Below are positions 1 through 64,000 of a stretch of DNA of 64,000 nucleotides, piece by piece. How positions within the stretch are numbered: position 1 is the first letter of the stretch; each line of letters begins with the position of its first letter. The DNA lies in the IMG/VR virus record IMGVR_UViG_3300036770_006296, positions 62,001 to 126,000 of that record. The stretch is one strand, 5' to 3'. The notes below the pieces were generated by a model. It was not told the DNA's origin, did not search any database, and saw only the letters and a program-made list of their open reading frames with translations. Made by a program: the position numbers and the translations under genes.

Positions 1-1
1 G

Positions 2-823
2 GGATTCGGAGAACTTGTAGTAAACTTCCTAGCCTATGTGGGAAAAGCATGTTTCTCGTGGTTATTTAAAGCTATTACCGGTGCTTTATCAGGGATAGGC
101 AAGCTTATAAATGGAATAATGGATCTTCCCTCGAGAATAACAAAGGGAATAGATTCATTTAGAGAAAAATATAAATCATCCTTCATAGGAGGTATTCTAT
201 CAGGGGCTCTTGCAACATTTGTAAGACCTTTTTCTAGCGTTGCATCTAAAGTGATAGATGGATATGTTAAACCAATAGTTAAACCGGTTACAGGTTGGAT
301 GATAGATCTTGGTAAAAAAGAGGCATCTATTTCAGCTAAAATAAAAGCTAATCCAGTACTGGCAAAACCTCCTATACCAGGAGTAAAAGACCCAGGTAAA
401 GTAACTATCCCACAGAAAAAAGTTGAGATATCACCTAAAGATCAGGCAGCTATAAAGAAAATCGGAGTTACTGGAGTAAAAACAATGGTTAAATCTGGAG
501 GTGGATCGGAAAAAATGGTGGAAAAGATCAACAAAGCTCAGGATGAATTCAAAAAGAAATTTCCTGGGGTTTCTAAAGAAAAAGGATCCTGGGGACAAAG
601 TCCTAGCGGTAAAGCAACTTACACCATAAAATCAAAAGAAGCAGAAGGCTCAGTTACCCTGTTCAATGACGGTAAATACACAGTTGTAACAGGTCCCAAC
701 AAAAAAGCTAGAGGGGAATTTAAAGCCGACAAGGGAATAAAATTGATGGAGCCTAAGGATGGATGGAAGAAAAAGAATGAATCTAGAAGATATGTTCTAC
801 CTATAAATTCTTTCTTGGGTTGA
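2..823 (+). CDS. hypothetical Lys-rich protein, 5'-truncated
   Basis: Frame is open from the window start (GFGELVVNFLAYVGKA...), so the GTG at 38 is not the true start. Confidence 0.75.
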   Translation, partial: GFGELVVNFLAYVGKACFSWLFKAITGALSGIGKLINGIMDLPSRITKGIDSFREKYKSSFIGGILSGALATFVRPFSSVASKVIDGYVKPIVKPVTGWMIDLGKKEASISAKIKANPVLAKPPIPGVKDPGKVTIPQKKVEISPKDQAAIKKIGVTGVKTMVKSGGGSEKMVEKINKAQDEFKKKFPGVSKEKGSWGQSPSGKATYTIKSKEAEGSVTLFNDGKYTVVTGPNKKARGEFKADKGIKLMEPKDGWKKKNESRRYVLPINSFLG

Positions 824-865
824 AAACAATTTATTAATTAGATATATAAAACATAAAAAAACAAA

Positions 866-2380
866 ATGAAAAAACAAGTATTATCTTTCAACGAATTTAT
901 ATTCGAAGCTTATAATTCAGTATCTAGAATAATGGAAGGAGAAGTATCCGGAGCTGAAGAATTGATAGAAGCTATAAGTAAATTGGACAAAGCCGGATTA
1001 TCAGCAGAGGCCAAGAAACAGTTAGGCAATTTATCAGGAATAGCTAAAGCAGTTCAAACTACTGAAAATCCAAATGCCGAGAAACATCTAGGAGAAGGCT
1101 TACTAGGGGTTTTGGATAATCTAACAACAACCGGTGTTGAAATAACAGGTATCGTATCAAAGGTTAATACTATTACCTATGACAATCTAATTGCTGGGCA
1201 TGTTTTACTGGAGGATGATAAAAGAGTTAATCTATTGGATTTCTTATATCTTATTAATAGTGAAAACTGTTACAGTAAAATCAATATAGGAGCTTTTGAG
1301 GAAGATGGAAAATTAGAATGGAGCAAGATTCAAACTGATAGAAGATTTACCTTAGCAATGGAGGATTACAGGAAAACAGCAGGTGGCAAAAGATTGAAAC
1401 CTGGAGCAGCTAAATTTGGCAACTTTATTGGATCTTTCTTTTCAAGAGACCCTAATGTTGAGAAAAAAACTAAAGATAGTGTTTACTTAACAGGATCTGG
1501 ATTATTAGGAAATGAAGTTATAACAGGTATCGAAAGCGGAGTTATAAAGACAGAAAAATCTGTTTCCACTTATAAAGATATGGCTCTTGGAGGTAAAAGT
1601 AAAAAAGGAAGAGATAAAAAAGGGTTTTCTAATATTGGAGGAGATAAGAGCGTAATTACTGGATATAATATTGCTCTTCCTTTAGGTGCTGAACTAACGC
1701 CCAATCAAAAATTCCCAACTAAAGGAGCTACTAAAGTATCTAAGAATCCTAAGGCTTACTTTAGTCTTGTTCTTTATACTATGGGACAATCAGAAAAATC
1801 AAATAGAGAAATACCATTTAGTGATTTAGTACTCATAGAAAAAATGAGACCTACTGGCGAAACTATCGTTGAATATACGCTTGATATGTACAACAATGAC
1901 GAAAATGGTAAGCCTCTATTATTTGCTGTGGATTCATCAGTACTTACTGCAGCAGGGAAGGACAACATTAAAGCTGCCATAGAGCAATTTTATGCAATTG
2001 AATCTATAGAGATTCTAGGATTTGCTTCTCAAGAAGGTGCGGTAGATCATAACACTAATCTTTGTAAGGCAAGAGCAAAAGCAGTTGCAGACTTTGTAAA
2101 AAGTGTAAAAGAATGGAACATTCCTGCTACTAGTGTGACTTCTTCAGATACAGCTAACATTCAACCAAAATCTCCAGCAGCAACCGAAACAGAGAGGAAG
2201 AAATGGAGAAAAGTTCAATTTAAAATTAAAGGTACTAAAACAATTACTAGACCTGGGGAAGAAAACTTTATTGAATATGTGCCTACTACTGGTAAATTTA
2301 ATCCAGATAAAGTTGATATCTACCAAACAATTATAACTATGGAAGTTAGCGCTAGATCAACTAGAGTTAAAGGAAGATAA
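866..2380 (+). CDS. CTS-bearing protein with C-terminal OmpA-like peptidoglycan-binding domain
   Basis: IEILGFASQEG..HNTNLCKARAKAVADFV...RKKWRKVQFKI fits the OmpA_C pattern; N-term MKKQVLSFNEFIFE; LP upstream. Confidence 0.6.
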   Translation: MKKQVLSFNEFIFEAYNSVSRIMEGEVSGAEELIEAISKLDKAGLSAEAKKQLGNLSGIAKAVQTTENPNAEKHLGEGLLGVLDNLTTTGVEITGIVSKVNTITYDNLIAGHVLLEDDKRVNLLDFLYLINSENCYSKINIGAFEEDGKLEWSKIQTDRRFTLAMEDYRKTAGGKRLKPGAAKFGNFIGSFFSRDPNVEKKTKDSVYLTGSGLLGNEVITGIESGVIKTEKSVSTYKDMALGGKSKKGRDKKGFSNIGGDKSVITGYNIALPLGAELTPNQKFPTKGATKVSKNPKAYFSLVLYTMGQSEKSNREIPFSDLVLIEKMRPTGETIVEYTLDMYNNDENGKPLLFAVDSSVLTAAGKDNIKAAIEQFYAIESIEILGFASQEGAVDHNTNLCKARAKAVADFVKSVKEWNIPATSVTSSDTANIQPKSPAATETERKKWRKVQFKIKGTKTITRPGEENFIEYVPTTGKFNPDKVDIYQTIITMEVSARSTRVKGR

Positions 2381-2395
2381 AAAATATGACACAAT

Positions 2396-2425
2396 AAAAA
2401 AGGATCCTCTAGGGGATCCTTTTTT
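2396..2425. terminator. bidirectional intrinsic terminator
   Basis: AAAAAAGGATCC-TCTAGG-GGATCCTTTTTT between convergent genes. Confidence 0.85.
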
Positions 2426-2439
2426 GTTTTATACTATTT

Positions 2440-2874
2440 CTAGTTTATTGCAACCACTAAGTAATATTTGCCATTCTTTTCTACTGACTCTACCCAGAAA
2501 CGATTTCCCTCAATGTAGGGTACATAATTACGGAATGTATCCTGTCCTAGCATTTTAACTAAGGAATTACATAATCCATCGACCTTATAATTTTCTGGCT
2601 TCTCAGAAAGCTCCCAAATTTGGTGGAAGTAAGCGTAGTTTTTACCTTTAACTATTTCTTTCCCATCGACCTCCTGGTCAACAAATTTAATACAGCTTTC
2701 TTTTAAAGTTGAGTCGAGTTCAACCTCATGGTTGAAAAACTGCGTGAGACTTTGGTCAAAAGAGACCTTAATCTTGTCGAGTCCTACAAATAAAGGCTGA
2801 GGACCATTACTAAAGCCTTTGTTATTAATTCCAATCAAGGATAAAAATAACAGTGATAAACCTAAATTTTTCAT
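2440..2874 (-). CDS. secreted protein (Sec signal peptide), possibly CAP/SCP-like
   Basis: MKNLGLSLLFLSLIGINNKGFS signal; EP on - strand at ~2900-2940. Confidence 0.65.
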   Translation of the reverse strand: MKNLGLSLLFLSLIGINNKGFSNGPQPLFVGLDKIKVSFDQSLTQFFNHEVELDSTLKESCIKFVDQEVDGKEIVKGKNYAYFHQIWELSEKPENYKVDGLCNSLVKMLGQDTFRNYVPYIEGNRFWVESVEKNGKYYLVVAIN

Positions 2875-2987
2875 AACATAAATTTTAAATTGTTAGACAT
2901 CTCAAATATAGAGCATTATCTACTGATAAAAAAAGGATTCTTGGAATTTATTTAAAATAGAGATATATAATAGAAAAACTAAAAAAA

Positions 2988-4268
2988 ATGAAAAAACAGG
3001 TATTATCGTTCGCCGAATTCGTGTTTGAAGCATATAACACTATGAATGAGGAAGACAAAGTTACAATAGGATCTTTTGATCCCCTAAAAAAAACCCTAGG
3101 AGGGGGATTAAGTTTTAATAAAACTGAGACTGAAAGATTTAAGTTAACAATCGACAGACTAAATATGCTTAATCCTTCTACAAAGGTAGCTGAAGAGGCT
3201 CTTGTAAGAGCAGAAGGTATAACAGAGAAGATAAACCAATCATCAGAAGGGGTTAAGATATCATCAGCAGGAATAACACAGGCTGTTACCGTTACAAACA
3301 AATATGGATGGTTAGTAAATGGTACATGCAGAGTACAAAATGATATTACTGCCGATTCTAGTGTAGCTGAAGGAGATTCTCCTGCTTATAATGGAACAGA
3401 TGGCACTGATGTAGTTGTGGCACCAATAGCATCAGTGTTAAAAAAATTGTTTGCACATAACCTAGATTCAGCTAATGACTTGTTAGGGAAATCAAAAAAG
3501 GAACTTAAAAACGACTCAAATTTTGGAACAAAAGGTAAGAGCAAAGGGAAAAGTGAAGTGTTTTATACTATTGATGAAGACTCATTGAAAGGAGATGTTA
3601 TACAAATTATTAAATTTGAGGGGGAAGTCCCAGGAACTCCAACTGGAGAATATGGATTTGGATTCCCTGTTTATACAATTGCAGAAAATCCAGAAGGAGG
3701 TCTTGCAATTGAGACCGGAACTAACGAGATATCTAAGGATATTTACGATGTGGTTCTTCCCCCAGATCCAACAGCAACAGTTGTGACTGTAGAGAATAAG
3801 CCTTACAATTCAACGGGAGTGGATTTCTTTGAAGAAAATGCGGTTGAGATTGGTGAGGATGGTATGGCAGCTCTTAGAGCTATTCTATCCGAATTTAATA
3901 CAATTTCAAAAATCGTAGTTAATGGAGGAGCATCTAGTAAACCAACTTCCAGAGCAGGAGGAAACGAGAAACTAGCTAAAGATAGAATGGCTGCTGGAGT
4001 TGCTGCTTTGACCCAAATGAAAAAAGATGGTGTTGCTCAGCTAGCTGGTGCTACTATTTCTGCAGGTGAAGCAAAAGTACAGGCTGCAGCACCTTCAGAA
4101 AGCGATCCTAAGAATCAACAGGTTTCTTTTGTAATCTCTGGAACAATTAAAAAAATGGTGGAGAGCACAGATACAACACCCGTTGTTATAAAGAAAGTTG
4201 ATTCCAAGATGGCTCAGGTAGTAACATTGAAAAAGCAATATTTATATTGTAGTTATAATATATCTTAA
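2988..4268 (+). CDS. paralog of 866..2380, degenerate OmpA-like C-terminal domain
   Basis: N-term MKKQVLSFAEFVFEAYN; IVVNGGAS...NEKLAKDRMAAGVAAL...KNQQVSFVI; LP upstream. Confidence 0.6.
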   Translation: MKKQVLSFAEFVFEAYNTMNEEDKVTIGSFDPLKKTLGGGLSFNKTETERFKLTIDRLNMLNPSTKVAEEALVRAEGITEKINQSSEGVKISSAGITQAVTVTNKYGWLVNGTCRVQNDITADSSVAEGDSPAYNGTDGTDVVVAPIASVLKKLFAHNLDSANDLLGKSKKELKNDSNFGTKGKSKGKSEVFYTIDEDSLKGDVIQIIKFEGEVPGTPTGEYGFGFPVYTIAENPEGGLAIETGTNEISKDIYDVVLPPDPTATVVTVENKPYNSTGVDFFEENAVEIGEDGMAALRAILSEFNTISKIVVNGGASSKPTSRAGGNEKLAKDRMAAGVAALTQMKKDGVAQLAGATISAGEAKVQAAAPSESDPKNQQVSFVISGTIKKMVESTDTTPVVIKKVDSKMAQVVTLKKQYLYCSYNIS

Positions 4269-4281
4269 TATCAAAGAACAC

Positions 4282-4315
4282 AAAAAAGCCTATCTTTTGG
4301 ATAGGCTTTTTTTTT
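4282..4315. terminator. bidirectional intrinsic terminator
   Basis: AAAAAAGCCTATC-TTTTG-GATAGGCTTTTTTT. Confidence 0.85.
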
Positions 4316-4328
4316 GAGATAAGGAAAT

Positions 4329-4775
4329 TTATTCATTACCAGTGGATAAATTTCTACTAAAGTTGTTGTCTATGATAATTCCATAACGAACCATCCCGTT
4401 TTCTTTGGTAGCAGTTGCACAGAATTCGGTAAATTCACATTTTTTTAAAGCTGCATCATCCATATACAAAACTTTTTTAAGGTATTCCTTGTAAGCTGTA
4501 ACTAATTTTTCGGCTTCTACCTTTTCCTCGTTGGCTGTGTTTACCATGCCTCCTTTTTTAGTTCCGTAGCAATCTGGATACCCTGCCTCTGCCTGACTTG
4601 TAGCTCTTGTAGCAAAATTTAATGTCGTGTCCAATTTCATACCCGGAAATTGCTTATACATTTCAGAGATTAGCAGACTCTCGAATTTTTCAACTTTAAA
4701 GTTGTTGGCTTTTTGTGCTTTCAATCCCGTTACTGATACCAGGATGACAGCTAAGATTAAAAATAGATTTTTCAT
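4329..4775 (-). CDS. secreted protein, remote paralog of 2440..2874
   Basis: MKNLFLILAVILVSVTGLKA signal; shares LD(S/T)TL and (K/E)NG..(Y) C-terminal strand; EP on - strand ~4800-4845. Confidence 0.65.
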   Translation of the reverse strand: MKNLFLILAVILVSVTGLKAQKANNFKVEKFESLLISEMYKQFPGMKLDTTLNFATRATSQAEAGYPDCYGTKKGGMVNTANEEKVEAEKLVTAYKEYLKKVLYMDDAALKKCEFTEFCATATKENGMVRYGIIIDNNFSRNLSTGNE

Positions 4776-4860
4776 AACTTTATTTTTTAATTGTTAGACC
4801 ACTCAAATGTAGAGCATAACCTATAATAAAAAAAAGGATTTCTAAAAAAATAAAGCCACA

Positions 4861-4886
4861 AAAAAAGACCCCTTTCAGGGTCTTTT
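4861..4886 (-). terminator. intrinsic terminator
   Basis: AAAAGACCC-TGAAA-GGGGTCTTTTTT on - strand. Confidence 0.75.
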
Positions 4887-4906
4887 AGTAGTTTGATCTA
4901 GGTTGA

Positions 4907-5188
4907 TTAAGCGTTAGCCCAAACAAATCCACCAGCAGTTTTCATGATTCCACGAACCACTTTAGAGATTGAGCCAGTGTTAACTCCTGTTGCTCTTTCA
5001 GCATCAGACATTGAGTTGTACTTTCTGATTCTTCTACCTCTTGGGGTAAGCTGGATAACTGCAATAGTATTTCTATTACTAGTTTTAGATTTAGTAACTA
5101 CTGCCTTAGTAGCTTTAGGAGCTGTTTTAGAAACGGCTCTAACAGTCTTAGCCGTAGCCTTAACAGTTTTCTTTGTTTTTGTACTCAT
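4907..5188 (-). CDS. NUMOD1 HTH DNA-binding protein with K/A/T-rich basic N-tail
   Basis: VIQLTPRGRRIRKYNSMSDAERATGVNTGSISKVVRGIMKTAGGFVW is a typical NUMOD1 motif. Confidence 0.8.
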   Translation of the reverse strand: MSTKTKKTVKATAKTVRAVSKTAPKATKAVVTKSKTSNRNTIAVIQLTPRGRRIRKYNSMSDAERATGVNTGSISKVVRGIMKTAGGFVWANA

Positions 5189-5290
5189 TTTTTTTGTTTT
5201 TTATGATTATATAATTTATACTCATTTATCATTAAAAAGTTTCATTTAAAGCGTTTTAAAAGCATTTAGATGTTTGATATATAGATTAGG

Positions 5291-5458
5291 ATGACAAAGA
5301 AAAAAAGGCGCATTAAAACGTTTAAAAACTGGCTTCTTGCTAGAGATTCATCTAGCCGTATATCAACTAAATCAAATTATAATGGGTTTCTTGAATCTGA
5401 AGAAACTGAAGATAAGAAGGATCCGTTATTTTTTAGATCTTCTAGGCTTAATAGATGA
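5291..5458 (+). CDS. 55-aa small protein, not in ORF track
   Basis: MTKKKRRIKTFKNWLL...; LP at 5275; RIKTF is CTS-like. Confidence 0.45.
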   Translation: MTKKKRRIKTFKNWLLARDSSSRISTKSNYNGFLESEETEDKKDPLFFRSSRLNR

Positions 5459-6433
5459 TTTTTTCTTATATGAAACCTTAGCCTGTCCTATTCTGTCAAT
5501 AGTAAACTTGTTTAATTCTTCAAACACTATATACTGAAATGGTTCTTCCTTGTTCTTACTCTCGTATATTATAATGGAACTCAAAGAACATAGTATAAAG
5601 TATTGCTCTAAAGGAATAGGGGAAAGATCCCCTAGCCCCAATATGTTATTCACATAATCGTTTAATTCCCTCTTTTGTACACGGGTGGTTCTGTTAGGAT
5701 CTATTATAGATGCTAGCTTCACACTTAGCATACCCCTTCCTAACCAGTTCCTGAGAGAATTTCTCACCACTGAATAATTAATATACTCCTTAGGTGATTC
5801 TGTGCTGATCTTAAATACGATTCTGTCGTCCGTCTTGGACTCTAGCTTCCAGATATTACTATTTAATTCAATGTATCCTCTAGGACAAAGAAAGCTTTCA
5901 CAAAAATGTCTTAGACCTTTCCTTATATCATTATTATTTACGTCTGTTAAGCTAGTAATAAACCCACCCTGGACTAGAGCTTGTATGATTGTCCCTAAAT
6001 CAGTAAAGAAAGATGTTGCTTCTGTTAGTCTGAAGTTTTCTCCGTAAGATTTAACCTCCATTCTTTCAGACGAATCAAGAAATAATATATCTGGATTTCT
6101 TTTACCCCCGCTGTAACTATTATCTGATAGGAGTAAACACATTATTTCACCAGGTCCCAGGTATGAATGACTCCAATCCGAAACGAAATAAAATGTCCTA
6201 GTTAATTTCTTGTCTTCCGAGAGAAACTTATTTAGAACTAATAAAGAATCCTTTAACTGATTTTCCCTGTTTTCTTTTATGAATTCCCAAAAAATCTTAA
6301 ATGGTTTTTGGTTCTCGTTTATGTGAGAGTAAAAAGAGGTTAGAAATCTTTTGGATATAGTTGGACTGATTAATTTGGTCCTGAAATATTCTTCAAATTC
6401 CTGTTTATAAATCTCAACAGTGCTTCTTCTCAT
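5426..6433 (-). CDS. putative PD-(D/E)xK nuclease-fold protein
   Basis: GPGEI...NPDILF..SERMEVKS spacing matches E...PD...ExK. Confidence 0.45.
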   Translation of the reverse strand: MRRSTVEIYKQEFEEYFRTKLISPTISKRFLTSFYSHINENQKPFKIFWEFIKENRENQLKDSLLVLNKFLSEDKKLTRTFYFVSDWSHSYLGPGEIMCLLLSDNSYSGGKRNPDILFLDSSERMEVKSYGENFRLTEATSFFTDLGTIIQALVQGGFITSLTDVNNNDIRKGLRHFCESFLCPRGYIELNSNIWKLESKTDDRIVFKISTESPKEYINYSVVRNSLRNWLGRGMLSVKLASIIDPNRTTRVQKRELNDYVNNILGLGDLSPIPLEQYFILCSLSSIIIYESKNKEEPFQYIVFEELNKFTIDRIGQAKVSYKKKSSIKPRRSKK

Positions 6434-6505
6434 TCATAATATTATATCCAAAAGGACATAATAAGTTACAAATCATTCTTTTGTCTTACAGTAAAAATAG
6501 GTAAT

Positions 6506-6580
6506 AAAAAAACCGATTCCGAAGAATCGGTTTTGAGAGATATGGAGAAGCAGAAAGCCCTAGAGCTTTTGCTGGATGTA
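6506..6580 (-). ncRNA. candidate late small RNA
   Basis: GATAAATA on - strand (6582-6589), bulged hairpin, C(UUCG)G terminator with U-tract on - strand; no ORF. Confidence 0.35.
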
Positions 6581-6673
6581 TTATTTATCCGGTATTTAAA
6601 GAAAAGTTTCAATAAAACAAAAAAACCCCGGACTCCCGCAAGAAAAAAGATATATAATAAAAAACTTGAATAG

Positions 6674-7384
6674 ATGAAAGTTAAAAATTATAAGAACTTT
6701 ATAAAACTCCAAGAAGTTAGGAGAGAGAAAAAATGCCCCGTATTAAGTTTTAAACCAATTAGAGAATCTGAAACATATCAAGATATGATCGGAATGGGAT
6801 GGATCGAGGTACTAGCAGACAATCCTAAAGGAATTTTAGCATGGGCAACAGCAGAAGAAAGAAGTCATAAAGATAGAATGGGTAACATCGCATTCTATCA
6901 TCCGGTATTTCAAGGGAGAAGATTAACAAGAAGAGCAACCTCGAATGCACCGGAGGGATATCCACACTTTAATATAAAACACGACGGTGGAGTTAGAGTT
7001 GTTGAGGGTCTTCAAAACAGTGCTGAATTTCCAAGATTAACTACAGATCTAACAAGATCTTGTATGACTATTGAGGATTACCTTTACAAAATGAGTTTTT
7101 TAATAAAATATGCTATGAGAGAGCAAGGATTTCCTATCTCAGATAGCGAACTTTATGATAATGAATCCTACAAAGATCTTATAAAAAGAAAAATGCAGGA
7201 AGATCCAACAGTAATCAAACATTTCAAAGATGTAGATGTGCCTTCAGATCCTAGAGAAACAAGTATTGCTGGATCTGAAAAAATATACAAGCAAGTTTCA
7301 CTTCCTCCTAGTTTAAAAAAGGATGATCTAGGAAAAGGAGCTGCGATGTTGAAAAGATTTGGAGCATTCGGAGAAGATGAATAA
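6674..7384 (+). CDS. hypothetical protein, CTS-like N-term and C-terminal KG-tag
   Basis: MKVKNYKNFIKLQE...; ends KGAAMLKRFGAFGEDE; LP at 6649. Confidence 0.85.
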   Translation: MKVKNYKNFIKLQEVRREKKCPVLSFKPIRESETYQDMIGMGWIEVLADNPKGILAWATAEERSHKDRMGNIAFYHPVFQGRRLTRRATSNAPEGYPHFNIKHDGGVRVVEGLQNSAEFPRLTTDLTRSCMTIEDYLYKMSFLIKYAMREQGFPISDSELYDNESYKDLIKRKMQEDPTVIKHFKDVDVPSDPRETSIAGSEKIYKQVSLPPSLKKDDLGKGAAMLKRFGAFGEDE

Positions 7385-7401
7385 GGTTAGGGCTTAAAAC
7401 A

Positions 7402-8010
7402 ATGATAGAGATAACACAGATAATAGTAACCGGAATTTTTTCCGTAGTAGTGGCCTTTGGTACCGTTTGGTTAAAACACTATCTAGATAATAAAAAGAAA
7501 GCTACCGACGAAGAAAATTATGAGAGAATCTCACAGCAAGACATAGACTCTATGCTGGAAGTACAGGAATTTCTAGAAGATTTCAGAGAAAAATGGGGAT
7601 TCGACAGGGTAGGTATATTTCAATTTCATAATGGGGGTAAATTTTTTCACGGTATTCCGATGAAAAAATATTCACAGACCTTTGAATCAGTATCTCACGG
7701 GGTTTCTAAATCTAAGGAACATAATCAGGGCGTGTTTGTAACGGAACATCCATCTCTTATGAAACACTTAAGTGAGAAAGAATTCTTTCATGTTGATGCG
7801 GACGATCCAGTTCTTGACTATATAAGAGGAAGAGTAACAGAGGAAGGTATACTGCAGATATTTAGCTCTCCTATAAGAAGTCTTTCTGGACAACTAATTG
7901 GATTTATTCAGTTACACACTGTTAAGCACAAAGTGGATATGACGGATGAGCTAATAGTTGAGATAATAGATCTAGCTAATAATCTCTCCGGATATTTAAT
8001 AAAAAAATGA
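7402..8010 (+). CDS. single-TM + GAF-like protein, putative T4 gp t-type holin
   Basis: N-terminal TM (IIVTGIFSVVVAFGTVWL) then DRVGIFQFHNGG...SSPIRSLSGQLIGFIQL GAF-like strand pattern. Confidence 0.45.
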   Translation: MIEITQIIVTGIFSVVVAFGTVWLKHYLDNKKKATDEENYERISQQDIDSMLEVQEFLEDFREKWGFDRVGIFQFHNGGKFFHGIPMKKYSQTFESVSHGVSKSKEHNQGVFVTEHPSLMKHLSEKEFFHVDADDPVLDYIRGRVTEEGILQIFSSPIRSLSGQLIGFIQLHTVKHKVDMTDELIVEIIDLANNLSGYLIKK

Positions 8011-8429
8011 CAACAGAGTACGAGATAAATTTTTTTACCAAAGGAGAAGGGGAATTAGTTTTTACTCTTGGTATAGTAGGAGGCTCAAGAACTAAGCTTC
8101 TCTATAATATTATTACCCAGAATTGGGACCAGGGAGGATATTTCACCGTTGACGAAGATGATTGGAATGATATAGAATGGAATTTTTTAGATATAATTTG
8201 TGAGAATGTCCCTTATCATCATGAAGATCCAGATGGATATAATAAATTCATCTATAATTTAGAAATGCTTTGTGAATACAATCTTAATATAAGAGGAGCA
8301 ATATCAAAATATAATGCTGAAATAAAAGAAAAAGCTATCTTAGAAACGCTTTGTGGTTGTATACTAGAAAATTTCGATTACGAAGCGGCAGGAACTGAGG
8401 AATTTAAATTTAAGATACAAAAATTATGA
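8007..8429 (+). CDS. acidic hypothetical protein
   Basis: ATGA-coupled; paralog of next ORF (RTKLLYNIITQNWD vs RSNLLYNILNNQWD). Confidence 0.8.
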   Translation: MTTEYEINFFTKGEGELVFTLGIVGGSRTKLLYNIITQNWDQGGYFTVDEDDWNDIEWNFLDIICENVPYHHEDPDGYNKFIYNLEMLCEYNLNIRGAISKYNAEIKEKAILETLCGCILENFDYEAAGTEEFKFKIQKL

Positions 8430-8812
8430 TATACGAATTTAGATTTTCAGCAGAGGAGGATCCTGAGGTATACAAGATGGTAATAGAAGCAGATACTAGA
8501 TCTAATCTACTTTATAATATATTAAATAACCAATGGGATACGGAACAAATTTATTTTGATGATACCGAAATAATTCAGATTTTGGAGAACATCTTTGATA
8601 GATTAATGAATGCGGATCCAAGAACATATTCGGAAGATCTATATGATTTTTTAATGAGATGTCAATTTAAGCTTGATCTTAGAAGATTTTTAGGTGAAAA
8701 CAGCAATGAATCTTTACAAAGACTATTACATTTATTTGGAGAATGTGTTTGTAATATTTTTGACGAAGAATCTGGAGGTCTTGATTTCGAGTACGAATTC
8801 CTAGAAAGGTAA
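8426..8812 (+). CDS. acidic hypothetical protein, tandem paralog
   Basis: ATGA overlap; shared motif with 8007..8429. Confidence 0.8.
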   Translation: MIYEFRFSAEEDPEVYKMVIEADTRSNLLYNILNNQWDTEQIYFDDTEIIQILENIFDRLMNADPRTYSEDLYDFLMRCQFKLDLRRFLGENSNESLQRLLHLFGECVCNIFDEESGGLDFEYEFLER

Positions 8813-9043
8813 ATCCATAGCCATTAAGAATATGTGCTCCTTATTAGCATTATACATAGCCATTTTTTCTAACATCTCCTCTTTACTTAACTTGCTAAAT
8901 AAATAAGATTTATCCTCCACGATACATTCATGATCCTCGTCTCCCAGTGTATTATCCCACAATTCGTAGAAATATTTCAACGCATGGTCATATCCATATA
9001 CGAATTCTCGATTTCCCTCTAGTTGTATAACGTATCTACTCAT
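8801..9043 (-). CDS. hypothetical protein
   Basis: Coupled to the upstream DUF4326 gene. Confidence 0.7.
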   Translation of the reverse strand: MSRYVIQLEGNREFVYGYDHALKYFYELWDNTLGDEDHECIVEDKSYLFSKLSKEEMLEKMAMYNANKEHIFLMAMDLPF

Positions 9044-9402
9044 TATATTAATTGTTTTTGTTTGTTTTTAAGCTCGCTATTGAGATATTTTGCTAAGACT
9101 TGACCATGACAAAGGAAACTCTTTTCAGATCCGTCTGCGGGCTTATTACAACACCAACATCCCAATACTTTTCCCTTTAATTCATCGATATCTTTTATTA
9201 ACCCGCTTTCATTTAGATACTTTTCATATCCTTCTATAGCTTCTTTTCTAGAATCAACCTTAAATTTAGCTTGCGTCTTATCAAGATCTTTGTGTGTGTA
9301 AGGATTAGCCCACTTGCTAGGCCTTCCTATATACACATCATGGAAATATTTTTTAAAGTGGACCACATATGTTACTCCATCTATCCTTTCGAAATTCTCC
9401 AT
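9043..9402 (-). CDS. DUF4326 domain protein
   Basis: DVYIGRPSKWANPY...ELKGKVLGCWC...CHGQVL; EP on - strand ~9410-9445. Confidence 0.85.
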   Translation of the reverse strand: MENFERIDGVTYVVHFKKYFHDVYIGRPSKWANPYTHKDLDKTQAKFKVDSRKEAIEGYEKYLNESGLIKDIDELKGKVLGCWCCNKPADGSEKSFLCHGQVLAKYLNSELKNKQKQLI

Positions 9403-9446
9403 ATCACAAAGATAGTAAAATATAGATGTATAAAAAAATGATTCTT

Positions 9447-9815
9447 TTAAATAGAGCGTACTAATCTAGCCCTTTCTCTCTGATTTTTTGGTAATCCCCC
9501 TCTCCTGCTAGTGGGGAAATAAAATTTTACTGCCCAATCTCCAGATATTTGCTCTGGATATCCATTAGGATCTACCCAATATCCGCTATCATCAAACCCC
9601 ATTATCCCCATATCATAGTATTGTTTTAAAAAGATGATTTCTTTTATTGTGGGAAGTCTCCATCCAGGACCGAGTTCTTCTGCATATTTTATGGCTTCAT
9701 CGTACATGACACGATAATCGAATCTATAATTAGCAGGAACATTAGGATTCTTACTTCTTTCGACCATAACATCCTCTGCCATAACTTCCAATATTCCTAG
9801 ATTGTAGAATTTCAT
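9447..9815 (-). CDS. DUF1566/Lcl-like protein
   Basis: YDEAIKYAEELGPGWRLPTIKEI...YW. Confidence 0.55.
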   Translation of the reverse strand: MKFYNLGILEVMAEDVMVERSKNPNVPANYRFDYRVMYDEAIKYAEELGPGWRLPTIKEIIFLKQYYDMGIMGFDDSGYWVDPNGYPEQISGDWAVKFYFPTSRRGGLPKNQRERARLVRSI

Positions 9816-9818
9816 TAA

Positions 9819-10220
9819 TTAAAGCATCATACTTAGTGCACCCGATACGTCAGAACCAACATTCTTACCATTTAATTTGAATTCTCCGCCTTTTTTAACT
9901 ATTTGGTAATCCCCTCTTTTTGTTTTAATAGAAACAGTATTACATAAATTTCCCCCACGAGTAAAGAAGTTGTGGACTGACTCTTCTAATCCCCCTCTCC
10001 CGTCTGCTTCTCCAAAAAAGCTCATAGAAACACCTCTGCTTTTATTGAGAATTCTAGGAACACCTAGCTGTGAAGCTCTTTCCCTAATTTTATCTATTTC
10101 ATCTCTTGTAAACCAGTTAACAGATCCTTTGGATCTCTTTTCTGATAATTTAGGTATACCGCTATAGGATGTTTTTGGATTATAGCTGGTAAACTCTTCG
10201 AAAAGCTTTAGGTATTTCAT
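9819..10220 (-). CDS. hypothetical CTS-bearing protein (start corrected to 10220)
   Basis: MKYLKLFEEF start with LP ~30 nt upstream. Confidence 0.75.
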   Translation of the reverse strand: MKYLKLFEEFTSYNPKTSYSGIPKLSEKRSKGSVNWFTRDEIDKIRERASQLGVPRILNKSRGVSMSFFGEADGRGGLEESVHNFFTRGGNLCNTVSIKTKRGDYQIVKKGGEFKLNGKNVGSDVSGALSMML

Positions 10221-10256
10221 TTTTATTCCTATATTTACTCTATATATATCATTGAT

Positions 10257-10805
10257 TTGATACTTCCCAATGAGATAAAATACAGATTCGTGAGTGACAT
10301 TGACGTCTCTCACTTAAAAGAAAAGATTATAGCCAATAATCTTGATTGGGATTCATATGATTTTAGACAATTAAGGTACAAGGACCACTCACAAACTAAG
10401 ACTATACCTCTTATATGGTCGGAAAATTTCAGTTCTCCGCAAAAATGGGATCCATATTATTCAATTTTTAAAGGGGATCTAGATAAAATAGAATTGATAA
10501 TAAGATCTTCCTTATGTAAAAGCGGAGATTTTATGAGTGCTATACTTATTAATCTTCCCGCTGGAAAATCTATAACAAGACACGTAGATGCAAATCCAAT
10601 AGGGGACAAGTTTAATAGGTGCCACAGAATACACATTCCTATAATAACAAACTCTGACTGTATATTTGAAATTGATGGAGAGGAGAAAAATATGAAGGAA
10701 GGAGAAATCTGGGAGATAAGCAACGTCAAGAAACCACATAGTGTACAAAACAAAGGTGCATCCGATCGGATACACCTCCTTATAGATTGGGATCCTTTTC
10801 TTTAA
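10257..10805 (+). CDS. aspartyl/asparaginyl beta-hydroxylase-like 2OG-Fe(II) oxygenase
   Basis: LPAGKSITRHVD...HRIHIPIIT...EGEIWEISNVKKPHSVQN...DRIHLLID (HxD...H triad). Confidence 0.85.
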   Translation: MILPNEIKYRFVSDIDVSHLKEKIIANNLDWDSYDFRQLRYKDHSQTKTIPLIWSENFSSPQKWDPYYSIFKGDLDKIELIIRSSLCKSGDFMSAILINLPAGKSITRHVDANPIGDKFNRCHRIHIPIITNSDCIFEIDGEEKNMKEGEIWEISNVKKPHSVQNKGASDRIHLLIDWDPFL

Positions 10806-11494
10806 TCTATTCCAAATCTCCTTAGCATAGATCCTCCTTTACCAGCTCTAACAAGGTCATCATACTCTTCAGGCGAAAGCTTAGCTCTAACTTTATCATC
10901 AACCCCAGAGATTGAAGAAGATGTATCCTTATACATCATAACCCCAGTTTTTGGGTTTTTATCTCTATATCCTTTTACTATGGTATCGGATAACACATCA
11001 GATAATTCTTGAGAAGTTGAATCGAGAGGATATATTTGCCCTGCTATTGCAATTTCATTATCTGAACCTCTTGAAATAACATAAACAACTCCTTCAGTCT
11101 CTATAGCTGCTTGCATGAAATCGTCGTGACATGAAGTACCCTCATAATCAAACACTCTATTCAATATATCGTCAGGATCTATACCAGGATTAGCTAGCAT
11201 TTCATATGAATTTCTGAAAACATCAAAACTTCCCCATTCATCGTAACAGTCTTCTTTAGAGCTCTTCTGACTTTCTTCCCAATCTGCATATGCTTCATCA
11301 TATTCTTCTGATGTTTCATAGTCATCCTCATCCGGCGCCTCATCCACATCGTAATCCCCCATATGCCATGCACTGTATCCGGATTCACAATAATCTTCAA
11401 CTAAAGTATCATAGTCAAGGGGTTCTTCACCATTGGTTGATTCCGGATATCCATAGTGTCCATCAGGAACGAATATAAACTTCTTTATTTTCAT
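10802..11494 (-). CDS. highly acidic protein with C-terminal KG-tag
   Basis: PDEDDYETSEEYDEAYADWEE; ends KGGSMLRRFGID; LP upstream. Confidence 0.85.
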   Translation of the reverse strand: MKIKKFIFVPDGHYGYPESTNGEEPLDYDTLVEDYCESGYSAWHMGDYDVDEAPDEDDYETSEEYDEAYADWEESQKSSKEDCYDEWGSFDVFRNSYEMLANPGIDPDDILNRVFDYEGTSCHDDFMQAAIETEGVVYVISRGSDNEIAIAGQIYPLDSTSQELSDVLSDTIVKGYRDKNPKTGVMMYKDTSSSISGVDDKVRAKLSPEEYDDLVRAGKGGSMLRRFGID

Positions 11495-11511
11495 TTTTTT
11501 GATTTATATCA

Positions 11512-12072
11512 TTATTTATCCATATTTCGAATTAAAAAATAAAGCTCCTTTGGAAATTCTGGTATGTCCCCTATGGAATTAAGATCGAAAACTGATCTGC
11601 CTAAGAATTTGTAAGATTTTCCCATGAATTCAGAAGGGGAAGTAAATGATTTTCCATTAAAAAGCACATCAAAATTGATGTTGCCGTGCTTACTCGCATA
11701 AATGTTTCGCATTTTCCATCCCTTAGGAACCCTAAAATATAGATGGAGACCTCCATTCATAGTGGTTTCCACCAGGAAATCTTTGATTTTTAGCGAATTT
11801 TCCTCTAAAATCCCCATGAATTCATCTACTGAATGCGGTGTTCCCTCTATATCTAAGCACATAATACCTGAATCCTTCAGGCAGATACCCAGAAAATTAT
11901 ACCCCTGATAGTTTTCTCTGAAATTTTCTGCGATATCAACAGAAAAATAAACGGAATCTTTGTGTAATTTTCTTATTCCTAACTCTTTTTCTATCTTACA
12001 TATTTTTGTTTCGATGCCTAAGCCGTACCACTTGATACAGTGTCTTAAAATCTCTGATATTTTATCTCTCAT
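11512..12072 (-). CDS. stand-alone Prim-Pol (bifunctional primase/polymerase N-terminal) domain
   Basis: GIMCLDIEG...VETTMNGGLHLYFR...DV...SPS. Confidence 0.75.
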   Translation of the reverse strand: MRDKISEILRHCIKWYGLGIETKICKIEKELGIRKLHKDSVYFSVDIAENFRENYQGYNFLGICLKDSGIMCLDIEGTPHSVDEFMGILEENSLKIKDFLVETTMNGGLHLYFRVPKGWKMRNIYASKHGNINFDVLFNGKSFTSPSEFMGKSYKFLGRSVFDLNSIGDIPEFPKELYFLIRNMDK

Positions 12073-12182
12073 TTCTATTTTTATAGAGAAAATAGAGTAA
12101 AGATTTCAACAAAAAAGCCCCTATCTCTAGGGGCTAGCTGTAAATCGTAGATCTTCTCTACCTTGTCCTGAGACAATATTTA

Positions 12183-12896
12183 TTAGTTATTTAATGGGTG
12201 TGATAAGAAGTCCTTAGCCACCTTTGCTATTGATATCTTTGTTTTTAATTTGTCCTTCAATTCCATATTCTCCTCTGGTTTACTAAGGGCTTCTCCAACA
12301 AATTCATTTAATTCTTCGGACTCTAAATCTGAAAGACCATATCCAGCAAATATCTTTTCCAATCGGGATAGAAATTCGCCACCCTCTAGGGTTCCAACCA
12401 AAATGCTGTGAGCCAATATGAAGAAATTCTGTGTGTCTACTAAGAAACTATCGTCGCTGCTTTCGTAAACATCATAGAATGCCTTTAATACCACGCCAGA
12501 CTCCTCATCCTTGAGAAATAATATGAGCTTCTGTAACTCCTCAAATACTTCTTTATTAAGTCCATCAAAGTATTTGTTCAGTTCGTATTTATTAACATCA
12601 TATTTCGGTACTGGACTTTCGTCCTCATCAATCATTAAGTGTGTGGGATCCTGCATCACCACTTTGTATATTTTCTCGTGATACCAATTCTGATATTCCT
12701 GCAGTGCGTTGAGCGCCACATTTTGTACCATATCACGGTATTGATTACCTCCATTAATGTAAATCACTGCAGCTCTTTTAATAAGTGCAGCGGCTCTATC
12801 ATTTCTAGTGTCCTTTTCGTTGATCCCTTCTAGTTCGTGTGAAAGCAAAAGAATATCTAATCCGAAGAAAAACCTTGCTTTGTCTTTTTTTTCCAT
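12183..12896 (-). CDS. hypothetical helical protein (start corrected)
   Basis: ATG after A-rich leader downstream of a - strand EP (~12915-12958); terminator ~12114-12135. Confidence 0.75.
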   Translation of the reverse strand: MEKKDKARFFFGLDILLLSHELEGINEKDTRNDRAAALIKRAAVIYINGGNQYRDMVQNVALNALQEYQNWYHEKIYKVVMQDPTHLMIDEDESPVPKYDVNKYELNKYFDGLNKEVFEELQKLILFLKDEESGVVLKAFYDVYESSDDSFLVDTQNFFILAHSILVGTLEGGEFLSRLEKIFAGYGLSDLESEELNEFVGEALSKPEENMELKDKLKTKISIAKVAKDFLSHPLNN

Positions 12897-12962
12897 ATTT
12901 CTATTAATTTTTCTTTCCAAATGTAGAGTATCGAATCTGGTTAAAAAAAAGATTTCATAAAA

Positions 12963-13691
12963 TTAATATTCACCAAATCTCCTAAGCATTCTTGATCCCT
13001 TAAAAGCCTCTTCTGGTGTTTCTCCAAAGAATAATTTTATCCTGTCCTCTAGATGAGGATAAGCTTTTATAGTTCTATGTGCCACTATGGTGAATTCAGA
13101 GAAAGATGTTTTATCAAGAATGTCCTTCAACATAGTAACAATATCGTCATCCGAAACATCCCTTATTCCTATAATCAATTTCTCCTCGTGCTGGTAGTTG
13201 CTTCTTCTCTTGCCATTCCTGAAATTAATGGAATATATTCTACTTCTATTTGGATGATCAATATCTTCAAGGTCCGATGTTCCATAATCAAGCGCTCCAG
13301 TTTCATCTACCATTTCATCATATTCTCCCATACCACCACTCTGATAGAAATCATAAAAAGCCTCCATCTCATCGATGTCCATAAGCCTCCAATTAGTAGC
13401 AGATCCACTCAATGACTCTGGTGTGTTGTGCCAGTCTTTCCCGAGCAGGATCTTCTCTCCCTCGCTGACTTTTCTAAAAGTAAGCATCCCTGGAACAAGC
13501 ACAATCTTATTTCTAAAACGTGGATCGTCAACTAGAAAAACCTGATGCACTGCATAATCTTTATGAAAATTCGAATATTGACAAAGATCCACGGGGATTA
13601 TCCTTCCCATTTCTTTATCTGATAGATCCATTCTAGGGGATTTGTCTATTCCTTCACTTAACATTTCGTAGTATCCCTTGATGTGTTTCAT
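12963..13691 (-). CDS. hypothetical protein, CTS and C-terminal KG-tag
   Basis: MKHIKGYYEMLSE...; ends KGSRMLRRFGEY. Confidence 0.85.
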   Translation of the reverse strand: MKHIKGYYEMLSEGIDKSPRMDLSDKEMGRIIPVDLCQYSNFHKDYAVHQVFLVDDPRFRNKIVLVPGMLTFRKVSEGEKILLGKDWHNTPESLSGSATNWRLMDIDEMEAFYDFYQSGGMGEYDEMVDETGALDYGTSDLEDIDHPNRSRIYSINFRNGKRRSNYQHEEKLIIGIRDVSDDDIVTMLKDILDKTSFSEFTIVAHRTIKAYPHLEDRIKLFFGETPEEAFKGSRMLRRFGEY

Positions 13692-13810
13692 TTTGTAAAT
13701 GTAGTTATTTATTTATCCAACAAAAAATGATTTCTAATTCTAATTCTATTTAATCAAAACTTAACGCTAAATAAGTTATTTACCAGCAATTGTTGCCATA
13801 TATAAATTAA

Positions 13811-14488
13811 ATGAATTGCAATTTAAGTATAGTTATTCCTTGTAAAAACGAGGAAGATATAATAATAGAAACTTTAAAGTCTATAAAAAAAAGAGAGAAA
13901 TACAAAATAATTGTAGCTGACTGCTCTACCGACAAAACCAAGGAATTGATAAAAAATCACGATGCTTCTATAGAAATAGTAGATGGTGGATTACCCGCAG
14001 TAGCAAGAAATAAAGGAGCTTCTCATTCATCATCTGATCTCATACTCTTCATGGATGCTGATATGAACATATCAAATATAGATCTAGATGACATAATATC
14101 AGATTTTGAGAAAAAAAATCTTGATCTCGCTACTTGTAAGATAACAGTAGATGGATTTTTCTACAAGATACCCTATTTTTTATTCTATATAGCTCAAAAA
14201 ATAATCTCATTAAAAACTCCATTCGCTGTGGGAGGGTTCATGCTTTTTAGAAAGAGTGAATTTGATAAAATGTGTGGATTTAACGAGAACGATAAGTTTG
14301 CAGAGGACTATCATCTTTCAATGAAAATAGACCCTAGAAAATTTAAAATATACAACAAAAATATCTCAACATCAAACAGAAGACTTAAAAATAAATCAAT
14401 ATTCTACATGGTAAAAATGATGACTCTTTGCTGGATTAATAGGTACAATGATGACTTCTATAAAAAAGATTACAACTACTGGAAATAA
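13811..14488 (+). CDS. glycosyltransferase family 2
   Basis: SIVIPCKNEE...IIVADCSTD...ARNKGA...LFMDAD...GGFMLFRK..F...FAED. Confidence 0.9.
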   Translation: MNCNLSIVIPCKNEEDIIIETLKSIKKREKYKIIVADCSTDKTKELIKNHDASIEIVDGGLPAVARNKGASHSSSDLILFMDADMNISNIDLDDIISDFEKKNLDLATCKITVDGFFYKIPYFLFYIAQKIISLKTPFAVGGFMLFRKSEFDKMCGFNENDKFAEDYHLSMKIDPRKFKIYNKNISTSNRRLKNKSIFYMVKMMTLCWINRYNDDFYKKDYNYWK

Positions 14489-14512
14489 CAAACTGTGCTA
14501 AATACATTTTAT

Positions 14513-15226
14513 ATGAAAAAGTGGAGAACTATAATAATGAGTGATTTGCATCTAGGTGCAAGACAATCTCAAACAGATAAGATATTAAAATTCTTGAACG
14601 AAAACGAATCAGATATCCTAATATTAAATGGAGACATAATAGATGGATGGGCTTTGAAATCAGGGGGAAAATGGAAAAAAGACTGTTCCAAGATTTTTAG
14701 AAAATTTATGAAGAGAAGTGAAGATGGAACCAAAGTGATTTATATAAGGGGAAACCACGACGATTTTTTAAAACCTTTTGTTCCTTTTAAACTTAACAAT
14801 ATAGAAATGCTTAGAAAATATATCCATATAGGAATAGATGGAAGGAAATACTTTTGCTTTCACGGTGACGTTTTAGATTTTGTTATAATGAAAGCTAGGT
14901 GGCTAGCCGTTATAGGAGGATGGTCATATGATCTAGTAATTAAATTAAACACAGGGTATAACTACATCAGAAAAAAATTAAACCTCCCTTATCATTCACT
15001 AGCTAACACAATAAAACAGTCAGTAAAAGGAGCAATAAATTTTGTGTCCAATTTTGAGGAAAATGCTAAGGGATTAACCAAACAAAAGGGATATGATGTT
15101 GCAGTTTGTGGTCATATACATCAACCAAAAATAGATAAAGAATATATGAACTCCGGCGATTTTTGTGAGAACTCAACCTGTTTAGTGGAGGATATAAATG
15201 GTAATTGGAAAATTATACATCTATAG
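14513..15226 (+). CDS. LpxH-like (UDP-2,3-diacylglucosamine diphosphatase family) metallophosphoesterase
   Basis: SDLHLG, GDIIDG, RGNHD, FHGD, CGHIH, NSGDF motifs. Confidence 0.88.
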   Translation: MKKWRTIIMSDLHLGARQSQTDKILKFLNENESDILILNGDIIDGWALKSGGKWKKDCSKIFRKFMKRSEDGTKVIYIRGNHDDFLKPFVPFKLNNIEMLRKYIHIGIDGRKYFCFHGDVLDFVIMKARWLAVIGGWSYDLVIKLNTGYNYIRKKLNLPYHSLANTIKQSVKGAINFVSNFEENAKGLTKQKGYDVAVCGHIHQPKIDKEYMNSGDFCENSTCLVEDINGNWKIIHL

Positions 15227-15252
15227 ATTATTTATCCAATAAAAAATGATTT

Positions 15253-15600
15253 CTAAGCTCCTAATCTTTTAACCATCAATTTAAAGAGCCTCATACTATC
15301 AATTCCAGGTAGATCGGAATCCTGGGGATCATCAGTTCTAAACTCTTTAAGAATCACTTTCTGAATACCTTCGAACTCTGTGTCTTTTGGTATATCCCAA
15401 AAAGAGATGTAATATATGTTTATAAAATCTCCCCTAAAAGTGACTCTTGGCGGAATATGAAGTACACCGCTTATGTATAGAACATTATATAAGCCTCGCT
15501 TTTTCGTAACGGGGACGGATACTACTATTCTATCATCAATCAGATCTGCTCTATACCCAAGCTCCTCAATTTCACCCAAGAATTTCTTTGTCACATTCAT
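15253..15600 (-). CDS. terminal member of LRR-20 array; conserved ends, non-LRR core
   Basis: KKFLGEIEELGY...GIDSMRLFKLMVKR. Confidence 0.8.
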   Translation of the reverse strand: MNVTKKFLGEIEELGYRADLIDDRIVVSVPVTKKRGLYNVLYISGVLHIPPRVTFRGDFINIYYISFWDIPKDTEFEGIQKVILKEFRTDDPQDSDLPGIDSMRLFKLMVKRLGA

Positions 15601-16040
15601 AAAAATACCCCTTGTTTAACCATAAGCTTAAATAATCTCTTGGTGTGTATATCATCTATAGATCCTTCCCATGATTCACCCCAATCACCAGATGTGCTAA
15701 ACATATATGTTCCACCCCTTTGATACCCAAGCATAATCTTACTCTTTCCGTTATTGAAAACAGTGGAGGGATGTATCTTAATACCTTGGTCGTATAATCC
15801 CAAAACAATATTGCCACCATTGTTAAATTGAACACCCTCAGGAATCTCCTGTAGCTCCGTTAGATGAACATTACCCTTGTTATTAAAGATAACACCAGAA
15901 GGCAGAGACTTTAAGTGATTAATGCCCACGTTCCACTTGTAAGCAAGCCCATTAGATCCAGTGATCTCAATCTCGTTGCCCAAGATATTATAAGTGATCT
16001 TATCACTATCTAACTGTTCTATAAATTCTTCCCTTGTCAT
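15597..16040 (-). CDS. LRR-20 array protein, ~3 degenerate repeats
   Basis: MTREEFI...LPSGVIFNNKG...KRLFKLMVKQGVFL. Confidence 0.85.
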   Translation of the reverse strand: MTREEFIEQLDSDKITYNILGNEIEITGSNGLAYKWNVGINHLKSLPSGVIFNNKGNVHLTELQEIPEGVQFNNGGNIVLGLYDQGIKIHPSTVFNNGKSKIMLGYQRGGTYMFSTSGDWGESWEGSIDDIHTKRLFKLMVKQGVFL

Positions 16041-16504
16041 ATAAATAAGCCTCTTTTAATCATCAAGTTCAATAACCTCTTACTATCTATTCCCTCTATG
16101 TTACCTTCCCAATTTTTAAACCATACAACATAATTCCCCATTAATGACTCCAAATAGACACTCCCTTCATTCTTAAACTCCACACCAGGCGGAAGGGTTT
16201 TTAATGAGTCCAAATAGACACTCCCTTCATTCTTAAACTCCACACCAGGAGAAATGGTTTCTAATGAGTTCAAATAGACACCCCCTTCATTCTTAAACTC
16301 CACACCAGGAGGAAGGGTTTTTAATGAGCTCAAATAGACATTCCCTCCATTCTTAAACTCCACACCAGAAGGAAGGGTTTCTAATAATGAGTTCAAAAAG
16401 ACAGTCCCATTCCTATCTCCTCTAGTCACCACTAGCTTATCTCCTTTTATCTCGTAGGAGTAACCTTCCTTATCTAACTTCTTTATAAACTTTTCTTGTG
16501 TCAT
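16037..16504 (-). CDS. LRR-20 array protein, 4 repeats
   Basis: VxLxSLxTLPPGVEFKNEG units at 60-bp period. Confidence 0.9.
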   Translation of the reverse strand: MTQEKFIKKLDKEGYSYEIKGDKLVVTRGDRNGTVFLNSLLETLPSGVEFKNGGNVYLSSLKTLPPGVEFKNEGGVYLNSLETISPGVEFKNEGSVYLDSLKTLPPGVEFKNEGSVYLESLMGNYVVWFKNWEGNIEGIDSKRLLNLMIKRGLFI

Positions 16505-16947
16505 ATAAATAAGCCTCTTTTAATCATCACGTTCAATAACATCTTACTATCGATACCTTCTATGTTACCAGTCCATGTATAAATCCATCCTCTGATTAGT
16601 GATTCCAAATAGACACCACCTTCATTCTTAAACCCCACACCAGGGGAAATACTAGTTAGTGATCTCAAACTGACATATCCCTCATTATTAAACTCCATAC
16701 CAGATGGAAGACTAGTTAGTGAATCCAACCAGAGATCCCCTACATTCTTAAACTCAATACCAGGAGGAAGTGTAGTTAATGAGTTCAATTCGACATATCC
16801 TTCATTCCTAAACACCACATCAGAAGGAAGACTATCTAGTAATCTCAAATCGACCCACCGTTTATGATTAATAACTATCTTATCTCCTTCTATCTTGTAG
16901 GAGTAACCTTTCTCTTCTAATATCTCTATAAATTCTTCTCTTGTCAT
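16501..16947 (-). CDS. LRR-20 array protein, 4 repeats
   Basis: Same N-cap, repeats and C-cap; ATGA overlaps. Confidence 0.9.
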   Translation of the reverse strand: MTREEFIEILEEKGYSYKIEGDKIVINHKRWVDLRLLDSLPSDVVFRNEGYVELNSLTTLPPGIEFKNVGDLWLDSLTSLPSGMEFNNEGYVSLRSLTSISPGVGFKNEGGVYLESLIRGWIYTWTGNIEGIDSKMLLNVMIKRGLFI

Positions 16948-17336
16948 ATAAACATTCCCTTACTTATCATGTAGTTCAATAGCCTCTTATTATCTATTCC
17001 TTCTATGTTACCAGTCCATTTATGAAAGTATCCTCCGATTAATGATCCCAAATAGACATCCCCTCCATTCTTAAACACAACACCAGGAGGAAGGGTTTTT
17101 AATGAATTCAAAAAGACATTGCCATTATTCCTAAACTCCACACCAGGAGAAATGGTTTTTAATAAGTCCAAACTGACATAACCTTTATTCATAAACACCA
17201 CTTCAGGAGGAATGGTTTCTAATGAGCCAAAAATAAAACCCCCAATTAAACCCCCTACAACCACTATCTTATCACCTTCTATATTGTAGGGGCAACCTTC
17301 CTTATTTAATATTCCTACAAACTCTTCTCTTGTCAT
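16944..17336 (-). CDS. LRR-20 array protein, 3 repeats
   Basis: Same architecture. Confidence 0.9.
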   Translation of the reverse strand: MTREEFVGILNKEGCPYNIEGDKIVVVGGLIGGFIFGSLETIPPEVVFMNKGYVSLDLLKTISPGVEFRNNGNVFLNSLKTLPPGVVFKNGGDVYLGSLIGGYFHKWTGNIEGIDNKRLLNYMISKGMFI

Positions 17337-17848
17337 ATAAACACACCTTGCTTAATCATCAAGTTCAGAAGCCTCTTACTATCTATTCCCTCTATGTTAC
17401 CTTCCCATTTACTAAACCGAACAAACCGCCCTCCAACTAATGATCTCAAATCGACATCCCCTTCATTCTTAAACTCCACACCAGGAGGAAGGGTTTTTAA
17501 TGAGCTCAAATTGACACCCCCTTCATTCCTAAACACCACGCCAGGAGAAATGGTTTGTAATGATGACAAATCGACATACCCCTCATTCCTAAACACCACG
17601 CCAGGCGGAAGGGTTTTTAATGAGCGCAAATAGACATGCCCTTCATTCTTAAACTCCACACCAGGGGGAAGTGTTTCTAATGATCTCAAATCGACATCCC
17701 CTCCATTATTAAACTCCACGCCAGGGGGAAGGGTTTGTAATGAGCGCAAATAGACATCCCCTCTATGAGTAACAATTATCAGATCTCCCACAATCTCGTA
17801 GGAGTAACCTTTCTCTTCTAATATCTCTATAAATTCTTCTCTAGTCAT
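17333..17848 (-). CDS. LRR-20 array protein, 5 repeats
   Basis: Same architecture. Confidence 0.9.
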   Translation of the reverse strand: MTREEFIEILEEKGYSYEIVGDLIIVTHRGDVYLRSLQTLPPGVEFNNGGDVDLRSLETLPPGVEFKNEGHVYLRSLKTLPPGVVFRNEGYVDLSSLQTISPGVVFRNEGGVNLSSLKTLPPGVEFKNEGDVDLRSLVGGRFVRFSKWEGNIEGIDSKRLLNLMIKQGVFI

Positions 17849-18288
17849 ATAAATAAGCCTCTTTTAATCATCACGTTCAATAACATCTTACTATCTACCC
17901 CTTCTATGTTACCTTCCCATTTACTAAAATAACCCCCAACTAATGATCCCCATTTACTAAAATAACCCCCAATTAATGATCCCAAATTGACATTCCCTCC
18001 ATTATTAAACTCCACTCCAGGAAGAAGCTCCTCCACATGATATAAAATAGCATCCCCACCATTATTAAACACCACACCAGAAGGCATAACTTTTACACTC
18101 CTTAAGTCGACATCACCTTTATTATTAAACTCAACATTAGGAGGAATGCTACTTATTGAGCTTAGCCAAACATTGCCATTATTATCATCGATCCTCCCAG
18201 TATTAACCACTATCTTATCACCTTCGTTACCGTAGGTGTAATAGTAATCCATCTGTTCTAATACATCTATAAATTCCTCTCTTGTCAT
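17845..18288 (-). CDS. LRR-20 array protein, 3 repeats plus 33-bp tandem duplication
   Basis: GSL(I/V)GGYFSKW twice (17916-17981). Confidence 0.9.
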   Translation of the reverse strand: MTREEFIDVLEQMDYYYTYGNEGDKIVVNTGRIDDNNGNVWLSSISSIPPNVEFNNKGDVDLRSVKVMPSGVVFNNGGDAILYHVEELLPGVEFNNGGNVNLGSLIGGYFSKWGSLVGGYFSKWEGNIEGVDSKMLLNVMIKRGLFI

Positions 18289-18980
18289 ATAAATAAGCCT
18301 CTTTTAATCATCAAGTTCAGAAGCCTCTTACTATCTATTCCATCTATGTTACCTTCCCATTCATCAAATCGACCACCAAATAATGAATCAAAATAGACAT
18401 CCCCTCCATTCTTAAACTCCACACCAGGAGGAAGGGTTTCTAATGATTTAAGATAGACATCCCCCCAATTATTAAACTCCACACCAGGAGGAAGGGTTTT
18501 TAATGATCTCAAATCGACATCCCCTTCATTCTTAAACTCCACACCAGGAGGAAGGGTTTTTAATGATCTCAACCAGACATCCCCTCCATTCTTAAACTCC
18601 ACACCAGGAGGAAGGGTTTCTAATGAGTTCAAATTGACATACCCTCCATTCTTAAACTCCACACCATGAGGAAGGGTTTTTAATGAGTGCAAATTGACAT
18701 ACCCTCCATTCTTAAACTCCACACTAGTAGAAAGGGTTTTCAAAAAATTCAGAAAGACATTGCCATTATTCATAAATACCACCCCAGGAGGAAGGGTTTC
18801 TAATGATTCCAAATTGACATTCCCTCTATTATTAAACTCCACACCAGGAGGAAGGGTTTGTAATGATTGCAATTCGACACTCCCATATAACCCTCCTCCA
18901 GTCACCACTAGCTTATCTCCTTTTATCTCGTAGGAGTAACCTTTATTTTTTAATATCTTTATAAAAGCTTCCCTAGTCAT
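18285..18980 (-). CDS. LRR-20 array protein, 8 repeats
   Basis: 60-bp repeats visible line by line over 18361-18890. Confidence 0.9.
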   Translation of the reverse strand: MTREAFIKILKNKGYSYEIKGDKLVVTGGGLYGSVELQSLQTLPPGVEFNNRGNVNLESLETLPPGVVFMNNGNVFLNFLKTLSTSVEFKNGGYVNLHSLKTLPHGVEFKNGGYVNLNSLETLPPGVEFKNGGDVWLRSLKTLPPGVEFKNEGDVDLRSLKTLPPGVEFNNWGDVYLKSLETLPPGVEFKNGGDVYFDSLFGGRFDEWEGNIDGIDSKRLLNLMIKRGLFI

Positions 18981-19444
18981 ATAAACACCCCTTGTTTAAT
19001 CATCAAGTTCAATAACCTATTACTATCTATTCCATCTATGTTACCTTCCCATTCATCAAATCGACCACCAAATAATGAGTCCAATTCGACCTCACCTCCA
19101 TTCTTAAAAACAACATCAGGAGAAATACTAGTTAGTGATTCTAAAACGACATACCCTCTATTATTAAACTCCACACTAGTAGAAAGGGTTTTCAAAAAAT
19201 TCAGAAAGACATTGCCATTATTCATAAATACCACACCAGAAGGAAGGGTTTTCAAAAAATTCAGAAAGACATTGCCATTATTCATAAATACCACATCAGG
19301 AGGAATAGTATCTAATTCTTCCCACTCTTCTATTGAATCCAAATAAACATCACCATCTTCTGTAACCACTATCTTGTCCCCTTCAATCTCGTAGGAGTAA
19401 CCTTTAAGATCTTCTAATACCTTGATAAATTCTTCCTGTGTCAT
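18977..19444 (-). CDS. LRR-20 array protein, 4 repeats
   Basis: Shares a 71-bp identical block with the preceding gene. Confidence 0.9.
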   Translation of the reverse strand: MTQEEFIKVLEDLKGYSYEIEGDKIVVTEDGDVYLDSIEEWEELDTIPPDVVFMNNGNVFLNFLKTLPSGVVFMNNGNVFLNFLKTLSTSVEFNNRGYVVLESLTSISPDVVFKNGGEVELDSLFGGRFDEWEGNIDGIDSNRLLNLMIKQGVFI

Positions 19445-19471
19445 ATAAATAATATGTTTTAATATATTTCA

Positions 19472-20056
19472 TTAAAAATCTAATATTTTTAAATTTCCAG
19501 AACCGCTATAGCCAAATTGATCCCTATGCAAATCCATTCCTGGCTGAGATGTATTCCTCATCTTTCTCAGGTCTTCTATCCCTAAAGTGTCCAGATATTT
19601 TTTCCATTTGTCCGAGAACTTAGAAAAAATCTTTATATACCTTTCCAAACAAACTTTCCATCTTTTCCATATATTCTTTATTTCTATGGTTGAATTCTCA
19701 AGGAGATTCGAAATTATATCTAAATTACTTTGGCTTAAATCCTGTGATAGGATTTCTTCTAGATCTAATTTTGGACTCAAACTCCAAAGCCAATTGTCCA
19801 GTATATCATATTCCCTTCCAGCTTGTTTCGTGTCTAATTTCTCTATTGAGATCCAATCTTTTCCTTCGCCATAAACCACGGGAAAAATGGAAGAATCCAT
19901 TTTTAATAATTCTAAATACCACTTTTCGATTGTTTCGTATCTAGTTTTCTTGAAAACTCTATCAGTATGTAATGGATCATAGAAAACATCGTGCTCAGCC
20001 CCACTACCAAAAGAAGGGCTTTCAAAAAAATTTTCAAATATCACTATATGCTTCAT
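19472..20056 (-). CDS. protein-kinase-like fold protein with CTS
   Basis: FGSGAEHDVF...VFKK (Gly loop, Lys), DLHRDQFG (catalytic loop), LKILDF; MKHIVIFENF. Confidence 0.55.
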   Translation of the reverse strand: MKHIVIFENFFESPSFGSGAEHDVFYDPLHTDRVFKKTRYETIEKWYLELLKMDSSIFPVVYGEGKDWISIEKLDTKQAGREYDILDNWLWSLSPKLDLEEILSQDLSQSNLDIISNLLENSTIEIKNIWKRWKVCLERYIKIFSKFSDKWKKYLDTLGIEDLRKMRNTSQPGMDLHRDQFGYSGSGNLKILDF

Positions 20057-20076
20057 AATTTTATATTATGTACTCT

Positions 20077-20130
20077 CTAATTTAGATATCCTTTCTTGTC
20101 TAATATCTTTATAAAACTCTCTCTAGTCAT
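20077..20130 (-). pseudogene. truncated first member of the LRR-20 array
   Basis: MTRESFIKILDKKGYLN* matches the array N-cap; GATATATAGATGT directly upstream. Confidence 0.7.
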
Positions 20131-20149
20131 ACATCTATATATCGTTATT

Positions 20150-21100
20150 CACATCGCCTCGTTACCCCGAGGCAAGCACCTATAAACTTGCCCCGTTTTC
20201 GCCCCGTTCCTCACCAAATACTCCACTTCGCCCCGCAACCTCTAATTAAACTATCTTAAAGCGCGGAATAGAAAAATCCCCATTTAGTCCCCCGATTTTT
20301 CCACTAAAATGATCAGAAATTTCTACCCTAAAAATGGGGGGACTAAAACGATAAAAACCCCCAAACACGCCCCCGCTCTTATACATACTACTACTAGCTA
20401 TTACCACCTATTAACACCTACTACTAACTAGACATATACCTATACATATACAGTACAGCATACACATATACACTAGACACACTCCTACCCCTATAAATCA
20501 ACATACCTTAATTAAACTAATAAAAACAAAAAGAATCACTACATCTACTATAGTACATAGAGTACCCATATCTATATAGACACCTACCCCTACTGTATAC
20601 ACAACCCATACCCCTACTGTATATGAAAGGGGACGTATAGATGACCCCGCGCTCACACGTATACACGTACTTAATAGATAGAGACACAAGGGCATTTTTA
20701 TAGCGTCCCGTGCATCCAAAATACTCCATGATAACTACCCCTTTGACCTCCCGTGGAAAGGCCCGTAGAATATACCACAGAGTGAGCAAGGTTAAACCCA
20801 CTTTCTACGTGCGCCTCGGAAGGCCCCCAGGGGGACCCCACGCGGTCTCGAGCGGGCGATTATCTGGGATTTTCTGGGAATCTCCTGGAGATCTAGGATA
20901 CCTTCCCGGGGAACTCCCGAGGATTCCCTGGGATTCCCCTGGATATTCTTAGAAACTCTTGGAAACCCCTGGATGCGTGCGAGTGCGGGGGCGAATCCGG
21001 GTGATCCCGGGAGTCACGAAAAATATTTGGATAGGGGGATTTACTTTTTGATAAACTTTTTATATAATTGAAATATAAGAAAGGAGGGGAAAATTTAGGA
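20150..21100. other. non-coding divergence region, candidate origin or control locus
   Basis: No credible ORF; C-rich to G-rich switch; CCCCTACTGTATA x2; GGGG(A)CTAAAA units; CTGG(G)A array. Confidence 0.45.
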
Positions 21101-21160
21101 ATCGTTTTTTTCTTCCGAGGAGAACTGCTAAATTTGCAAAAAATAAAAACGTAAAAAGCG

Positions 21161-21532
21161 ATGATTATAAAAAGAAAAAAAGAAACTCCCCCGAACGATT
21201 CCCGTCTGTGGTCTAAAGGAGATCGTAAGACTTTGAAGGCTATGGTGAAGGAGGGTAAGACACTTAAGGATATCGCAGAGGAGCTTGGGCGAACCCCTGC
21301 TGCTGTGCAATATCAGAAGAGTGCGATGGGATTGGTTAAGAAGGACAAGAAGGTGAGGATGAAGACTAAGGAGGGTAAGAAGATTGAAGTTAATGTGTCT
21401 GCTGAGGTTCTCCCTGATAAGGAGATGACCCCTAGAGATAATGCCAAGGAGTTGGCGAGGGTTGCTCGTGGAATAGCCCGAGCAAATGGTAAAAGGATAA
21501 CGATGGCTATGTTCTTCGTTGAAGATTTGTAA
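21161..21532 (+). CDS. Myb/GcrA-like HTH DNA-binding protein
   Basis: WSKGDRKTLKAMVKEGKTLKDIAEELGRTPAAVQYQK. Confidence 0.7.
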   Translation: MIIKRKKETPPNDSRLWSKGDRKTLKAMVKEGKTLKDIAEELGRTPAAVQYQKSAMGLVKKDKKVRMKTKEGKKIEVNVSAEVLPDKEMTPRDNAKELARVARGIARANGKRITMAMFFVEDL

Positions 21533-21552
21533 ACAATTAAAATCAAATAAGT

Positions 21553-22197
21553 ATGGGAAAACAAATTCCAAAAAATGTAAAGGTGGCTGCTATGAAGGCA
21601 TATGTGGCCGATGGTAAAAACCTAAGGGATGCTGCGTCAGAGCACGGGGTTAATCCAGAGAGTCTACGTAAATGGTTAGGTAGCAAAGTGCGTAAGAGAG
21701 GTGCACATCTTAGAGGTAAGAGAATCACTATGTCTCCTGTGCCTACTCCAATTAATGCTCGTAAGCCTAGAACATCTAAGGCATCTCCGGAGAACAACCG
21801 TTCTAATAAGCGATGGAGCCGCACAGAGGATGAACTACTAAGAGACGCGGTTCTTAGCAAGATGACTGTTAAGGAGACTGTTGAATTGTTAGGAAGAACC
21901 TCCGTGGCTATCTACTGTCGTAAGAACTACCTAACCGATAATGGATTCATTAACGAGACGAGTAAGTTTGTTATGCCGACTGGCATCAAGAGAGTACGTA
22001 AGCAGATGGAGACTCCTTTCGATACTGCTGAGGTGGAAGCTATTGTGGATATCCCTGAGACTGAGCCATTACAAGAATCTAATGGAGCTTACCAGAACAT
22101 TGAGCTTTCCGATCTTGCTAAAGTTGTCCGAGACTATGGTGTTAACATCACCGTGTCTATGACACCACGAGGTATGGAAGTTAAAATGAGTAACTAG
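21553..22197 (+). CDS. two-HTH DNA-binding protein
   Basis: N-terminal LRDAASEHGVNPESLRKW HTH; second WSRTEDELL...VELLGRTSVAIYCRK. Confidence 0.7.
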   Translation: MGKQIPKNVKVAAMKAYVADGKNLRDAASEHGVNPESLRKWLGSKVRKRGAHLRGKRITMSPVPTPINARKPRTSKASPENNRSNKRWSRTEDELLRDAVLSKMTVKETVELLGRTSVAIYCRKNYLTDNGFINETSKFVMPTGIKRVRKQMETPFDTAEVEAIVDIPETEPLQESNGAYQNIELSDLAKVVRDYGVNITVSMTPRGMEVKMSN

Positions 22198-22306
22198 TCT
22201 CAAACCCCTCGAGATTAAAAAAGAAGGCCAGTCTTATGACTGGTCTTTTTTGTGGGAGGGCCCTTGATAGGACCCCTTGCGTGTGTGCGTGCGTATGTGG
22301 ATTTTT

Positions 22307-22759
22307 CTAATATTTATCCTCTTCCCCTAGGTGTAGGGTGATCTTCCAGAGTTTAGTGTCTTCTGAGTTGTTCATATAGATTTCTATTGAGGTGAGGGAT
22401 AGAGGAAATCTGTGTACTTCTGCGGTGAATGTGTCGTATTCAAAATCTGATTCTGTGAGTTCGATGGTGTCTTCTTCAGGATCTCCTGTGGCGGGATCGT
22501 CCATCTCAATAGTCATGGAGAGGGATTTTAGTTTTATTCCATTAGATCCTATGTCGATGCCCCAGTTTCTGTAATCCAGATCTATCGTCCATTCTGCGGT
22601 GCCGTCGATGACTCTTGCCATGTAGAGAGATTTGGGTTCGTCATAGAAGTCTATGGATGTGGGAGCGCCACTGCGGGAGTAGGTGGCTATTTTTGTGCGG
22701 TACACTAGGGTGTCCGATGCGGATTCCGAGATGTGTCCGAATGTTTTAATACGTTTCAT
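22307..22759 (-). CDS. acidic hypothetical protein with CTS
   Basis: MKRIKTFGHISES; GATAAATA at 22764-22771 on - strand. Confidence 0.8.
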   Translation of the reverse strand: MKRIKTFGHISESASDTLVYRTKIATYSRSGAPTSIDFYDEPKSLYMARVIDGTAEWTIDLDYRNWGIDIGSNGIKLKSLSMTIEMDDPATGDPEEDTIELTESDFEYDTFTAEVHRFPLSLTSIEIYMNNSEDTKLWKITLHLGEEDKY

Positions 22760-22817
22760 AAGATATTTATCCGTGAATTGTTTTTTTATTCCGAGAAGGA
22801 GCCGTATATTTGCAATG

Positions 22818-22900
22818 TAAAAACACTTCTTTGTTTTTCCATATTATTTAGGTTTATAATTGGTTATCATAAGACCGAGTCCACAAAGGCTCGGTTTTTT
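22818..22900 (+). ncRNA. candidate antisense-type small RNA
   Basis: TATATTTG at 22805-22812, ORF-less body complementary to leader+ATG, terminator 22873-22900. Confidence 0.5.
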
Positions 22901-22947
22901 GTTGTCCGTGAATTTGCGGACATCCCAGAATTTCTAAGAAAATCCCA

Positions 22948-23020
22948 GCGGCATCCCGAGCGGAACTCGAGCGGAATCCGAGCGGAAGGTCTGCGGCATC
23001 TCTGCGGAAGTCTCCGAGGA
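22948..23020. repeat. 11-bp-period GCGG(A/C)A array
   Basis: GCGG at 22948, 22960, 22971, 22982, 22993, 23004. Confidence 0.8.
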
Positions 23021-23144
23021 TTAATCCCCAGGGGAGCCACCGGGAAATATAATGCGAGGGAAATTTATCGGATCGGATTGGAATTTTTTGGAAATCATTT
23101 TTTTGATTGTAGAGAATTTTCTATCTTTGTAAGAAAAAGGGATT

Positions 23145-23675
23145 ATGAAAGACACTACCAAAGTTGCAGCATTAGCGGTCACAAGGAACATCGCAGACAA
23201 GCTTTACGAGGGTAACGACGTGAGCAAGCGTATGGGACGCATATTATCTATAACATCTGCCGTGCTGGAAAAGAGCGATGCTCGATTTGATAGAATGCGG
23301 GAAGAGTTACAGAGTGTATACGAGGAGATGTCCCGTGTACATAATAAATTGTATCAGGATTTGGGCGGGCAATTAGGTTCCGGTGAATTCTTCGGAGTGG
23401 ACATTGAGGATCTCGAAGGTAAGACGGATTTAAACTTTAAGCGGCTGGTTGAAGGAATCGATCCCGACGGATTTATGAGTCTTCAGCTTTCCCTTGGAGG
23501 ATTACGAGAGCTCATTGGTAAACTCTCGGCCGGTGTTCCCTTTAGAACCCCAGACTTGATTTTTGCCGAGAGACTACAGTTTGCTCATTGGTTGACGTTC
23601 ATGAGTGTGTACGAGAGTAAGCACCGAGATCGGGTTTTAAAAATAATCTCTAAGTACGATCCAAAAGCTTCTTAA
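23145..23675 (+). CDS. hypothetical protein
   Basis: EP upstream; stop abuts the next EP. Confidence 0.8.
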   Translation: MKDTTKVAALAVTRNIADKLYEGNDVSKRMGRILSITSAVLEKSDARFDRMREELQSVYEEMSRVHNKLYQDLGGQLGSGEFFGVDIEDLEGKTDLNFKRLVEGIDPDGFMSLQLSLGGLRELIGKLSAGVPFRTPDLIFAERLQFAHWLTFMSVYESKHRDRVLKIISKYDPKAS

Positions 23676-23726
23676 ATCATTTTTTTAATTAAATAGAATT
23701 TTCTACATTTGTAAAAACAATCAAAC

Positions 23727-24599
23727 ATGCCAAATCACATTTCTAACATTTTGACTATCGAAGGCGACTCCAAGAGGGTAGCACAGATTAAGAGCGATAT
23801 CATTTCCGTTGATGAGGAAGGGAATATCAGACACATTGATTTCAACAAGATCGTTCCGATGCCGGAGAGTTTGCATATCACGAGTGGCAGCAGTACGAGT
23901 AACGGGCTTGCTATCTTGAAATATCGTGCAGGTGATCCCACGGAGATTAATCAGATAATGGGATATCAATGGGCGACTGAGTTTGCGACCCCGGAGGATT
24001 TAATCAATCATATGCTCGAGAAGGGTACGGCTAATCTCGAAGAGGCTCAGAAGGCTTTGGATAACGAGAAGTTATACGGACACCTAGATTGGTATTCTTG
24101 GAGTATTGCTAATTGGGGTACTAAGTGGAACGCATATGACACCAACGAGAATGAAGACGACGGGATTTATTTCCAGACGGCTTGGAGTAATCCATATCCT
24201 GTCATGGAGGCTTTAAGCCGTAAGTATCCGGATGTTGTGTTTCATGTGAGATTTGCCGACGAGGATTTCGGTCACAATGTGGGCGAGTACAGTTTGGAAA
24301 ACGGAGAGGTTATCTCGGAGAACATTCCCGAGGGTGGTTCCGAGGAGGCTTATGATCTGGCCGCTGATATCACGGGATATGAAAGTTATCTCACTGACCG
24401 TGTGTATGATATCGAAGCAGAGACTATCGACGAGCTTGAGGATTACGAGAAGACTTATATCAAATCGGTTTACAACAAGGGTGTCATTGAAGACTTCCCG
24501 AGAGTTGTGATTGACTACATGTTGGAGTTAGCCGTTGCTGATGAGAACTTCGAGTTAGCTACTCAGCTAAGAGATATGATCGCTTGTAATGACGAGTAA
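23727..24599 (+). CDS. DUF1281/YubB ferredoxin-like domain protein
   Basis: MPNHISNILTI...IDFNKIVPMP...WYSWSIANWGTKWNAY...FQTAWSNP. Confidence 0.8.
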   Translation: MPNHISNILTIEGDSKRVAQIKSDIISVDEEGNIRHIDFNKIVPMPESLHITSGSSTSNGLAILKYRAGDPTEINQIMGYQWATEFATPEDLINHMLEKGTANLEEAQKALDNEKLYGHLDWYSWSIANWGTKWNAYDTNENEDDGIYFQTAWSNPYPVMEALSRKYPDVVFHVRFADEDFGHNVGEYSLENGEVISENIPEGGSEEAYDLAADITGYESYLTDRVYDIEAETIDELEDYEKTYIKSVYNKGVIEDFPRVVIDYMLELAVADENFELATQLRDMIACNDE

Positions 24600-24639
24600 T
24601 CATTTTTTTTAACAACAAACGTTTTCTATATTTAGGTGG

Positions 24640-25458
24640 ATGGACGATAAATCTAAGATAGTTAGAATGCGAGATATAAGCTTCGATCCCTCCTTATTCG
24701 AAACAATGAGGACGGGAAAGAAGATTGATAACTTGCTAAGCTCTGAAGGTGGATTTACAAGATCCACCAATTTTATTTTGGTGGGTGACCCAGGAATTGG
24801 TAAGAGTACGGTTTCGATGGATATCTTAGCGGATTTAAAGCGGAATGGTTATTCTGTTCTTTTTATCTCTGGTGAGATGGACCGCGTGGATTTATACCGC
24901 TATGTTAAACGATATCCTAAGTTTGCCGATCTCGACATTCTTTTCCTCGGTGAGTACATAGACGAAAATCCGATGAGAGTTATAGAGAGTACACTCGACC
25001 TAGGATACGATGTGGTGCTGATAGATTCATTCATCGAAGTTTGTGACACGGTCAAGGAAGGATGTAAGATCACTTCGAATGCTGCGGAAAAATGGCTGAT
25101 TGATTTAATGCGTAAGAACAATGCGGGTGGCAATTCTAAATCCGCTTACACCTCGTTCCTTTGTATTCAACAGGTTACTAAGGAAGGTGTGTTCGTCGGT
25201 TCGAATAAACTTAAACATAATACGACCGGTATGATGGAGCTTCGATTTACACCAGACGGATCCCGTTTTATTATGTTTACTAAGAACCGAAGAGGCGAGG
25301 TCAACAAGAAATTATACTTCGACCTTTCTTCCACTTCGGATGTAAACTATGAATACGAGACATTTAATATTTCCATAGAGAAAGCCGCAAAACACGTGAC
25401 GTCACGTAAGGATGACGAGGACGAAGAGAACACCACTAGTATATTTTTCGGGATGTAA
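24640..25458 (+). CDS. RadA/Sms-like RecA-family ATPase, ATPase domain only
   Basis: GDPGIGKST Walker A, LFISGEM, VVLIDS, QVTKEG..VGS..LKH, KNRRG. Confidence 0.8.
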   Translation: MDDKSKIVRMRDISFDPSLFETMRTGKKIDNLLSSEGGFTRSTNFILVGDPGIGKSTVSMDILADLKRNGYSVLFISGEMDRVDLYRYVKRYPKFADLDILFLGEYIDENPMRVIESTLDLGYDVVLIDSFIEVCDTVKEGCKITSNAAEKWLIDLMRKNNAGGNSKSAYTSFLCIQQVTKEGVFVGSNKLKHNTTGMMELRFTPDGSRFIMFTKNRRGEVNKKLYFDLSSTSDVNYEYETFNISIEKAAKHVTSRKDDEDEENTTSIFFGM

Positions 25459-25586
25459 TTCCTGCTTTTTTGCATCCCGAGGCCCAAGAGCGATCTTGGG
25501 TTTTTTTGTGGAATCATTTTTTATATTAGAAAATTCTATCTACATTTGAATTAGAAACAAACAACAAACAAACGACTATAATTGAT

Positions 25587-25841
25587 ATGGCAAAAAGAAA
25601 GATATCAAGAAAGAAGTTAGAGGAAAGGTTATCAAGGGGTGAGGTTAATTTCTCTTATGAGAAAATCGATGGTACTACACGTAAGGCTAGAGGTACCACT
25701 AATGTTGATTTGATACCTGAGGAGTGGAGACCTACTGGAGGTTCATTAGCGCATGATGGCACTGCGTATTTTGATTTGGATATCCAGGAGTGGCGTTCAA
25801 TTTCGTCGGTTGTTTCTAAGGTTAATCTTTTGGGACTATAA
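25587..25841 (+). CDS. DUF2693/WYL_2 SH3-like protein
   Basis: VNFSYEKIDGTTRKARGT...YFDLDIQEWRS. Confidence 0.75.
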   Translation: MAKRKISRKKLEERLSRGEVNFSYEKIDGTTRKARGTTNVDLIPEEWRPTGGSLAHDGTAYFDLDIQEWRSISSVVSKVNLLGL

Positions 25842-25851
25842 ATCAAATAAT

Positions 25852-26268
25852 ATGACTAATCGGAAAATTAAACTTAAGTTTTGGAAAATGGTCAGGTGGA
25901 TGGACAGAAAAATGATAAAGCCCACGCCTCTAACCGACACACAGCAAATGGGTGTTAAAATATTTGAAAGAACTGTGTCGATTAAGGATGCTGAAATCTT
26001 TTTCTCCCCCTTGAGCGACTCAATCTATATAGAGGTCGACGACATTTATATTATACTAGAGGGTAGCGATCTTCAAATCATCAACGGGAAATTCAGATAC
26101 GATTTACACTATCCAGATTCGGTTAGATCTAAGCTCGTAAGGAAAGTGCTTAACACGCTGGAGCAAAGAAGAATAGAAGTTGAAAGAAGAATAAAAGCTA
26201 AAAGCGATCGCACACTTAATTCCATAATGGAAGAAATCGAAGATATTCGAAAAGAAAAGGGACAATAG
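25852..26268 (+). CDS. hypothetical protein (start corrected)
   Basis: ATG after A-rich leader. Confidence 0.75.
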   Translation: MTNRKIKLKFWKMVRWMDRKMIKPTPLTDTQQMGVKIFERTVSIKDAEIFFSPLSDSIYIEVDDIYIILEGSDLQIINGKFRYDLHYPDSVRSKLVRKVLNTLEQRRIEVERRIKAKSDRTLNSIMEEIEDIRKEKGQ

Positions 26269-26459
26269 TTTGTTTTGTTTGTTCATAGAAAAGGACCGGG
26301 GTTTTTACTTCGGTCTTTTTTTGTGGTCTGCTGTGTGGTTGCACTGCACATCTCCTGAGGAACCCCCGGAAGGATGCTAAAAAGTTTTCTTGGAAAATCA
26401 TTTTTTTCTTTATATAGATTTTTCTACATTTATTAGGTAACCAAATAAAAAATTATGTC

Positions 26460-27269
26460 ATGAAATTATTTGATGAACGCCAGGTGAAGATGATGAAATA
26501 TCTTTCCTCTGGACTTCCACCACAGAGTAGATGGCGGTACAATCCGGTAACAGACCTTATAGATATAGAGGGGGATTTCAATTGTGGATGGACGGGTTTT
26601 AAAGATTTTAGAGGAGTTAAATTTGGAAAGATCACTGGACATTTCGATTGTTCCGGTATAGGACTCACCAGTTTAATAGGAGCTCCTGAAGAGGTCGGAA
26701 AAGATTTCAATTGTTCGAAAAACAATTTAACTAGTCTTGAAGGTGCACCTAAAAAGGTTGGTTATAGTTTCAATTGTTCAAAAAACTCTCTAGAAAGCCT
26801 AGAAGGAGGTCCTGAATATGTTAGGGGAAATTATGATTGTTCGAGTAATAAGCTCGTTACTCTTAAAGGATCCCCTAAAGCTTTACGCAGGGGGAGTAAA
26901 TTTATTTGCTCCAATAATCTTTTAAAAGATTTAAACGGGTTAATAGATAATGATTTTATGGGATTTTTTACATGTAAACGCAATCCCCTTACTAGTCTGG
27001 AAGGAGCACCAATCAACATAGAACCTTATTGGGATGGAAGTTATGAAGGAAAAATTTCATATTATGGAAATAAAGGTGTTTCGGGAAAGGTGCTCGAATT
27101 AATTCATCTCACGATGATTGAAAAGAAAGTGCCATTTATTATCGCTCTAGGTATTCTTAAGAACGAGATAAAATCGAGCGATCTTAAGAAGCTACTTCCT
27201 TCGGATCAGGAGAACGTAGAAGATGTACTAAAAGGAGCTAGCATGTTAGCTAAATTTGAATCTTTCTAA
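26460..27269 (+). CDS. LRR-21 family protein with KG-tag
   Basis: FNCSKNNLTSLEGAPKKVG repeats; ends KGASMLAKFESF. Confidence 0.88.
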   Translation: MKLFDERQVKMMKYLSSGLPPQSRWRYNPVTDLIDIEGDFNCGWTGFKDFRGVKFGKITGHFDCSGIGLTSLIGAPEEVGKDFNCSKNNLTSLEGAPKKVGYSFNCSKNSLESLEGGPEYVRGNYDCSSNKLVTLKGSPKALRRGSKFICSNNLLKDLNGLIDNDFMGFFTCKRNPLTSLEGAPINIEPYWDGSYEGKISYYGNKGVSGKVLELIHLTMIEKKVPFIIALGILKNEIKSSDLKKLLPSDQENVEDVLKGASMLAKFESF

Positions 27270-27331
27270 GAATCATTTTTTTATTTAGGTAGATTTTTCT
27301 ATATTTATGATAACCAATTAAACTTCCAGTT

Positions 27332-27559
27332 ATGGAAATGAACTTCATTAAAGTTATAGACGAGAGAACAAGAGACACAGTAGGATTTGCTGTTGTTGAG
27401 AAAGGCTCTCTGGAAGAGTCAATGATAGTTGACCGCTTCATAGACGAGGGAATGATTTTTGTAGCCTCGAATGAAGAGGAATTTAGTAATTTTGATGGAG
27501 ACTTCGTGAAGAGGTTTGGTAATGGAATGTTTTGTACTCACGCACCAATGGCAGATTAA
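27332..27559 (+). CDS. hypothetical protein
   Basis: EP and leader. Confidence 0.7.
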   Translation: MEMNFIKVIDERTRDTVGFAVVEKGSLEESMIVDRFIDEGMIFVASNEEEFSNFDGDFVKRFGNGMFCTHAPMAD

Positions 27560-27560
27560 T

Positions 27561-27833
27561 ATGACAAATAACGAAAGAATAGAGGCTTTAATAGTTGATT
27601 TAGTTGCTAAGAGTCCTTCGCAGGTTAATGTATGTGATTTGTTAATCGACTACATTAAGACTTTAACAAAAGACGAGATTATTGAATTCGTTGACAGAAC
27701 TACAACTGAAGTTTGGCCAGCTAGGTTTGACGAAGAAAGAAGCGGGTGTTTACACAAGGAGACATATGCTGCTGTTCGTCACGAGTCCGGGATGGCTTTG
27801 TACCGATGTAAAAAATGTAACGCCAAGGTATAA
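27561..27833 (+). CDS. hypothetical protein with C-terminal Zn ribbon (start corrected)
   Basis: CLH...CKKC. Confidence 0.65.
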   Translation: MTNNERIEALIVDLVAKSPSQVNVCDLLIDYIKTLTKDEIIEFVDRTTTEVWPARFDEERSGCLHKETYAAVRHESGMALYRCKKCNAKV

Positions 27834-27873
27834 ATCATTTTTTTCTTTAGATAGAATTTTCTACATTTACAAT

Positions 27874-28164
27874 ATGGAAACATCAGTAATTATAACACCT
27901 AACCCTTATGGCTTCGGAAGGAACTGGAGCTTACTTGTTAAGACGCCAGAACACACCAAGAGTTTTTATCTTGGACAGGACGTAAAGTTTTGTTCGAGAG
28001 TTCTTGGTATGGAGCCAAGAGATGTCGTTGAGGCTATAGGTACTGGAGAGATCTCGGAAGGTCAACCAGGAAATAAGAAGCTCGCCGAGTTTATTTGTGA
28101 GTGTTTAGAATTAAATGAAACCAACGTCATGGAGTTAGAGCCATGGAGTTTAAGCGCAGAATAA
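27874..28164 (+). CDS. hypothetical protein (start corrected)
   Basis: ATG just after EP. Confidence 0.75.
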   Translation: METSVIITPNPYGFGRNWSLLVKTPEHTKSFYLGQDVKFCSRVLGMEPRDVVEAIGTGEISEGQPGNKKLAEFICECLELNETNVMELEPWSLSAE

Positions 28165-28165
28165 T

Positions 28166-28489
28166 ATGGAAAGGATATACGTAGCAATCATTAAAGGACC
28201 TAAGGAATATTTACCAGGAGGCATTAAGTTCGAGAAGTTCGAAATCCATCAACATGAGATAGACGACTTTTTAGAGGATGGCGAAGAGGGAGAGACCGAG
28301 GAGGATGCTATCCAATACTATAAGGAAGAGTATGCTGCGGAGTGGGAGCAACGATGGTGCTCAGTTACTTTCCTGAGTGAGTCTGAGTTTAATTCCCTCT
28401 ATGGAGCGGTTCAGGAATTCTTTATCGACAATGGGGATGACGGAGAAGAGGAAGAGCAAGAAGAAGACGAATGGCAAGATTGGAAGTAA
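28166..28489 (+). CDS. highly acidic protein
   Basis: E/D-rich throughout. Confidence 0.8.
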   Translation: MERIYVAIIKGPKEYLPGGIKFEKFEIHQHEIDDFLEDGEEGETEEDAIQYYKEEYAAEWEQRWCSVTFLSESEFNSLYGAVQEFFIDNGDDGEEEEQEEDEWQDWK

Positions 28490-28499
28490 ATTAAAAAAT

Positions 28500-28724
28500 A
28501 TGAGACAGGTAGATATTAAAATTTCTGGTAGGAAGATCGAAGGCTATCCTACAGTTACAAGAACTATAAAGTTCAATAACGTCGAAGAATTTATATCAAA
28601 GGCGGATGAAGCTATAGACGAAACTGATTTTGGTAAGGTTGATTGCTATGTCGATAACTTTGATAATGTATTTAACGATGAGGAGATTAAGCTTCTAGAG
28701 GAGCAATGGTTTATTATTGAATAA
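28500..28724 (+). CDS. acidic hypothetical protein (start corrected)
   Basis: MRQVDIKISG...; stop abuts EP. Confidence 0.7.
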   Translation: MRQVDIKISGRKIEGYPTVTRTIKFNNVEEFISKADEAIDETDFGKVDCYVDNFDNVFNDEEIKLLEEQWFIIE

Positions 28725-28764
28725 ATCATTTTTTTAATTAATTAGAATTTTCTATATTTGAGAT

Positions 28765-29256
28765 ATGGCAACAAGGAGTAGAATAGGAATAGTAAACGAG
28801 GACGGAACAGTTTCCTCAATATATTGTCACTGGGACGGATACGTATCTCACCACGGTCCACTCTTACTTACGCATTATACAGACCGTGAAAAGGTTAAAG
28901 CCCTTATCGAATTGGGAAGTATTAGTGTCTTAGCTCAACACGTTGAGCCGCCTTCAGTCGTTGACGAGAATGATATCGATGGTAAGAAGGGTGAGAGGAT
29001 GCTTAAGAGATTTGGAGTCATAGGAAAACATTCTTTCTACGATCCACTACCAGGTGTTACTGTTGCTTATCATCGAGACAGAGGAGAGGAATACATCAAA
29101 CCGAGAATTAATAAGTCGCTAGAGGATTATTTTCTAGCAGACAATGAAGAATATGGCTACGTCTTTACCCTTGAGGGTGAATGGCTAGTCAAGTCGGGGT
29201 ACAACGAAAGTGCTCCAATTAGACCAATCGCTGAGGTTTTAGCAGAAGAAACTTAG
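28765..29256 (+). CDS. conserved phage protein (TRSxIG...YCHWDGY) with internal KG-tag
   Basis: ...DGKKGERMLKRFGVIG... Confidence 0.8.
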   Translation: MATRSRIGIVNEDGTVSSIYCHWDGYVSHHGPLLLTHYTDREKVKALIELGSISVLAQHVEPPSVVDENDIDGKKGERMLKRFGVIGKHSFYDPLPGVTVAYHRDRGEEYIKPRINKSLEDYFLADNEEYGYVFTLEGEWLVKSGYNESAPIRPIAEVLAEET

Positions 29257-29462
29257 TGTTTAATTGGTTTAACGCTGAGGGGATCGAGAAATCGGTCCCT
29301 TTTTTTGTGTGCTGGTTTTTTTGCAGCATATGCTAGATTCCCGGGGGCTCCTCAGGAATCTCCCACGGTTGCGTGGTAATTTTTTTTAGAAATTTCTGGA
29401 AATCATTTTTTATATTACATAGAAGTTTCTACATTAGCTATGTAAATCAAAAAACGCTACCA

Positions 29463-29813
29463 ATGAAAAGCCATTGTACACACTGCGGAGCCATACATGA
29501 AAGAAAGAGTAAATTCTGCTCAAAGAAATGTAGCGATGCAGCCTACAGAGCCAGTAAGAAAGAGGAACCGATCGAGCCAAAGGCTTCAACATCCGACCCA
29601 GAAGTAGTGGTCGAGAAATTCACCAAAGCATTCGGTTTTCCTGTCAGACTATATTGGAACCGTAGGTTAGAGGGTAAGAACTCCTCTTGCGCTAAAGCCG
29701 GTACAGTACTCGAGTTCGAGCAGATAACAAAAGTGGGCGGCAAGGTGATCTACAGGGTAAGAAGGGGTAAGCGTAACTTCTTTACCTCAAGTCGAGAGAT
29801 TGAGGAAATTTAA
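29463..29813 (+). CDS. Zn-finger plus beta-rich C-terminal domain protein
   Basis: CTHCG...FCSKKC N-term; C-term homologous to 51704/55657/58436. Confidence 0.8.
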   Translation: MKSHCTHCGAIHERKSKFCSKKCSDAAYRASKKEEPIEPKASTSDPEVVVEKFTKAFGFPVRLYWNRRLEGKNSSCAKAGTVLEFEQITKVGGKVIYRVRRGKRNFFTSSREIEEI

Positions 29814-29907
29814 GAAAGCCATGGGGGCAAAAATAGCCTGGGTTAAACGCCCAGGCTTTTTTATGAAATCATTTTTTTAATTAAATAGAATTTTCTACAT
29901 TTACAAT

Positions 29908-30219
29908 ATGAACAAAAGGGAAAACAAAAGAGGTGAGTTATTAGTTTGGCCGGGAATTGGTCCTTGTGGTAGCACGCCAGCGGAAGTTAAAGAATTCGAG
30001 AATTATGTGAGTTCGGAGTTCAACATTAGGGTGGAGTTCGTACAGGATTTGGAACGGAAGGACGGTAACGTCGACACAATCATTCGGGTGTTTGCCGAGG
30101 ATGCTTGGGGATCGGACCTCATCTTTAGAATGTTCTGCGTACATGTGGGGATCTATCCGATTGAAATGATTAGTCGCACAGATTATGATGTTGTTTCGGC
30201 TTCAAAAATTTTCAAATAA
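29908..30219 (+). CDS. hypothetical protein
   Basis: EP upstream. Confidence 0.7.
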   Translation: MNKRENKRGELLVWPGIGPCGSTPAEVKEFENYVSSEFNIRVEFVQDLERKDGNVDTIIRVFAEDAWGSDLIFRMFCVHVGIYPIEMISRTDYDVVSASKIFK

Positions 30220-30291
30220 TTTCCAAAATCATTTTTTTTATCAAGTAGAATATTCTACTTTAGCAATGTAAACCAATAAACACAAATAAAA

Positions 30292-31314
30292 ATGGCAAGA
30301 ACAAAAAAAGCAGAAGGGTCGGTAACGACCGAGACAACGGCTAAGAAAGGTCTTAGTGAAGAGACAAAAGCAAAGATCTCTGAGGCGTTAAAACGCAGAA
30401 AGACTTCAGTGGTCGAAGCAGCGGAAGCGCTATCTCCTAAGTTGGTAGCGGATGAGTCCAAAATCAAGGAGGAAGGAAACATCGTTACTCTTAACGACTA
30501 CTTCAAAGTCGAGAAGGGGACTTTCGAGATACTCAAGCACAACATCGGCTATGGTATCAATACGATGCTTATCGGGGCAACGGGTACTGGAAAGACGGAA
30601 GTCGTGGCTAACATCGCTAAGGTGTTCAATGTTCCGCTGACTATCTTCGACATGGGTACAATGACCGATCCTGTAATGGGACTTGTGGGTACTCACGTCA
30701 TCACAGTTGAGAATGGGGTGACTAAGTCGGAGTTCAAACGCTCTCGCTTCTCGGAACTCATTCAGCAACCAGGTATCATACTCTTAGACGAGATCTCCCG
30801 AGCCGGAGCGATGGCTAACAACCTTCTCTTCCCTTGTCTCGACTTCCGTAGAGAGTTACCGATGGAGTACTCGTTCCACGACACAACTCCAATCCCGGTT
30901 CACCCACAGTGCGTATTCTTCTCAACGGCTAACATGGGAAGTCAATATACGGGAACTCACAAATTAGACCGTGCCTTACTTGACCGTTTCATGCTCATCG
31001 AAGTAGACTCGATCAAACCAGAGGACATCATCGCAACACTAACCGCAGAGTTTCCGAAAATCACTAAGACGAAAATCAAGAAGTTGGTAAGCGTGTTCAC
31101 CAAAATCAACAAGGAACACGACGAGTTCAAAATCTCGTTCAACCTCTCAGTTCGTCACCTTAAGACTATCGCCAAATTGGTCTCTAACGGCTTCACAATC
31201 TACGACGGTTATGTCGCTCTTTGTAAAGGTCTCGGTAGTCAAGAAGGTTTGAAAGCGATTAACGCAATCTTGGACGATGCTAAAACCTCAACGGATACAG
31301 ATACAGAATCCTAA
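30292..31314 (+). CDS. MoxR-class AAA+ ATPase (CobS/CbbQ/NorQ-like)
   Basis: GATGTGKT, ILLDEISR, NMGSQYTGTHKLDRALLDRF. Confidence 0.9.
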   Translation: MARTKKAEGSVTTETTAKKGLSEETKAKISEALKRRKTSVVEAAEALSPKLVADESKIKEEGNIVTLNDYFKVEKGTFEILKHNIGYGINTMLIGATGTGKTEVVANIAKVFNVPLTIFDMGTMTDPVMGLVGTHVITVENGVTKSEFKRSRFSELIQQPGIILLDEISRAGAMANNLLFPCLDFRRELPMEYSFHDTTPIPVHPQCVFFSTANMGSQYTGTHKLDRALLDRFMLIEVDSIKPEDIIATLTAEFPKITKTKIKKLVSVFTKINKEHDEFKISFNLSVRHLKTIAKLVSNGFTIYDGYVALCKGLGSQEGLKAINAILDDAKTSTDTDTES

Positions 31315-31433
31315 TTCGTAAGGACTCAACAGGACTGGCGGCAAAACACCGCCAGTCTTTTTTTTGAAATCATTTTTTTCTCTAAGTAGAATTTTCTATA
31401 TTAGCTATGTAAACCAATTAAAACAAAAAAACA

Positions 31434-32984
31434 ATGGGTAAGTATGGATATGGATCTTGGGGCTCAGGCTACGGTAGGAAGACTTGGTCTTCAACATCGG
31501 GCTGGGAGAACTCACACTACGGAGGGTACAATCGACTAATTTACGATTATCCCTTCATCAAGTTCGATTATAAGGCAAACATCGAAGTCTCGCAAGACTT
31601 AAGAACCCAATTAGGTATCTGGTCGGCGGAAAAGCTTATCAAGATGTATCTTATGAAATGTAAGGAGAAAGGACTTCTTAAACGTTTAATTCGTGAACGT
31701 ATAACTAAGAAAAACTTTCTTGGGCAGGAAAAACATTACGACGTTCTTAAGCTAGATAACGAAGTCGTTCTAGAAGCGGTGATGAAAGAGTTCAAAGAAT
31801 TTGCTCCTCTCTTCGACCACTATCGTAATGAGATACTTTCGAGTAGCCTACAAATCGAAGTTCCGCCACCAGGAAACGAAGGTGGAGGAGGACAAGGTAA
31901 AGGCGAAGGGGAAGACAAAAAAGAAGGCCAAGGTAAAGGAAAGGGTGAAGGCGAGGGAGAAGGTGAAGGAGAAGGTGAAGGTGAAGGTGAAGGAGAGGGC
32001 AAAGGTAAAGGACAAGGTAAAGGACAAGGCGAAGGGGAAGGCGAAGGGGAAGGCGAAGAAGGTAGAGGCGAGGGTAAAGGAAAACCGAGTAAGAAAGGCG
32101 GAGGTTGGGGACCTTCGGATGGTGATGCTCCGGACTTCAAAGAACTTGAACGAGTACTTAAGGAAATGTCGGAACAAAAACCTTTCGAGAGCTTTAAAGG
32201 TCTCGGAGCAGAATGTAACCCTAAATTCGTTCCACCAAAAAAGAATGCGAAAGACTACAAGTTCAAGACCGATGAGATTAGAAATGCCGAGATGATGCTC
32301 AAACAACTCGACATCAGTTTTGAACCAAAGAGTGACGAAGTAAAGAACCTTAAACTCGGTAAGCTTGACACTTCAAAATTGGCAGAAGTACCCGCAGGTA
32401 ATATCTCCGTCTACAAACAAACTTTGGAGGATCAAGATACGAAACCATTTGCGGTATGTGTGTTGGCAGACATGTCGGGTAGTATGCAAGGTGCTAGACT
32501 CGATACTCAACTTAAGGTACTTAACGCTTTATATCTTGCCTTAAGCGAAATTATACCGGAAGAGGACCTACACATTTACGGTCACAGTGGAAATTCGTCA
32601 GAACCTAAGATATACACCTTCTGTAATCCGTATCACCCAGACTACCGAAAGAATATTCAAGACTATTATAGGATAGAGAATAACACTAATTACGACGGGA
32701 TTGTTATAGAACAGGTACACAAAAAGATACGTGAGAAAACAGATCGCCCAGTAATTCTGATTAGTCTTTCTGACGGTCAACCTTGTGATAGCGTGGCAGA
32801 CATGAAACGAATTCTTGAAAGAGCTAGACGAGACTCATTCGTTACAGTAGGTATCGGTATTGGTACAGACTACGTCAAAAAACTCTACACTTATTCGAGA
32901 GTGGTACACGACGAAAAGCTACACGAAATGCCGAGAGAGGTAGCGGGAATTATCAACCATGTTGTTAAAGCCGAATTCAAATAA
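31434..32984 (+). CDS. vWA (MIDAS) protein, CobT-like, with (GE)n linker
   Basis: [13 protein letters not shown]; long GEGEGE tract. Confidence 0.88.
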
Positions 32985-33150
32985 ATCCATATCCATACCC
33001 GAGAAGGGGAAGACTTCGGTCTTCCCTTTTTTTTGTGGGCTAAACCTTAGTCCTGCCGGCAGATTCTCTGGGGAACCCCAGGAAACTGGATACAGAGATC
33101 ATTTTTTTCTTTAATTAGAATTTTCTACATTAGCTATGTAACCAATTAAT

Positions 33151-33867
33151 ATGAAAATACTAGGATTTAATTTCCTTACTCTAAGACAGATAATATTTTT
33201 AAACGAGTTCACTTATGGCAAGTGGACTCTTAACAAGAAGACTGGACTGGTCGATATAGAAGGAGATTTCAATTGTTCAGATAAAAAATTAACCGGCTTT
33301 AAAGGTGTTCGGTTTGGAGTGGTTACTGGGAGTTTCTATTGTTACGATAACAATCTCACAAGTCTTGAGGGAGCGCCACAAAAGGTTGGATGGTATTTCG
33401 ATTGCTCCCATAACTCTCTCACAAGTCTTGAGGGAGCGCCACAGAATGTTGGGAGGGATTTCCGTTGCTACAATAACAAGCTCACAAGTCTTGAGGGAGC
33501 GCCGCAGAAGGTTGGATGGAGTTTCTATTGCCCATATAACAGGCTCACAAGTCTTGAGGGAGCGCCACAGGAGGTTGGAGGGTGTTTCTATTGCTACAAT
33601 AACTCTCTCACAAGTCTTGTGGGAGCGCCACAGGAGGTTGGAGGGAGTTTCGATTTCTACGGTAATCCGATCTCAGAGAAGACGTTAAAGTTGGTATGGG
33701 AGACGATGAGAGATAATAAGATCGACTATTGGTTTGCTTTATCGATACTTAAGAGCCAGATCGAGAGTGAGGATTGGAAGAAGATGTCTATAGGCTTAGA
33801 CGAGAGATTATCTAAAGACGCTCTGAAGGGTATTTCAATGATGGATCGGTTTGGACATTTTGATTAG
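33151..33867 (+). CDS. LRR-21 family protein with KG-tag
   Basis: 63-bp repeats FxCxxNxLTSLEGAPQxVG; ends KGISMMDRFGHFD. Confidence 0.9.
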   Translation: MKILGFNFLTLRQIIFLNEFTYGKWTLNKKTGLVDIEGDFNCSDKKLTGFKGVRFGVVTGSFYCYDNNLTSLEGAPQKVGWYFDCSHNSLTSLEGAPQNVGRDFRCYNNKLTSLEGAPQKVGWSFYCPYNRLTSLEGAPQEVGGCFYCYNNSLTSLVGAPQEVGGSFDFYGNPISEKTLKLVWETMRDNKIDYWFALSILKSQIESEDWKKMSIGLDERLSKDALKGISMMDRFGHFD

Positions 33868-33931
33868 AATCATTTTTTTCTTTAAATAGAATTTTCTACA
33901 TTAGCTATGTAATTAAAAACAAAATAAGGGT

Positions 33932-35440
33932 ATGGGTAAATATGGATATGGATCGTGGAATTCTTGGGGTTCCGGTTGGGGATCTGGAAAAGGAAAGGGT
34001 AGTGTTTCCGGATGGGAGAATTCGCACTTCGGTGGATACAACAGAGTACTAACGGATTACCCTTACATCAAGATCGACTTCGAACTTGATATTAAAGCGG
34101 GTAAAAAGATTGGAGAGGATCTCGGATCGTGGATGGGTGACAAACTAATCAAGCTTTATATTCTTAAAGCGAAGGAATTAGGTTTAATCGAGCAATTACA
34201 AACCGAGGTTGTTGAGCGGATGAAATTCTTGCAACTTAAAAAGTACGTAGTTGCAAAATTGGACGATGAGCTTGTGTTTTCCCTTATCTGTGGAGCTTAT
34301 ACCGAGCTAGCTCCTATGTTCGAACATTACAAAGAAGGGATCTTTGAAAGCACCCTAGAGATGGAAATAAAAGACGGAGAGGAGGGTAAGGGTAGTAAGA
34401 GCGATAAAGGAGAAGAGAACGAAGGCGAAGGTAAAGGAAAAGGTGAAGGCCAAGGCGAAGGCGAAAAACAGGGCGAGGGTCAAGGTGAAGGCCAAGGTGA
34501 AGGTGAAGGTGATGCAAAAGATTCACCAGGAAAAGGAACGGGTCAGCCTACAAGAAACGGTAAGACGATACATCAATACATGAACGATATAGGGGAGGTT
34601 AAACCTTATAGCTCGCATAGTTCGTTAAGTGACTTCTCCGAAAAACCTAAATTTATCTCGTTCGCTCAAAGAATAAAAGAGGAAGGAAAGTCTCCTTATA
34701 AATTCTCTCCAGTAGAGATAAAAGATGCCGAAGCTTTAATTAAGTTATTGGATATCGATTTTGACCCAAAAAGCGACGAGGTTAAAAATCTTAAGCTCGG
34801 TAAGCTAGACGTCAGTAAGATAGCAGAGGTACCCGCAGGTAATGTATCGGTCTACAAACAGATAGTCGAAGAACAAGATACCAAACCATTCTCCGTCTGT
34901 ATCTTAGCCGATATGTCTGGTAGTATGGGATATGGTAATCGGATAGCTTCTCAGCGTCATATATTAAACTCGCTTTATCTGGCAATGTCGCAGATACTTC
35001 CGCCAGATAAACTTTACATCTACGGACACAGCGGAGAATACACCCCGGAGATCTATACGTTCTATAGTCCTTACGATCCCGACTACGAAAGGAACATCAA
35101 ATACTACCAGAAAGTACATTGGTGTCAGAACTACGACGGTCCGGTTATCGAAGCTATCCATAAGAAGATACGAGAAAACTCAGAAGACCGTATTATCTTC
35201 ATATCACTATCCGACGGTGAACCAGCAGGTAACAACTACGGAGGTCTTAAAGATAACGAAGAGCTCAAAAGAATACTTGAGAGAGCTAGACGAGACTCAT
35301 TCGTTACAGTAGGTATCGGTATTGAAGCAGGCCACGTATCAAGCCTATACACATACGCCAAACCAGTATGGGATTTATCAACCCTACCGAAAGACGTAGC
35401 AGGTATCATCAATCAAGTGGTTCGAGCCGAGTTCAAGTAA
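33932..35440 (+). CDS. second vWA (MIDAS) paralog
   Basis: [15 protein letters not shown]; same [10 protein letters not shown]-term and GE linker. Confidence 0.88.
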   Translation: MGKYGYGSWNSWGSGWGSGKGKGSVSGWENSHFGGYNRVLTDYPYIKIDFELDIKAGKKIGEDLGSWMGDKLIKLYILKAKELGLIEQLQTEVVERMKFLQLKKYVVAKLDDELVFSLICGAYTELAPMFEHYKEGIFESTLEMEIKDGEEGKGSKSDKGEENEGEGKGKGEGQGEGEKQGEGQGEGQGEGEGDAKDSPGKGTGQPTRNGKTIHQYMNDIGEVKPYSSHSSLSDFSEKPKFISFAQRIKEEGKSPYKFSPVEIKDAEALIKLLDIDFDPKSDEVKNLKLGKLDVSKIAEVPAGNVSVYKQIVEEQDTKPFSVCILADMSGSMGYGNRIASQRHILNSLYLAMSQILPPDKLYIYGHSGEYTPEIYTFYSPYDPDYERNIKYYQKVHWCQNYDGPVIEAIHKKIRENSEDRIIFISLSDGEPAGNNYGGLKDNEELKRILERARRDSFVTVGIGIEAGHVSSLYTYAKPVWDLSTLPKDVAGIINQVVRAEFK

Positions 35441-35613
35441 ACCCACAATCCAATCCATCATACACAAGAAAAGACCTTCGGGTCTTTTTTTGTGGGTCAC
35501 AGTTTAACTGCAGACGGCCTCTGAATTCTCTGGGGAACCCCTGGAAGTTTGATCAGGAATCATTTTTTTCTTTAAATAGATTTTTCTACATTTACTTTAT
35601 AAATAAAACCTAT

Positions 35614-36063
35614 ATGTCAAAAGAAAGACAAAAAGCAGCAGAAGAGATTAAGAGCATGGCTGATGCTAATGGAGGTAAGATCTTTATGGGAATGGTGCAT
35701 CATATGTACGGTCCTTTAAGAGGTCTCAACTTTATTGTAGATAACCCGAATATTGAAGAGGTTATGTTGGCTATGGATTCGCAAGCTGAAGGGATGGAGC
35801 TGGAGGATCAATTAAAGCTCATTGAGGACATCAAAACAAGAGAGCCCAATAATGTTATTGAGTTATGTTTTAAGATTTGGACGGAGACTGCATTATCACC
35901 AAGGTTAATGATATTGCCTTTCGAGATGGTTGAGCAGGCGGAGAACTATCCTAACATTGTCAAGGACATCGATGGTGGAATCAAAGAGGTTTATTCGGCA
36001 TTAAAGATGACTTCGTCTTTGCAGGGTAAGGACGCATTCTTTTATCGTACTGGTATTATTTAG
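35614..36063 (+). CDS. hypothetical protein (start corrected)
   Basis: ATG after EP; the track's extension crosses a terminator. Confidence 0.75.
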   Translation: MSKERQKAAEEIKSMADANGGKIFMGMVHHMYGPLRGLNFIVDNPNIEEVMLAMDSQAEGMELEDQLKLIEDIKTREPNNVIELCFKIWTETALSPRLMILPFEMVEQAENYPNIVKDIDGGIKEVYSALKMTSSLQGKDAFFYRTGII

Positions 36064-36176
36064 CGGAATCTTTTTTTTATTCCGATCGGTTTATCTAGAT
36101 TTGATAAGAACAATATCTTAACAAATGAGCGGAAAGAAAAAGGGGGAAAAGGGGGCAAAACCGAAATTTAATTATT

Positions 36177-36704
36177 ATGAAATCGCTAAAGGTACAAAGC
36201 CAATTAATAAGCCGAAATAATAAACACTCGGTCAGGAACTATTTGAACGCTCATGGTATAATGAACATGAGCGTTTCTAGTCTAGATGGGTTCTTTTCTG
36301 GAGTTTTCAAATCGTTGGGTTTAGACATTAACGGTACATACACAGTGGCCGATCTGTTTAAGATATTCAACGGAAAGAAGATTAAGATCCTTTCAGTATG
36401 CGGTATAGAGTGTCCTCCTTTAGAGATAAACCCTGACATTCGTGATGTGATAATGCAGAGCAATTCGCGTAAGAAGATATTTGGGAATATGCTATTTAGC
36501 GAGAGTGAGGACAGAGATGATTTTTACGAGATACTCAACCGCTTAGACGATTCTTACAAGATAGTTACTGCTAAGATACTTCCATCCTTTACTGAGTTAA
36601 ATCACAACCTTTCGATCAAGGACAGATACACAATAATAATATTTGGTAGTAAATCGGACGGTAAATCGGCATCTGAGCCGGTTATGGCCGTAGAATTATC
36701 TTAA
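36177..36704 (+). CDS. hypothetical protein
   Basis: ORF with leader. Confidence 0.75.
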   Translation: MKSLKVQSQLISRNNKHSVRNYLNAHGIMNMSVSSLDGFFSGVFKSLGLDINGTYTVADLFKIFNGKKIKILSVCGIECPPLEINPDIRDVIMQSNSRKKIFGNMLFSESEDRDDFYEILNRLDDSYKIVTAKILPSFTELNHNLSIKDRYTIIIFGSKSDGKSASEPVMAVELS

Positions 36705-36773
36705 AAATATTCGGAAATCATTTTTTTTATTTAGAAAAAACTATTACCTTTACGGTATATAAACCGGACAAAA

Positions 36774-37001
36774 ATGAACGACTGGGAACGATGCAGAAAT
36801 TACGGATTAGTACAAATCGACAACAATGTTATTCGCTTGTATTACAACCCTTACAGTTATCAACTAGCTGGCAATCCGCTTTTCTTAAATGTTAACGAAG
36901 CCTACTGGCAAGGCGAAAATTTAATCTTAAGAGGAACGGACACATCGGGATACCCAAGAGTTTATGTAATGAACGGATTCAACAATTATCGACAAATTTA
37001 A
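36774..37001 (+). CDS. hypothetical protein
   Basis: EP upstream. Confidence 0.7.
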   Translation: MNDWERCRNYGLVQIDNNVIRLYYNPYSYQLAGNPLFLNVNEAYWQGENLILRGTDTSGYPRVYVMNGFNNYRQI

Positions 37002-37020
37002 ACTTAAATTAAAAAAAAAC

Positions 37021-37236
37021 ATGAACAGGACGTTAACAGTAACGCTAGCCGAATCAGTTAAATTATACGCTAGCTTGAAGTTCGAAGAGAAGGGGATAAC
37101 TCGATTAAAAGAAGGTGCAACGGTAACATTTGAAGAAACGGGTAAAGTCCACATAAATTCCGAGGGTAAAGAATGTAAGGTATTACGCCTTCGTAAAAAC
37201 ACTCGTAACTATTACGTATTAGAAGAGTTAAAATAG
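37021..37236 (+). CDS. hypothetical protein
   Basis: A-rich leader; terminator follows. Confidence 0.7.
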   Translation: MNRTLTVTLAESVKLYASLKFEEKGITRLKEGATVTFEETGKVHINSEGKECKVLRLRKNTRNYYVLEELK

Positions 37237-37594
37237 AAAGCGGATATACTGCCTGTCCGCTAACTGCCGTCAGAGAGCCTAGATATAAATCTAGGCTCTT
37301 TTTTTGTGTTCTAATGCGATATCGTAGCAAATATATGTGTTATAATGTTACGAGAAATAAAGTGTCTTAAACGTAAAGTATTTAATATTTATTGGGGTCC
37401 TTAGCAGGGGGGCTAGCGTATACGTACGCGTAGAGGGGTTAACAGCTGAAAACACCTTGAAGACATCTGAAAACACCTGAACTTTCCTGAGGATCCCCAG
37501 GGAAATATGTGTATTTCACATACTTACTTTTGTAATCTTTACTTACTTTTGGACTATAACTAACAACATAATGTTCTAAAACCAAACCAAAGAT

Positions 37595-38005
37595 ATGCAA
37601 TGTGTTCAATGCGGTGCTAATCACGAAAGAAAGGGTATGTACTGTTCTAAAAGCTGTACGGATAAAGCATACAGAGAAAGAAAGAAATTAAAAGATCTTA
37701 AACTAAAGTATAATCACGAGGAAACCCCCGAGGAAGAATCTGAACCTCATGTAAACATACCAGAGGAAAAGGGTGAAAAACAAAGATGGTGTAACTTCTG
37801 TGGCGCTACTATCGAGAATTCCCCTAAGCTAGGGTTCTGCGACGGACAACACGAACGGGACTACTGGCGATCGATAAGCTTAAATCTCCCGCTTAAGATA
37901 AGAATCGACTCTAAAACAATAGTAGAGACTCGGAGGTACCACAAGGTGCAAGACATAATAGAGGCTATGCTCAGCCGAAACAAAATGGGTGTCACCTTCT
38001 TTTGA
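37595..38005 (+). CDS. double Zn-finger protein
   Basis: CVQCG...YCSKSC; WCNFCG...FCD...H. Confidence 0.8.
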   Translation: MQCVQCGANHERKGMYCSKSCTDKAYRERKKLKDLKLKYNHEETPEEESEPHVNIPEEKGEKQRWCNFCGATIENSPKLGFCDGQHERDYWRSISLNLPLKIRIDSKTIVETRRYHKVQDIIEAMLSRNKMGVTFF

Positions 38006-38043
38006 AACTTTTTAGTGGTTTTATCTATAATTCGAAAATTCAT

Positions 38044-38334
38044 ATGAACAAAAATTACCGGCTTATAATTATTCTTATATTCCTGTGTCTGATGTCGCTT
38101 GTCGTGGCTTCGTGTAAATCCTCGAAAAGCGGATGTGATGCCTATGGTATTCGATGGGAGAACCCCCGGATAGATTCACTGGCTGTTGTAAAGGACGATA
38201 AAACATATCTTCCTTTTATTCCCGTTAAAGATGCAAGAGAATTTCATATCAGCTATGCGGAGCGTGGGAAGTATATGATCCTCTTAAAAGACGGAGACGT
38301 AATAGTTGAGGAGAAGTCTTTCGTGTTAAAATAA
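38044..38334 (+). CDS. lipoprotein (start corrected)
   Basis: Hydrophobic signal with VAS-C lipobox, then KSSKSGCDAYG. Confidence 0.7.
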   Translation: MNKNYRLIIILIFLCLMSLVVASCKSSKSGCDAYGIRWENPRIDSLAVVKDDKTYLPFIPVKDAREFHISYAERGKYMILLKDGDVIVEEKSFVLK

Positions 38335-38403
38335 ATTTCTGAATCATTTTTTTCTTCATATAGAAATTTCTATATTTGAGATAACCAATTAAATCAAATA
38401 GAA

Positions 38404-38679
38404 ATGACTGATGAAGAAAGAGAAAGAAAACACGAGCTGCTATCTAAAATAGCAAACCTCGTAAAGTTAGCTTCCGCACTAGGAGAAGTTACCGATGATG
38501 AGCAAACTAAATTTATCTCGGAAACATGTAAGCTAGTTCTTATAGCAGGAAGCGACCCAGAAGACACGCTTCTCCTTTCGGAACACATAATAAATTATCT
38601 CGAAAGCCAAGCAATGAGGAAAGGCGAAAAAACAGCAACGGAGTATTTAACTAAGGACTATAAAGTCCAATTAAATTAA
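38404..38679 (+). CDS. hypothetical protein
   Basis: EP upstream. Confidence 0.75.
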   Translation: MTDEERERKHELLSKIANLVKLASALGEVTDDEQTKFISETCKLVLIAGSDPEDTLLLSEHIINYLESQAMRKGEKTATEYLTKDYKVQLN

Positions 38680-38684
38680 AAGGG

Positions 38685-39119
38685 ATGACGAGTATATTTT
38701 TTATTCTAGCAGTATTCTTCTTTTTCTACGAGATCAGAGTAGCTTTAAACCCTTCTAAGTCCACAGCGAGGTTAAAGCAGCTTATGGATAAGGAAGAGTT
38801 TAAAAAAGCTAAGACGGATGACAAAATTGGAGGATGTCTTTTTGCACTCAATCAGATGTTCTATTTAACATGGACTATTATCGGTCTTGCCTTTGCCACC
38901 CAGTGGATATCATTCGCCTTACTATTTTTAATAAGCGTGATATCATGGTTAGTACAAAAGGCTTTCCGTATGAAATCACTAGATAATTCAAAAGTCGCAT
39001 TAGGCCTAAGATCCATTGACGCTTTATTATGTGCCTTTATAATCTTCGACATCTTCATGACTCATTTCCGGGGAGATGTTTGGGGAACAGGACTTGTCAG
39101 AATGCTGATTGGTTTATAG
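38685..39119 (+). CDS. membrane protein, ~4 TM
   Basis: Hydrophobic segments. Confidence 0.75.
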   Translation: MTSIFFILAVFFFFYEIRVALNPSKSTARLKQLMDKEEFKKAKTDDKIGGCLFALNQMFYLTWTIIGLAFATQWISFALLFLISVISWLVQKAFRMKSLDNSKVALGLRSIDALLCAFIIFDIFMTHFRGDVWGTGLVRMLIGL

Positions 39120-39292
39120 TTTGATTGATTAACAATAAGAGCCTAGGATTTTATCCTAGGCTTTTTTGTGTGCTAAGGTTTTGCAGCATATGCTAGATGC
39201 ACTGGGGAACCCCAGGAAGTTTAATCAGGAATCATTTTTTTCTTTAAGTAGAATTTTCTATATTAGCTAGGTAATCAATAAAACAAAAAGAC

Positions 39293-39889
39293 ATGCCTGG
39301 AATATTAATGGATCTAAGAAAATTAACGGAATACCAACCTTGGTTATTTAGAAACAAACACATGCAGCCAGTTATGGAAGCTCTTATGGAAGCACGTATA
39401 AATATCTTTAAGGACGAGGTACTATCCTCATTGAAAGGAGGTGATTCACTAACCGAGGATCAGATACGTATACTAGCCCTTTCTACCGATGCTTCTATTC
39501 ACATTAGGAAGGATGGAAAGATTAACGTGAATGGAATTTTTAACTGCTCTGGATTAGGACTAACTGATTTGTGTGGACTTCGATTTGGTAGAGTAAAAGG
39601 AAGATTTATTTGCAGAAATAATTCTATAACAAATCTTGAAGGGTTTCCTATTGAGGGAGATCCGGAGGTATTCTTTGACAGAAACAAAGGTATATCCGAC
39701 GGAACCTTAGATCTTATATTTGAAGCTATGAGAAAGAACCAAATGGACTATTGGTCGGCTTTATGTGTTGTTAAAAGCGAGATAGACTCTAAAGAATGGG
39801 TTGTTATGTCTAAAGGGATAGACGAGAGACTTTCACAAGACGCTCAGAAGGGAGCTTCGATGTTGGGACGATTTGGACATTTTGATTAA
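39293..39889 (+). CDS. minimal LRR-21 family member with KG-tag
   Basis: 1-2 repeats; ends KGASMLGRFGHFD. Confidence 0.85.
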   Translation: MPGILMDLRKLTEYQPWLFRNKHMQPVMEALMEARINIFKDEVLSSLKGGDSLTEDQIRILALSTDASIHIRKDGKINVNGIFNCSGLGLTDLCGLRFGRVKGRFICRNNSITNLEGFPIEGDPEVFFDRNKGISDGTLDLIFEAMRKNQMDYWSALCVVKSEIDSKEWVVMSKGIDERLSQDAQKGASMLGRFGHFD

Positions 39890-39929
39890 ATCATTTTTTT
39901 CTTTAAGTAGAATTTTCTACATTTATAGT

Positions 39930-40688
39930 ATGGAACTTAATAAAGAACAAATAGAATTTTTAAACGGGTTTACTAAAGGCAAATGGACTCTTAACAAGAA
40001 GACCGGACTAGTTGATATAGAGGGTTATTTTGATTGTTCATGTGAAGAATTAACCGATTTTAAAGGTGTTCGGTTTGGAGTGGTTACTGGGAGTTTCAAT
40101 TGCAGCGGTAACAATCTCAAAAGTCTTGAGGGAGCGCCACAAGAGGTTGGACTGGGTTTCGATTGCGACAATAACAATCTCAAAAGTCTTGTGGGAGCGC
40201 CACAGAAGGTTGGAGATTATTTCAATTGTTACTGGAACAAGCTCACAAGTCTAGTGGGAGCGCCACAAGAGGTTGGAGGGATTTTCGATTGTTCCAGTAA
40301 CAAGCTCACAAGTCTAGTGGGAGCGCCACAAGAGGTTGGAGAGATTTTCGATTGTTCCTATAACAAGCTCACAAGTCTAGTGGGAGCGCCACAGAAGGTT
40401 GGGCGTTTCGATTGTTGCTATAATAAGCTCACAAGTCTAGAGGGAGCGCCACAGAAGGTTGGGGAGGGTTTCTATTGCTACAATAACCCAATCTCGGAGA
40501 ATACTCTGAATTTAGTGTGGAACACTATGCAAGAAAAAAAGATCGACTACTGGTCGGCTTTATGTATTCTTAAGAGTGAAATCTCAAGGAGTGATTTCGA
40601 GAATTTAGAGGGAGAGTTGGAAAAGAGACTTTCACAAGACGCTCAGAAGGGGGTTTCTATGTTGGGACGGTTTGGACATTTTGATTAA
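39930..40688 (+). CDS. LRR-21 family protein with KG-tag (start corrected)
   Basis: ~6 repeats; ends KGVSMLGRFGHFD. Confidence 0.9.
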   Translation: MELNKEQIEFLNGFTKGKWTLNKKTGLVDIEGYFDCSCEELTDFKGVRFGVVTGSFNCSGNNLKSLEGAPQEVGLGFDCDNNNLKSLVGAPQKVGDYFNCYWNKLTSLVGAPQEVGGIFDCSSNKLTSLVGAPQEVGEIFDCSYNKLTSLVGAPQKVGRFDCCYNKLTSLEGAPQKVGEGFYCYNNPISENTLNLVWNTMQEKKIDYWSALCILKSEISRSDFENLEGELEKRLSQDAQKGVSMLGRFGHFD

Positions 40689-40743
40689 ATCATTTTTTCT
40701 TTAAATAGATTTTTCTACATTTGACTTAACCAATTAAAATAAT

Positions 40744-41082
40744 ATGAAAGACAATTTTGATGTAACCTATGTTCCTTGCGGTTCGATAAAACCTGATAAC
40801 AAGGATTACGAAAGAGCACTCGATTTTGCATACTCGGATGATCCAGAAACACCGCAAGCATCTAAGGCGGAGAAGATGTCCAAGCTCATAAAAGATCCTC
40901 TTAAGTTAGTACGAAGATCCAAAGCCGTAGTAGGTATCTGGGGTACTGACGACTACTACAACAACAATGAAGGAACAGAAAATGTTTGGCTTCCGTTCAA
41001 GAGAGCTTTGATCGCTATGGGATTCACCCCCGATCAAATAGCGGAGATAAGTGAATTTGAAATTGACGAAGAAAATTTATAA
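40744..41082 (+). CDS. hypothetical protein
   Basis: EP upstream. Confidence 0.75.
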   Translation: MKDNFDVTYVPCGSIKPDNKDYERALDFAYSDDPETPQASKAEKMSKLIKDPLKLVRRSKAVVGIWGTDDYYNNNEGTENVWLPFKRALIAMGFTPDQIAEISEFEIDEENL

Positions 41083-41158
41083 AATAATTTCAGGAATCAT
41101 TTTTTATATTAAATAGAATTTTCTACTTTAGCTACATAAACCAATTAAATCTTTTAAC

Positions 41159-41581
41159 ATGGCTGAAAAAAATCAAACAATCACAGGAGGACTCGGCATT
41201 CGGGAAGGCTATTTCGAAGTTGCTCAAGAACGAGTCGTTAAAAAACTTAAAGACCTCGACACCATCTCTGATGCGTTAGAGGCAGTTGCGGAAGAGATCC
41301 GGGACGAGGAGTTCGGAGAGTCTAATCTTCGAGTATCTGATTACGAGAAAAAGCTTATTTTGTCGGGATTCATTATGGGATGTGTTCGCTCAGAAGCTCA
41401 GATGTCGCAAAAGCTCGACGAGCTAAAAATGATGTTTCATCTTATGGCGATGAGTAAGCAGGTCGGCACGAACAAAGACGGAAGTCCTATCTTAGGAGGT
41501 ATGATCGACGCTAAAGATATGCCGAAGGAGCTTCGAGATCTTTTAGAAAAATTATCAGGCGAGGATGACGAAGACGATTAA
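41159..41581 (+). CDS. hypothetical protein
   Basis: EP upstream. Confidence 0.75.
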   Translation: MAEKNQTITGGLGIREGYFEVAQERVVKKLKDLDTISDALEAVAEEIRDEEFGESNLRVSDYEKKLILSGFIMGCVRSEAQMSQKLDELKMMFHLMAMSKQVGTNKDGSPILGGMIDAKDMPKELRDLLEKLSGEDDEDD

Positions 41582-41711
41582 TTGGTTAAGGTGAGCAACC
41601 CGAGGGGGAAATAGGATGCCTCCTCGGGTTTTAGAAATTTCCAAAAATCATTTTTTTAATTAGAATAAAATTCTTATATTAGCTAAGTAAATCAATTAAA
41701 GATATAGAGAT

Positions 41712-41960
41712 ATGGCATCAAAAACGAAAATTAGTCATTCGGATCTTAAGAAGAAATTAAATGGTGGTTCACTAAAGTTTTATTACCGAAAGGTTGGAGG
41801 CGAGCTTAGAGAAGCACTCGGAACCTTAGACTTAAGTCGAATCCCTAGTGTTAATCAACCTAAAGGTGGAAAGGTTTCTGGAGACCAAACCGCTTACTAC
41901 GATTTGGAAGTTGGAGCATGGAGATCGGTTTCAAGCTCGCAAGAAATTTGGATAGATTAG
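41712..41960 (+). CDS. DUF2693/WYL_2 paralog
   Basis: FYYRKVGGELREALGT...YYDLEVGAWRS. Confidence 0.75.
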   Translation: MASKTKISHSDLKKKLNGGSLKFYYRKVGGELREALGTLDLSRIPSVNQPKGGKVSGDQTAYYDLEVGAWRSVSSSQEIWID

Positions 41961-41962
41961 TC

Positions 41963-42247
41963 ATGGCGAAAAAAATTAAGGACGAAGAAATAATGCACGA
42001 GCTCTATAGAAGAGCTTTTGCTGTGAGTACGCCTCCGGGTGATTTTGATGAGTTAATGACTAAAGCAGAGATCAACGAGTTTGGACAAAAAGTAATTCCT
42101 TTTATGGACTACGAATGTCCGCACGAAGTAATGGAAAAAATACTAGAGGATGCGATGGTTGAATTCAAAGTACCTAAGCATAGAATCAAGGCTTTCTCAT
42201 TTAACTTCTGGCTTGGATGTTCACCTAAATCAGCCCAACCAAAATGA
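41963..42247 (+). CDS. hypothetical protein (start corrected)
   Basis: ATG 2 nt after the previous stop. Confidence 0.75.
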   Translation: MAKKIKDEEIMHELYRRAFAVSTPPGDFDELMTKAEINEFGQKVIPFMDYECPHEVMEKILEDAMVEFKVPKHRIKAFSFNFWLGCSPKSAQPK

Positions 42248-42380
42248 TGAAATCATTTTTTTCAATTAATAGAATTTTCTACATTAGCTATGTAACCCAA
42301 TTAGGTCTTGTTAAGTATCACCAGAGAGATGATATGATGAGTCTGGTAAGGTTCCAGGCGACAAACTAAAAGTAAAGAAT

Positions 42381-42563
42381 ATGAGACGCTACAATCCAAA
42401 CAATTTAATAATTTCAATTTTAGCTGTAATCGGGATCTCTTTTGCATTTGAGAGCTATCCAATTATTGTAGGTCTTGTTTCTTTCGGTGTTGGGATAGCT
42501 TACAAATCCCTTTCCTGGGAGAAAGGGAATTCAGACAAGAAGATCGGAGACGTCCTTGATTAA
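42381..42563 (+). CDS. small membrane protein
   Basis: Two hydrophobic segments. Confidence 0.55.
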   Translation: MRRYNPNNLIISILAVIGISFAFESYPIIVGLVSFGVGIAYKSLSWEKGNSDKKIGDVLD

Positions 42564-42728
42564 CTTGTAAGTAGGTAAAAAGATTAGGCTTCCTTATGGA
42601 AGCCTTTTTTGTGTGGTAAATCCTAGGGTCTGCATGGAGATGCACTGGGGAACCCCAGGAAGTTTGAGCAGGAATCATTTTTTTCTTCATGTAGAATTTT
42701 CTACATTTGTATTGTAACCAATTACAAT

Positions 42729-42983
42729 ATGAATATGAAATTACTAAAATTAAGAAGAGTTAAAAGAGGTCCATTCAATTTTTATGAGAGAGGAGGATAC
42801 ACTAGCTCTAATGTAGTAGAGGTAAAACTTTTCTTCTTATTCATCCCAATCAAAACAGTACGCGTTTATCGTGAATCCTATATTGGTAAAATGGAGCCTC
42901 TCGAGGATTTAAGTTTTAAAGCAAAAACTTTTAGATACGTCGAGGCTTTGGGTGTTGTTGCTTCAATAATACTTAACAAATGA
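42729..42983 (+). CDS. hypothetical protein
   Basis: EP upstream. Confidence 0.65.
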   Translation: MNMKLLKLRRVKRGPFNFYERGGYTSSNVVEVKLFFLFIPIKTVRVYRESYIGKMEPLEDLSFKAKTFRYVEALGVVASIILNK

Positions 42984-43327
42984 CGAAAGTAACTATAGGT
43001 GATTTAGAATATGACTTATCTCATAGGGAAAGTATGACCTTCGAAGAAGCAAAGTCTCTTTGCATTGATGGATGGAGAATACCAAAGATTGAAGAGCTAG
43101 CTATATTAGGTTCAGAATACTACGTTAAAGGTAAAAAGATTTTCTTAGGTGGAAGACATTTCTCTCCTAGATTATATTGGACGCCAGGTATGGTTAAGAA
43201 TATGAGAGGTGGACTCATAGACGAAACAAAAGGATGGTCCACTCTATTCTATTTTGATCTTAATTGTGGATGGTTCATTTCACCTCACGAGAACAAGCAT
43301 TTTCTAATATTGGTTAGGAATATTTAG
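42980..43327 (+). CDS. DUF1566/Lcl-like protein
   Basis: MTFEEAKSLCIDGWRIPKIEEL...YWT. Confidence 0.55.
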   Translation: MTKVTIGDLEYDLSHRESMTFEEAKSLCIDGWRIPKIEELAILGSEYYVKGKKIFLGGRHFSPRLYWTPGMVKNMRGGLIDETKGWSTLFYFDLNCGWFISPHENKHFLILVRNI

Positions 43328-43389
43328 AAATCATTTTTTATATTAAATAGAATTTTCTACATTTACATTAACCAATTAAAACAGTAACT

Positions 43390-43593
43390 ATGACACCAAA
43401 AGCAAAAGAGGTATTTATTAACGTAACTCCTCAAGATGAATTGAACCAAAGAATCGCTGATGCTGCAGCAAACTGCGAGGAGTTAATCCACAACCTTCGT
43501 TTAAGCTATGATATCCAACCTAACAAGAGGTTATCCGATATCATCATAGCTCAGGAGGTGTCATTAAGGGAACTTAAAGCCCTTGTAAAATAA
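43390..43593 (+). CDS. small coiled-coil protein
   Basis: EP upstream. Confidence 0.7.
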   Translation: MTPKAKEVFINVTPQDELNQRIADAAANCEELIHNLRLSYDIQPNKRLSDIIIAQEVSLRELKALVK

Positions 43594-43708
43594 GCGGGGA
43601 CCCTCCCAGGAGGCCACGCGTATACGTGCGTAGCAATAGATAAGATCAGGAATCATTTTTTTATTCAGTTAGAGTTTTCTACATTAGCATTATTAAACAA
43701 ACGAAACT

Positions 43709-44029
43709 ATGAAATATTTTGGAATTGCAGATGCCCACGGAATTGAAAGCTTCATTAAAGGAGACCCAACCGAGGGAGAACACTCTCATCAAGCTATGAT
43801 TCTAAACCTTAGAGCAGGAGCTAACCGTCACAGACACGCTGTAGTCTATGTGGTTGACATACCAGAAGACACTGCAGAAGAGGTAGATGATCTTATCATT
43901 GCTGGTAATTATATAGGTGCATTAGAACATCTAAAAGATTCAGTGAAATCCCTTCAACTAACTAGTCTACCCGGCGCAGAAAAGAGCTGGGGACTTATCC
44001 CGAATCCAGATTTGGATCCTTACAACTAG
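43709..44029 (+). CDS. hypothetical protein
   Basis: EP upstream. Confidence 0.75.
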   Translation: MKYFGIADAHGIESFIKGDPTEGEHSHQAMILNLRAGANRHRHAVVYVVDIPEDTAEEVDDLIIAGNYIGALEHLKDSVKSLQLTSLPGAEKSWGLIPNPDLDPYN

Positions 44030-44182
44030 GCGGAACCTGTCCGCTGCGGCCTGGGTGAATCACCCAGGCTTTTTTGTGCGCTAAGGTTTCCGAATGATTC
44101 TTTGATTCGCTCTCTGGGGAACCCCAGGAATCTTGATCAGAAATCATTTTTTTATTTGTAGAAAAATCCATACATTAGCTAC

Positions 44183-44512
44183 ATGAAAGATAAGGATATA
44201 CTAGCGAGAATAAAAGAACTATCAAATGAAGATTGGTTCCAGAACGGTGATGATTCACCGGAAGAGGTCTACGAGGAGCTTTACGGGATAGAAGCTGAAA
44301 ACGATGATCTTGCATATCTTCTCGAGTTAACTATTGGTGGACCGGGATACTCGGATGTTTGGCTTTCACGAGGTGTACTTATAGGAGATGTGCTTGCTTA
44401 CGGAGATGGATTAGAAGAGGGTGAGGAAGTTACTGAGGATGATATCTACGAAGATAATCAAATGTTTATTGCGGAAAGAAGAATGGGTTTACTTGATGAA
44501 ATAATTTTGTAA
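44183..44512 (+). CDS. highly acidic protein
   Basis: E/D-rich. Confidence 0.75.
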   Translation: MKDKDILARIKELSNEDWFQNGDDSPEEVYEELYGIEAENDDLAYLLELTIGGPGYSDVWLSRGVLIGDVLAYGDGLEEGEEVTEDDIYEDNQMFIAERRMGLLDEIIL

Positions 44513-45372
44513 TGGGATTAACTAAAGATCAAATAGAATGGCTAAATAGCTGCCACGGATGGGCTGGTCTAAAAAAGACTAAATGGACATTTAACGAAGA
44601 AACCGGACTAGTAGACGTAGAGGGTGATTTTATAACCCCCAATTCATATGGTTCTTGTAAAGCTTTAGGACGGAAAGGAGGTGGTGGATATGGAGGTATT
44701 AAGGATTTTATGGGTATTAAATTCGGTACTGTTACTGGGACCTTCGATTGCTCGTATAACAATCTAACAAATATAGAGGGAGCGCCTATTTACGTAGGAG
44801 GGGATTTCGATTGCTCATATAACAAACTCACAAGCTTAGTGGGAGCACCACAAGAAGTTGGAGGTTCCTTCAGTTGTATAGATAATAATCTCACAAGTCT
44901 TATTGGATCTCCTCGAAGGGTTAAGCTTCACTTCCACTGTGCTTATAACAAACTACCAAATCTAGTAGGAGCTCCTATGTACGTGGGAGGGGATTTCTGG
45001 TGCACTGATTTATCCAATGATCTACATATAGAAAGTCTGCACGGAGCAGAAGAATGTATAATAGGTGGAGATTTCGATTGTCATTACAACAAATTGAAAG
45101 ATTTAAAAGGTGCTCCTAGATTAATTTACGGTCAATTTATGGTCTATGGTAATTACGAAGGAAATTACAAAAGAGTTAAAAAAGATACATTCATTCTAAT
45201 AACTAGTACAATGAAAGAAAAAAATCTAGACTATTTTGGCGCTTTGTGCTTATTAAAAGATTCCCTCGATAAGAAGGAATGGAATAAGTTATCTAAAGGT
45301 ATAGACGAAAGATTGTCGAAAGAAGCCCAGAAGGGTCTTAGAATGTTGGACAAGTTTAAAATTTTTGAATAA
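44512..45372 (+). CDS. LRR-21 family protein with KG-tag
   Basis: GDFDCSYNKLTSLVGAP repeats; ends KGLRMLDKFKIFE. Confidence 0.9.
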   Translation: MGLTKDQIEWLNSCHGWAGLKKTKWTFNEETGLVDVEGDFITPNSYGSCKALGRKGGGGYGGIKDFMGIKFGTVTGTFDCSYNNLTNIEGAPIYVGGDFDCSYNKLTSLVGAPQEVGGSFSCIDNNLTSLIGSPRRVKLHFHCAYNKLPNLVGAPMYVGGDFWCTDLSNDLHIESLHGAEECIIGGDFDCHYNKLKDLKGAPRLIYGQFMVYGNYEGNYKRVKKDTFILITSTMKEKNLDYFGALCLLKDSLDKKEWNKLSKGIDERLSKEAQKGLRMLDKFKIFE

Positions 45373-45432
45373 ATCATTTTTTTCTTTATGTAGAATTTTC
45401 TACATTAGCTGTGTAACCAAATAAAAAATAAT

Positions 45433-45981
45433 ATGAGTAACCATCTAAACCCCCACGGAGCCACAGCACAAGAACTAAAGGAACAAGAATTATTAGACTC
45501 ATTATTACACGCAGAATTTGCATGGAACGATTCAAAGACCTTAGAAGAAAAGAAACAAGCATTAGCTCAAGTCAACCTCGCTTTAGAGGCTATCGAAAAG
45601 TTCGAAGAGGAGAAAAAAGCAAAACCTAAAAGACCAAATCTTTATTTCGATGTAGATCCCTCGCTTATCCCTATGATGATGCAAGAGATGGAAGCTCGTG
45701 TAGCACGCCATGAAAGATTACAAAATTGGCAAAATCCTGAATGGATGGATAGACAAGCTGAGGAGTTTAGTAACTTGAAAGAGATGGGTTACTCCGAAAG
45801 CGAAGCAGAGAAATACGTAGGTATACTCGGTAATTCCGTAAAGGAGGTAAAAGAAATCTTGGACTTAGAAGCCAAAGACTACTCGCAATTGAATTGGTGC
45901 CATCCGATCGACGACTATGATTTTGATATCAACCCAGTAGATGAGTGGGACAATCAATCTTGGGCAGAACAAAGAGGGTAA
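45433..45981 (+). CDS. hypothetical protein
   Basis: EP upstream. Confidence 0.75.
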   Translation: MSNHLNPHGATAQELKEQELLDSLLHAEFAWNDSKTLEEKKQALAQVNLALEAIEKFEEEKKAKPKRPNLYFDVDPSLIPMMMQEMEARVARHERLQNWQNPEWMDRQAEEFSNLKEMGYSESEAEKYVGILGNSVKEVKEILDLEAKDYSQLNWCHPIDDYDFDINPVDEWDNQSWAEQRG

Positions 45982-46045
45982 AATCATTTTTTTCTTTAAA
46001 TAGAATTTTCTACATTTATAGAGTAACCAAATAAAAATTAAAGTA

Positions 46046-46588
46046 ATGGAGAACACACAAGAAGAAAACGCGAGAAAAGGTGAAGCGATGCTAACCAAAT
46101 TCGGAGTAATTAAAAAAATCGGGGTTTATTGCTACGATGTTACAATAGAGAATCATAATGGAGCGGTAGGTACAATATCGAGTGAAGAGGAGCAATTAAT
46201 CATAATCGGTATTAACGAAGAATCTTTAGAAGAGAGAACTAAGGAAGAACACTACGAAGACGATGGATTCATGAGATCAACTACATATTCCTTAGTATTC
46301 AAAGAAGAAGGTTGGACCTCCGACGAGGTCATGGAAAGATTTAATCTAAGCGAATATGAGATAGAGGAAATCCTAGATGGGGAAAACCTTGAATTAGATG
46401 ATTGGGACTTAAGAGATACATATTATTTTGATGAGTGTAAGCTCTCAATTAAAGAGTTAAGGGAGAAAAGAAAGATCGATTCAGAACCTTTCGATGCCGA
46501 CGAGATCATAAGCAAGATTGCTAGCGAGTATGTTCTTACTACAAGAAGAAAAGCATCGCTTGTTAAAAGTATTAAAAAATTATCCTAA
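46046..46588 (+). CDS. acidic protein with N-terminal KG-tag
   Basis: ARKGEAMLTKFGVI; ends paralogous to 47778. Confidence 0.85.
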   Translation: MENTQEENARKGEAMLTKFGVIKKIGVYCYDVTIENHNGAVGTISSEEEQLIIIGINEESLEERTKEEHYEDDGFMRSTTYSLVFKEEGWTSDEVMERFNLSEYEIEEILDGENLELDDWDLRDTYYFDECKLSIKELREKRKIDSEPFDADEIISKIASEYVLTTRRKASLVKSIKKLS

Positions 46589-46604
46589 ACTAAAAACGTA
46601 ACAA

Positions 46605-46970
46605 ATGGCAAAGTGTAATAATTGTAAAGGAGAAATGAAGAGGACAAAAAAATTAACAACCTGCGACTTAACAGGAACCCATCAATATATCGAATTCGGA
46701 GAATGTGATTGTGACGACATTTCAGGAAGAATGATAGATTTCGGAGAGAAACCATATTACGAAGAGGTACAGGCTAAAAAAAAGCTTTATCCACCTCATA
46801 TTCAAAGAAAGATCGATCAGCTTGAAGAGCTAGAAGAAATGAATGCTGCTTTAGGACTTCATGATAAGATAGATTCGATTAGACATTTGATTGCTAAAGA
46901 GATCGAAGAGGAAGCAAAAAAAGAAGCACAAGTTTCAAACAAAAGGATAGAATCCGGAGGGTTCATGTAG
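46605..46970 (+). CDS. Zn-ribbon protein
   Basis: CNNC...C...CDC. Confidence 0.7.
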   Translation: MAKCNNCKGEMKRTKKLTTCDLTGTHQYIEFGECDCDDISGRMIDFGEKPYYEEVQAKKKLYPPHIQRKIDQLEELEEMNAALGLHDKIDSIRHLIAKEIEEEAKKEAQVSNKRIESGGFM

Positions 46971-47211
46971 ACATGAACGTAATTATATAGCCGCTGCAAA
47001 ACCGAGGGGTGGAGAGATGGCAAACTAAGAGAGGACTTTTAAGTCCTCTTTTTTTGTGTGGTAAGCCAAAGGGTCAAAGGGCAGATCTAGATGCACTGGG
47101 GAACCCCAGGAAGTCTGATCCAGCTTAACCTATAGGTTTATTTTTTTAGAATCATTTTTTTATCTGTAGAAAATTCTATATATTAGCTAAGTAACCAATT
47201 AAAACAATAGT

Positions 47212-47754
47212 ATGAAAAGAGTTAATTTAGTAGAAATTTTAGGGGCAGATATATTAGATATATTCAATCGCTCCAGGTATCACTCCAGTCTAGAAAGATT
47301 TAGTGTCTTTGCAGTAGCATCAGACCTTTCTCCTTCTTCCGCAGATTTTATAGAGGAGGTTAAATCTTTAGCGGGATCATATGCCTTTAACTTCTTCCGT
47401 CATATGAGTCTCGAGAAATCAAAAAAGCTATTAGAAAAAGCACAAACTATAGAAGAGATAGAAGATATCATTAAAGAAGAGCTAACTGACTACAGAGACG
47501 GAGACGACGAATATCGGGAGACCTTGGGGATATTCGTAACAGAAATTAAAAATCCGGACATATTAGATGGACTAGTTCATCTTCCCGAAAATTCTTTTAG
47601 TTGTGATGTTGATGTGGAGTCAAGAATAAAAGAGCTTAAGAGTGATGAAAATTTTAAAGAAGCTCTTGAGCTAACCGAATCTTTTAATGAATTAAAAGAT
47701 CTGATAAATAATAATGGACCCAGCAAATACCAAGAAATTCTCGGAAATAGCTAA
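47212..47754 (+). CDS. hypothetical protein
   Basis: EP upstream. Confidence 0.75.
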   Translation: MKRVNLVEILGADILDIFNRSRYHSSLERFSVFAVASDLSPSSADFIEEVKSLAGSYAFNFFRHMSLEKSKKLLEKAQTIEEIEDIIKEELTDYRDGDDEYRETLGIFVTEIKNPDILDGLVHLPENSFSCDVDVESRIKELKSDENFKEALELTESFNELKDLINNNGPSKYQEILGNS

Positions 47755-47777
47755 GTAACCAATTAAAAATTAGAGTA

Positions 47778-48260
47778 ATGAAGAGCACACAAGAAGAAAA
47801 CGCTAGAAAAGGTGAAGCGATGCTAACAACATTTGAGGTAATTAAAAAAATATACGTATCACCATATATTATTGAAGGCGAGGATGAGCGGGAAATACAT
47901 GTAGTATTATTAGGTGCTAAGGAAGAAGATTTAGAAGATTTTTTCGAAAGAAATGATGACGATGCTGATATCATTGGTACGCCTGAAATTATAGAGATGC
48001 TGCGATCAGAGGCAGAAGAAAGGTACGGGAAGGATCGGATAGAATATATTTTAGGAGCAAGAGATGGATACGTTGATTGGATTCACGGTGAGAATATTTT
48101 TGTCGAAACTCTGATGCCCATAGAAGAATTAAGAGAAAAAAGAAGAATTGAGTCTGAGCCTTTCGATGCTGAGGAGATCATAAGAAAGATTGCTAGCGAA
48201 TATGTTATTACCCAGAGAAGAAAAGAATCGCTTATTGAAATTATAAATAAATTACTCTAG
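47778..48260 (+). CDS. acidic protein with N-terminal KG-tag
   Basis: ARKGEAMLTTFEVI. Confidence 0.85.
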   Translation: MKSTQEENARKGEAMLTTFEVIKKIYVSPYIIEGEDEREIHVVLLGAKEEDLEDFFERNDDDADIIGTPEIIEMLRSEAEERYGKDRIEYILGARDGYVDWIHGENIFVETLMPIEELREKRRIESEPFDAEEIIRKIASEYVITQRRKESLIEIINKLL

Positions 48261-48314
48261 ATCATTTTTTTCTTTGTAGAAAATTCCATATATTAGCTAA
48301 GTAAATCAATCAGA

Positions 48315-48662
48315 ATGAAATGTCAAAGATGCGGTAACGAGGCCAAGGCACACACGATGTCTATGTTCAATGTACAAACTATTTGTTTACCTTGTAAGGA
48401 GATCGAGAAGAAGCATCCTAAATATGAAGAAGCTTGTAAAACCGATCTCGAATATATTAGGGCAGGCGACTATAACTTTCCTGGTATCGGTTGGGATGCT
48501 TTGACGTACGAGGAAAGGATAGCTTGGTTCGTTAGCAAGTATTACGAGAGTGGTATGGAATACCAGAGCTTACTCGTTACTATGAAGGACGAAGACCTTG
48601 ACAATTTCAAATGGTACGATGACGTGATTAAGTTTCCTAAATATAGATGCGAAATTAAATAG
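48315..48662 (+). CDS. Zn-binding hypothetical protein
   Basis: CQRC...MSMFN..ICLPC...NFPGIGW. Confidence 0.75.
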   Translation: MKCQRCGNEAKAHTMSMFNVQTICLPCKEIEKKHPKYEEACKTDLEYIRAGDYNFPGIGWDALTYEERIAWFVSKYYESGMEYQSLLVTMKDEDLDNFKWYDDVIKFPKYRCEIK

Positions 48663-48664
48663 CT

Positions 48665-48910
48665 ATGATAATAATTGACGCAGACTACACTCCAGAATCT
48701 TCAGCGAAACAAGCAGAAAAAGAGTTTGGTAATATGTTGCCACTAGGTATGAAATTTAGAATTGGTACTACACCTAGAGGTAGAAAAAGATTGCAGATTA
48801 AAGAGGGAAGAAAACTAGTGTTTGAATTTAGTACCATCATCGGACAGAAAGATTACCTAACTCGTGATAAGGTTAAGCACGCATTAGAATATATTAAAAA
48901 ATACGGGTAA
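48665..48910 (+). CDS. hypothetical protein
   Basis: Coupled ORF. Confidence 0.7.
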   Translation: MIIIDADYTPESSAKQAEKEFGNMLPLGMKFRIGTTPRGRKRLQIKEGRKLVFEFSTIIGQKDYLTRDKVKHALEYIKKYG

Positions 48911-48911
48911 C

Positions 48912-49247
48912 ATGGCAGAGAAAATAGACCCACTAAAAATTGCAAGGTCCTCCAGAGACATGGACGTGAAAGGACTCGTAGGATTCTTTTATGCACACCA
49001 AAGTAAGTTCTGGTCGTGGGGACCGCACAATTTTGTAGATATAAAAAGTAGAGGCTTACGCTTTAATGTTCAAGGACACCACCACACTGGACATGTGTAT
49101 CTGTTCGTCAATGGATTGGACTTGTTCGATATTTACCTTACCTCATCCCATGGTACGATAAAAGAAACTATAAATGATATTTACTTAGACGATTTGTTTG
49201 ATACTCTTGATAAGAAGATCGAGTGGATTGATATCTATGAAGATTAA
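48912..49247 (+). CDS. hypothetical protein
   Basis: Coupled ORF; stop abuts EP. Confidence 0.75.
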   Translation: MAEKIDPLKIARSSRDMDVKGLVGFFYAHQSKFWSWGPHNFVDIKSRGLRFNVQGHHHTGHVYLFVNGLDLFDIYLTSSHGTIKETINDIYLDDLFDTLDKKIEWIDIYED

Positions 49248-49312
49248 GAAATCATTTTTTTCTTTAGGTAGAAATTTCTATATTAGCTAGGTAACCAATT
49301 AAAATAATAAAA

Positions 49313-49777
49313 ATGGATAATAAAGTTTTTGTTCTCTCTTATTACAATGGATATTATGATGAGTGGAAAAAGAAAAAAACCTATTCAAACTATAACGAAG
49401 TCCTGAAATTTTTATGGAAAAAATTTACTAAATCAACGAAGAAAGACTTTTATGGGAATCCAATGGAACCTGAAGTAAACAGTTATACTTTTGAGGATAC
49501 TATTTATTGTAGTTATCTTGAAAGTACCGAAGAGGGAGCTGAAATTCTCAAAAAATCGAATTCTTGGAAAGAATTTTTAGAAGCTATAAAAGATGTTGAT
49601 TGTATAGAATCTTTCTGCTTGGACGAATTTTCTTCTAAAGATAAAGCGATAGTTGGTGAGGTAGGAGACGGAATTGAAATAAGTCAAGCTCAGATTTTAT
49701 TAGACCTTGATCTATCCGAAGGACTTAATAACCTATATGATTTTAATAAATTCAAAAAGAATTATTTGTCTTGTTAA
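49313..49777 (+). CDS. hypothetical protein, paralog of 61536..62153 without CTS
   Basis: ILKKSNSWKEFL and ISQAQILLD motifs. Confidence 0.8.
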   Translation: MDNKVFVLSYYNGYYDEWKKKKTYSNYNEVLKFLWKKFTKSTKKDFYGNPMEPEVNSYTFEDTIYCSYLESTEEGAEILKKSNSWKEFLEAIKDVDCIESFCLDEFSSKDKAIVGEVGDGIEISQAQILLDLDLSEGLNNLYDFNKFKKNYLSC

Positions 49778-49794
49778 TCAATTAAAATAATATC

Positions 49795-49986
49795 ATGGGA
49801 ACAAAAAATGTTTATGTCTTAGTCCACTCTAATCCGGATTACGTGAATGTTGAAGTTTATGAAAAAGAGGAGGATGCGATACAAGCTCTTGAAGAGTTAG
49901 CAAATGAGTACGATATGGAAGTGGACGGGAGTGAAGCTTTTGGAGACGAAGATCATGCTATAGTAGAAGAGAAGGAAGTGATATAA
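49795..49986 (+). CDS. small acidic protein
   Basis: A-rich leader. Confidence 0.7.
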   Translation: MGTKNVYVLVHSNPDYVNVEVYEKEEDAIQALEELANEYDMEVDGSEAFGDEDHAIVEEKEVI

Positions 49987-50074
49987 AATAATTTCAATTA
50001 TTTTTCAGAATCATTTTTTTATTCATGTAGAAATTTCTATATTTGTAATGTTAATCAATTAAACAAAAACAATT

Positions 50075-50920
50075 ATGAAACATCACATTTTTCAGCAATC
50101 AGTTACAGGACGTAACGAAGTAGTAGACGCTTACCTAAGCGAAATCAACAAAATCTCGATGGTCAATCCGGACGAGGAAAAAGTTCTTTGCGACCGTATC
50201 ATCTCTGGCCAGAATGGCTTAGACGAAAAGGCTCGTCAAAGATTTGTCGAGGGCAACTTAAGATTTGTCGTATCGGTTGCGAAACAGTACCAAGGTTCGG
50301 GACTAGAGTTAATGGACTTAATCAACGAAGGGAATGTCGGCTTAGTTAAAGCTTCCCAACTATTCGACCCGACCAGAGGTATACGTTTCATCTCATTTGC
50401 AGTTTGGTGGGTTCGCCAGGCAATCATGGAGTCGCTAAAAGAGAAAGGGCGTTTGGTAAAACTCCCTCTAAATCAAATCAACGCTCAAAAGAAAATCTCC
50501 CGTGAAATGGACCAAATCCTAAAGACGGAAGGGTTCACATCGGTTGACTTGGCAGCGGCTTCTTTAGGACTCGAGCCGGAAAAATACCAAACACAATCTT
50601 CAGTTTCGCTAAGTACACCTATCGGAGAAGAAGACTTCACACTAGGCGATACTCTATCAGACGGAACAGTTTCAGATGAGGGATTAGAAAAACTAAGTTT
50701 TATCAAACAGATATCCGCAGTACTTAAAACGTTAGAGGAAAGAGAAAGCTTCGTAATCTCTAACTGGTTCGGAGTCAACGGTCAGTCACAAAGACCAAAA
50801 AGCGATATTGCAAAAGACCTCGGAATCTCAGAAGAGCGAGTAGAACAAATCTACCACAAAGCAATTCGCAAACTCAAAGCTTCTAACCGCTCTCGCCTAC
50901 TAAAACATTTTGTTTCATAG
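50075..50920 (+). CDS. RNA polymerase sigma70 factor, Bacteroidota RpoD/SigA-like
   Basis: NLRFVVSVAKQY, DLINEGNVGL, FDPTRG.RFISFAVWWVRQAI; region 4 HTH. Confidence 0.93.
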   Translation: MKHHIFQQSVTGRNEVVDAYLSEINKISMVNPDEEKVLCDRIISGQNGLDEKARQRFVEGNLRFVVSVAKQYQGSGLELMDLINEGNVGLVKASQLFDPTRGIRFISFAVWWVRQAIMESLKEKGRLVKLPLNQINAQKKISREMDQILKTEGFTSVDLAAASLGLEPEKYQTQSSVSLSTPIGEEDFTLGDTLSDGTVSDEGLEKLSFIKQISAVLKTLEERESFVISNWFGVNGQSQRPKSDIAKDLGISEERVEQIYHKAIRKLKASNRSRLLKHFVS

Positions 50921-51161
50921 GTTTGGTTGATTAACAAAAAGAGAGGAGACTTCGGTCTCCTTTTTTTGTGGACCTAAGTTTATTATCCAGTGAATGATAA
51001 ATCCCCAGAGGTACCCCAGGATCTGGATTTATAACCTGTAATATTGGATTTACATTAAAATAATAATGGGGTCCTCACCAGGGGGCCACGCACGCGTAGG
51101 GTATTTTAGAATAAACCACAAATCATTTTTTAGTTTAGTTAAGATTACTTATATTAGCTAT

Positions 51162-51485
51162 ATGGAAACAATCAATAGAGACACATTCAAAACACATGAA
51201 TTCTTTGCAGAGATTATGAAGAAAGAGTCTCATCACAGCCATGAGATTGTAGATGAAGGTCATGGTGCAAGATGGAAGGAAGATCCTGATGTATGTAAGT
51301 TGGTTGATGACATGGGAGGTTTAAATAACATTATAAGACTTTTCTTTTCACTTGGTATAACAAAGAATTCTGAGGAATGGAGAAAGCTTTACAGAGATAT
51401 AGGTTATTCACTCTATGGATATTGGGAGATATTCTATTGGGAAACGAATAACGAAGATGCTGCTGATTATCGTTCAGATTGTTAG
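51162..51485 (+). CDS. hypothetical protein (start corrected)
   Basis: ATG after EP. Confidence 0.75.
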   Translation: METINRDTFKTHEFFAEIMKKESHHSHEIVDEGHGARWKEDPDVCKLVDDMGGLNNIIRLFFSLGITKNSEEWRKLYRDIGYSLYGYWEIFYWETNNEDAADYRSDC

Positions 51486-51703
51486 TAGTTTGATTGATTA
51501 ACAGGAAAAGGTCGGATTCGCATCCGGCCTTTTTCGTGCTCCAAGGTTTGCTGGATGTTGGCTGGAAGATGCACTGGGGAACCCCAGGAGCTTTAGGCCT
51601 GCCTGGAATTATTTTTAGAAATTTCTATTTTTTTCTAAGAATCATTTTTTTCTAAGTAGAAAAATCCATATATTAGCTAAGTAACCAATTAAATTATTTA
51701 TTT

Positions 51704-52006
51704 ATGAAAAAGGAGATGTCAGTAGAACAAAAAGCAAAAAAAGCAGCAGCTAACAAAGCTTATCGTGAGCGCAAGAAAATGCAATCTCAAGACTGGATGG
51801 TATTGGATAAATTTGAAATGTCGTTTGAACATAAAATTCGACTTTTCAAAAACCTTAAATTGGAAATTGAAAATTCCTATTGCGCAAGTCCCGGTACGGT
51901 CTTAAAGTTTGAGCGAATCAAAAATGAAGACAATAAGATTATCTTCCGAGTCCGTAGAACAGGGCGAAGAACTTTCTTTACGACTTCTGAATTCCTAGTC
52001 GTATAG
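51704..52006 (+). CDS. basic protein family member 1
   Basis: KAYRERKK...CASPGTVLKFE...RVRRTGRRTFFTT. Confidence 0.85.
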   Translation: MKKEMSVEQKAKKAAANKAYRERKKMQSQDWMVLDKFEMSFEHKIRLFKNLKLEIENSYCASPGTVLKFERIKNEDNKIIFRVRRTGRRTFFTTSEFLVV

Positions 52007-52152
52007 GAATTCAGAAGAACCCTGGAAAAGGAGCCATTGGCTCCTTTTTTTGTGACCAAAACCTATGGCTGTCCTATTCTTCTCTGGGGAACCCCAGGAA
52101 GTTTGATCAGGAATCATTTTTTAGTTTCCATAGAATTCGCTACATTTACCAC

Positions 52153-52530
52153 ATGGCTAGATACAAGATAAGATTTAATTTAAGCAAGGGTGTCAACTAC
52201 ATGAAATGGAAGGTGACACATCCTGATGGTGAGGTTGAATACTTAGATCCAAATAAAGTGCGTCTAACGCTTAAAAATTGTCACCTCAAGAACAATCCTA
52301 AGACAGCTAATAAAATCTTAGCAGGCGCAAATAAAAGCGTGTGTGCATGGATCCTTTGTGATGATGTAATCCTTGAGGAACCCCACGGTGGAGATCCAAT
52401 GGAAGAAGTGCAAAGACTCCGGTTCAACCCCAGGGTAGCAGCAAACTGGATGTTCAGAGATGTCAATGTTGACTTTGTGAAGTACCACAGGATAGAAAGC
52501 AGGGGTGATCGCCTTTATGTTATTTATTAG
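52153..52530 (+). CDS. hypothetical protein
   Basis: EP upstream. Confidence 0.75.
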   Translation: MARYKIRFNLSKGVNYMKWKVTHPDGEVEYLDPNKVRLTLKNCHLKNNPKTANKILAGANKSVCAWILCDDVILEEPHGGDPMEEVQRLRFNPRVAANWMFRDVNVDFVKYHRIESRGDRLYVIY

Positions 52531-52593
52531 AAATCATTTTTTTCTTTGTAGAAAATTCTATATATTAGCTAAGTAACCAATTAAATAAAATAA

Positions 52594-52851
52594 ATGAAAA
52601 AGAATTTTTTAGCAGTAGTTGTTTTTAAAGAATATTTAGGAGGACCTGGAGGAGCTGGAGAAGGAATACAGATTCATAAGATCGAGGCATCAGATAAAGA
52701 TGAAGCAAGAAGCATTGTTTATGAAATGCACGGTATTCCTGAAGGACCATCTGAGGATGATTACGAAGATGAGGACGAATATTATGAAGCATCCGAAGAA
52801 TGGGAGGAAGATAATGATGGTGTATGTGTCGAGATCTTTGATTACATTTAA
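52594..52851 (+). CDS. small acidic protein
   Basis: PSEDDYEDEDEYYEASEEWEE resembles the 10802..11494 tract. Confidence 0.75.
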   Translation: MKKNFLAVVVFKEYLGGPGGAGEGIQIHKIEASDKDEARSIVYEMHGIPEGPSEDDYEDEDEYYEASEEWEEDNDGVCVEIFDYI

Positions 52852-52874
52852 AATTAGGAATCATTTTTTTTAAG

Positions 52875-53051
52875 GTGAAACAGATAGAACAAGCTAAAAC
52901 AATTTTAGAATCCCACGACATACTCGATGGCAGGGATTATATAATTTCCCTACAAGGACCGACAGTGATACTAACCATAGAAGGTAAGACTAAAATCACT
53001 CCGCAGATAATTGACGAATTAATTCCCACAGGTGTAGGCGTAATGCTTTAA
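52875..53051 (+). CDS. 58-aa ORF behind a truncated EP (GTG start)
   Basis: AATCATTTTTTT runs straight into the ORF without a -7 element; terminator follows. Confidence 0.4.
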   Translation: MKQIEQAKTILESHDILDGRDYIISLQGPTVILTIEGKTKITPQIIDELIPTGVGVML

Positions 53052-53253
53052 AGTTATGGGATTTTTTTATTTAAATAAAGCCAGCCTTAGAGCTGGTTTT
53101 TTTGTGGATCTTAGAAATCAACTAGGCAGATCTAGATGCACTGGGGAACCCCAGGAAGTCTGATCCAACTTAACCTATAGGTTTATTTTCAGAAATCATT
53201 TTTTTCTTTGTAGAAAAATCTATATATTAGCTAAGTAACTAAATAAACAGAGA

Positions 53254-53490
53254 ATGAAGAAGGGAGATAGAATTAAGGTGACATTTACCAAAGACACATT
53301 ACTAGTTGTATACCCAAAGTCAGACAAGCGTTATAGGGAAGGGTGTGAAGAAATGTTTTTGGAGGGACAAACATTAGAATTTGAGATCTTAGAAATCAAG
53401 AACGAAGGTGAGACTATAGAAGTTAAATTTCTTAGCGAGCTTTATTCAATCCATTACATGGGAGTTATAAGTAATATTATTTTTGTTTGA
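53254..53490 (+). CDS. hypothetical protein
   Basis: EP upstream; 3' end overlaps an inverted gene. Confidence 0.6.
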   Translation: MKKGDRIKVTFTKDTLLVVYPKSDKRYREGCEEMFLEGQTLEFEILEIKNEGETIEVKFLSELYSIHYMGVISNIIFV

Positions 53491-53662
53491 GTTCTTCAAT
53501 AAAATTCAATATACTTTCCTCACCATCAATTGTTTTAACCGAGTCATCTAGATAAATAACAACAATTCTTGGCGGTAAATCGTTCTCCATAAATGATTGA
53601 ATTTTTTCTATTCCTTTAGCATCTAATATTGTTTCATCAATATCTTTTAAATAATCTTTCAT
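53477..53662 (-). CDS. hypothetical protein in inverted cassette
   Basis: Own TATATTTG promoter (~53711-53718, - strand) and A-rich leader. Confidence 0.7.
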   Translation of the reverse strand: MKDYLKDIDETILDAKGIEKIQSFMENDLPPRIVVIYLDDSVKTIDGEESILNFIEELKQK

Positions 53663-53931
53663 AATTTTCTTTTTTAATTGTTAAACAAAAATAATACATA
53701 CTTATAACAACAAATATAAGAAATAAATCTTACTTTGTCTATTTTTTAATGAAAAGATTTACTTCTCATATTTGCAACCGATAAAACTTTTTTATTCCCT
53801 TCTGGGTTTAAAAATAATGATACGCATGGGAGAAGACAGTATTTTAAAATTATCTAAAATCCCAAGGAATCATTTTTTTCTTTAGATAGAATTTTCTACA
53901 TTTGTATCGTAACCACTAAAAAATAAAAAAA

Positions 53932-54297
53932 ATGGATAATCAAGAAGAAGAAAACATAAGGAAGGGCAAAAGTATGCTAGTAAAATTTGGGGTGATTGAT
54001 CCCAGATTAGATAGAGCTGTTAGGAAATATTATAATGGAAGAAGATCAAACGATTCAGCTTTTGATGATATTTTTGAATTCTATTACGATAAAGGAGACC
54101 TTTCAGCCGCGGGTATAACTATAGCGGAGTACGATGAATTAGATTGGAATCCTAGCGTCAGTGTACGAGCGCAGGTTGTAAACTGTGCAGAGCTTGATGA
54201 TGAATTATTTGATTATCTAAGAGGTATTGTAGATCCTGATTGGTACGATGATGACGATGATGACGATGATGACGATGATGACGATGACGGATGGTAG
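53932..54297 (+). CDS. acidic protein, N-terminal KG-tag, poly-Asp tail
   Basis: IRKGKSMLVKFGVI...YDDDDDDDDDDDDDGW. Confidence 0.85.
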   Translation: MDNQEEENIRKGKSMLVKFGVIDPRLDRAVRKYYNGRRSNDSAFDDIFEFYYDKGDLSAAGITIAEYDELDWNPSVSVRAQVVNCAELDDELFDYLRGIVDPDWYDDDDDDDDDDDDDDGW

Positions 54298-54383
54298 AAA
54301 AAGAATTAAAAAGATTTGGAATCATTTTTATTATTGTAGAAGAATCCATATATTAGCTAAGTAAATCAATTAAACAAAATCAA

Positions 54384-54560
54384 ATGGAAAAACTAGCAGC
54401 AAAAATTAATCTAATTGTTGTAGCACTACTCGTTTTATCAGCAGCAGCGATCTTCTTCATCTCAGTGGTAAGAGGAGATTTAATAATTGGTATCATCGGA
54501 GGAGCATTAACTTGGATAGGAATACAAATCTTAAAAATCACAATCAATGAATCAGCGTAA
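54384..54560 (+). CDS. 58-aa two-TM peptide, not in track
   Basis: MEKLAAKINLIVVALLVL...; EP upstream. Confidence 0.65.
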   Translation: MEKLAAKINLIVVALLVLSAAAIFFISVVRGDLIIGIIGGALTWIGIQILKITINESA

Positions 54561-54768
54561 ACCAAACAAAACACTAGGAGACCTATACGTTGAGGTTGTC
54601 CTGGTAATAGGGATACCCTTAGGAATAGTAGCACTACTCAACTGGCTGACCCTATAATATAACGGGGTCCCCACCCGGAGGCCGCGTGCCTACGTGCGTA
54701 CGTGAGGAATAAATCAGAAAAAAACGGAATCATTTTTTTAACCAGAGCATTTTAGATACATTTACCTC

Positions 54769-55056
54769 ATGAACACTTACAAATTTAGAGCAGAATGCCT
54801 TCACGATGTGATACAATTCATGAGTCATGCTCCAGAGGTAATACAACAGATAGATGTACAAAAGGATGAAAGGTTTCCTGATTGCTATGTCACTCTTAAA
54901 ACCACCTCAGAGATGTCAGAAGTACTAAATAAAATACTTGAAATGCAAGGAGACGTTCACGTTATGTTTGAGAGTCTTCAACCAGAAGGGGAATACACAG
55001 GAGAAAGAATAAGAAGCTTTCATTCATCATCAAAAGACAACTTCATGGAGAAGTAA
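54769..55056 (+). CDS. hypothetical protein
   Basis: EP upstream. Confidence 0.75.
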   Translation: MNTYKFRAECLHDVIQFMSHAPEVIQQIDVQKDERFPDCYVTLKTTSEMSEVLNKILEMQGDVHVMFESLQPEGEYTGERIRSFHSSSKDNFMEK

Positions 55057-55294
55057 AAAAGACTATTCTGTGATTAGTTTAGTTTGATTAACACCCAAGA
55101 TAGGGATTCGGCTTCGGCTCGGATCCCTTTTTTGCGAGCCGAGGTTTTTTGACCTGGCCTGGATTAATCTCTGGGGAACCCCAGGAATCCTGATCCAGCA
55201 GATGTAAGAGAAGTGTAAACTTTTTTCAGAAATCATTTTTATTCCTGTAGAAAATTCTATATATTTGTATTGTTAATCAATCAAACAAAAATAA

Positions 55295-55444
55295 ATGAAA
55301 GCAGAAACAAAAAAGAAATTAGAATTCTTAATGGAATTAGGTTTAACCCAAAATGAAATTAATGAACTTCTAGATAATCAATCTATTCTTGATGAATCAA
55401 AAGAATTCAAAAAAGAAGAAGTTGAAGAAGATGAAGATTACTAA
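55295..55444 (+). CDS. 49-aa acidic peptide, not in track
   Basis: MKAETKKKLEFLMELG...EEDEDY; EP upstream, terminator downstream. Confidence 0.7.
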   Translation: MKAETKKKLEFLMELGLTQNEINELLDNQSILDESKEFKKEEVEEDEDY

Positions 55445-55656
55445 GGGGTTAGTAATAAAAAAGGGAAGGAGACTTAGGTCTCCTTTTTTTGTGGGGAAAA
55501 TCTAGACCAGCTAGATGCTCCTGCGGTGCCCCAGGAATCCTGATCCAAACCCCAATAAATTTTTTTTAGAAAATTCCACTTTTTTCCAAGAATCATTTTT
55601 TATATTAGAATATTCTACATATATTTGTATAGTTAATCAATTAAACAATATCAATT

Positions 55657-55968
55657 ATGAAAAAGGAAATGACAGCAGAACAAAAAGCAAAAAAGGCGGC
55701 AGCTAACAAGGCGTACAGAGAGCGCAAAAAAATGCAATCTCAAAACTGGATGGAACTCGACAAGTTCGAAATGAGTTTCGAGCATAAAGTTCGACTTTTC
55801 AAAAACCTCAAATTGGAAATCACAAATTCCTATTGCGCATCTCCGGGGACAGTTTTGAAATTTGAAAAACTCACTAATAACGATAACACAATCGTTTATC
55901 GGGTTCGCCGCACAGGTCGAAGAACTTTCTTCACCACCTCCGTCCACCTTCACGCTCCCGCTGAATAG
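55657..55968 (+). CDS. basic protein family member 2
   Basis: Near-identical to 51704..52006. Confidence 0.85.
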   Translation: MKKEMTAEQKAKKAAANKAYRERKKMQSQNWMELDKFEMSFEHKVRLFKNLKLEITNSYCASPGTVLKFEKLTNNDNTIVYRVRRTGRRTFFTTSVHLHAPAE

Positions 55969-56093
55969 CCGGGACTCACCATAGAAAGGAGCTTAGGCTC
56001 CTTTTTTTGTGCCCAAAGGTTTCTGGATGTAGGCTGAGATAAACTCCTGGGGCTCCTCAGGAAATTTTCACATCTTCCTTATCTATAAGATTT

Positions 56094-56198
56094 ATGGAAG
56101 AGATAGATAAAATAAAAAGATGGGGTTGTATAGGAATAGTATTCATTACTATCCTATGGACTTCACTTATCTACTGGGCATTGTCCAAAGCATTCTGA
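56094..56198 (+). CDS. 34-aa TM peptide, not in track
   Basis: MEEIDKIKRWGCIGIVFITILWTSLIYWALSKAF between two palindromes. Confidence 0.45.
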   Translation: MEEIDKIKRWGCIGIVFITILWTSLIYWALSKAF

Positions 56199-56304
56199 GG
56201 ATCCTCCGAGAATCCCAGCTGGCCCAGAAATAATAATCAGGAATCATTTTTTTATTTGTGGAAAAATCTATATATTAGCTTGTTAATCAATTAAACAAAA
56301 GCCA

Positions 56305-56460
56305 ATGTATTCTTTAGATTGTGATTATTACACAAAACAATTCCCATCCATCGATGATCTCATATCGGATATTATATCATCTGGCATGGACCCAAATTAT
56401 GTAATAACCTATAATGGTGTACCCATAGGTTATCAAGCTATTGAGCTAATTCAATTTTAA
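56305..56460 (+). CDS. 51-aa protein, not in track
   Basis: MYSLDCDYY...QAIELIQF; paralog of next ORF. Confidence 0.75.
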   Translation: MYSLDCDYYTKQFPSIDDLISDIISSGMDPNYVITYNGVPIGYQAIELIQF

Positions 56461-56517
56461 GAAATCATTTTTTTCTTCAAATAGATTTTTCTACATTTAC
56501 ATTATAAAACAAATTTT

Positions 56518-56757
56518 ATGTATTCATTAGACTGTGATTACTACAAAAAAGAATTCTCAACCCTTGATGAACTCTTGGACGATATTATACTATCTGGTAT
56601 GGACCCAAATTATTTAATAACATACAATGGGGCCACCTTCAACTACCAAGCTATTGAACTAATAACTGGACGTATGAGCCAGCATTTCCCGAATGTTAAC
56701 ATTACCAAAGAACTCATGATGACATTTTGCAGTTGGGTAAAGTCCCGGAAGAATTAA
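56518..56757 (+). CDS. paralog of 56305 with new C-terminus from an insertion
   Basis: 17-bp direct repeat at 56647-56663 and 56759-56775. Confidence 0.75.
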   Translation: MYSLDCDYYKKEFSTLDELLDDIILSGMDPNYLITYNGATFNYQAIELITGRMSQHFPNVNITKELMMTFCSWVKSRKN

Positions 56758-56845
56758 TCAAGCTATTGAACTAATTCAATTTTAAGAAATCATTTTTTTC
56801 TTCAAATAGATTTTTCTACATTTACATTATAAAACAAAGACCTAC

Positions 56846-57076
56846 ATGTTAATTTACACAATAATTTTTACCCTAGCTCTCTTGGTCCTAATAGCTACAA
56901 AAACGACAGGGATTGACCAACCCACACTAGATTATAAAGAGAGCTATGCAGCGGAGGTGAGTAATGCCAGCTACTTTACTCTGCCTCGAGGACAGCCCAG
57001 TAGATTGTGGGCTTCTATCATAACAAATAAATCACCGCCCCGTAACAAGGGTAAGCCCGGATATAATACAAGTTAA
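56846..57076 (+). CDS. small signal-peptide/TM protein
   Basis: Hydrophobic N-term; EP upstream. Confidence 0.6.
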   Translation: MLIYTIIFTLALLVLIATKTTGIDQPTLDYKESYAAEVSNASYFTLPRGQPSRLWASIITNKSPPRNKGKPGYNTS

Positions 57077-57204
57077 AGAAAGACCCTTATTACAGGGTCT
57101 TTTTTGTGGACTATTGTTTACAATAAACCTCCTATTGTAAACCACTGGGGCTCCGCAGGAAAATCAAGAAGAAGATAAGATATATATAGTATAAAAAACA
57201 AATT

Positions 57205-57645
57205 ATGAAACATATTAGGCTTTACGAATACTATTCTGAATTACCAACTTCATTCAGTGTAGCAGAGATCCAAAACATGTCGGAGACGGACTTTTTAACA
57301 AACCTTAAAATGTTAAAAGATAAGGGAGACGAAGAGCAGGCTTTTTCGTTATTACAAATTTGGATGAATCACCATAAAGATGCGGCGAACGACATGGATT
57401 TCAATGCGAAACTCGGAGGTATATTTCGTGACGTTTCTCTTGAATCAGATGACAGCCCTAAGTCTGGCAATTTCCTTCATGATAAAGCAGTGCAATTGAA
57501 CACTTATCTTGCTAAGAACAAACGTGAAGGCGTGGTAAAACAAATAGAAGAGGTAAAAAGAAATATAAAAAATTACGAAGAAATGCTTAGAGTGGCTAAA
57601 GATAGATTAGATAGATTAGAATTTGAAATGACAAAAACTATGTAA
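57205..57645 (+). CDS. CTS-bearing coiled-coil protein
   Basis: MKHIRLYEYYSE; LP at 57179. Confidence 0.8.
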   Translation: MKHIRLYEYYSELPTSFSVAEIQNMSETDFLTNLKMLKDKGDEEQAFSLLQIWMNHHKDAANDMDFNAKLGGIFRDVSLESDDSPKSGNFLHDKAVQLNTYLAKNKREGVVKQIEEVKRNIKNYEEMLRVAKDRLDRLEFEMTKTM

Positions 57646-57871
57646 TTTGAATTCATATAATAATAAGAAAGACTCTTAGGAGTCTTTTTTTGTGATCTAA
57701 ACCACTGGGGCTCCGCAGGAAATCCAATGGTAGATGTGATTTATACTCTCATGCCCCCTCCGGGGGGACGCGTGCGTACGTATGCACGCGTAGGCACTTT
57801 TTTCAGGAATCGTTTTTTTATCTGTAGAAAATTCCATACATTAGCTATGTTAATCAATTAAATAAATACAA

Positions 57872-58006
57872 ATGGAAAAGGCAGTAAATGTTTTAGCAGC
57901 AATTTGGGTAGGTGTTTTAATGTCAATGACAATCATCTCATTAGGCTATGCAATAGTTCAAGTTGTAACCGGCAATGTACATTCCACAGCAAGTTTTGAA
58001 TTTTAA
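57872..58006 (+). CDS. 44-aa TM peptide, not in track
   Basis: ...WVGVL...QVVTGNVHSTASFEF; paralog of 59097. Confidence 0.7.
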   Translation: MEKAVNVLAAIWVGVLMSMTIISLGYAIVQVVTGNVHSTASFEF

Positions 58007-58171
58007 ATGAAAACAACAATCACAAAAGAAGCCCTAAGAAAAGCCAGAATGGGCTCAGTAAGAGAAGACCAGAAAGCACAAGGTTTCTTTGATGGTAGAT
58101 TTGTAACAAGATGTGAGGAAGACAAAAAGAAATACACAAGAAAAGAGAAACACAAATCTAAATCCTACTAA
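58007..58171 (+). CDS. 54-aa basic peptide, ArfA-like C-terminal pattern
   Basis: GFFDGRFVTRCEEDKKKYTRKEKHK. Confidence 0.6.
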   Translation: MKTTITKEALRKARMGSVREDQKAQGFFDGRFVTRCEEDKKKYTRKEKHKSKSY

Positions 58172-58435
58172 ACAAAAACAAAATCTTTTAAACCCTAGGT
58201 TCGGCCTAGGGTTTTTTTGTGGGCTAAAAATCCCAAGCTATGGTAAATCCTCCGAGGCACCCCAGGAACTTTTCCATAGATTTATTTTTTATATTTCTCT
58301 ATTTCTCCCATGCGGCACCCCAGAGTAACCCTATAAATTTTTTTTAGAAATTTCCACTTTTTTCCAAGAATCATTTTTTAGTTTGTAGAAAAGTCTATAT
58401 ATTAGCTAAGTTAATCAATTAAACAAAAACAAATT

Positions 58436-58753
58436 ATGAAAAACACAGAAAAAAAACCAGTTGCTAAAAAAGCTACAAAAACCACTAAAGTTTCTAACAC
58501 CCCTGATTGGATGACTTTGGACAAGTTCGAAATGAGTTTCACCCACAAAGTTAGATTATTTAGAAATCTAAAATTGGAAACCACAAACTCCTACTGTGCA
58601 AGCCCAGGGACTTCCCTAAAGTTTGAAAAAATCAAAAATGAAGATAATACAATTGTCTTCCGGGTTCGCCGCAATGGCCGCCGCACCTTCTTCACCACCA
58701 ACGCGGAACTCCAGGCGCCAGCTGAAATCCCCGCTGAAATCCCCGCTGAATAA
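58436..58753 (+). CDS. basic protein family member 3
   Basis: DWMTLDKFEMSF...CASPGTSLKFE...RTFFTT. Confidence 0.85.
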   Translation: MKNTEKKPVAKKATKTTKVSNTPDWMTLDKFEMSFTHKVRLFRNLKLETTNSYCASPGTSLKFEKIKNEDNTIVFRVRRNGRRTFFTTNAELQAPAEIPAEIPAE

Positions 58754-58896
58754 CCGGGGTTTCACAAAACTTCAAAAGACCCTTCGGGGTCTTTTTTTGT
58801 GACCAAATTTTAGGACAGATCCTAATCCTCCTGAGGCACCCCTGGAACTTTACCATATATTCAGTTTTTATATTTAAAAAAAATTCTTATATTTGT

Positions 58897-58958
58897 AGTT
58901 CATAAAATATTTATTCTTTGGAGTAAGCCAGGAACCCTAGATTTATCTAGGGTTTCTT
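58897..58958 (+). ncRNA. candidate small RNA, copy 1
   Basis: TATATTTG 58888-58895, ORF-less body, terminator 58930-58958. Confidence 0.5.
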
Positions 58959-59096
58959 GTGTGTAAAGAAATCTAGATCTATGGTAAATCTCCTGCGGAA
59001 CCCCAGGAAAAGAATCCAAAAAGATTCAAGAAATCGTTTTTATCTTTGTAGAAAAATCCATATATTTATATAGTTAATCAATTAAACAAAATAAAA

Positions 59097-59228
59097 ATGA
59101 AAACAGCAAATGTAATTGGAATGGCTTGGGTAGGAATTTTAATAGCAACAGTTATAGTTGCTTTAGGTTTCACAGTTTATCAAGTATGCACGGGGAACTA
59201 CCACGGCACAGCAAGTTTTGAGTTTTAA
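59097..59228 (+). CDS. 43-aa TM peptide, not in track
   Basis: ...WVGIL...QVCTGNYHGTASFEF. Confidence 0.7.
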   Translation: MKTANVIGMAWVGILIATVIVALGFTVYQVCTGNYHGTASFEF

Positions 59229-59270
59229 TTAAAGTTTTGAATTTCAATTAAAAAAAATTCTTATATTTGT

Positions 59271-59332
59271 AGTTCATAAAATATTTATTCTTTGGGATAA
59301 ACAAGAAACCCTAGATTCATCTAGGGTTTTCT
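59271..59332 (+). ncRNA. candidate small RNA, copy 2
   Basis: TATATTTG 59262-59269; near-identical body; terminator 59303-59332. Confidence 0.5.
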
Positions 59333-59470
59333 GTGTGTAAAGAAATCTAAATCTATGGTAAAACTCCTGCGGCGCCTCAGGGATGAAGAATCAAAAAAGA
59401 TTCAAGAATCATTTTTATCTTCGTAGAAAAATCCATATATTTATAATGTTAATCAATTAAAATCTATCAC

Positions 59471-59542
59471 ATGAAAAAACCACTTGTAATCTTCATCACA
59501 CCAAATGGATTAATGGTTATAGAAGATATCATAGCTAACTAA
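59471..59542 (+). CDS. 23-aa peptide
   Basis: MKKPLVIFITPNGLMVIEDIIAN between EP and terminator. Confidence 0.45.
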   Translation: MKKPLVIFITPNGLMVIEDIIAN

Positions 59543-59662
59543 CACAACCACACATCAGAAATCAAAAGGGAGGATTGTATCTTCCCTTTTTTTGTTTAAC
59601 AATTTTTAAGAATCTATTAGACAACCGAGGAGGCACCCCACGAATATATAATAGACCAATGT

Positions 59663-60046
59663 ATGGTTAAAGTGCCAGTGAGTATAGGAGAACTAATTGA
59701 TAAGTTATCAATCCTCCAAGTTAAAAAGACAAAAGTCAAATCACAAGAGAAATTATCATTTATAGAGAAAGAGTATAATCTCTTATATGAGATGAGTTGT
59801 GATTATCTAAAAAACAATGACATTCAAAACACATTTAATGAATTAATAGCAATCAATCTTGCTCTTTGGGAAATAGAAGATTCACTAAGAGTAATAGAAA
59901 GCACAAAACAATTTGATGCCCATTTCATTGAATTAGCAAGAAGTGTTTACTACACCAATGATGAGAGATTTAGACTCAAAGATAAAATCAACTCTCTTAC
60001 ACATTCAGAAATCAAAGAACAAAAAGATTACCAAGGCTATCTATAA
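59663..60046 (+). CDS. DUF6165 family protein
   Basis: VPVSIGELIDKLSILQVK...LWEIED...ARSVYYTNDERF..K..IN. Confidence 0.8.
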   Translation: MVKVPVSIGELIDKLSILQVKKTKVKSQEKLSFIEKEYNLLYEMSCDYLKNNDIQNTFNELIAINLALWEIEDSLRVIESTKQFDAHFIELARSVYYTNDERFRLKDKINSLTHSEIKEQKDYQGYL

Positions 60047-60176
60047 ATTCCCTGCGGAGCCTCAGGGACTCTTCATTAATTTGCAAATGCCTAAGAAAAT
60101 AATAGATAGAATCTTCTCTGGAATCATTTTTTTATTTGGAGTATAATGAATATATTTACTCTATAACACACAACAC

Positions 60177-60806
60177 ATGATAGCAACAATAATAGTTATA
60201 ATAAACATAGTACTTCTAGAAGTCATCCTAAGTATAGATAATGCAGCAGTGATGGCAACCATGGTTAAAAAGCTTCCACAATCCCAACAAAAGAAAGCCC
60301 TCACCTATGGTATCTTAGGAGCATACCTCTTCAGAGGACTTGCACTCCTCTTTGCATCCCTACTCCTCTCCATAGCATGGCTGAAAATAGTCGGAGGCGC
60401 ATATCTGTTCTATATAGGTGTCAAAAGCCTCTCCCCTAAAACACCAGAAGGAGAAATTAAATCATCTCCCTCATTCTGGACCACAGTACTATCAATAGAA
60501 GTAATGGACCTTGTCTTTAGTATAGATAATGTCTTAGCTGCAGTAAGCTTCACCAAAAATCTCAACCTCATTATAGCAGGAGTATTCATAGGCATCCTTG
60601 GTATCAGATTTGCCACCACTAAATTCATCAACATCATCAATCAAAACCCACAGATAGAAAAAATAGCATACATAGTTATATCAGCACTAGGACTAAAACT
60701 CATCCTCTCCTATTTCTTACCATCCCTAAACACTGAATCAGTAGACCTAGCCTTCTCTATCCTCACTCTAGCAGCATTTACCATCCCACTAATCAAAAAG
60801 AGATAA
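60177..60806 (+). CDS. TerC family membrane protein
   Basis: LEVILSIDNA...ALTYGILGAYLFR...DLVFSIDNVLAA. Confidence 0.9.
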   Translation: MIATIIVIINIVLLEVILSIDNAAVMATMVKKLPQSQQKKALTYGILGAYLFRGLALLFASLLLSIAWLKIVGGAYLFYIGVKSLSPKTPEGEIKSSPSFWTTVLSIEVMDLVFSIDNVLAAVSFTKNLNLIIAGVFIGILGIRFATTKFINIINQNPQIEKIAYIVISALGLKLILSYFLPSLNTESVDLAFSILTLAAFTIPLIKKR

Positions 60807-60981
60807 AATAACACCTCTATTATACAAGGGCCTTTTAGGCCCTTTTTTGTGACCCCACTTTTTGCCAACTCTTATCACTTCTTTCTCTGGGGCTCCTCAG
60901 AGGGCTAAAGCTACCCAAGCAAGATTAAGCTCCCTGAGGCACCCTAGCGAAACCCCTCATCAACCCAAATATTAACCCCAC

Positions 60982-61058
60982 AAAAAAGGCCCCTTTAGAA
61001 GAGACCCTTTTTGCTTAGTTCTGTAACCAACTAAAAAAGATATATGGAGATCTTTTAC
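60982..61058 (-). ncRNA. candidate small RNA on - strand
   Basis: Full EP on - strand (61063-61101), ORF-less body, G.U-containing terminator with TTTTTTGTG tail on - strand. Confidence 0.55.
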
Positions 61059-61114
61059 ATAGCTAATATAGAGATATTTCTACAATTAAAAAAATGATTC
61101 CTGGGACTAGCTGA

Positions 61115-61300
61115 AGTTTTTTTAGTGGTCCAAAATGGCTAAAATGAGGGGCCTAAAAAGAGAGGTTTTTAGGGGGCTAAAATGGCTAAAATAAGGGGGC
61201 TAAAAAAGGGGGCTAAAATGGCTAAAATAGGCCCTTTTTGACCCCCTTATAAAAGTGTGCTATGGCCCCGGGGGATATATGTAATTTGGCCCCCGGCTTA
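61115..61300. repeat. GGGG(G)CTAAAA(TGGCTAAAA) degenerate tandem repeats
   Basis: AAAATGGCTAAAAT x3 with GGGGGCTAAAA units. Confidence 0.75.
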
Positions 61301-61535
61301 GGGCTAGCAAAATTTTACGAGCCTCCCAAAATGGGTTTCTCTAGGGTTTACTCCGGACTATCTAGGAGGGTCTTGGATTGGTCTAAGGGAGTTACCCCTG
61401 TACATTATATAGGTTATCTCTGATTGTATAGGGGTGGGGCTGGGCCTTGAACAAGTGGTGTGTTCCAAAACCAAAATTTTTTTTTACAGAGAAACTATGG
61501 GTTCCTAGGGCTTCGCCTCGGTGATATATAGATGT

Positions 61536-62153
61536 ATGAAACATATTAGACTATTTGAAAGTTTTAAATCGAAACCAAAATATATCATAATGTATATTAA
61601 TAATTATCTGGATGAAGAGAGAAAGCTAAAGATTTTTGATGATTACGAAAAATGCCTTTATTATTTATTTTGGTTATATCTAAATCATAAGGAATTTGAT
61701 AAAAGACGGGATAAAAAGGAAGATACTCCTATTCCTGGGCCTAATCCATTTTCATCTTCTTTAGGAATTCCTGATGGTCCATGGAAAATATCGGTAACTA
61801 AGCAAGACACCCCTGGTGAGATAGGATTTGGTGAATTCATATATCTTAGTTATCTTGAGGGATACAATCAAATAGATTCGGAAAAAAGATTGGACATTTT
61901 AAAAAGAAGTAATTCATGGGATGAATTCCTGAAAAATTTCAAGCCTCAGGGATCATTAGATATTATTGAATACATCTACATATCTATGGATGATATAGAT
62001 CCTTCTTCTGATAGCTTTTATCCTACTCCTGATCCTCTTGAAGATATTAGTCAAAATCAGATACTTTTAGATATGAACAAGCTTCCTGGAGGATTAGATT
62101 CTTTGATACCTTATTCTGTGTATAAGGAAGATCCTTTTTTATATGTTAATTAA
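61536..62153 (+). CDS. CTS-bearing paralog of 49313..49777 (start corrected)
   Basis: MKHIRLFESF after GATATATAGATGT. Confidence 0.85.
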   Translation: MKHIRLFESFKSKPKYIIMYINNYLDEERKLKIFDDYEKCLYYLFWLYLNHKEFDKRRDKKEDTPIPGPNPFSSSLGIPDGPWKISVTKQDTPGEIGFGEFIYLSYLEGYNQIDSEKRLDILKRSNSWDEFLKNFKPQGSLDIIEYIYISMDDIDPSSDSFYPTPDPLEDISQNQILLDMNKLPGGLDSLIPYSVYKEDPFLYVN

Positions 62154-62244
62154 TAGGGCCGGGGTCCTAAAATCTGGGTGTGTTCCAAAACGAAATTTTT
62201 GCGTGCGTACTGGAATGGGTGTTCCCTCGATGATATATAGATGT

Positions 62245-63117
62245 ATGAAGTATATTAAGCTATTTGAAAATTTTAATGAGCCTGAACAGTTCTGTGAGTA
62301 TTGTTTAGAGCCTGTTGATCTTAAGCTTCTTTCTTATGAAGATAAAAGATCTTTTATAAACACAGGGTTATGCTCTAAGTGTTTAGCTGCAAAGAATGAT
62401 AAAAAATTTAATCCCGAGATAGGTTTTGATGACGTTGATGATTACCCTGAAATTGGTAAGAGAGGCAGTGAATTAGATTCTGCAGCTCTTGATGAATTGG
62501 AAAGCCTAGTGGAAAGGGCTATGAACTATCCGGTAACTAAGGATGGATATTTTAGGTTTTGGGCAGATTTCTTTAGATGGGAGGTTGCTAATAATTATTA
62601 TGGGGGCACACAGTTTTTTACTTTTGAAGTAGGAGGTAAACCATCTAAGGATAGAAAAGAATGGATTTATAAGGAGTATTCTCCTAGAACTTTAAAAGCA
62701 AGACCTGCTCTTAGAATAGGGGTTAAGCTTTTGGCTCTTAGAAAAAGATTTGCACCTGTATGGAAGGAATCTTCTGACTCTTCTTTTATGAGAAATACAA
62801 ATCCAGACGTTTCACCGAATACTCCATACCAGGATGATCTTAACAGGCTTGAGACATCTATTAAAGGGAACGTAAGAGGAGCCGTTATACATAATTGGAG
62901 TAATGCTGACCGTAAGGAATTCCATATGACACTTAGAAGAAATGCGTTGAGAAAAGTTGGATTGGCTAATAGACAAAAATTAATGGCTGATCTTGATTCA
63001 GGTGAATATTTTAAAAACCTTAGCTCTAGAGAACTTGAGGAATTAATGAATAATGCCTTAGATTCTGGTGATTTTAAAACTGTAGAGATTTTAAGAAAAA
63101 TTATGTATCCTGGATAG
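62245..63117 (+). CDS. CTS-bearing protein with Zn finger (start corrected)
   Basis: MKYIKLFENF; CEYC...CSKC. Confidence 0.85.
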   Translation: MKYIKLFENFNEPEQFCEYCLEPVDLKLLSYEDKRSFINTGLCSKCLAAKNDKKFNPEIGFDDVDDYPEIGKRGSELDSAALDELESLVERAMNYPVTKDGYFRFWADFFRWEVANNYYGGTQFFTFEVGGKPSKDRKEWIYKEYSPRTLKARPALRIGVKLLALRKRFAPVWKESSDSSFMRNTNPDVSPNTPYQDDLNRLETSIKGNVRGAVIHNWSNADRKEFHMTLRRNALRKVGLANRQKLMADLDSGEYFKNLSSRELEELMNNALDSGDFKTVEILRKIMYPG

Positions 63118-63334
63118 TAATCCTATTTCTTCTATAATGGTGGGGCCAGGCCCTAAAAATCATCATTGATTGGTTTTAAAAATTTTACGAGCGCGGTGGA
63201 ACAGGGGTTCCTATGGCTTCGCCTCGATTACATACCTTGCCCTCCGGGCTCCTAGATTTTTCTACAGATCTTAAAAACGGCCCTTGGGGCCTTGAGCCTA
63301 AGAATTCATTGATTAGATCTTGGATATATAAGAT

Positions 63335-63847
63335 ATGAAACATATTAAGCTATTTGAGGGTTTTAACGAGGAGCCTATTGTTATACCACAGTTTGTTAAG
63401 GATAGGTTAAGAGATCTGTGTCAGTACTTACGGTCAAGAGATTTATGGGGTTTGAGTATAGATTGTAATATTTATTATAGGGATGACGGGACCTGGAAAA
63501 GCGATTGGCCTATTAGAATTCAAAATAACGAGGGTAAATATGGAGTTTATATTCACTTTAATAGAACCCCAGAGAATTTAAGTGCTAGTGGGGGTATGTA
63601 CTCTGATAAGAATCCTCATATCTATTTTACTAAGGAGACTAATCCTCGTGAAGTGGGTGAGGATATTTATATCCCTTCAGACAATCCATTGGGTAGAGCG
63701 GCTTCTGGGACTCTATATAAAGGAACATATTTATCTGGACGTGGCTATATCAACCATGTAATTTCTAGAGCTTGCGGAGAGGATGAAGAATTTAAAAAAT
63801 TATTATGGGCTCTAATAACAGATATACAAGGAATTTTACCTTATTAA
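63335..63847 (+). CDS. CTS-bearing hypothetical protein
   Basis: MKHIKLFEGF; LP at 63323. Confidence 0.85.
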   Translation: MKHIKLFEGFNEEPIVIPQFVKDRLRDLCQYLRSRDLWGLSIDCNIYYRDDGTWKSDWPIRIQNNEGKYGVYIHFNRTPENLSASGGMYSDKNPHIYFTKETNPREVGEDIYIPSDNPLGRAASGTLYKGTYLSGRGYINHVISRACGEDEEFKKLLWALITDIQGILPY

Positions 63848-64000
63848 TCAAATATATCGTATGATCTTTGTTAATGTATACGAGTACTCTTCAACATCAC
63901 ATGGCGATTATATAGTGTATAGATTTTACTCTGGTGACACCGAGGATTCTGTGAAACGTATGATTATAGAGCATACCATCGATTCGTGGGATGGTGCCGG

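What the first reader, a model, noticed from the sequence alone, without database searches (positions are those of the whole stretch)
26354..60950. Untranscribed 16-bp palindrome CCTGNGG-NN-CCNCAGG between terminators and promoters
Seen: ~27 copies, usually ~25-45 nt after a terminator and ~15-40 nt before an EP, becoming denser towards 61 kb. N positions vary independently of pairing (e.g. CCTGCGG-AA-CCCCAGG), which favours protein recognition over a hairpin. Inference: operator for global early shut-off, a parS/matS-like organising site, or a recombination site for cassette exchange.
Basis: partly seen in the sequence, partly recalled or inferred. Interest (0 to 1): 0.65.

Follow-up and report, generated by a model that had tools for sequence, protein, structure and literature searches.

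The report
Terminator-linked GC box in phage early region
A short GC-rich DNA box sits about 40 bases behind nearly every terminator in the early-gene region of an uncultured 207-kb phage and its relatives, and is most likely a docking site for a DNA-binding protein that marks the borders between early transcription units.

Summary
The repeat is real.

Four related phage lineages (five contigs) change the picture. Only a 10-bp core is conserved: G(A/G)GG-NN-CCCC. The 16-bp palindrome is a feature of this phage alone.

The core is asymmetric, mostly co-oriented with the genes (42:7), and sometimes exactly inverted in place. It shows no compensatory changes, and its hairpin potential vanishes in the relatives. 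This points to a protein site on double-stranded DNA, not a hairpin.

Its position is fixed relative to the terminator: T-run, a GTG box, then the core 32-47 nt on (mode 39-40). Its position relative to the promoter is loose (13-55 nt or more, no helical phasing). About 33 of the 51 early promoters have no box. Two convergent terminators each carry one with no promoter between them.

My best reading is a stoperator-like boundary or roadblock site. The candidate binders are two conserved HTH/Myb proteins encoded at the head of the region. This is inferred, not shown.

A recombination site is disfavoured. No recombinase was found, and homology breakpoints fall at promoters. Transcription status could not be tested.

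The parts
26354..26369 (+). GC box copy
29341..29356 (+). GC box copy
   Evidence: 1 mismatch; core 37 nt after GTG; promoter 44 nt on
33067..33082 (+). GC box copy
   Evidence: 1 mismatch; core 35 nt after GTG; variant promoter follows
35529..35544 (+). GC box copy
   Evidence: 2 mismatches; 40 nt after GTG; promoter 13 nt on
37486..37501 (+). GC box copy without an adjacent terminator
   Evidence: Exact match; preceded by short direct repeats and a GC-rich element, with no early-type promoter after it
39201..39216 (+). GC box copy in a compact cassette
   Evidence: 1 mismatch; T-run 39162-39167, GTG box from 39168, core 36 nt after GTG; promoter at 39230, 13 nt on
42644..42659 (+). GC box copy
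   Evidence: 1 mismatch; 36 nt after GTG; promoter 13 nt on
44113..44128 (+). GC box copy
   Evidence: 1 mismatch; 40 nt after GTG; promoter 13 nt on
47095..47110 (+). GC box copy
   Evidence: 1 mismatch; 42 nt after GTG; promoter 39 nt on, with a 12-bp palindrome at 47127 in between
51005..51020 (+). GC box copy
   Evidence: 1 mismatch; 40 nt after GTG; next promoter only at 51121
51573..51588 (+). GC box copy
   Evidence: 1 mismatch; 40 nt after GTG; promoter 51 nt on
52083..52098 (+). GC box copy
   Evidence: 1 mismatch; 34 nt after GTG; promoter 13 nt on
53140..53155 (+). GC box copy
   Evidence: 1 mismatch; 39 nt after GTG; promoter 38 nt on
55170..55185 (+). GC box copy
   Evidence: 1 mismatch; 39 nt after GCG; promoter 45 nt on
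55520..55535 (+). GC box copy
   Evidence: Exact match; 32 nt after GTG; promoter 55 nt on
56046..56061 (+). GC box copy
   Evidence: Exact match; 40 nt after GTG; no early-type promoter within 180 nt
57144..57159 (+). GC box copy
   Evidence: 1 mismatch; 41 nt after GTG; the gene starts 46 nt on with no early-type promoter
57704..57719 (+). GC box copy, unusually close to its terminator
   Evidence: 1 mismatch; core only 15 nt after the T-run
58251..58266 (+). GC box copy
   Evidence: 2 mismatches; 35 nt after GTG
58309..58324 (+). Degenerate second copy in the same spacer
   Evidence: 2 mismatches; 58 nt after the copy at 58251; promoter 44 nt on
58830..58845 (+). GC box copy
   Evidence: 1 mismatch; 34 nt after GTG
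58992..59007 (+). GC box copy after a weak terminator
   Evidence: Exact match; follows a hairpin with an interrupted T-run and GTG; promoter 24 nt on
59366..59381 (+). GC box copy after a weak terminator
   Evidence: Exact match; same short unit as at 58992; promoter 25 nt on
59627..59642 (+). Degenerate GC box copy
   Evidence: Core only; 36 nt after the T-run at 59587-59593
60051..60066 (+). GC box copy without a terminator
   Evidence: Exact match; directly after the stop codon of ORF 59663-60046; promoter 55 nt on
60886..60901 (+). GC box copy of the last plus-strand terminator
   Evidence: 2 mismatches; 40 nt after GTG; faces a convergent terminator, with no promoter after it
60933..60948 (-). 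GC box copy belonging to a minus-strand terminator
   Evidence: 2 mismatches; lies downstream of the GTG of the minus-strand terminator at about 60987-61010, at a spacing like that of the plus-strand modules
39130..39181 (+). Example of the early-region terminator type: GC-rich hairpin, T-run, then a GTG box
   Evidence: Of 28 plus-strand terminator-like T-run hits in the early region (two of them internal T-runs), 21 have GTG, GCG or CGT after the T-run, against 1 of 21 elsewhere with GTG. The box consensus is shared with the relatives.
21100..60170 (+). 51 copies of the early promoter, about 45 bp each: AATCATTTTT box, spacer with TAGAA..TTCTA, then a -7-like box
   Evidence: All 51 are on the plus strand. 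The box TAnnTT[TA][GA] sits at offset 29 in 49 of 51. Only 17-18 have a GC box within 75 nt upstream.
20827..20842 (+). Degenerate GC box at the left border of the region
   Evidence: 2 mismatches; conserved at the same place in G003 and G005
20860..20970 (+). Iteron array (CTKGGAWT-like units, 10-11 bp period) upstream of the first early genes
   Evidence: the array is conserved in G001, G002, G005 and G008
22925..23045 (+). Second array of about 11-bp units, ending in a degenerate GC box at 23028
21161..21532 (+). Candidate binder 1: 123-aa Myb/HTH protein with an invariant C-terminal tail
   Evidence: Matches phrog_323 'D5-like transcriptional regulator' at 3.5e-9, plus weak HTH_38, Myb and GcrA hits. 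Syntenic homologues in G001, G002 and G005.
21553..22197 (+). Candidate binder 2: 214-aa protein with two three-helix domains
   Evidence: HTH_Tnp_1 at 7.7e-6 (residues 7-42) and phrog_323 at 2.9e-7 (residues 70-136). The AF2 model shows helical bundles at 7-48 and 90-129. Conserved in G001, G002 and G005.

Best explanation
The palindrome is this phage's version of a conserved GC box, G(A/G)GG-NN-CCCC with weaker flanking bases. The box belongs to the downstream half of a composite early terminator: GC hairpin, T-run, a GTG(K)G(C)TAAGGTTT box, about 20-25 variable bases, then the GC box.

I take it to be a recognition site on double-stranded DNA for a sequence-specific protein. It lies in the gap that neither a terminating polymerase nor a promoter-bound polymerase covers.

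The most likely job is to mark and insulate the borders of the roughly 25 tandem early transcription units. The bound protein would stop polymerases that read through the terminator. It could also seed a timed silencing of the early region, much as repressors act at mycobacteriophage stoperators.

The likeliest binders are the two conserved HTH/Myb-type early proteins encoded between the iteron arrays at the head of the region (window 21161-22197).

Shown: the motif, its confinement to the early region, its conservation across lineages, its coupling to terminators, the absence of hairpin covariation, and the inverted copies. Inferred: that a protein binds it, which protein, and the roadblock or insulator role.
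For: Enrichment and confinement: 31 copies against 0.45 expected, and 31 of 33 genome-wide copies lie in one region. The core occurs 33 times against 2.1 expected, with 31 outside ORFs.

Same architecture in relatives found by DNA pattern: G001, G002, G005 and G006/G008. There are 77 terminator-linked modules. The GTG-to-core distance has a mode of 39-40, or 45-47 in G008.

Only the core is invariant. The outer pairs of the 16-mer are Watson-Crick in 100% and 68% of copies here but in 15-52% in relatives. The N/N pair is Watson-Crick in 0-23% of copies in relatives.

Orientation is 42:7, with exact reverse-complement copies at the standard distance.

Hairpin energy z-score is -2.4 here and about 0 in G005 and G008.

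At orthologous G001/G002 junctions the core is 99% identical, against 77% and 59% for the flanks.

Terminators outside the early region have neither the GTG box nor the GC box.

Convergent terminators at 60.84 and 60.99 kb each carry a box, with no promoter between them.

Two HTH/Myb proteins are conserved and syntenic next to the arrays.

Precedent: asymmetric intergenic stoperators bound by a monomer with two DNA-binding domains (PMC9283540).
Against: No binding data exist, and the binder is chosen only by position and domain type. phrog_323 is a promiscuous model that matched 13 of 14 control genomes.

The box starts about 35 nt after the T-run. That is too far for a bound protein to hold a polymerase on the T-run itself. 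A roadblock there would stall read-through polymerases 15-20 nt past the terminator, not assist release.

Three terminators abut a promoter directly with no box (25501, 29857, 31358), so the box is not needed for termination or initiation.

The terminator-to-box distance spreads over about one helical turn, so no strict geometry is imposed.

A few copies have no terminator (37486, 60051).

Shared descent of duplicated cassettes could explain part of the fixed spacing.
Confidence: 0.45

Rival explanations
1. The box is a promoter operator. A regulator bound there switches the neighbouring early promoter on or off, for example as a global early shut-off.
For: In the most compact cassettes the box ends 13 nt before the promoter's upstream box (7 copies here, 5 in G001). 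By my estimate of the start site, that puts its centre near -60. A D5-like regulator label fits a shut-off factor.
Against: About 33 of 51 early promoters have no box. Distances to the promoter range from 13 to over 55 nt with no helical phasing (P 0.06-0.66 on unique distances). Boxes occur after terminators that have no promoter downstream. The position is tighter relative to the terminator than to the promoter.
Confidence: 0.15
2. The box is an organising, anchoring or decoy site. A phage or host protein uses the only polymerase-free DNA in this dense region as landing pads for condensation, bridging, replication or titration of a host factor, with no direct role in transcription.
For: The box lies exactly in the gap between the terminator and promoter footprints. 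Boxes cluster at both borders of the region. Inverted copies are tolerated.
Against: No ParB-type protein was found. The box is confined to the early region rather than spread along the genome. The strong orientation bias of 42:7 is not expected for a pure landing pad.
Confidence: 0.12
3. The box is a recombination site for cassette exchange, either site-specific (inverted arms around a 2-bp centre, as at serine-recombinase sites) or a homology patch as in PeSL cassettes.
For: It sits at the junction of promoter-ORF-terminator units. In this phage it has 7-bp arms around a 2-bp centre. Gene content differs between relatives at these junctions.
Against: No serine or tyrosine recombinase, Y1 transposase or TnpB was found in the 81%-complete genome. 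Twelve of 20 G001/G002 homology breakpoints lie within 60 nt of a promoter, and 6 within 2 nt of its first base. Only 5 of 20 lie near a box. The arms are not symmetric in the relatives.
Confidence: 0.08
4. The box acts as a hairpin in RNA or single-stranded DNA: a back-up terminator, a processing site, or a hairpin promoter.
For: In this phage the commonest form can fold into a 5-bp stem with a 4-nt loop. Mean MFE is -7.1 kcal/mol, z = -2.4.
Against: There are no compensatory changes. The N/N pair is mismatched in 47-100% of copies. Folding z is about 0 in G005 and G008. Exact inverted copies exist. The box follows strong terminators, so little RNA should contain it. No Rfam match was found.
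Confidence: 0.07
5. The box has no function of its own. It is a conserved stretch carried along as terminator-promoter cassettes were copied and homogenised.
For: Cassettes within one genome resemble each other more than cassettes in other genomes do: the centre is AA here and CG in G008. Some cassettes are near-duplicates, such as 47095 and 53140.
Against: Inside the same cassettes the hairpin stems and the spacer vary freely while the core does not. The core is 99% identical against 59-77% for the flanks at orthologous junctions. The core persists in lineages whose early proteins share only about 30-60% identity or are undetectable.
Confidence: 0.08

Closest known systems
Stoperators of cluster A mycobacteriophages (L5 gp71-type repressors)
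   Same: More than 20 copies of a short asymmetric site lie in short intergenic spaces, mostly in one orientation relative to transcription. They are read by a phage protein, and the solved repressor is a monomer with two DNA-binding domains (PMC9283540). Here there are about 27 copies with 42:7 orientation, and one candidate binder has two three-helix domains.
   Different: Stoperators lie inside transcribed operons and act on elongating polymerase in a prophage. These boxes lie behind intrinsic terminators, in a phage where no integrase was found. The box in this phage is nearly symmetric. No structural match to the repressor was found.
PeSL cassettes (promoter-early stem-loop) of T4-type phages
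   Same: Both are composite terminator and early-promoter units repeated between small variable genes. Here homology breakpoints fall at the promoters, and PeSLs are likewise found next to insertions, deletions and gene replacements (PMC4122927).
   Different: As described, PeSLs are only a stem-loop plus a sigma-70-type promoter. Here a third conserved element lies between them, tied to the terminator. The promoter is not sigma-70-like. No T4-type capsid or portal gene was found.
Roadblock terminators with a protein site downstream of a T-rich release element (yeast Pol I with Reb1, mouse TTF-I); from my own knowledge
   Same: A DNA-bound protein site sits at a set distance downstream of a T-rich release element, at the border between tandem transcription units and close to the next promoter.
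   Different: In those systems the site is about 12-20 bp from the release point, so the polymerase pauses on the T stretch. Here it is about 35-45 bp away, and the terminator has its own hairpin. The polymerases and kingdoms also differ.
KorA/KorB operators of plasmid RK2; from my own knowledge
   Same: A dozen or so palindromic sites lie at varying distances from promoters and give one protein global control of many units.
   Different: KorB is a ParB-family protein, and none was found here. The RK2 sites are not tied to terminators.

Membership tests
PeSL cassette | Stem-loop terminator placed just upstream of an early promoter, repeated between small variable genes | tested here: met
   28 plus-strand terminator-like hits and 51 promoters in 21-61 kb. 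G001/G002 breakpoints fall at the promoters.
PeSL cassette | Sigma-70-type -35/-10 early promoter | tested here: not met
   Sigma-70-like sites are fewer than chance, 32 against 53. The promoters carry a TAnnTT[TA][GA] box at a fixed offset.
PeSL cassette | Host genome is a T4-type phage | tested here: not met
   No Gp23 or T4 portal match was found in the 81%-complete genome. The Gp23 search had no positive control.
PeSL cassette | Mini-circle formation between neighbouring cassettes | not testable with these tools
   This needs PCR or reads from infected cells.
Stoperator system | Many copies of an asymmetric site in short intergenic spaces, oriented with transcription | tested here: met
   Left half mostly GAGG and right half CCCC in the relatives; orientation 42:7. 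31 of 33 copies lie outside ORFs.
Stoperator system | Sites lie within transcribed DNA and stop elongation | tested here: inconclusive
   The sites follow strong intrinsic terminators. Only read-through polymerases would meet them, and no RNA data were available.
Stoperator system | Repressor with an HTH plus a Stoperator domain | tested here: not met
   The model of gp21553 has two three-helix domains, but it has no PDB match at E <= 0.001. No sequence match in the PDB either.
Serine-recombinase crossover site | Inverted arms around a 2-bp centre | tested here: inconclusive
   True in this phage, but the arms are not symmetric in G001, G002, G005 or G008.
Serine-recombinase crossover site | A recombinase gene in the genome | tested here: not met
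   No Resolvase or Phage_integrase match.
parS/ParB or KorB operator | A ParB-family binder | tested here: not met
   No ParB_N match.
Structured RNA element or hairpin | Base pairs kept through compensatory changes | tested here: not met
   The variable pair is mostly mismatched and the invariant pairs never vary. Folding z is about 0 in two lineages. No Rfam match.
REP/PATE-type mobile palindrome | A Y1 (RAYT/IS200-type) transposase or TnpB | tested here: not met
   No Y1_Tnp or TnpB zinc-ribbon match.

The most novel reading that the evidence does not exclude
A family of large uncultured phages, probably infecting Bacteroidota, uses a dedicated post-terminator DNA element. A phage protein bound about 40 bp behind each early terminator would seal some 25 tandem transcription units from one another and from the next promoter. 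That would be a bacterial-virus counterpart of the protein-backed terminators of eukaryotic rDNA, and a lytic-phage cousin of stoperators.
Probability: 0.25. Interest if true: 0.7.

Novelty: new variant of a known kind. Interest (0 to 1): 0.5.

Why it matters
Repeated terminator-promoter cassettes are known in T4-type phages. Genome-wide repressor sites are known in mycobacteriophages. A conserved third element that travels with the terminator rather than the promoter has not been described to my knowledge.

If a protein binds it, this would be a simple and portable way to insulate very strong tandem promoters, and a new handle on how large phages time their early genes. The system is also easy to test. 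The site is 10-16 bp, the two candidate binders are small, and the cassettes are compact enough for reporter and in vitro transcription assays.

Tried and rejected
- **Short palindromes in the spacer between the GTG box and the GC box.** They looked striking by eye. The longest inverted repeat is 4.1 against 3.5 in shuffles, and a downstream control gives 4.3 against 3.6, so I dropped this.
- **Helical phasing of box and promoter.** Not significant on unique distances.
- **GTG box plus GC box as a two-part promoter on either strand.** The spacing varies from 19 to 31 nt, so I rejected it.
- **ECF-type -35 (GGAAC) reading.** The centre is CG in G008 and there is no fixed downstream partner, so I rejected it.
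- **Pairing of the GC box with the GTG box.** No covariation when the centre changes, by inspection of the rows.
- **Recombinase, ParB, Y1 transposase and TnpB searches.** All negative.
- **Rfam scan of 20-64 kb.** Nothing meaningful.
- **Megablast of 6 kb against the phage collection.** Only an 86-bp match. tblastn with the sigma factor gave no close relative.
- **Fold search with the gp21553 model.** Nothing at E <= 0.001. PDB sequence searches gave nothing useful.
- **Literature.** One paper search failed on a term that was too short and one found nothing.

Full report
**What the window is.** The window is bases 62001-126000 of a single 206,617-bp virus contig with 34.9% G+C. CheckV rates the contig 81% complete.

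From about 21 kb to 61 kb nearly all genes are on the plus strand and most are small. Recognisable products include:
- an AAA_5 ATPase and a VWA protein of the CobS/CobT kind, and a sigma-70-family protein;
- TerC, WYL_2 and zinc-ribbon proteins;
- elsewhere in the genome, ribonucleotide reductase, a type II topoisomerase-like protein, a GAF-PAS histidine kinase and a TROVE protein.

Only 1 of 57 early genes has a Shine-Dalgarno-like tetramer, and the bases before the start codons are A-rich. Sigma-70-type promoter matches are fewer than chance. From my own knowledge of Bacteroidota promoters (TTTG at -33, TAnnTTTG at -7), this points to a Bacteroidota-type host. The host was not identified.

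In the whole genome there are 33, of which 31 lie in window 15-61 kb. The commonest form is (A/T)CTGGGGAACCCCAGG, present 11 times. The looser core G.GG..CC.C occurs 33 times in 20-62 kb against 2.1 in shuffles, and 31 of the 33 lie outside ORFs. Nine copies lie in 26-50 kb and 18 in 51-61 kb, so density does rise towards 61 kb, where the transcription units are shortest.

**The cassette around it.** Three elements recur.
- *A terminator of a special type.* It is a GC-rich hairpin, six to eight T, then GTG and a box close to GTGKGCTAAGGTTT. Of 28 plus-strand terminator-like T-run hits in the early region (two of them internal T-runs), 21 have GTG, GCG or CGT after the T-run. Of 21 elsewhere in the genome, only one has GTG and none has the GC box.
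- *The GC box.* Its core begins 32-42 nt after the GTG.
- *The early promoter.* This is a 45-bp element present 51 times, all on the plus strand: AATCATTTTT, a spacer containing TAGAA..TTCTA, and a TAnnTT[TA][GA] box at offset 29 in 49 of 51 copies.

Only 17-18 of the 51 promoters have a GC box within 75 nt upstream. These are the promoters that follow a terminator. Promoters that follow a gene directly have none.

**Relatives.** No close relative is in the annotated phage collection. DNA-pattern scans of IMG/VR found several:
- the same phage again (L001);
- four further lineages with the same promoter type and the same terminator tail: G001 (248 kb), G002 (130 kb), G005 (191 kb) and G006/G008;
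- G003, which holds the left border of a near-identical phage.

In each of these genomes the box is confined to one stretch of 20-35 kb. Across the five genomes I collected 77 terminator-linked modules.

**What is actually conserved.** Only the core is invariant: G, then A or G, GG, two free bases, CC, C (rarely T), C.
There the box reads CTGAGGAACCCCCG (G001, G002), nnGAGGAACCCCCG (G005) or nnGAGGCGCCCC (G008).
- The N/N pair is Watson-Crick in 53% of copies here and in 0-23% in the relatives.
- The left half is mostly GAGG and the right half CCCC, so the box is asymmetric. By its AA or TT centre it points the same way as the genes in 42 modules and the other way in 7.
- The inverted ones include exact reverse complements of the 14-mer consensus at the usual distance from the terminator.
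- The centre is AA in four genomes and CG in all 14 modules of G008.

Predicted hairpin energy is better than shuffles only here (z = -2.4). It is weaker in G001/G002 (-1.2) and absent in G005 and G008 (-0.1, +0.3). At orthologous junctions of G001 and G002 the core is 99% identical, while 30-nt flanks are 77% and 59% identical (one of the nine pairs was mis-registered, which can only lower the core figure).

Together these results argue for selection on a sequence read as double-stranded DNA, not on a fold. The 16-bp palindrome of this phage can be read as two overlapping copies of GGWWCCCCAG, one on each strand.

**Tied to the terminator, not the promoter.**
- The GTG-to-core distance has a mode of 39-40 in four genomes and 45-47 in G008.
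- The distance to the promoter runs from 13 to over 55 nt here and up to 97 nt in relatives. It shows no helical phasing (Rayleigh test on unique distances, P 0.06-0.66).
- Boxes follow terminators that have no early-type promoter after them (56046, 57144, 58830).
- At 60.84-61.0 kb a plus-strand and a minus-strand terminator converge. Each has its own GTG box and GC box (60886, 60933) and there is no promoter between them.
- Conversely, three terminators abut a promoter directly with no box (25501, 29857, 31358). The box is therefore an add-on, not a requirement of either signal.

In the most compact cassettes the spacing is about 35 nt from T-run to palindrome and 13 nt from palindrome to promoter. 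That places the box in the only stretch that neither a terminating polymerase nor a promoter-bound polymerase should cover. This last point rests on general knowledge of polymerase footprints and was not measured here.

**Candidate binders.** The early region opens with about 800 bp of non-coding DNA, followed by an array of CTKGGAWT-like units with a 10-11 bp period (20860-20970). A second array lies at 22925-23045. Both arrays include degenerate GC boxes, and the arrays are conserved in the relatives.

Between them lie two genes behind a promoter with a perfect TAnnTTTG box.
- gp21161 (123 aa) has a Myb/HTH domain. Its last 22 residues are identical in all four lineages.
- gp21553 (214 aa) has an HTH_Tnp_1-type domain at residues 7-42 and a second three-helix domain at 90-129, joined by a disordered linker.

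Both match phrog_323, 'D5-like transcriptional regulator', and they are the only such matches in the genome. That model is promiscuous, however. G008 has a different Myb-like ORF. Nothing links these proteins to the box beyond position, domain type and conservation. The fold search gave no significant match.

**Tests of the other ideas.**
- *Recombination.* No serine or tyrosine recombinase, Y1 transposase or TnpB was found. Of 20 homology block ends between G001 and G002, 12 lie within 60 nt of a promoter (3.2 expected) and 6 lie within 2 nt of its first base. Only 5 lie within 60 nt of a box (1.5 expected). Shuffling in this family therefore appears to use the promoters, much as PeSL cassettes lie beside rearrangements in T4-type phages (PMC4122927), rather than the box.
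- *parS-like site.* No ParB was found.
- *RNA family.* None was found.

**Comparison with known systems.** The cassettes work like PeSLs but fail two of their defining features: a sigma-70 promoter and a T4-type genome. They also carry an extra element.

The box most resembles mycobacteriophage stoperators in copy number, asymmetry, intergenic position and orientation bias, and perhaps in having a two-domain binder (PMC9283540). It differs in lying behind intrinsic terminators and in a phage without a detectable integrase.

The layout also recalls eukaryotic Pol I terminators backed by a bound protein, but the distance here is larger (my own knowledge).

**Verdict.** This is a real, selected, lineage-wide DNA motif. 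It is very likely a protein site, and it belongs to the terminator side of the early cassettes. Its function is not shown.

I commit to a boundary or roadblock role with a phage HTH protein as the most likely mechanism (0.45). A promoter operator, an organising site, a recombination site, a hairpin and a passenger sequence are the rivals.

Noticed in passing
window 21100-60170, plus strand: There are 51 copies of a 45-bp early promoter with a TAnnTT[TA][GA] box at a fixed offset. Almost no Shine-Dalgarno sequences are present (1 of 57 genes). Both features suggest a Bacteroidota-type host. The spacer holds its own small palindrome, TAGAA..TTCTA.
   Followed up: partly
window 20060-21010 and 22925-23045: About 800 bp of non-coding DNA with several short repeat families is followed by iteron arrays with a 10-11 bp period, at the point where gene direction and cumulative GC skew turn. 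This could be an origin or an entry or packaging signal. The arrays are conserved in G001, G002, G005 and G008.
   Followed up: partly
window about 22255-22300, 37396-37448, 43590-43640, 51070-51115, 54660-54712, 57745-57800: A second intergenic repeat of about 45 nt is GC-rich, with a GGGGTCC/CCAGGRGG part and an ACGCGT/ACGTGCGT-type near-palindrome. It often replaces the terminator in front of a promoter. It is also present in G001, G005 and G008.
   Followed up: no
window 47127-47138 and 53172-53183: The perfect 12-bp palindrome AACCTATAGGTT, followed by a T-rich run, lies between the GC box and the promoter. The same element occurs at equivalent places in G001 and G005.
   Followed up: no
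window 37440-37485: Direct repeats of CTGAAAACACCT lie just upstream of a GC box and of the conserved zinc-ribbon gene 37595-38005, which has no early-type promoter. Similar repeats flank a GC box in G001, G005 and G008. This may be a different promoter class.
   Followed up: no
window 58846-58990 and 59220-59365 (plus strand); 61099 to about 60987 (minus strand): These are very short units with a promoter-like start and a terminator but no ORF of note: two near-duplicate units of about 145 nt, and a unit of about 75 nt on the minus strand driven by an early-type promoter. They may be small RNAs. Rfam finds nothing.
   Followed up: partly
window 21161-21532: The last 22 residues of this small Myb/HTH protein are identical in four lineages whose remaining sequence is 52-62% identical. 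This looks like a docking peptide for another protein.
   Followed up: partly
window 33151-33867, 39293-39889, 39930-40688, 44512-45372: This is a paralogous gene family. The 3' ends of the genes are alike and run straight into an early promoter. Relatives hit the same loci in G002 and G005.
   Followed up: no
window 53477-53790, minus strand: A 61-aa minus-strand ORF has a perfect TATATTTG box upstream, in the middle of the plus-strand region. Eighty-six bases of its upstream region (53696-53781) are 97.7% identical to an unrelated 462-kb uncultured phage record, LR756500.1.
   Followed up: partly
window 50075-50920; 30292-32984; genome 166706-168472 and 196605-198230: The phage encodes a full-length sigma-70-family protein (regions 1.2, 2, 3, 4), a CobS/CobT-like AAA plus VWA pair, a GAF-PAS histidine kinase and a TROVE (Ro-like) protein.
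   Followed up: no
window 16318, 17494, 18557 and ORFs 15253-20056, minus strand: A run of about ten similar-sized minus-strand ORFs (115-231 aa) contains three near-identical internal stretches picked up by my terminator scan. This suggests a tandem paralogue array just left of the early region.
   Followed up: no

Follow-up and report, generated by a model that had tools for sequence, protein, structure and literature searches.

Why would a phage maintain several dispersed LRR genes whose products end in the same short peptide? In immunity and among bacterial effectors, LRR proteins serve as classic programmable binders; what they do in phages has received essentially no study. We analysed 64,000 nucleotides (the window) from a freshwater jumbo phage, whose 206,617-bp record is ~81% complete. 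The whole record contains exactly five members of this LRR family, dispersed rather than clustered (Table 1). Our preferred reading, to which we assign a probability of about 0.5, is that they are fast-diversifying cysteine-ladder LRR binders that would act inside the cell before the late phase and share a docking peptide.

All five frames are open and intact, and they share one architecture, in which an N-cap precedes 1–6 canonical 21-aa units and the helical C-cap ends in the peptide KGxxMLx(R/K)FG (the KG peptide). This bears out the initial annotation, which had described five modular paralogs with about 1–6 units and a KG-tagged C-cap; the variable unit number is seen together with both caps and the short terminal peptide, and the tagged C-cap is present in 5 of 5. 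Tandem Repeats Finder recovered the 63-bp period reported for paralog 2 (33328–33660, 5.3 copies, 82% match) and detected it also in paralog 4 (40109–40487, 6.1 copies, 84% match) and paralog 5 (44743–44864, 1.9 copies). The N-cap had been described as missing from paralog 3. The literal WT.N..TGLVDIEG string is indeed missing there, but the N-cap hairpin survives as a divergent homologue, behind an additional N-terminal extension of ~50 aa. An orthologue of equal length in the related phage L146 marks paralog 3 as a stable member rather than a decayed copy.

Other members have their own peculiarities. Paralog 1 has the most divergent synonymous codon usage of the five, paralog 2 is flanked by the two VWA paralogs, and paralog 5 carries a Gly-rich N-cap insert, one long irregular unit and degenerate units. 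The start of paralog 5 overlaps the stop codon of 44183–44512 by 1 nt, which makes it the second gene of a two-gene unit. For paralog 4, the ATG at 39930 is a more sensible start than the upstream TTG at 39873. Judged by eye, none of the five translations has a signal peptide or a membrane-like hydrophobic N-terminal stretch.

Table 1 Features of the LRR loci, in window coordinates.
Feature	Coordinates	Strand	Details
Class-1 motif	26403..26430	+	upstream of paralog 1
LRR paralog 1	26460..27269	+	269 aa; 4 canonical 21-aa units plus degenerate ones
KG peptide, paralog 1	27231..27266	+	variant KGASMLAKFESF
Class-1 motif	33104..33131	+	upstream of paralog 2
LRR paralog 2	33151..33867	+	238 aa; 5 canonical units
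KG peptide, paralog 2	33826..33864	+	
Class-1 motif	39237..39264	+	upstream of paralog 3
LRR paralog 3	39293..39889	+	198 aa; one canonical unit; divergent N-cap
KG peptide, paralog 3	39848..39886	+	
Class-1 motif	39896..39923	+	upstream of paralog 4; directly 3' of paralog 3 stop codon
LRR paralog 4	39930..40688	+	252 aa; 6 canonical units, one of 20 aa
KG peptide, paralog 4	40647..40685	+	last helix in the model, residues 236–247
Degenerate class-1 motif	44140..44176	+	after CTGGGGAACCCCAG hairpin; upstream of 44183–44512 / 44512–45372
LRR paralog 5	44512..45372	+	286 aa; 5 canonical units
KG peptide, paralog 5	45331..45369	+	variant KGLRMLDKFKIFE
Sigma-70 family gene	50075..50920	+	Pfam regions r2 and r4; within class-1 block

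The unit consensus, F-x-C-x-x-N-x-L-T-S-L-(E/V)-G-A-P-Q-x-V-G-x-x, contains the LRR core F1-x-C3-x-x-N6-x-L8-x-x-L11 at a 21-aa period. Compared with the PDB, a 41-member family profile matched InlJ best (3bz5, E 1.8e-20) and SspH1 at E 6e-7. An AlphaFold2 model of paralog 4 (pLDDT 95.7) predicts a curved LRR solenoid with a beta-strand every 21 residues, one parallel strand per unit on the concave side, and a five-helix C-cap. Foldseek matches to this model were LRR domains throughout the top ranks, led by those of SspH1, IpaH and YopM (TM 0.5), and structural matches in BFVD were LRR proteins of giant viruses and 'uncultured Caudovirales'. The Pfam LRR models stayed below their curated thresholds (LRR_4, 21 bits vs a cut-off of 27; LRRNT, 18 vs 25.8) because the family is too divergent for them; the family profile still finds InlJ. 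The repeat had been called unrelated to the 20-aa array. That statement stands at the profile level (hhalign probability 0.4%) but not at the level of repeat class, since both are short bacterial-type LRRs; the 20-aa array also matches YopM (E 5.8e-9) and SspH1. The C-terminal domain, a ~60-aa helical bundle in the model, has no Pfam match and just 17 related clusters, in which the examined sequences were LRR-family tails or spurious repeat matches. PADLOC defence-system models gave no match at E up to 0.1.

When might these proteins be made? A 28-nt promoter-like motif, class 1 (consensus TTTTTCTTTAAnTAGAnTTTTCTACATT), occurs 23 times in the window vs 0 times in shuffles. Genome-wide there are 25 copies, all on the plus strand and all within a 33-kb block at 85.7–118.8 kb, and every LRR gene or gene pair appears to have its own copy of this phage-specific putative promoter. 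The sigma-70 gene in the block has a syntenic copy in L146. A class-2 motif, GATATATA(A/T), is found only at genes outside the block, with zero copies inside; tail-fibre-like and other large genes carry it, unlike the LRR genes. Class-1 genes are probably transcribed ahead of the class that serves structural genes, and from promoter classes and gene content alone it is plausible that the LRR genes are early. Upstream regions are SD-poor and A-rich, from which we would guess that the host is probably of Bacteroidota type, without Shine–Dalgarno use.

The KG peptide extends well beyond the LRR family. Genome-wide, 16 open frames carry this stretch of 11–12 residues (KGxxMLx(R/K)FG plus hydrophobic ones), namely those of the five LRR and 11 non-LRR proteins, and it lies at C-termini, near N-termini or internally. 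Ten of the 11 non-LRR proteins, all but genome 126371–126880, were scanned for functionally named Pfam or PHROG matches and had none. K, G, M and F are invariant over the 16 copies while synonymous codons differ, so the peptide is kept as protein and not as DNA. It is also kept in orthologues of related phages and restricted to this phage lineage. Its distribution supports the view that the KG peptide is a module separate from the LRR part. At the peptide, the block-mean pLDDT of the paralog 4 model falls to ~78–88. Class-2 genes carry it too (genome 68674, 141165 and 152683), which means that it is no early-only label. We rejected the idea of a sliding-clamp-binding tail, having found no gp45/beta-clamp match in the record and both halves of the split family-B polymerase untagged.

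A shared peptide on diverse proteins recalls virion cargo. The KG peptide could be a capsid- or virion-docking signal, comparable to the T4 capsid targeting sequence or to the cargo peptides of encapsulins, with the LRR proteins packaged and ejected together with the DNA or displayed as adhesins. T4 internal proteins have been described as a highly diverse defence set with only a short conserved targeting sequence in common (PMC3012670), and a lineage-specific peptide is what one would expect if its receptor were phage-encoded. Four KG-tagged class-2 genes begin with an MKHIKLFE-type N-terminal leader, which is seen on 27 open frames besides the five LRR genes, and the presence of the peptide on class-2 genes fits a virion-related address no worse than an early one. 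In other huge phages, LRR homologues bear N-leaders of this kind themselves, together with lineage-specific tails common to non-LRR proteins, and on Goslar virions LRR domains have been suggested to recognise the host. We nevertheless regard a virion role for the five window proteins as unlikely: their genes share the class-1 block with the sigma factor and numerous small open frames, not with tail-fibre-like genes, the class-2 motif never accompanies them, and all five proteins lack the leader. No capsid, portal or scaffold gene was recognisable in the record.

Alternatively, the KG peptide may itself bind lipid, as an amphipathic helix that places tagged proteins at the cytoplasmic face of the inner membrane. 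The C-terminal targeting sequence of MinD is an amphipathic membrane anchor that can be transplanted (PMC8155659), and the E. coli version, ending KKGFLKRLFGG, resembles the KG peptide in make-up. The KG peptide is terminal, 11–12 residues long and helical in the model, with a net charge of +1 to +3 and a hydrophobic moment of 0.3–0.9 in most copies. Amphipathicity would suffice for lipid binding, yet K, G, M and F do not vary across 16 unrelated proteins, and such invariance despite differing codons speaks for a specific protein receptor. Moments are low in three N-terminal copies (0.13–0.30), and another copy lies inside its protein (residue 75 of 163). We therefore hold a lipid anchor to be quite improbable. 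Most likely, the KG peptide would dock all tagged proteins to one common partner, which is more likely to be a protein than bare lipid. As a feature of 16 otherwise unrelated proteins, it could give access to a hub organising a sizeable part of the phage's uncharacterised proteome.

In our preferred reading, the solenoid is the working part. As the initial annotation had it, the x sites vary on near-identical scaffold DNA: paralogs 2 and 4 are identical at most synonymous sites of their scaffold codons, and their x codons differ mainly at first and second bases, which are far more variable than third positions. Across 93 different units from the lineage, the highest entropies (2.3–3.1 bits) fall at positions 2, 4, 5, 7, 20 and 21; F1, C3, N6, L8, L11, G13 and P15 are near zero. 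In LxxLxLxxNxL, the variable positions are equivalent to x3, x5, x7, x8 and x10, the residues along the concave strand. With the Nei–Gojobori method, applied to 11 units from paralogs 2 and 4, scaffold codons have a dN/dS of 0.10 (dS 0.27) and variable codons one of 3.1 (dS 0.23), the latter inflated because these positions were picked after their variation had been seen. These comparisons support a concentration of variation on the predicted binding face, above synonymous change.

The repeats also turn over rapidly among relatives. Population variation, which the initial annotation had named as a check, is evident in that near-identical genomes differ almost solely in their LRR genes. L148 and L149 show 0.00% divergence across nearly all non-LRR genes; one LRR gene differs by a 63-bp unit indel and 3.2% divergence, another is a 14% diverged allele, and one whole additional LRR gene is present. 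LRR genes occupy different slots of a syntenic backbone in L146, L148 and the window. Within the window's own population, run X5 matches perfectly over ~5.5 kb yet has 32 differences in 233 nt inside the array of paralog 4, and two runs contain in-frame unit-number joints, although these data are short assembled contigs within the repeat, in which paralogs may be collapsed or cross-mapped. Further afield, the N-cap and LRR part has unnamed relatives both in huge phages and in some bacterial MAGs, with more than 3,700 of them from one length-limited search. Their arrays reach 14 genes, in phages of 150–400 kb, and the proteins end in other lineage-specific tails. Candidate address labels include, besides the KG peptide of this phage, the tails ...GFKGMI and ...KPSWLKGKIIS and the N-leader MKHIKLFE, all from other lineages.

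Could this turnover be neutral, a selfish expansion in which units slip and recombine with no selected binding function? Near-identical 63-bp units are prone to slippage and unequal recombination, and promoter repeats flank every LRR gene. We consider this reading very improbable, given that all LRR frames are intact, that face positions change above dS on a constrained scaffold, that x codons vary so unevenly across their three positions, that orthologues (including that of the one-unit member) are conserved in related phages, and that thousands of relatives share the same architecture. A diversity-generating retroelement or other targeted mutator is extremely improbable: variable codons mostly keep their third base, superficially like the codon design of retroelement variable regions, but the 81% complete record has no reverse transcriptase (RVT_1) match, the variation lies between tandem units and paralogs rather than between a template and a variable repeat, and changes are not limited to adenines.

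We favour five small, soluble cysteine-ladder LRR proteins belonging to one fast-diversifying family, with a protein as the most likely target of the hypervariable concave beta-face. Both the number of units and the residues of the face would change quickly through unit gain and loss and through recombination among paralogs. The initial annotation's idea of early adaptors with a variable binder and an address tag is partly supported, with recruitment or sequestration of host proteins as its conjectural side. The most likely role would be to bind, block or relocate strain-variable host factors soon after infection, with defence or envelope-associated proteins as candidates. A predicted binding face that evolves faster than silent sites, encoded at almost the only loci by which near-identical genomes differ, has the signature of an arms-race interface, making this family a good place to look for new phage–host interactions (anti-defence, takeover or exclusion). 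A broader and rather doubtful extension is that huge phages run a general address-label system, in which short lineage-specific terminal peptides route unrelated proteins to one phage-defined destination. The cysteine-ladder LRR family would then be the chief diversified cargo, a repertoire of binders that is germline-encoded, shuffled as cassettes and directed against variable host factors, reaching the cell early by immediate transcription (here) or by packaging and ejection (in others).

Among known systems, InlJ (3bz5) shares the 21-residue unit whose second core position is Cys (x-C-x-x-N-x-L-T-x-L), and the NCBIfam similarity is local. InlJ is a large, secreted, wall-anchored Listeria surface protein, whereas the phage proteins have no evident signal peptide by eye, differ in both caps and carry G-A-P-Q-x-V-G in the convex loop. 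Scores against NCBIfam internalin_J reached 16–45 bits vs a cut-off of 1700, and we rejected membership of the InlJ class, as neither alignment nor model contains a signal peptide, internalin N-cap, inter-repeat Ig-like domain or wall anchor. IpaH, SspH1, SspH2 and YopM, whose family of LRR domains gave the best structural matches, likewise have short 20–22-aa 'LPX' units, and in these effectors a small soluble LRR is the target-recognition module of a protein acting inside another cell. The phage proteins differ in lacking a NEL E3-ligase domain and a type III secretion context. Membership of the NEL effectors was likewise rejected (SspH2 model, 26–27 bits vs a cut-off of 1243; no Pfam match at E up to 1; a helical bundle as C-terminus).

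Large DNA viruses have multigene families of repeat proteins (LRR proteins of giant viruses, and ankyrin and FNIP proteins), which resemble the phage family in having many paralogs per genome and variable repeat number. They are proteins of eukaryotic viruses, mostly of unassigned role, and in the literature covered neither a shared terminal peptide nor concave-face hypervariability is reported for them. T4 internal proteins offer a parallel in diverse, fast-evolving proteins of one phage with a short conserved terminal address peptide. The T4 signal, however, is N-terminal and removed by the prohead protease, whereas the KG peptide is mostly C-terminal and the LRR genes belong to a non-structural promoter class. 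Finally, the MinD tail is likewise a short terminal helix, basic and hydrophobic, with glycines on either side (PMC8155659), but the KG peptide is invariant at residue level across unrelated proteins and has N-terminal and internal copies, all of which favours a protein receptor.

Five plus-strand open frames in the window encode one family of LRR proteins, as the initial annotation had proposed, and we found no further members in the record. Their 21-residue (63-bp) units number from one to six per protein, and Tandem Repeats Finder places the 63-bp period at 33328-33660 (5.3 copies, within the gene starting at 33151), 40109-40487 (6.1 copies) and 44743-44864 (1.9 copies), in agreement with the repeat range and period first described. 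An N-terminal helix and hairpin are common to all five proteins. The shared N-cap also held up, except that in 39293 it is not absent, as had been stated, but divergent and set behind an extra extension of ~50 residues. Each protein closes with a C-terminal region of ~60 residues ending in the 12-residue KG peptide (KGxxMLx(R/K)FG), and the earlier description of a variable binder joined to an address tag is a fair summary of this architecture.

Positions of the repeat families, sigma factor gene, leaders and class-2 motifs in the window
Feature	Window position	Strand	Remarks
LRR paralog	26460-27269	+	4 canonical units
LRR paralog	33151-33867	+	5 canonical units
LRR paralog	39293-39889	+	1 canonical unit
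LRR paralog	39930-40688	+	6 canonical units
LRR paralog	44512-45372	+	5 canonical units
20-aa array	15253-19444	-	nine tandem paralogs, units LxSLxTLPPGVEFxNxGxV
Sigma-70 family gene	50075-50920		regions r2 and r4; inside class-1 block; conserved in L146
Leader MK(H/Y)(I/L)(K/R)LFExF, starts	57205, 61536, 62245, 63335	+	
Leader MK(H/Y)(I/L)(K/R)LFExF, starts	10220, 13691, 20056, 22759	-	
Class-2 motif	841, 2962, 6649, 57179, 63323	+	
Class-2 motif	10250	-	

Comparing the five proteins with Pfam, PHROGs, NCBIfam and PADLOC returned only sub-threshold LRR matches or PHROGs of unknown function, with Pfam LRR models staying below threshold on the family. A 41-member family profile matched the cysteine-ladder LRR of internalin J (E 1.8e-20) and SspH1 (E 6e-7), and unit residues F1, C3, N6 and L8 fall on L4, L6, N9 and L11 of the LRR consensus. 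The AlphaFold2 model of the 252-residue protein (mean pLDDT 95.7) comprises an N-cap, a short strand per 21 residues and a five-helix C-cap whose last helix is the KG peptide, where confidence goes down to 78-88. Foldseek neighbours of this model include the LRR domains of SspH1, IpaH, YopM and InlJ, together with LRR proteins of giant viruses and uncultured phages.

We pooled 93 distinct units, taken from the window and from three syntenic relatives. Unit positions 2, 4, 5, 7, 20 and 21 have entropies of 2.3-3.1 bits, and positions 1, 3, 6, 8, 11, 13 and 15 have almost none. In the LRR motif the variable positions are x3, x5, x7, x8 and x10, which face the solvent on the concave strand and at its exit. 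Paralogs 33151 and 39930 bear out the observation that these sites vary over near-identical scaffold DNA: their scaffold codons match even at most silent sites, and their x codons differ mostly at the first two bases. Among 11 units of this pair, Nei-Gojobori estimates gave a dN/dS of 3.1 (dS 0.23) for the seven variable codons and 0.10 (dS 0.27) for the fourteen scaffold codons, a contrast that is descriptive and not a formal test because the site classes were picked after viewing the data. Independently of that choice, changes at first and second bases outnumber those at third bases within the variable codons. These results add evidence that the variation sits on the LRR binding face, whose sites evolve faster than silent ones. 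Retroelement-driven variation was dropped as an explanation; no reverse transcriptase was found in the record, which makes such a mutator unlikely.

The relatives syntenic with the window, namely L146 (ENA assembly) and the pair L148 and L149 (one JGI sample each), carry the same LRR family, KG peptide and promoter motif, and their LRR genes vary in number and position. L148 has at least nine LRR members of 3-13 units each within 20 kb. Between L148 and L149, divergence is 0.00% over nearly all non-LRR genes; one LRR gene differs by a 63-bp indel and 3.2% divergence (401 versus 380 residues), another is present as a 14% diverged allele, and L148 has an extra 322-residue LRR gene. Such differences add evidence that near-identical genomes vary mainly in their LRR genes. 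For the window's own phage, the population data are assembled contigs: run X5 is identical over ~5.5 kb, yet has 32 differences in 233 nt within the 39930 array, and in-frame joints correspond to two units in X5 and to four in X8, variants that are suggestive only because assembly artefacts are possible in a repeat. Contigs of several runs also join promoter copies in 39880-44181 (39928 with 42638 and 42667 with 44137, among others). Such joints are most likely artefacts of the assembly graph, or else genuine deletions or rearrangements between ~50-nt promoter repeats, and we left them out of the evidence for variation.

The 21-residue repeat had been called unrelated to the separate 20-aa array. 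We found no profile-profile match between them, but the array profile itself matches the YopM LRR (E 5.8e-9), and the window therefore contains two different short bacterial-type LRR families. The array proteins have a conserved C-terminal tail in common, ending ...LLNLMIKRGLFI, and form the second of these families, distinct from the first and with a tail of its own.

The KG pattern is found on 16 open frames of the genome, comprising the five LRR proteins and 11 others. In these 11 it lies at the extreme C-terminus (six proteins), near the N-terminus at residue 11 (three) or further in (at residue 42 in a protein of 169 residues and at residue 75 in one of 163). Among the ten of these that were scanned, none has a Pfam match or a PHROG with a named function; one of the ten matches only PHROGs of unknown function. 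The K, G, M and F of the peptide are invariant and synonymous codons differ freely; the peptide is therefore kept by protein-level selection, not recent DNA copying. Orthologues in related phages retain it. Searching 1.84 billion representatives with the C-cap plus peptide brought up just 17 related clusters, and the back-translated peptide pattern gave 28 matches in IMG/VR, of which only 3-4 were real, all in relatives of this phage. The C-cap and peptide as a mobile module was rejected: the sequences examined from the 17 clusters are LRR-family tails, save two spurious repeat proteins.

Invariance of these residues across unrelated proteins argues for a specific protein as the putative receptor of the peptide, and its restriction to one lineage suggests that the receptor is phage-encoded or host-lineage-specific. 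We also considered that the peptide might be a capsid or virion address, for which the T4 capsid targeting sequence would be a precedent, or a MinD-like lipid-binding helix, given a composition resembling the E. coli MinD tail and a hydrophobic moment of 0.3-0.9 in most copies. A clamp-binding tail, suggested by a resemblance to the tail of RB69 polymerase, was dropped, as no clamp was found (the 354-residue neighbour of a clamp-loader-like AAA+ protein gave no clamp signal) and the polymerase lacks the tag.

A near-identical leader, MK(H/Y)(I/L)(K/R)LFExF, opens 27 unrelated open frames across the genome; it resembles the T4 capsid targeting sequence. Twelve leader-bearing frames follow a class-2 promoter-like motif at a distance of up to 70 nt, and no leader-bearing frame has the class-1 motif. 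Leader and KG peptide occur together on at least three proteins (window starts 13691 on the minus strand, 64371 and 90683), and a degenerate form of the peptide closes a fourth frame that has the leader (89699). LRR homologues in other huge phages themselves open with leaders of this kind.

The class-1 motif (28 nt, consensus TTTTTCTTTAAnTAGAnTTTTCTACATT) has 23 copies in the window versus 0 in shuffles, and its 25 genome copies all lie on the plus strand, only within 85.7-118.8 kb. It stands directly upstream of four of the five LRR genes, and a degenerate copy precedes the two-gene unit whose last gene is 44512. Because E. coli-type sigma-70 hexamer pairs are not enriched (46 versus 45.7 in shuffles), the motif is not a standard -35/-10 promoter. 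The class-2 motif, (G)GATATATA(A/T), is found outside the class-1 block, where many start codons have it 5-30 nt upstream; it has 36 genome copies versus ~19 in simple shuffles, none of the 36 falling between 72.3 and 119.2 kb. Terminator-like hairpins exceed their number in shuffles (33 versus 14). Judged from the motifs, these are two mutually exclusive putative promoter classes: class 1 includes the sigma factor, and class 2 includes tail-fibre-neighbouring genes. The pattern fits class 1 being the earlier class, and class 2 may be the one read with the phage sigma factor.

The class-1 block has expanded through segmental duplication. Paralog pairs within it encode WYL_2-domain proteins (25587-25841 and 41712-41960), Cys-rich zinc-finger-like proteins (29373-29813 and 37595-38005) and KG-tagged proteins that have the peptide at residue 11 (46046-46588 and 47778-48260). 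A MoxR-type AAA+ ATPase (30292-31314) is followed by two paralogous ~500-residue proteins with long (GEGK)n low-complexity linkers (31434-32984 and 33932-35440), which read by eye as CobT/VWA-like without a supporting family match. LRR gene 33151 separates the genes of these two ~500-residue proteins here; the same two genes adjoin in L146 and L148.

The 206,617-bp record, assembled from JGI metagenome 3300036770 and estimated to be 81% complete, is covered by the window over bases 62,001-126,000. DNA near-identical to the window occurs in freshwater and subsurface metagenomes from at least four studies. We assign the record to a jumbo phage because it carries genes for ribonucleotide reductase, topoisomerase II, a split family-B polymerase, a Dda-like helicase, thymidylate synthase and a tail-fibre-like protein. 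The two polymerase genes lie beyond the window, 16 kb apart (genome 28919-30325 and 46516-47685). A Shine-Dalgarno-like 4-mer precedes only 9.4% of open frames in the record, and A makes up 49% of bases in the regions upstream of open frames. Few Shine-Dalgarno sites and A-rich upstream regions are typical of Bacteroidota-type hosts, and the phage probably has a host of this type. Megablast of 12 kb against phage records found no match; the closest cultured phage by tblastn, Vibrio phage VB_VaC_TDDLMA, has only the repeats in common, not the caps or KG peptide.

The N-cap and LRR part is widespread: a length-limited search with it retrieved more than 3,754 proteins at E up to 0.001, all unnamed, and ESM Atlas clusters of the family are 99-100% viral. 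IMG/VR has 166 stretches that encode relatives, with contigs as long as 413 kb and tandem arrays reaching 14 genes. The N-terminal leader and C-terminal tail of LRR relatives are specific to each lineage, and in at least one other lineage they also occur on non-LRR proteins. Bacterial MAG relatives include many copies in gut bins labelled 'Alphaproteobacteria', and some lie in Chlorobiaceae, including one isolate genome. Gut and rumen MAGs with the Alphaproteobacteria label (loci L084-L111 and others, such as MAG-R073 and Tb.RUG.243) hold dozens of tandem homologues with their own leader (MAELNDKFEFEQDGKTY...) and tail (...KAGYAAFKKK..ERE). These bins may be genuinely bacterial or may include mis-binned huge phages.

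The literature on LRR families in jumbo or huge phages yielded no description of this family, which is weak evidence of novelty because coverage was partial. We infer that the LRR genes are expressed early and that their targets would be host proteins, with the KG peptide plausibly serving as an address. The family would represent LRR binders, a known kind, in a phage setting that is new and well defined and with a terminal peptide in common.

What the first reader, a model, noticed from the sequence alone, without database searches (positions are those of the whole stretch)
27312..59090. Conserved 5' leader motif and its reverse complement placed just before terminators
Seen: leaders carry GT(T/A)A(T/C)CAAT(T/C)AAAC (e.g. 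50050, 55272, 56282). 3' UTRs carry GTTTGATTGATTAAC (39119, 51488; exact complement of 55272-55286), GTTTGGTTGATTAAC (50921) and GTTTAATTGGTT (29258; complement of 27312-27323). In the sigma gene, 50921-50935 pairs 15/15 with its own leader 50050-50064 using two G.U pairs, and TGTTTCAT (50911) matches its ATGAAACA start. Inference: end-to-end mRNA panhandles or 3'-UTR-derived sRNAs that control early translation or stability. Alternative: relics of inverted gene starts, as at 53670.
Basis: partly seen in the sequence, partly recalled or inferred. Interest (0 to 1): 0.7.

Follow-up and report, generated by a model that had tools for sequence, protein, structure and literature searches.

The report
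Phage mRNA leader and 3′ anti-leader
In an uncultivated 207-kb phage (host probably Bacteroidota), the first 15 bases of many early mRNAs form a shared leader. A few genes, above all the phage sigma-factor gene, carry its conserved reverse complement between stop codon and terminator, so the two mRNA ends are predicted to pair, as in the known icaR and hok cases.

Summary
The 15-mer GTTAATCAATTAAAC and its looser form GTAACCAATTAAA begin at the predicted +1 of about 50 copies of one conserved phage promoter.

The reverse complement lies between stop codon and terminator at 29258, 39119, 41576, 50921 and 51488, with a weaker copy at 55077. Five of 26 terminators carry it against 0.10 expected, and none carries the forward form.

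It is not a relic. It stays after orthologous genes in more than 30 metagenomic relatives (67-97% sigma identity). In those relatives only 14% of fourfold sites are invariant and the terminator stems covary.

For the sigma mRNA, folding of about 900 nt pairs leader with anti-leader in all 16 orthologs folded (P 0.66-0.94). In most of the main clade the start-codon region also pairs with the last codons, giving 20-25 bp. The synonymous sites there are invariant.

Most one-sided changes are G·U-compatible. No double compensatory change was seen, and an own-versus-other pairing test was not significant.

Two genes with leaderless promoters also keep an anti-leader, so pairing within one mRNA cannot be told from pairing between mRNAs.

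Verdict: this is an RNA-level leader/anti-leader element. The sigma panhandle is the best case, its function is inferred, and it is a new variant of known 5′-3′ UTR pairing.

The parts
50009..50049 (+). Promoter of the sigma gene, one of about 50 copies of the family AATCATTTTTTT-N-TAGAAnnTTCTAyATTTG. The -7 box TATATTTG puts +1 at 50050.
   Evidence: The box lies at -12 to -5 in Flavobacterium (PMC9723704).
50050..50064 (+). 5' leader GTTAATCAATTAAAC, the first 15 nt of the predicted sigma mRNA and the 5' strand of helix 1.
   Evidence: It is invariant in the main clade of relatives.
50065..50072 (+). A-rich spacer AAAAACAA, predicted as an unpaired bulge. It varies in sequence and length among relatives.
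50073..50082 (+). UUAUGAAACA, the 5' strand of helix 2, which includes the start codon 50075-50077.
   Evidence: Codons 2 and 3 are nearly invariant.
50075..50920 (+). Sigma-70-family gene, 281 aa, with regions 1.2, 2, 3 and 4.
   Evidence: Pfam and PHROG 351. The nearest cellular homologs are Bacteroidota RpoD at about 44%.
50911..50920 (+). UGUUUCAUAG, the last codons plus the stop, and the 3' strand of helix 2. GTT-TCA-TAG is invariant at its synonymous sites.
50921..50935 (+). Anti-leader GTTTGGTTGATTAAC, the 3' strand of helix 1. It pairs 15/15 with 50050-50064 using two G·U pairs.
50936..50967 (+). Intrinsic terminator of the sigma gene: A-tract, GGAGAC-UUCG-GUCUCC, then U7. The stem covaries in relatives.
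51488..51502 (+). Anti-leader GTTTGATTGATTAAC after the gene next to sigma. That gene's promoter at 51121 gives a leaderless mRNA. The motif is unchanged in seven relatives and differs by one base in an eighth (L068).
   Evidence: The terminator is at 51510-51534.
39119..39133 (+). Anti-leader GTTTGATTGATTAAC after the membrane-protein gene 38685-39119. The G of the stop codon TAG is its first base. The terminator is at 39137-39167.
   Evidence: It fits its own leader at 38380-38394 poorly.
41576..41591 (+). Anti-leader GATTAATTGGTTAAGG with the stop codon TAA (41579-41581) inside it. It follows gene 41159-41581, whose partner leader is 41136-41151. The terminator is at 41599-41632.
   Evidence: It is invariant in 6 loci.
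29258..29273 (+). Anti-leader GTTTAATTGGTTTAAC after gene 28765-29256, with the terminator at 29279-29306. It is complementary to the leader at 27309-27323, the nearest leader-bearing promoter of the same terminator-free unit.
27309..27323 (+). Leader GATAACCAATTAAAC at the +1 of promoter 27271.
55077..55092 (+). Weaker anti-leader-like element GTTTAGTTTGATTAAC, 20 nt after the stop of gene 54769-55056 and before the terminator at 55102-55133. It is conserved in relatives.
54361..59462 (+). Cluster of T-type leaders at +1 of promoters, all within one mismatch of GTTAATCAATTAAAC: 54361, 55272, 55632, 56282, 57849, 58410, 59073, 59448. Several of them precede very small ORFs.
25553..25579 (+). 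A different, CAAA-rich leader, AGAAACAAACAACAAACAAACGACTAT. Its unit ends with the complementary TTTGTTTTGTTTGTTC at 26269-26284, right after a stop codon and before the terminator at 26294-26322.
   Evidence: The duplex energy is -15.1 kcal/mol.
47755..47769 (+). Promoter-less intercistronic copy of the leader motif, directly after a stop codon and 8-11 nt before the next ATG. A second such copy is at 49775-49787.

Best explanation
The leader is the 5'-terminal 15 nt of many early mRNAs of this phage. It is A/U-rich, has no Shine-Dalgarno sequence, and also occurs between cistrons just before start codons. The anti-leader is its RNA complement, kept on the same strand between stop codon and terminator of a few genes.

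In the finished transcript the two pair. The 5' end is then held in a duplex that abuts the terminator hairpin. In the sigma mRNA the start codon is also paired, with the last codons (20-25 bp in all, with one A-rich bulge).

I infer that this lowers or gates translation initiation and/or alters mRNA decay, by protecting the ends or by creating a double-strand RNase site, as shown for icaR in Staphylococcus aureus. Because all early mRNAs share the leader, the same 3' ends could also act on other leader-bearing mRNAs.

Shown here: the anatomy, the enrichment, the conservation and the predicted pairing. Inferred: that the pairing occurs in the cell, and what it does.
For: Position and orientation:
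- The leader starts at the predicted +1. The -7 box TAnnTT(T/A)G plus 4 nt gives that position, and leaderless variants start exactly at the ATG (PMC9723704).
- Anti-leaders are enriched before terminators: 5/26 against 0.10 expected, with none forward. The same holds in the independent relative G001 and in the loci L063 to L069.
- All copies lie inside the transcript, inverted, and within 0-3 nt of the stop codon. The weaker copy at 55077 is the exception, at 20 nt.

Conservation:
- The genes carrying the element are not paralogs.
- The sigma anti-leader is kept in about 30 loci at 67-97% protein identity.
- The copy after the neighbouring gene is kept in 8 relatives, unchanged in 7, and the one after gene 41159 is invariant in 6 loci, while their terminator stems change.
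- Only 8 of 57 fourfold sites are invariant in the same clade.

Pairing:
- Departures from the exact complement are mostly A-to-G, which gives G·U pairs. One AAA-to-AAG change on the 5' side is also a wobble change.
- Folding of the full sigma mRNA pairs 11-15 of the first 16 nt with the anti-leader in all 16 orthologs folded (mean P 0.66-0.94). Helix 2 appeared in five of the six main-clade orthologs whose start-codon pairing was examined.
- Duplex energies are -18 to -25 kcal/mol in the main clade.
- GTT-TCA-TAG is invariant at its synonymous sites, and the bulge between the helices is variable.
- Other leader-bearing units give P 0.54-0.84.
- One unit with a different CAAA-rich leader ends in a matching GTTT-rich tract.
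Against: - No pair changes on both sides. The leader is nearly invariant, so covariation cannot be scored.
- A permutation of own against other 5'/3' duplex energies over all units is not significant: p 0.22 in this genome and 0.08 in G001.
- Leader type (C or T) against anti-leader type (G or A) gives about 2 incompatible combinations in 10 groups. My rough estimate from leader and anti-leader type frequencies was about 2.8 by chance.
- The anti-leader after gene 38685 fits its own leader poorly in this genome and in L067 (P 0.14 and 0.01).
- The gene after sigma has a leaderless or non-canonical 5' end in all eight loci, yet keeps its anti-leader unchanged in seven of the eight relatives (one base differs in L068). 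Gene 54769 also has a leaderless promoter of its own.
- One lineage (L083, L093) carries a C·A mismatch in mid-helix. L067 lacks helix 2. L092 lacks the anti-leader.
- About 80% of terminators have no anti-leader.
- No RNA ends or structure data were available.
- The ends of long RNAs tend to pair in folding programs.
Confidence: 0.55

Rival explanations
1. The anti-leader acts between mRNAs. The anti-leader plus terminator hairpin, either as part of the mRNA or cut off as a 3'-UTR-derived small RNA, pairs with the shared leader of other early mRNAs. Likely targets are the T-type leaders of sigma and of the small genes at 54-59.5 kb. The effect would be to shut down or tune that class of genes.
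For: - The gene after sigma is leaderless or has another leader in all loci, yet keeps its anti-leader unchanged in seven of eight relatives (one base differs in L068).
- Three unrelated genes in this genome, and their orthologs in relatives, carry the same version GTTTGATTGATTAAC. It is the exact complement of the leader at 55272 and pairs at about -19 kcal/mol with all T-type leaders.
- Own pairs are not better than cross pairs overall.
- A seed followed by a terminator hairpin and a U-tail is the usual shape of 3'-UTR small RNAs. This last point is from general knowledge.
Against: - No processing site, internal promoter or RNA evidence was found.
- The sigma-specific second helix, with invariant synonymous sites around the start and stop codons, makes sense only within one mRNA.
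- C-type anti-leaders sit in units with C-type leaders at 29258 and 41576 and in the G001 units Y1, Y3 and Y5.
Confidence: 0.25
2. The motif is a double-stranded DNA site for a phage or host protein, such as a repressor bound at +1 to +15. The inverted copies near gene ends would be auxiliary operators or roadblocks. The complementarity at RNA level would then be a by-product.
For: - The motif overlaps the transcription start of about 30 promoters, a classical operator position.
- The T-type core TTAAT-CA-ATTAA is partly palindromic. This is read directly from the sequence.
Against: - The commonest form, TAACCAATTAAA, is not palindromic beyond AATT.
- Anti-leaders differ from the leader consensus at positions where leaders are at least 85% T. 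Their reverse complement has C there, which weakens a DNA site but keeps G·U pairs.
- All copies are upstream of the terminator, on one strand and in one orientation. A DNA site does not require this.
- Promoter-less intercistronic copies sit before start codons.
- Leaderless promoters of the same family work without the motif.
Confidence: 0.1
3. The element has no function through pairing. It would be a relic of inverted gene starts or of module shuffling, or simply a spacer rich in stop codons (TGA, TGA and TAA in the three frames) that keeps ribosomes off the terminator.
For: - GTTTGATTGATTAAC closes all three reading frames. This is read directly from the sequence.
- The region is a mosaic of repeated promoter/terminator modules, as in T4-type phages (PMC2839356, PMC4122927).
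- A real inverted gene start with a leader-like motif exists at 53670.
Against: - Conservation is far above the neutral level in more than 30 relatives.
- There is no promoter or conserved ORF on the minus strand at these sites.
- Most other terminators have spacers of similar length with unrelated sequence.
- The window's own sigma variant, GTTTGGTTGATTAAC, lacks the second in-frame stop codon that the common version provides.
Confidence: 0.05

Closest known systems
icaR mRNA 5'-3' UTR pairing in Staphylococcus aureus (PMC3868564)
   Same: A motif in the 3' UTR is complementary to the translation-initiation region of the same mRNA. In icaR the pairing blocks the initiation complex and makes an RNase III substrate. 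The gene regulated is a transcription regulator.
   Different: - The icaR 3' UTR is long and pairs with a Shine-Dalgarno sequence. Here the 3' UTR is about 20 nt, the target is the extreme 5' end of a leader without a Shine-Dalgarno sequence, and in sigma also the start codon.
- Here the leader is shared by dozens of transcripts and the anti-leader recurs at several unrelated genes.
- Nothing has been tested experimentally here.
hok mRNA fold-back inhibition, the 5'-3' pairing of plasmid R1 hok/sok
   Same: The full-length mRNA is closed by pairing of its very 5' end with its 3' end, which keeps it translationally inert and stable.
   Different: - hok is activated by 3' trimming and is controlled by an antisense RNA. 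No sign of either is seen here.
- hok is a single toxin gene and not a set of phage early genes.
3'-UTR-derived small RNAs of enterobacteria, for example CpxQ and SroC (cited from my own knowledge)
   Same: A seed sequence lies directly 5' of the mRNA's own terminator hairpin, so it could act on other mRNAs.
   Different: No processing or separate RNA species has been shown. The host group is different and has no known Hfq-type system tied to such RNAs.
PeSL promoter-terminator cassettes of T4-type phages (PMC2839356, PMC4122927)
   Same: Many near-identical early-promoter and stem-loop modules lie between small, variable genes in a plastic early region. Gene content between modules differs among relatives.
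   Different: - PeSLs are described as recombination points.
- I saw no mention in those papers' abstracts of a conserved transcribed leader with an inverted copy in front of the terminator.
- The promoter here is of the Bacteroidota type.
Cyclization sequences and panhandles of RNA viruses, such as flavivirus 5'/3' CS and the orthomyxovirus panhandle (cited from my own knowledge)
   Same: Conserved complementary termini bring the two ends of a viral RNA together.
   Different: Those are genome replication signals of RNA viruses. Here the RNAs are mRNAs of a DNA phage.

Membership tests
cis 5'-3' UTR pairing regulators (icaR type) | The complementary segments lie in the 5' and 3' untranslated parts of one transcript. 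| tested here: met
   Sigma: 50050-50064 and 50921-50935 lie between the predicted +1 and the terminator. The same holds for 41136/41576, 27309/29258 and 25553/26269. The transcript ends are predicted, not mapped.
cis 5'-3' UTR pairing regulators (icaR type) | The pairing covers the translation-initiation region. | tested here: met
   In five of the six main-clade sigma orthologs whose minimum-energy structure was examined, the structure pairs AUGAAAC with GUUUCAU and pairs the 5' leader. This is a prediction only.
cis 5'-3' UTR pairing regulators (icaR type) | The pairing is supported by covariation or compensatory mutants. | tested here: inconclusive
   Only one-sided, mostly wobble-compatible changes were seen, with no double change. 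The own-versus-cross permutation gave p 0.22 and 0.08.
cis 5'-3' UTR pairing regulators (icaR type) | The pairing changes protein output or mRNA decay. | not testable with these tools
   This needs reporter, toeprint or RNase assays.
3'-UTR-derived small RNAs | A separate stable RNA species is made from the 3' end by processing or from an internal promoter. | tested here: inconclusive
   The metatranscriptome contigs are sparse and show no ends. No internal promoter of the phage family was seen just upstream.
3'-UTR-derived small RNAs | A conserved seed lies next to the terminator and has complementary targets elsewhere. | tested here: met
   The invariant GTTTGATTGATTAAC lies 3-8 nt before the hairpin. 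About 10 T-type leaders pair with it at -15 to -19 kcal/mol.
PeSL-type promoter/terminator cassettes | A repeated composite of early promoter plus stem-loop lies between variable small genes. | tested here: met
   The + strand of the genome carries 54 promoter-family matches, most of them between window 23,000 and 60,200, together with terminators and a conserved block after the terminators. Gene content differs among relatives.
PeSL-type promoter/terminator cassettes | The cassettes serve as recombination break-points. | not tested
   I made no break-point analysis.
Known RNA families (Rfam 15) | A match to a curated covariance model. | tested here: not met
   No match at gathering score in window 26000-61000.

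The most novel reading that the evidence does not exclude
The early mRNAs of this phage lineage would be closed loops. The anti-leader lies at most 3 nt from the stop codon in five of the six copies, so it sits under the footprint of a terminating ribosome. In the sigma mRNA the stop and start codons are paired with each other.

The closed form would then couple termination to re-initiation, or time the translation of each transcript. It would be a bacterial-virus counterpart of eukaryotic mRNA circularisation, evolved in a host whose ribosomes do not use Shine-Dalgarno pairing. The shared leader/anti-leader code would also let a few abundant 3' ends regulate the whole early class.
Probability: 0.1. 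Interest if true: 0.85.

Novelty: new variant of a known kind. Interest (0 to 1): 0.6.

Why it matters
End-to-end pairing of bacterial mRNAs is known from only a few single genes, such as icaR and hok. Here one 15-nt code is shared by dozens of phage transcripts, and its complement is kept at chosen genes, including the phage's own sigma factor.

The element is conserved across a widespread group of freshwater jumbo phages whose hosts appear to lack Shine-Dalgarno-based initiation. In such hosts mRNA structure is the main tuner of initiation (PMC6847099).

If confirmed, it would be a simple, portable way for a phage to set the translation or lifetime of key early mRNAs. It would also give a handle for expression control in Bacteroidota, and a case where the choice between action within one mRNA and action between mRNAs can be tested with a few mutants.

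The promoter, leader and leaderless architecture found here also gives a ready annotation rule for this uncultivated phage group.

Tried and rejected
The pattern as typed gives 0 hits because it is one letter short.
- **Phage GenBank search.** A nucleotide search found nothing near.
- **Distant sigma homologs.** Those at 28-43% identity (L002-L010, L020-L022) lack the motif or lack an anti-leader, so they give no information.
- **Relative G003.** It is close to this genome, but the contig ends before the early region.
- **Metatranscriptomes.** Only sparse Logan contigs were available, at depth 2-6 and without direction. Some span the terminators, which could be read-through or DNA. No ends could be called.
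- **Paralogy.** Paralogy of the genes carrying anti-leaders is rejected.
- **Downstream-leader pairing.** I considered pairing of the anti-leader with the next leader downstream in read-through RNA, a stem enclosing terminator and promoter as in T7 RNase III sites. It is mostly weaker than pairing with the unit's own leader, and inconsistent.
- **Type matching.** The leader C/T against anti-leader G/A test does not differ from chance.
- **Genome-wide permutation.** The own-versus-cross duplex test is not significant.
- **Distant phage sigma genes.** The same test on 43 distant genes gave p 0.001. I reject it as confounded by each locus's own G+C content.
- **Antisense gene or promoter.** None at the anti-leader. 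Only an 11-codon ORF, and no -7 box (sequence).
- **Palindromic operator.** Only the T-type core is partly palindromic.
- **16S rRNA resemblance.** The resemblance of GTTTAATT to a 16S rRNA segment is recalled from memory only and was not tested.
- **Rfam and tRNA scans.** Both found nothing.

Full report
**What the window is.** The window is bases 62,001-126,000 of a single 206,617-bp virus record with 35% G+C. Window 23-60 kb is a block of small + strand genes.

A sigma-70-family gene lies at 50075-50920. Pfam finds regions 1.2, 2, 3 and 4, and it matches PHROG 351. Its closest cellular homologs are Bacteroidota RpoD at about 44% identity.

Phage relatives at 67-97% identity are common in freshwater-lake metagenomes.

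**The leader.** About 50 intergenic regions carry one promoter-like block: AATCATTTTTTT, 6-8 nt, TAGAAnnTTCTAyAT, then TTG or TAG. This block contains the Bacteroidota -7 box TAnnTTTG. In Flavobacterium psychrophilum that box lies at -12 to -5 (PMC9723704).

Counting from the box, +1 falls on the G of GTTAATCAATTAAAC or GTAACCAATTAAA. In about ten promoters it falls on the A of an ATG, which gives leaderless mRNAs.

No Shine-Dalgarno sequence is visible in these leaders. This fits a Bacteroidota host, where initiation is tuned by mRNA structure and A-rich contexts (PMC6847099).

The motif also occurs without a promoter, between cistrons, directly after a stop codon and 8-11 nt before the next ATG, at 47755 and 49775. 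So it is tied to translation starts and not only to +1.

The same promoter and leader occur in four other IMG/VR contigs of 130-248 kb.

**The observation.** The typed pattern is one letter short. The true 15-mer has 30 hits at up to 3 mismatches against 6.3 expected.

With a weight matrix from 27 leaders, the five best reverse-orientation hits in the genome are 29258, 39119, 41576, 51488 and one true minus-strand gene start. The hit at 50921 scores lower because of its two G's.

All of the reverse copies lie between a stop codon and a terminator hairpin, 0-3 nt from the stop. At 41576 the stop codon is inside the motif. A weaker copy lies at 55077, 20 nt after a stop.

In the early region, 5 of 26 terminators have such an element within 40 nt upstream. 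Random windows give 0.10, and none of 20,000 draws reached 5. No terminator has the forward motif. The distant relative G001 shows the same pattern, 5 of 31.

**Not a relic.** The genes in front of the anti-leaders are unrelated to each other.

The element is kept after orthologous genes in relatives:
- After sigma in about 30 loci.
- After the gene next to sigma in eight relatives, unchanged as GTTTGATTGATTAAC in seven and one base different in L068.
- After gene 41159 in six loci, as GAT-TAA-TTGGTTAA.
- After gene 38685 in five loci.

In the same sequences the terminator stems change by compensatory substitutions. Only 8 of 57 fourfold-degenerate sites of the sigma gene are invariant.

No promoter box and no conserved ORF lies on the opposite strand.

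**RNA or DNA.** Several facts point to RNA:
- All copies are inside the transcript, on the sense strand and inverted.
- Read as leaders, the anti-leaders carry C at two positions where real leaders have T in 23/27 and 24/27 cases. In RNA these are G·U pairs.
- The commonest leader form is not palindromic.

A DNA operator is therefore a weak rival.

**The sigma mRNA.** Folding the predicted transcript of about 900 nt pairs 11-15 of its first 16 nt with the anti-leader in all 16 orthologs folded. The mean pairing probability is 0.66-0.94.

In five of the six main-clade orthologs examined for it, the minimum-energy structure also pairs (UU)AUGAAAC(A) with (U)GUUUCAU(AG). In the window this gives 25 contiguous paired bases on the 3' strand (50911-50935), opposite 50050-50064 and 50073-50082, with an 8-nt A-rich bulge. 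Duplex energies in the main clade are -18 to -25 kcal/mol.

The bulge varies in sequence and length among relatives, while both helix strands are nearly fixed. The last codons GTT-TCA-TAG are invariant in 19 distinct coding sequences, although neighbouring Leu, Ser, Arg and Lys codons vary freely.

One-sided changes are mostly wobble-compatible. They are A-to-G at anti-leader positions 5 and 6, and AAA-to-AAG in L086.

The exceptions are:
- a C·A mismatch in L083 and L093;
- loss of helix 2 in L067;
- a weaker helix in the L088-L091 clade;
- no anti-leader in L092.

No pair changes on both sides, so there is no true covariation.

**Other units.** With the nearest leader taken as the 5' end, predicted 5'-3' pairing has P 0.54-0.84 for gene 41159 (four genomes), the 27309-29273 unit, four units of G001 and G002, and one of L068. 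It fails for gene 38685 in this genome and in L067.

A unit with a different CAAA-rich leader (25553) ends in a matching GTTT-rich tract right after its stop codon (26269), at -15.1 kcal/mol.

Against a purely within-mRNA model:
- The gene after sigma is leaderless, or has another leader, in all eight loci, yet it keeps its anti-leader.
- Gene 54769 has a leaderless promoter of its own, although a T-type leader (54361) lies upstream in the same terminator-free unit.
- Because all leaders are alike, own pairs are not better than cross pairs: p 0.22 here and 0.08 in G001.
- Leader and anti-leader types do not match beyond chance.

**Direct RNA evidence.** Lake metatranscriptome runs hold parts of the region, but only as sparse assembled contigs without ends or direction. 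Rfam has no match.

**Conclusion.** The best reading is an RNA-level leader/anti-leader pairing.

The sigma mRNA panhandle is well supported by anatomy, conservation, synonymous-site constraint and folding. It is unproven, and its effect on translation or stability is inferred by analogy with icaR (PMC3868564) and with hok (from my own knowledge).

A trans role of the same 3' ends is a live rival and may coexist with the cis role. The surrounding array of promoter/terminator modules resembles the PeSL cassettes of T4-type phages (PMC2839356, PMC4122927).

I rate this a new variant of a known kind.

Noticed in passing
window 23,000-60,200, + strand (for example 50009-50049): About 50 copies of one promoter family carry a Bacteroidota-type -7 box. 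Some ten of them place +1 on the ATG and so give leaderless mRNAs, for example at 27833, 28724, 29867, 39889, 51121, 52112 and 54720. The same family occurs in four other large IMG/VR contigs.
   Followed up: partly
14 copies between 29344 and 58266 (for example 39204-39216, 51576-51588): The motif GGGGAACCCCAGG, or G(A/G)GG(A/C/T)(A/T)CC(C/T)CAGG, lies 30-60 nt after most terminators, which are themselves followed by TTTTTTGTG(G/T)GC. In relatives its fourth base varies without compensation, so it may be a protein site and not a hairpin. Its function is unknown.
   Followed up: partly
58884-58921 and 59258-59295, with about 100 nt after each: Two direct repeats each carry a host-type -7 box (TTATATTTG) followed by a short region ending in the hairpin AACCCTAGAT..ATCTAGGGTTT. 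They are possible small RNA genes.
   Followed up: no
genes ending at about 58006 and 59228 (C-terminal TASFEF motif at 57989-58006 and 59211-59228); also G001 186698-186835: Paralogous very small hydrophobic peptides ending in TASFEF sit behind T-type leaders. In G001 the paralog's stop codon is followed by a long GTTT-rich tract before the terminator.
   Followed up: partly
53477-53662, minus strand: This is the only minus-strand ORF in the block (61 aa). It has its own host-type promoter and a leader-like GTTTAACAATTAAAA. It has no homolog in the relatives L059-L069, so it is probably a recent insertion.
   Followed up: yes
56,400-56,850: A local duplication covers a gene end plus promoter (CAAGCTATTGA.CTAATTCAATTTTAAGAAATCATTTTTTTCTTCAAATAGATTTTTCTACATTTACATTATAAAACAAA). 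It is flanked by paralogous small genes that begin MYSLDCDYY.
   Followed up: no
33151-33867, 39873-40688, 44512-45372: These paralogous proteins have faint leucine-rich-repeat matches. They share a conserved internal DNA stretch (..GGTGTTCGGTTTGGAGTGGTTACTGGGAG..) that produces weak false anti-leader hits.
   Followed up: no
L063 18125-18844 (relative): A second, shorter sigma-70-family gene (239 aa) lies about 9 kb downstream of the first in a relative. I did not check whether this genome has it.
   Followed up: no
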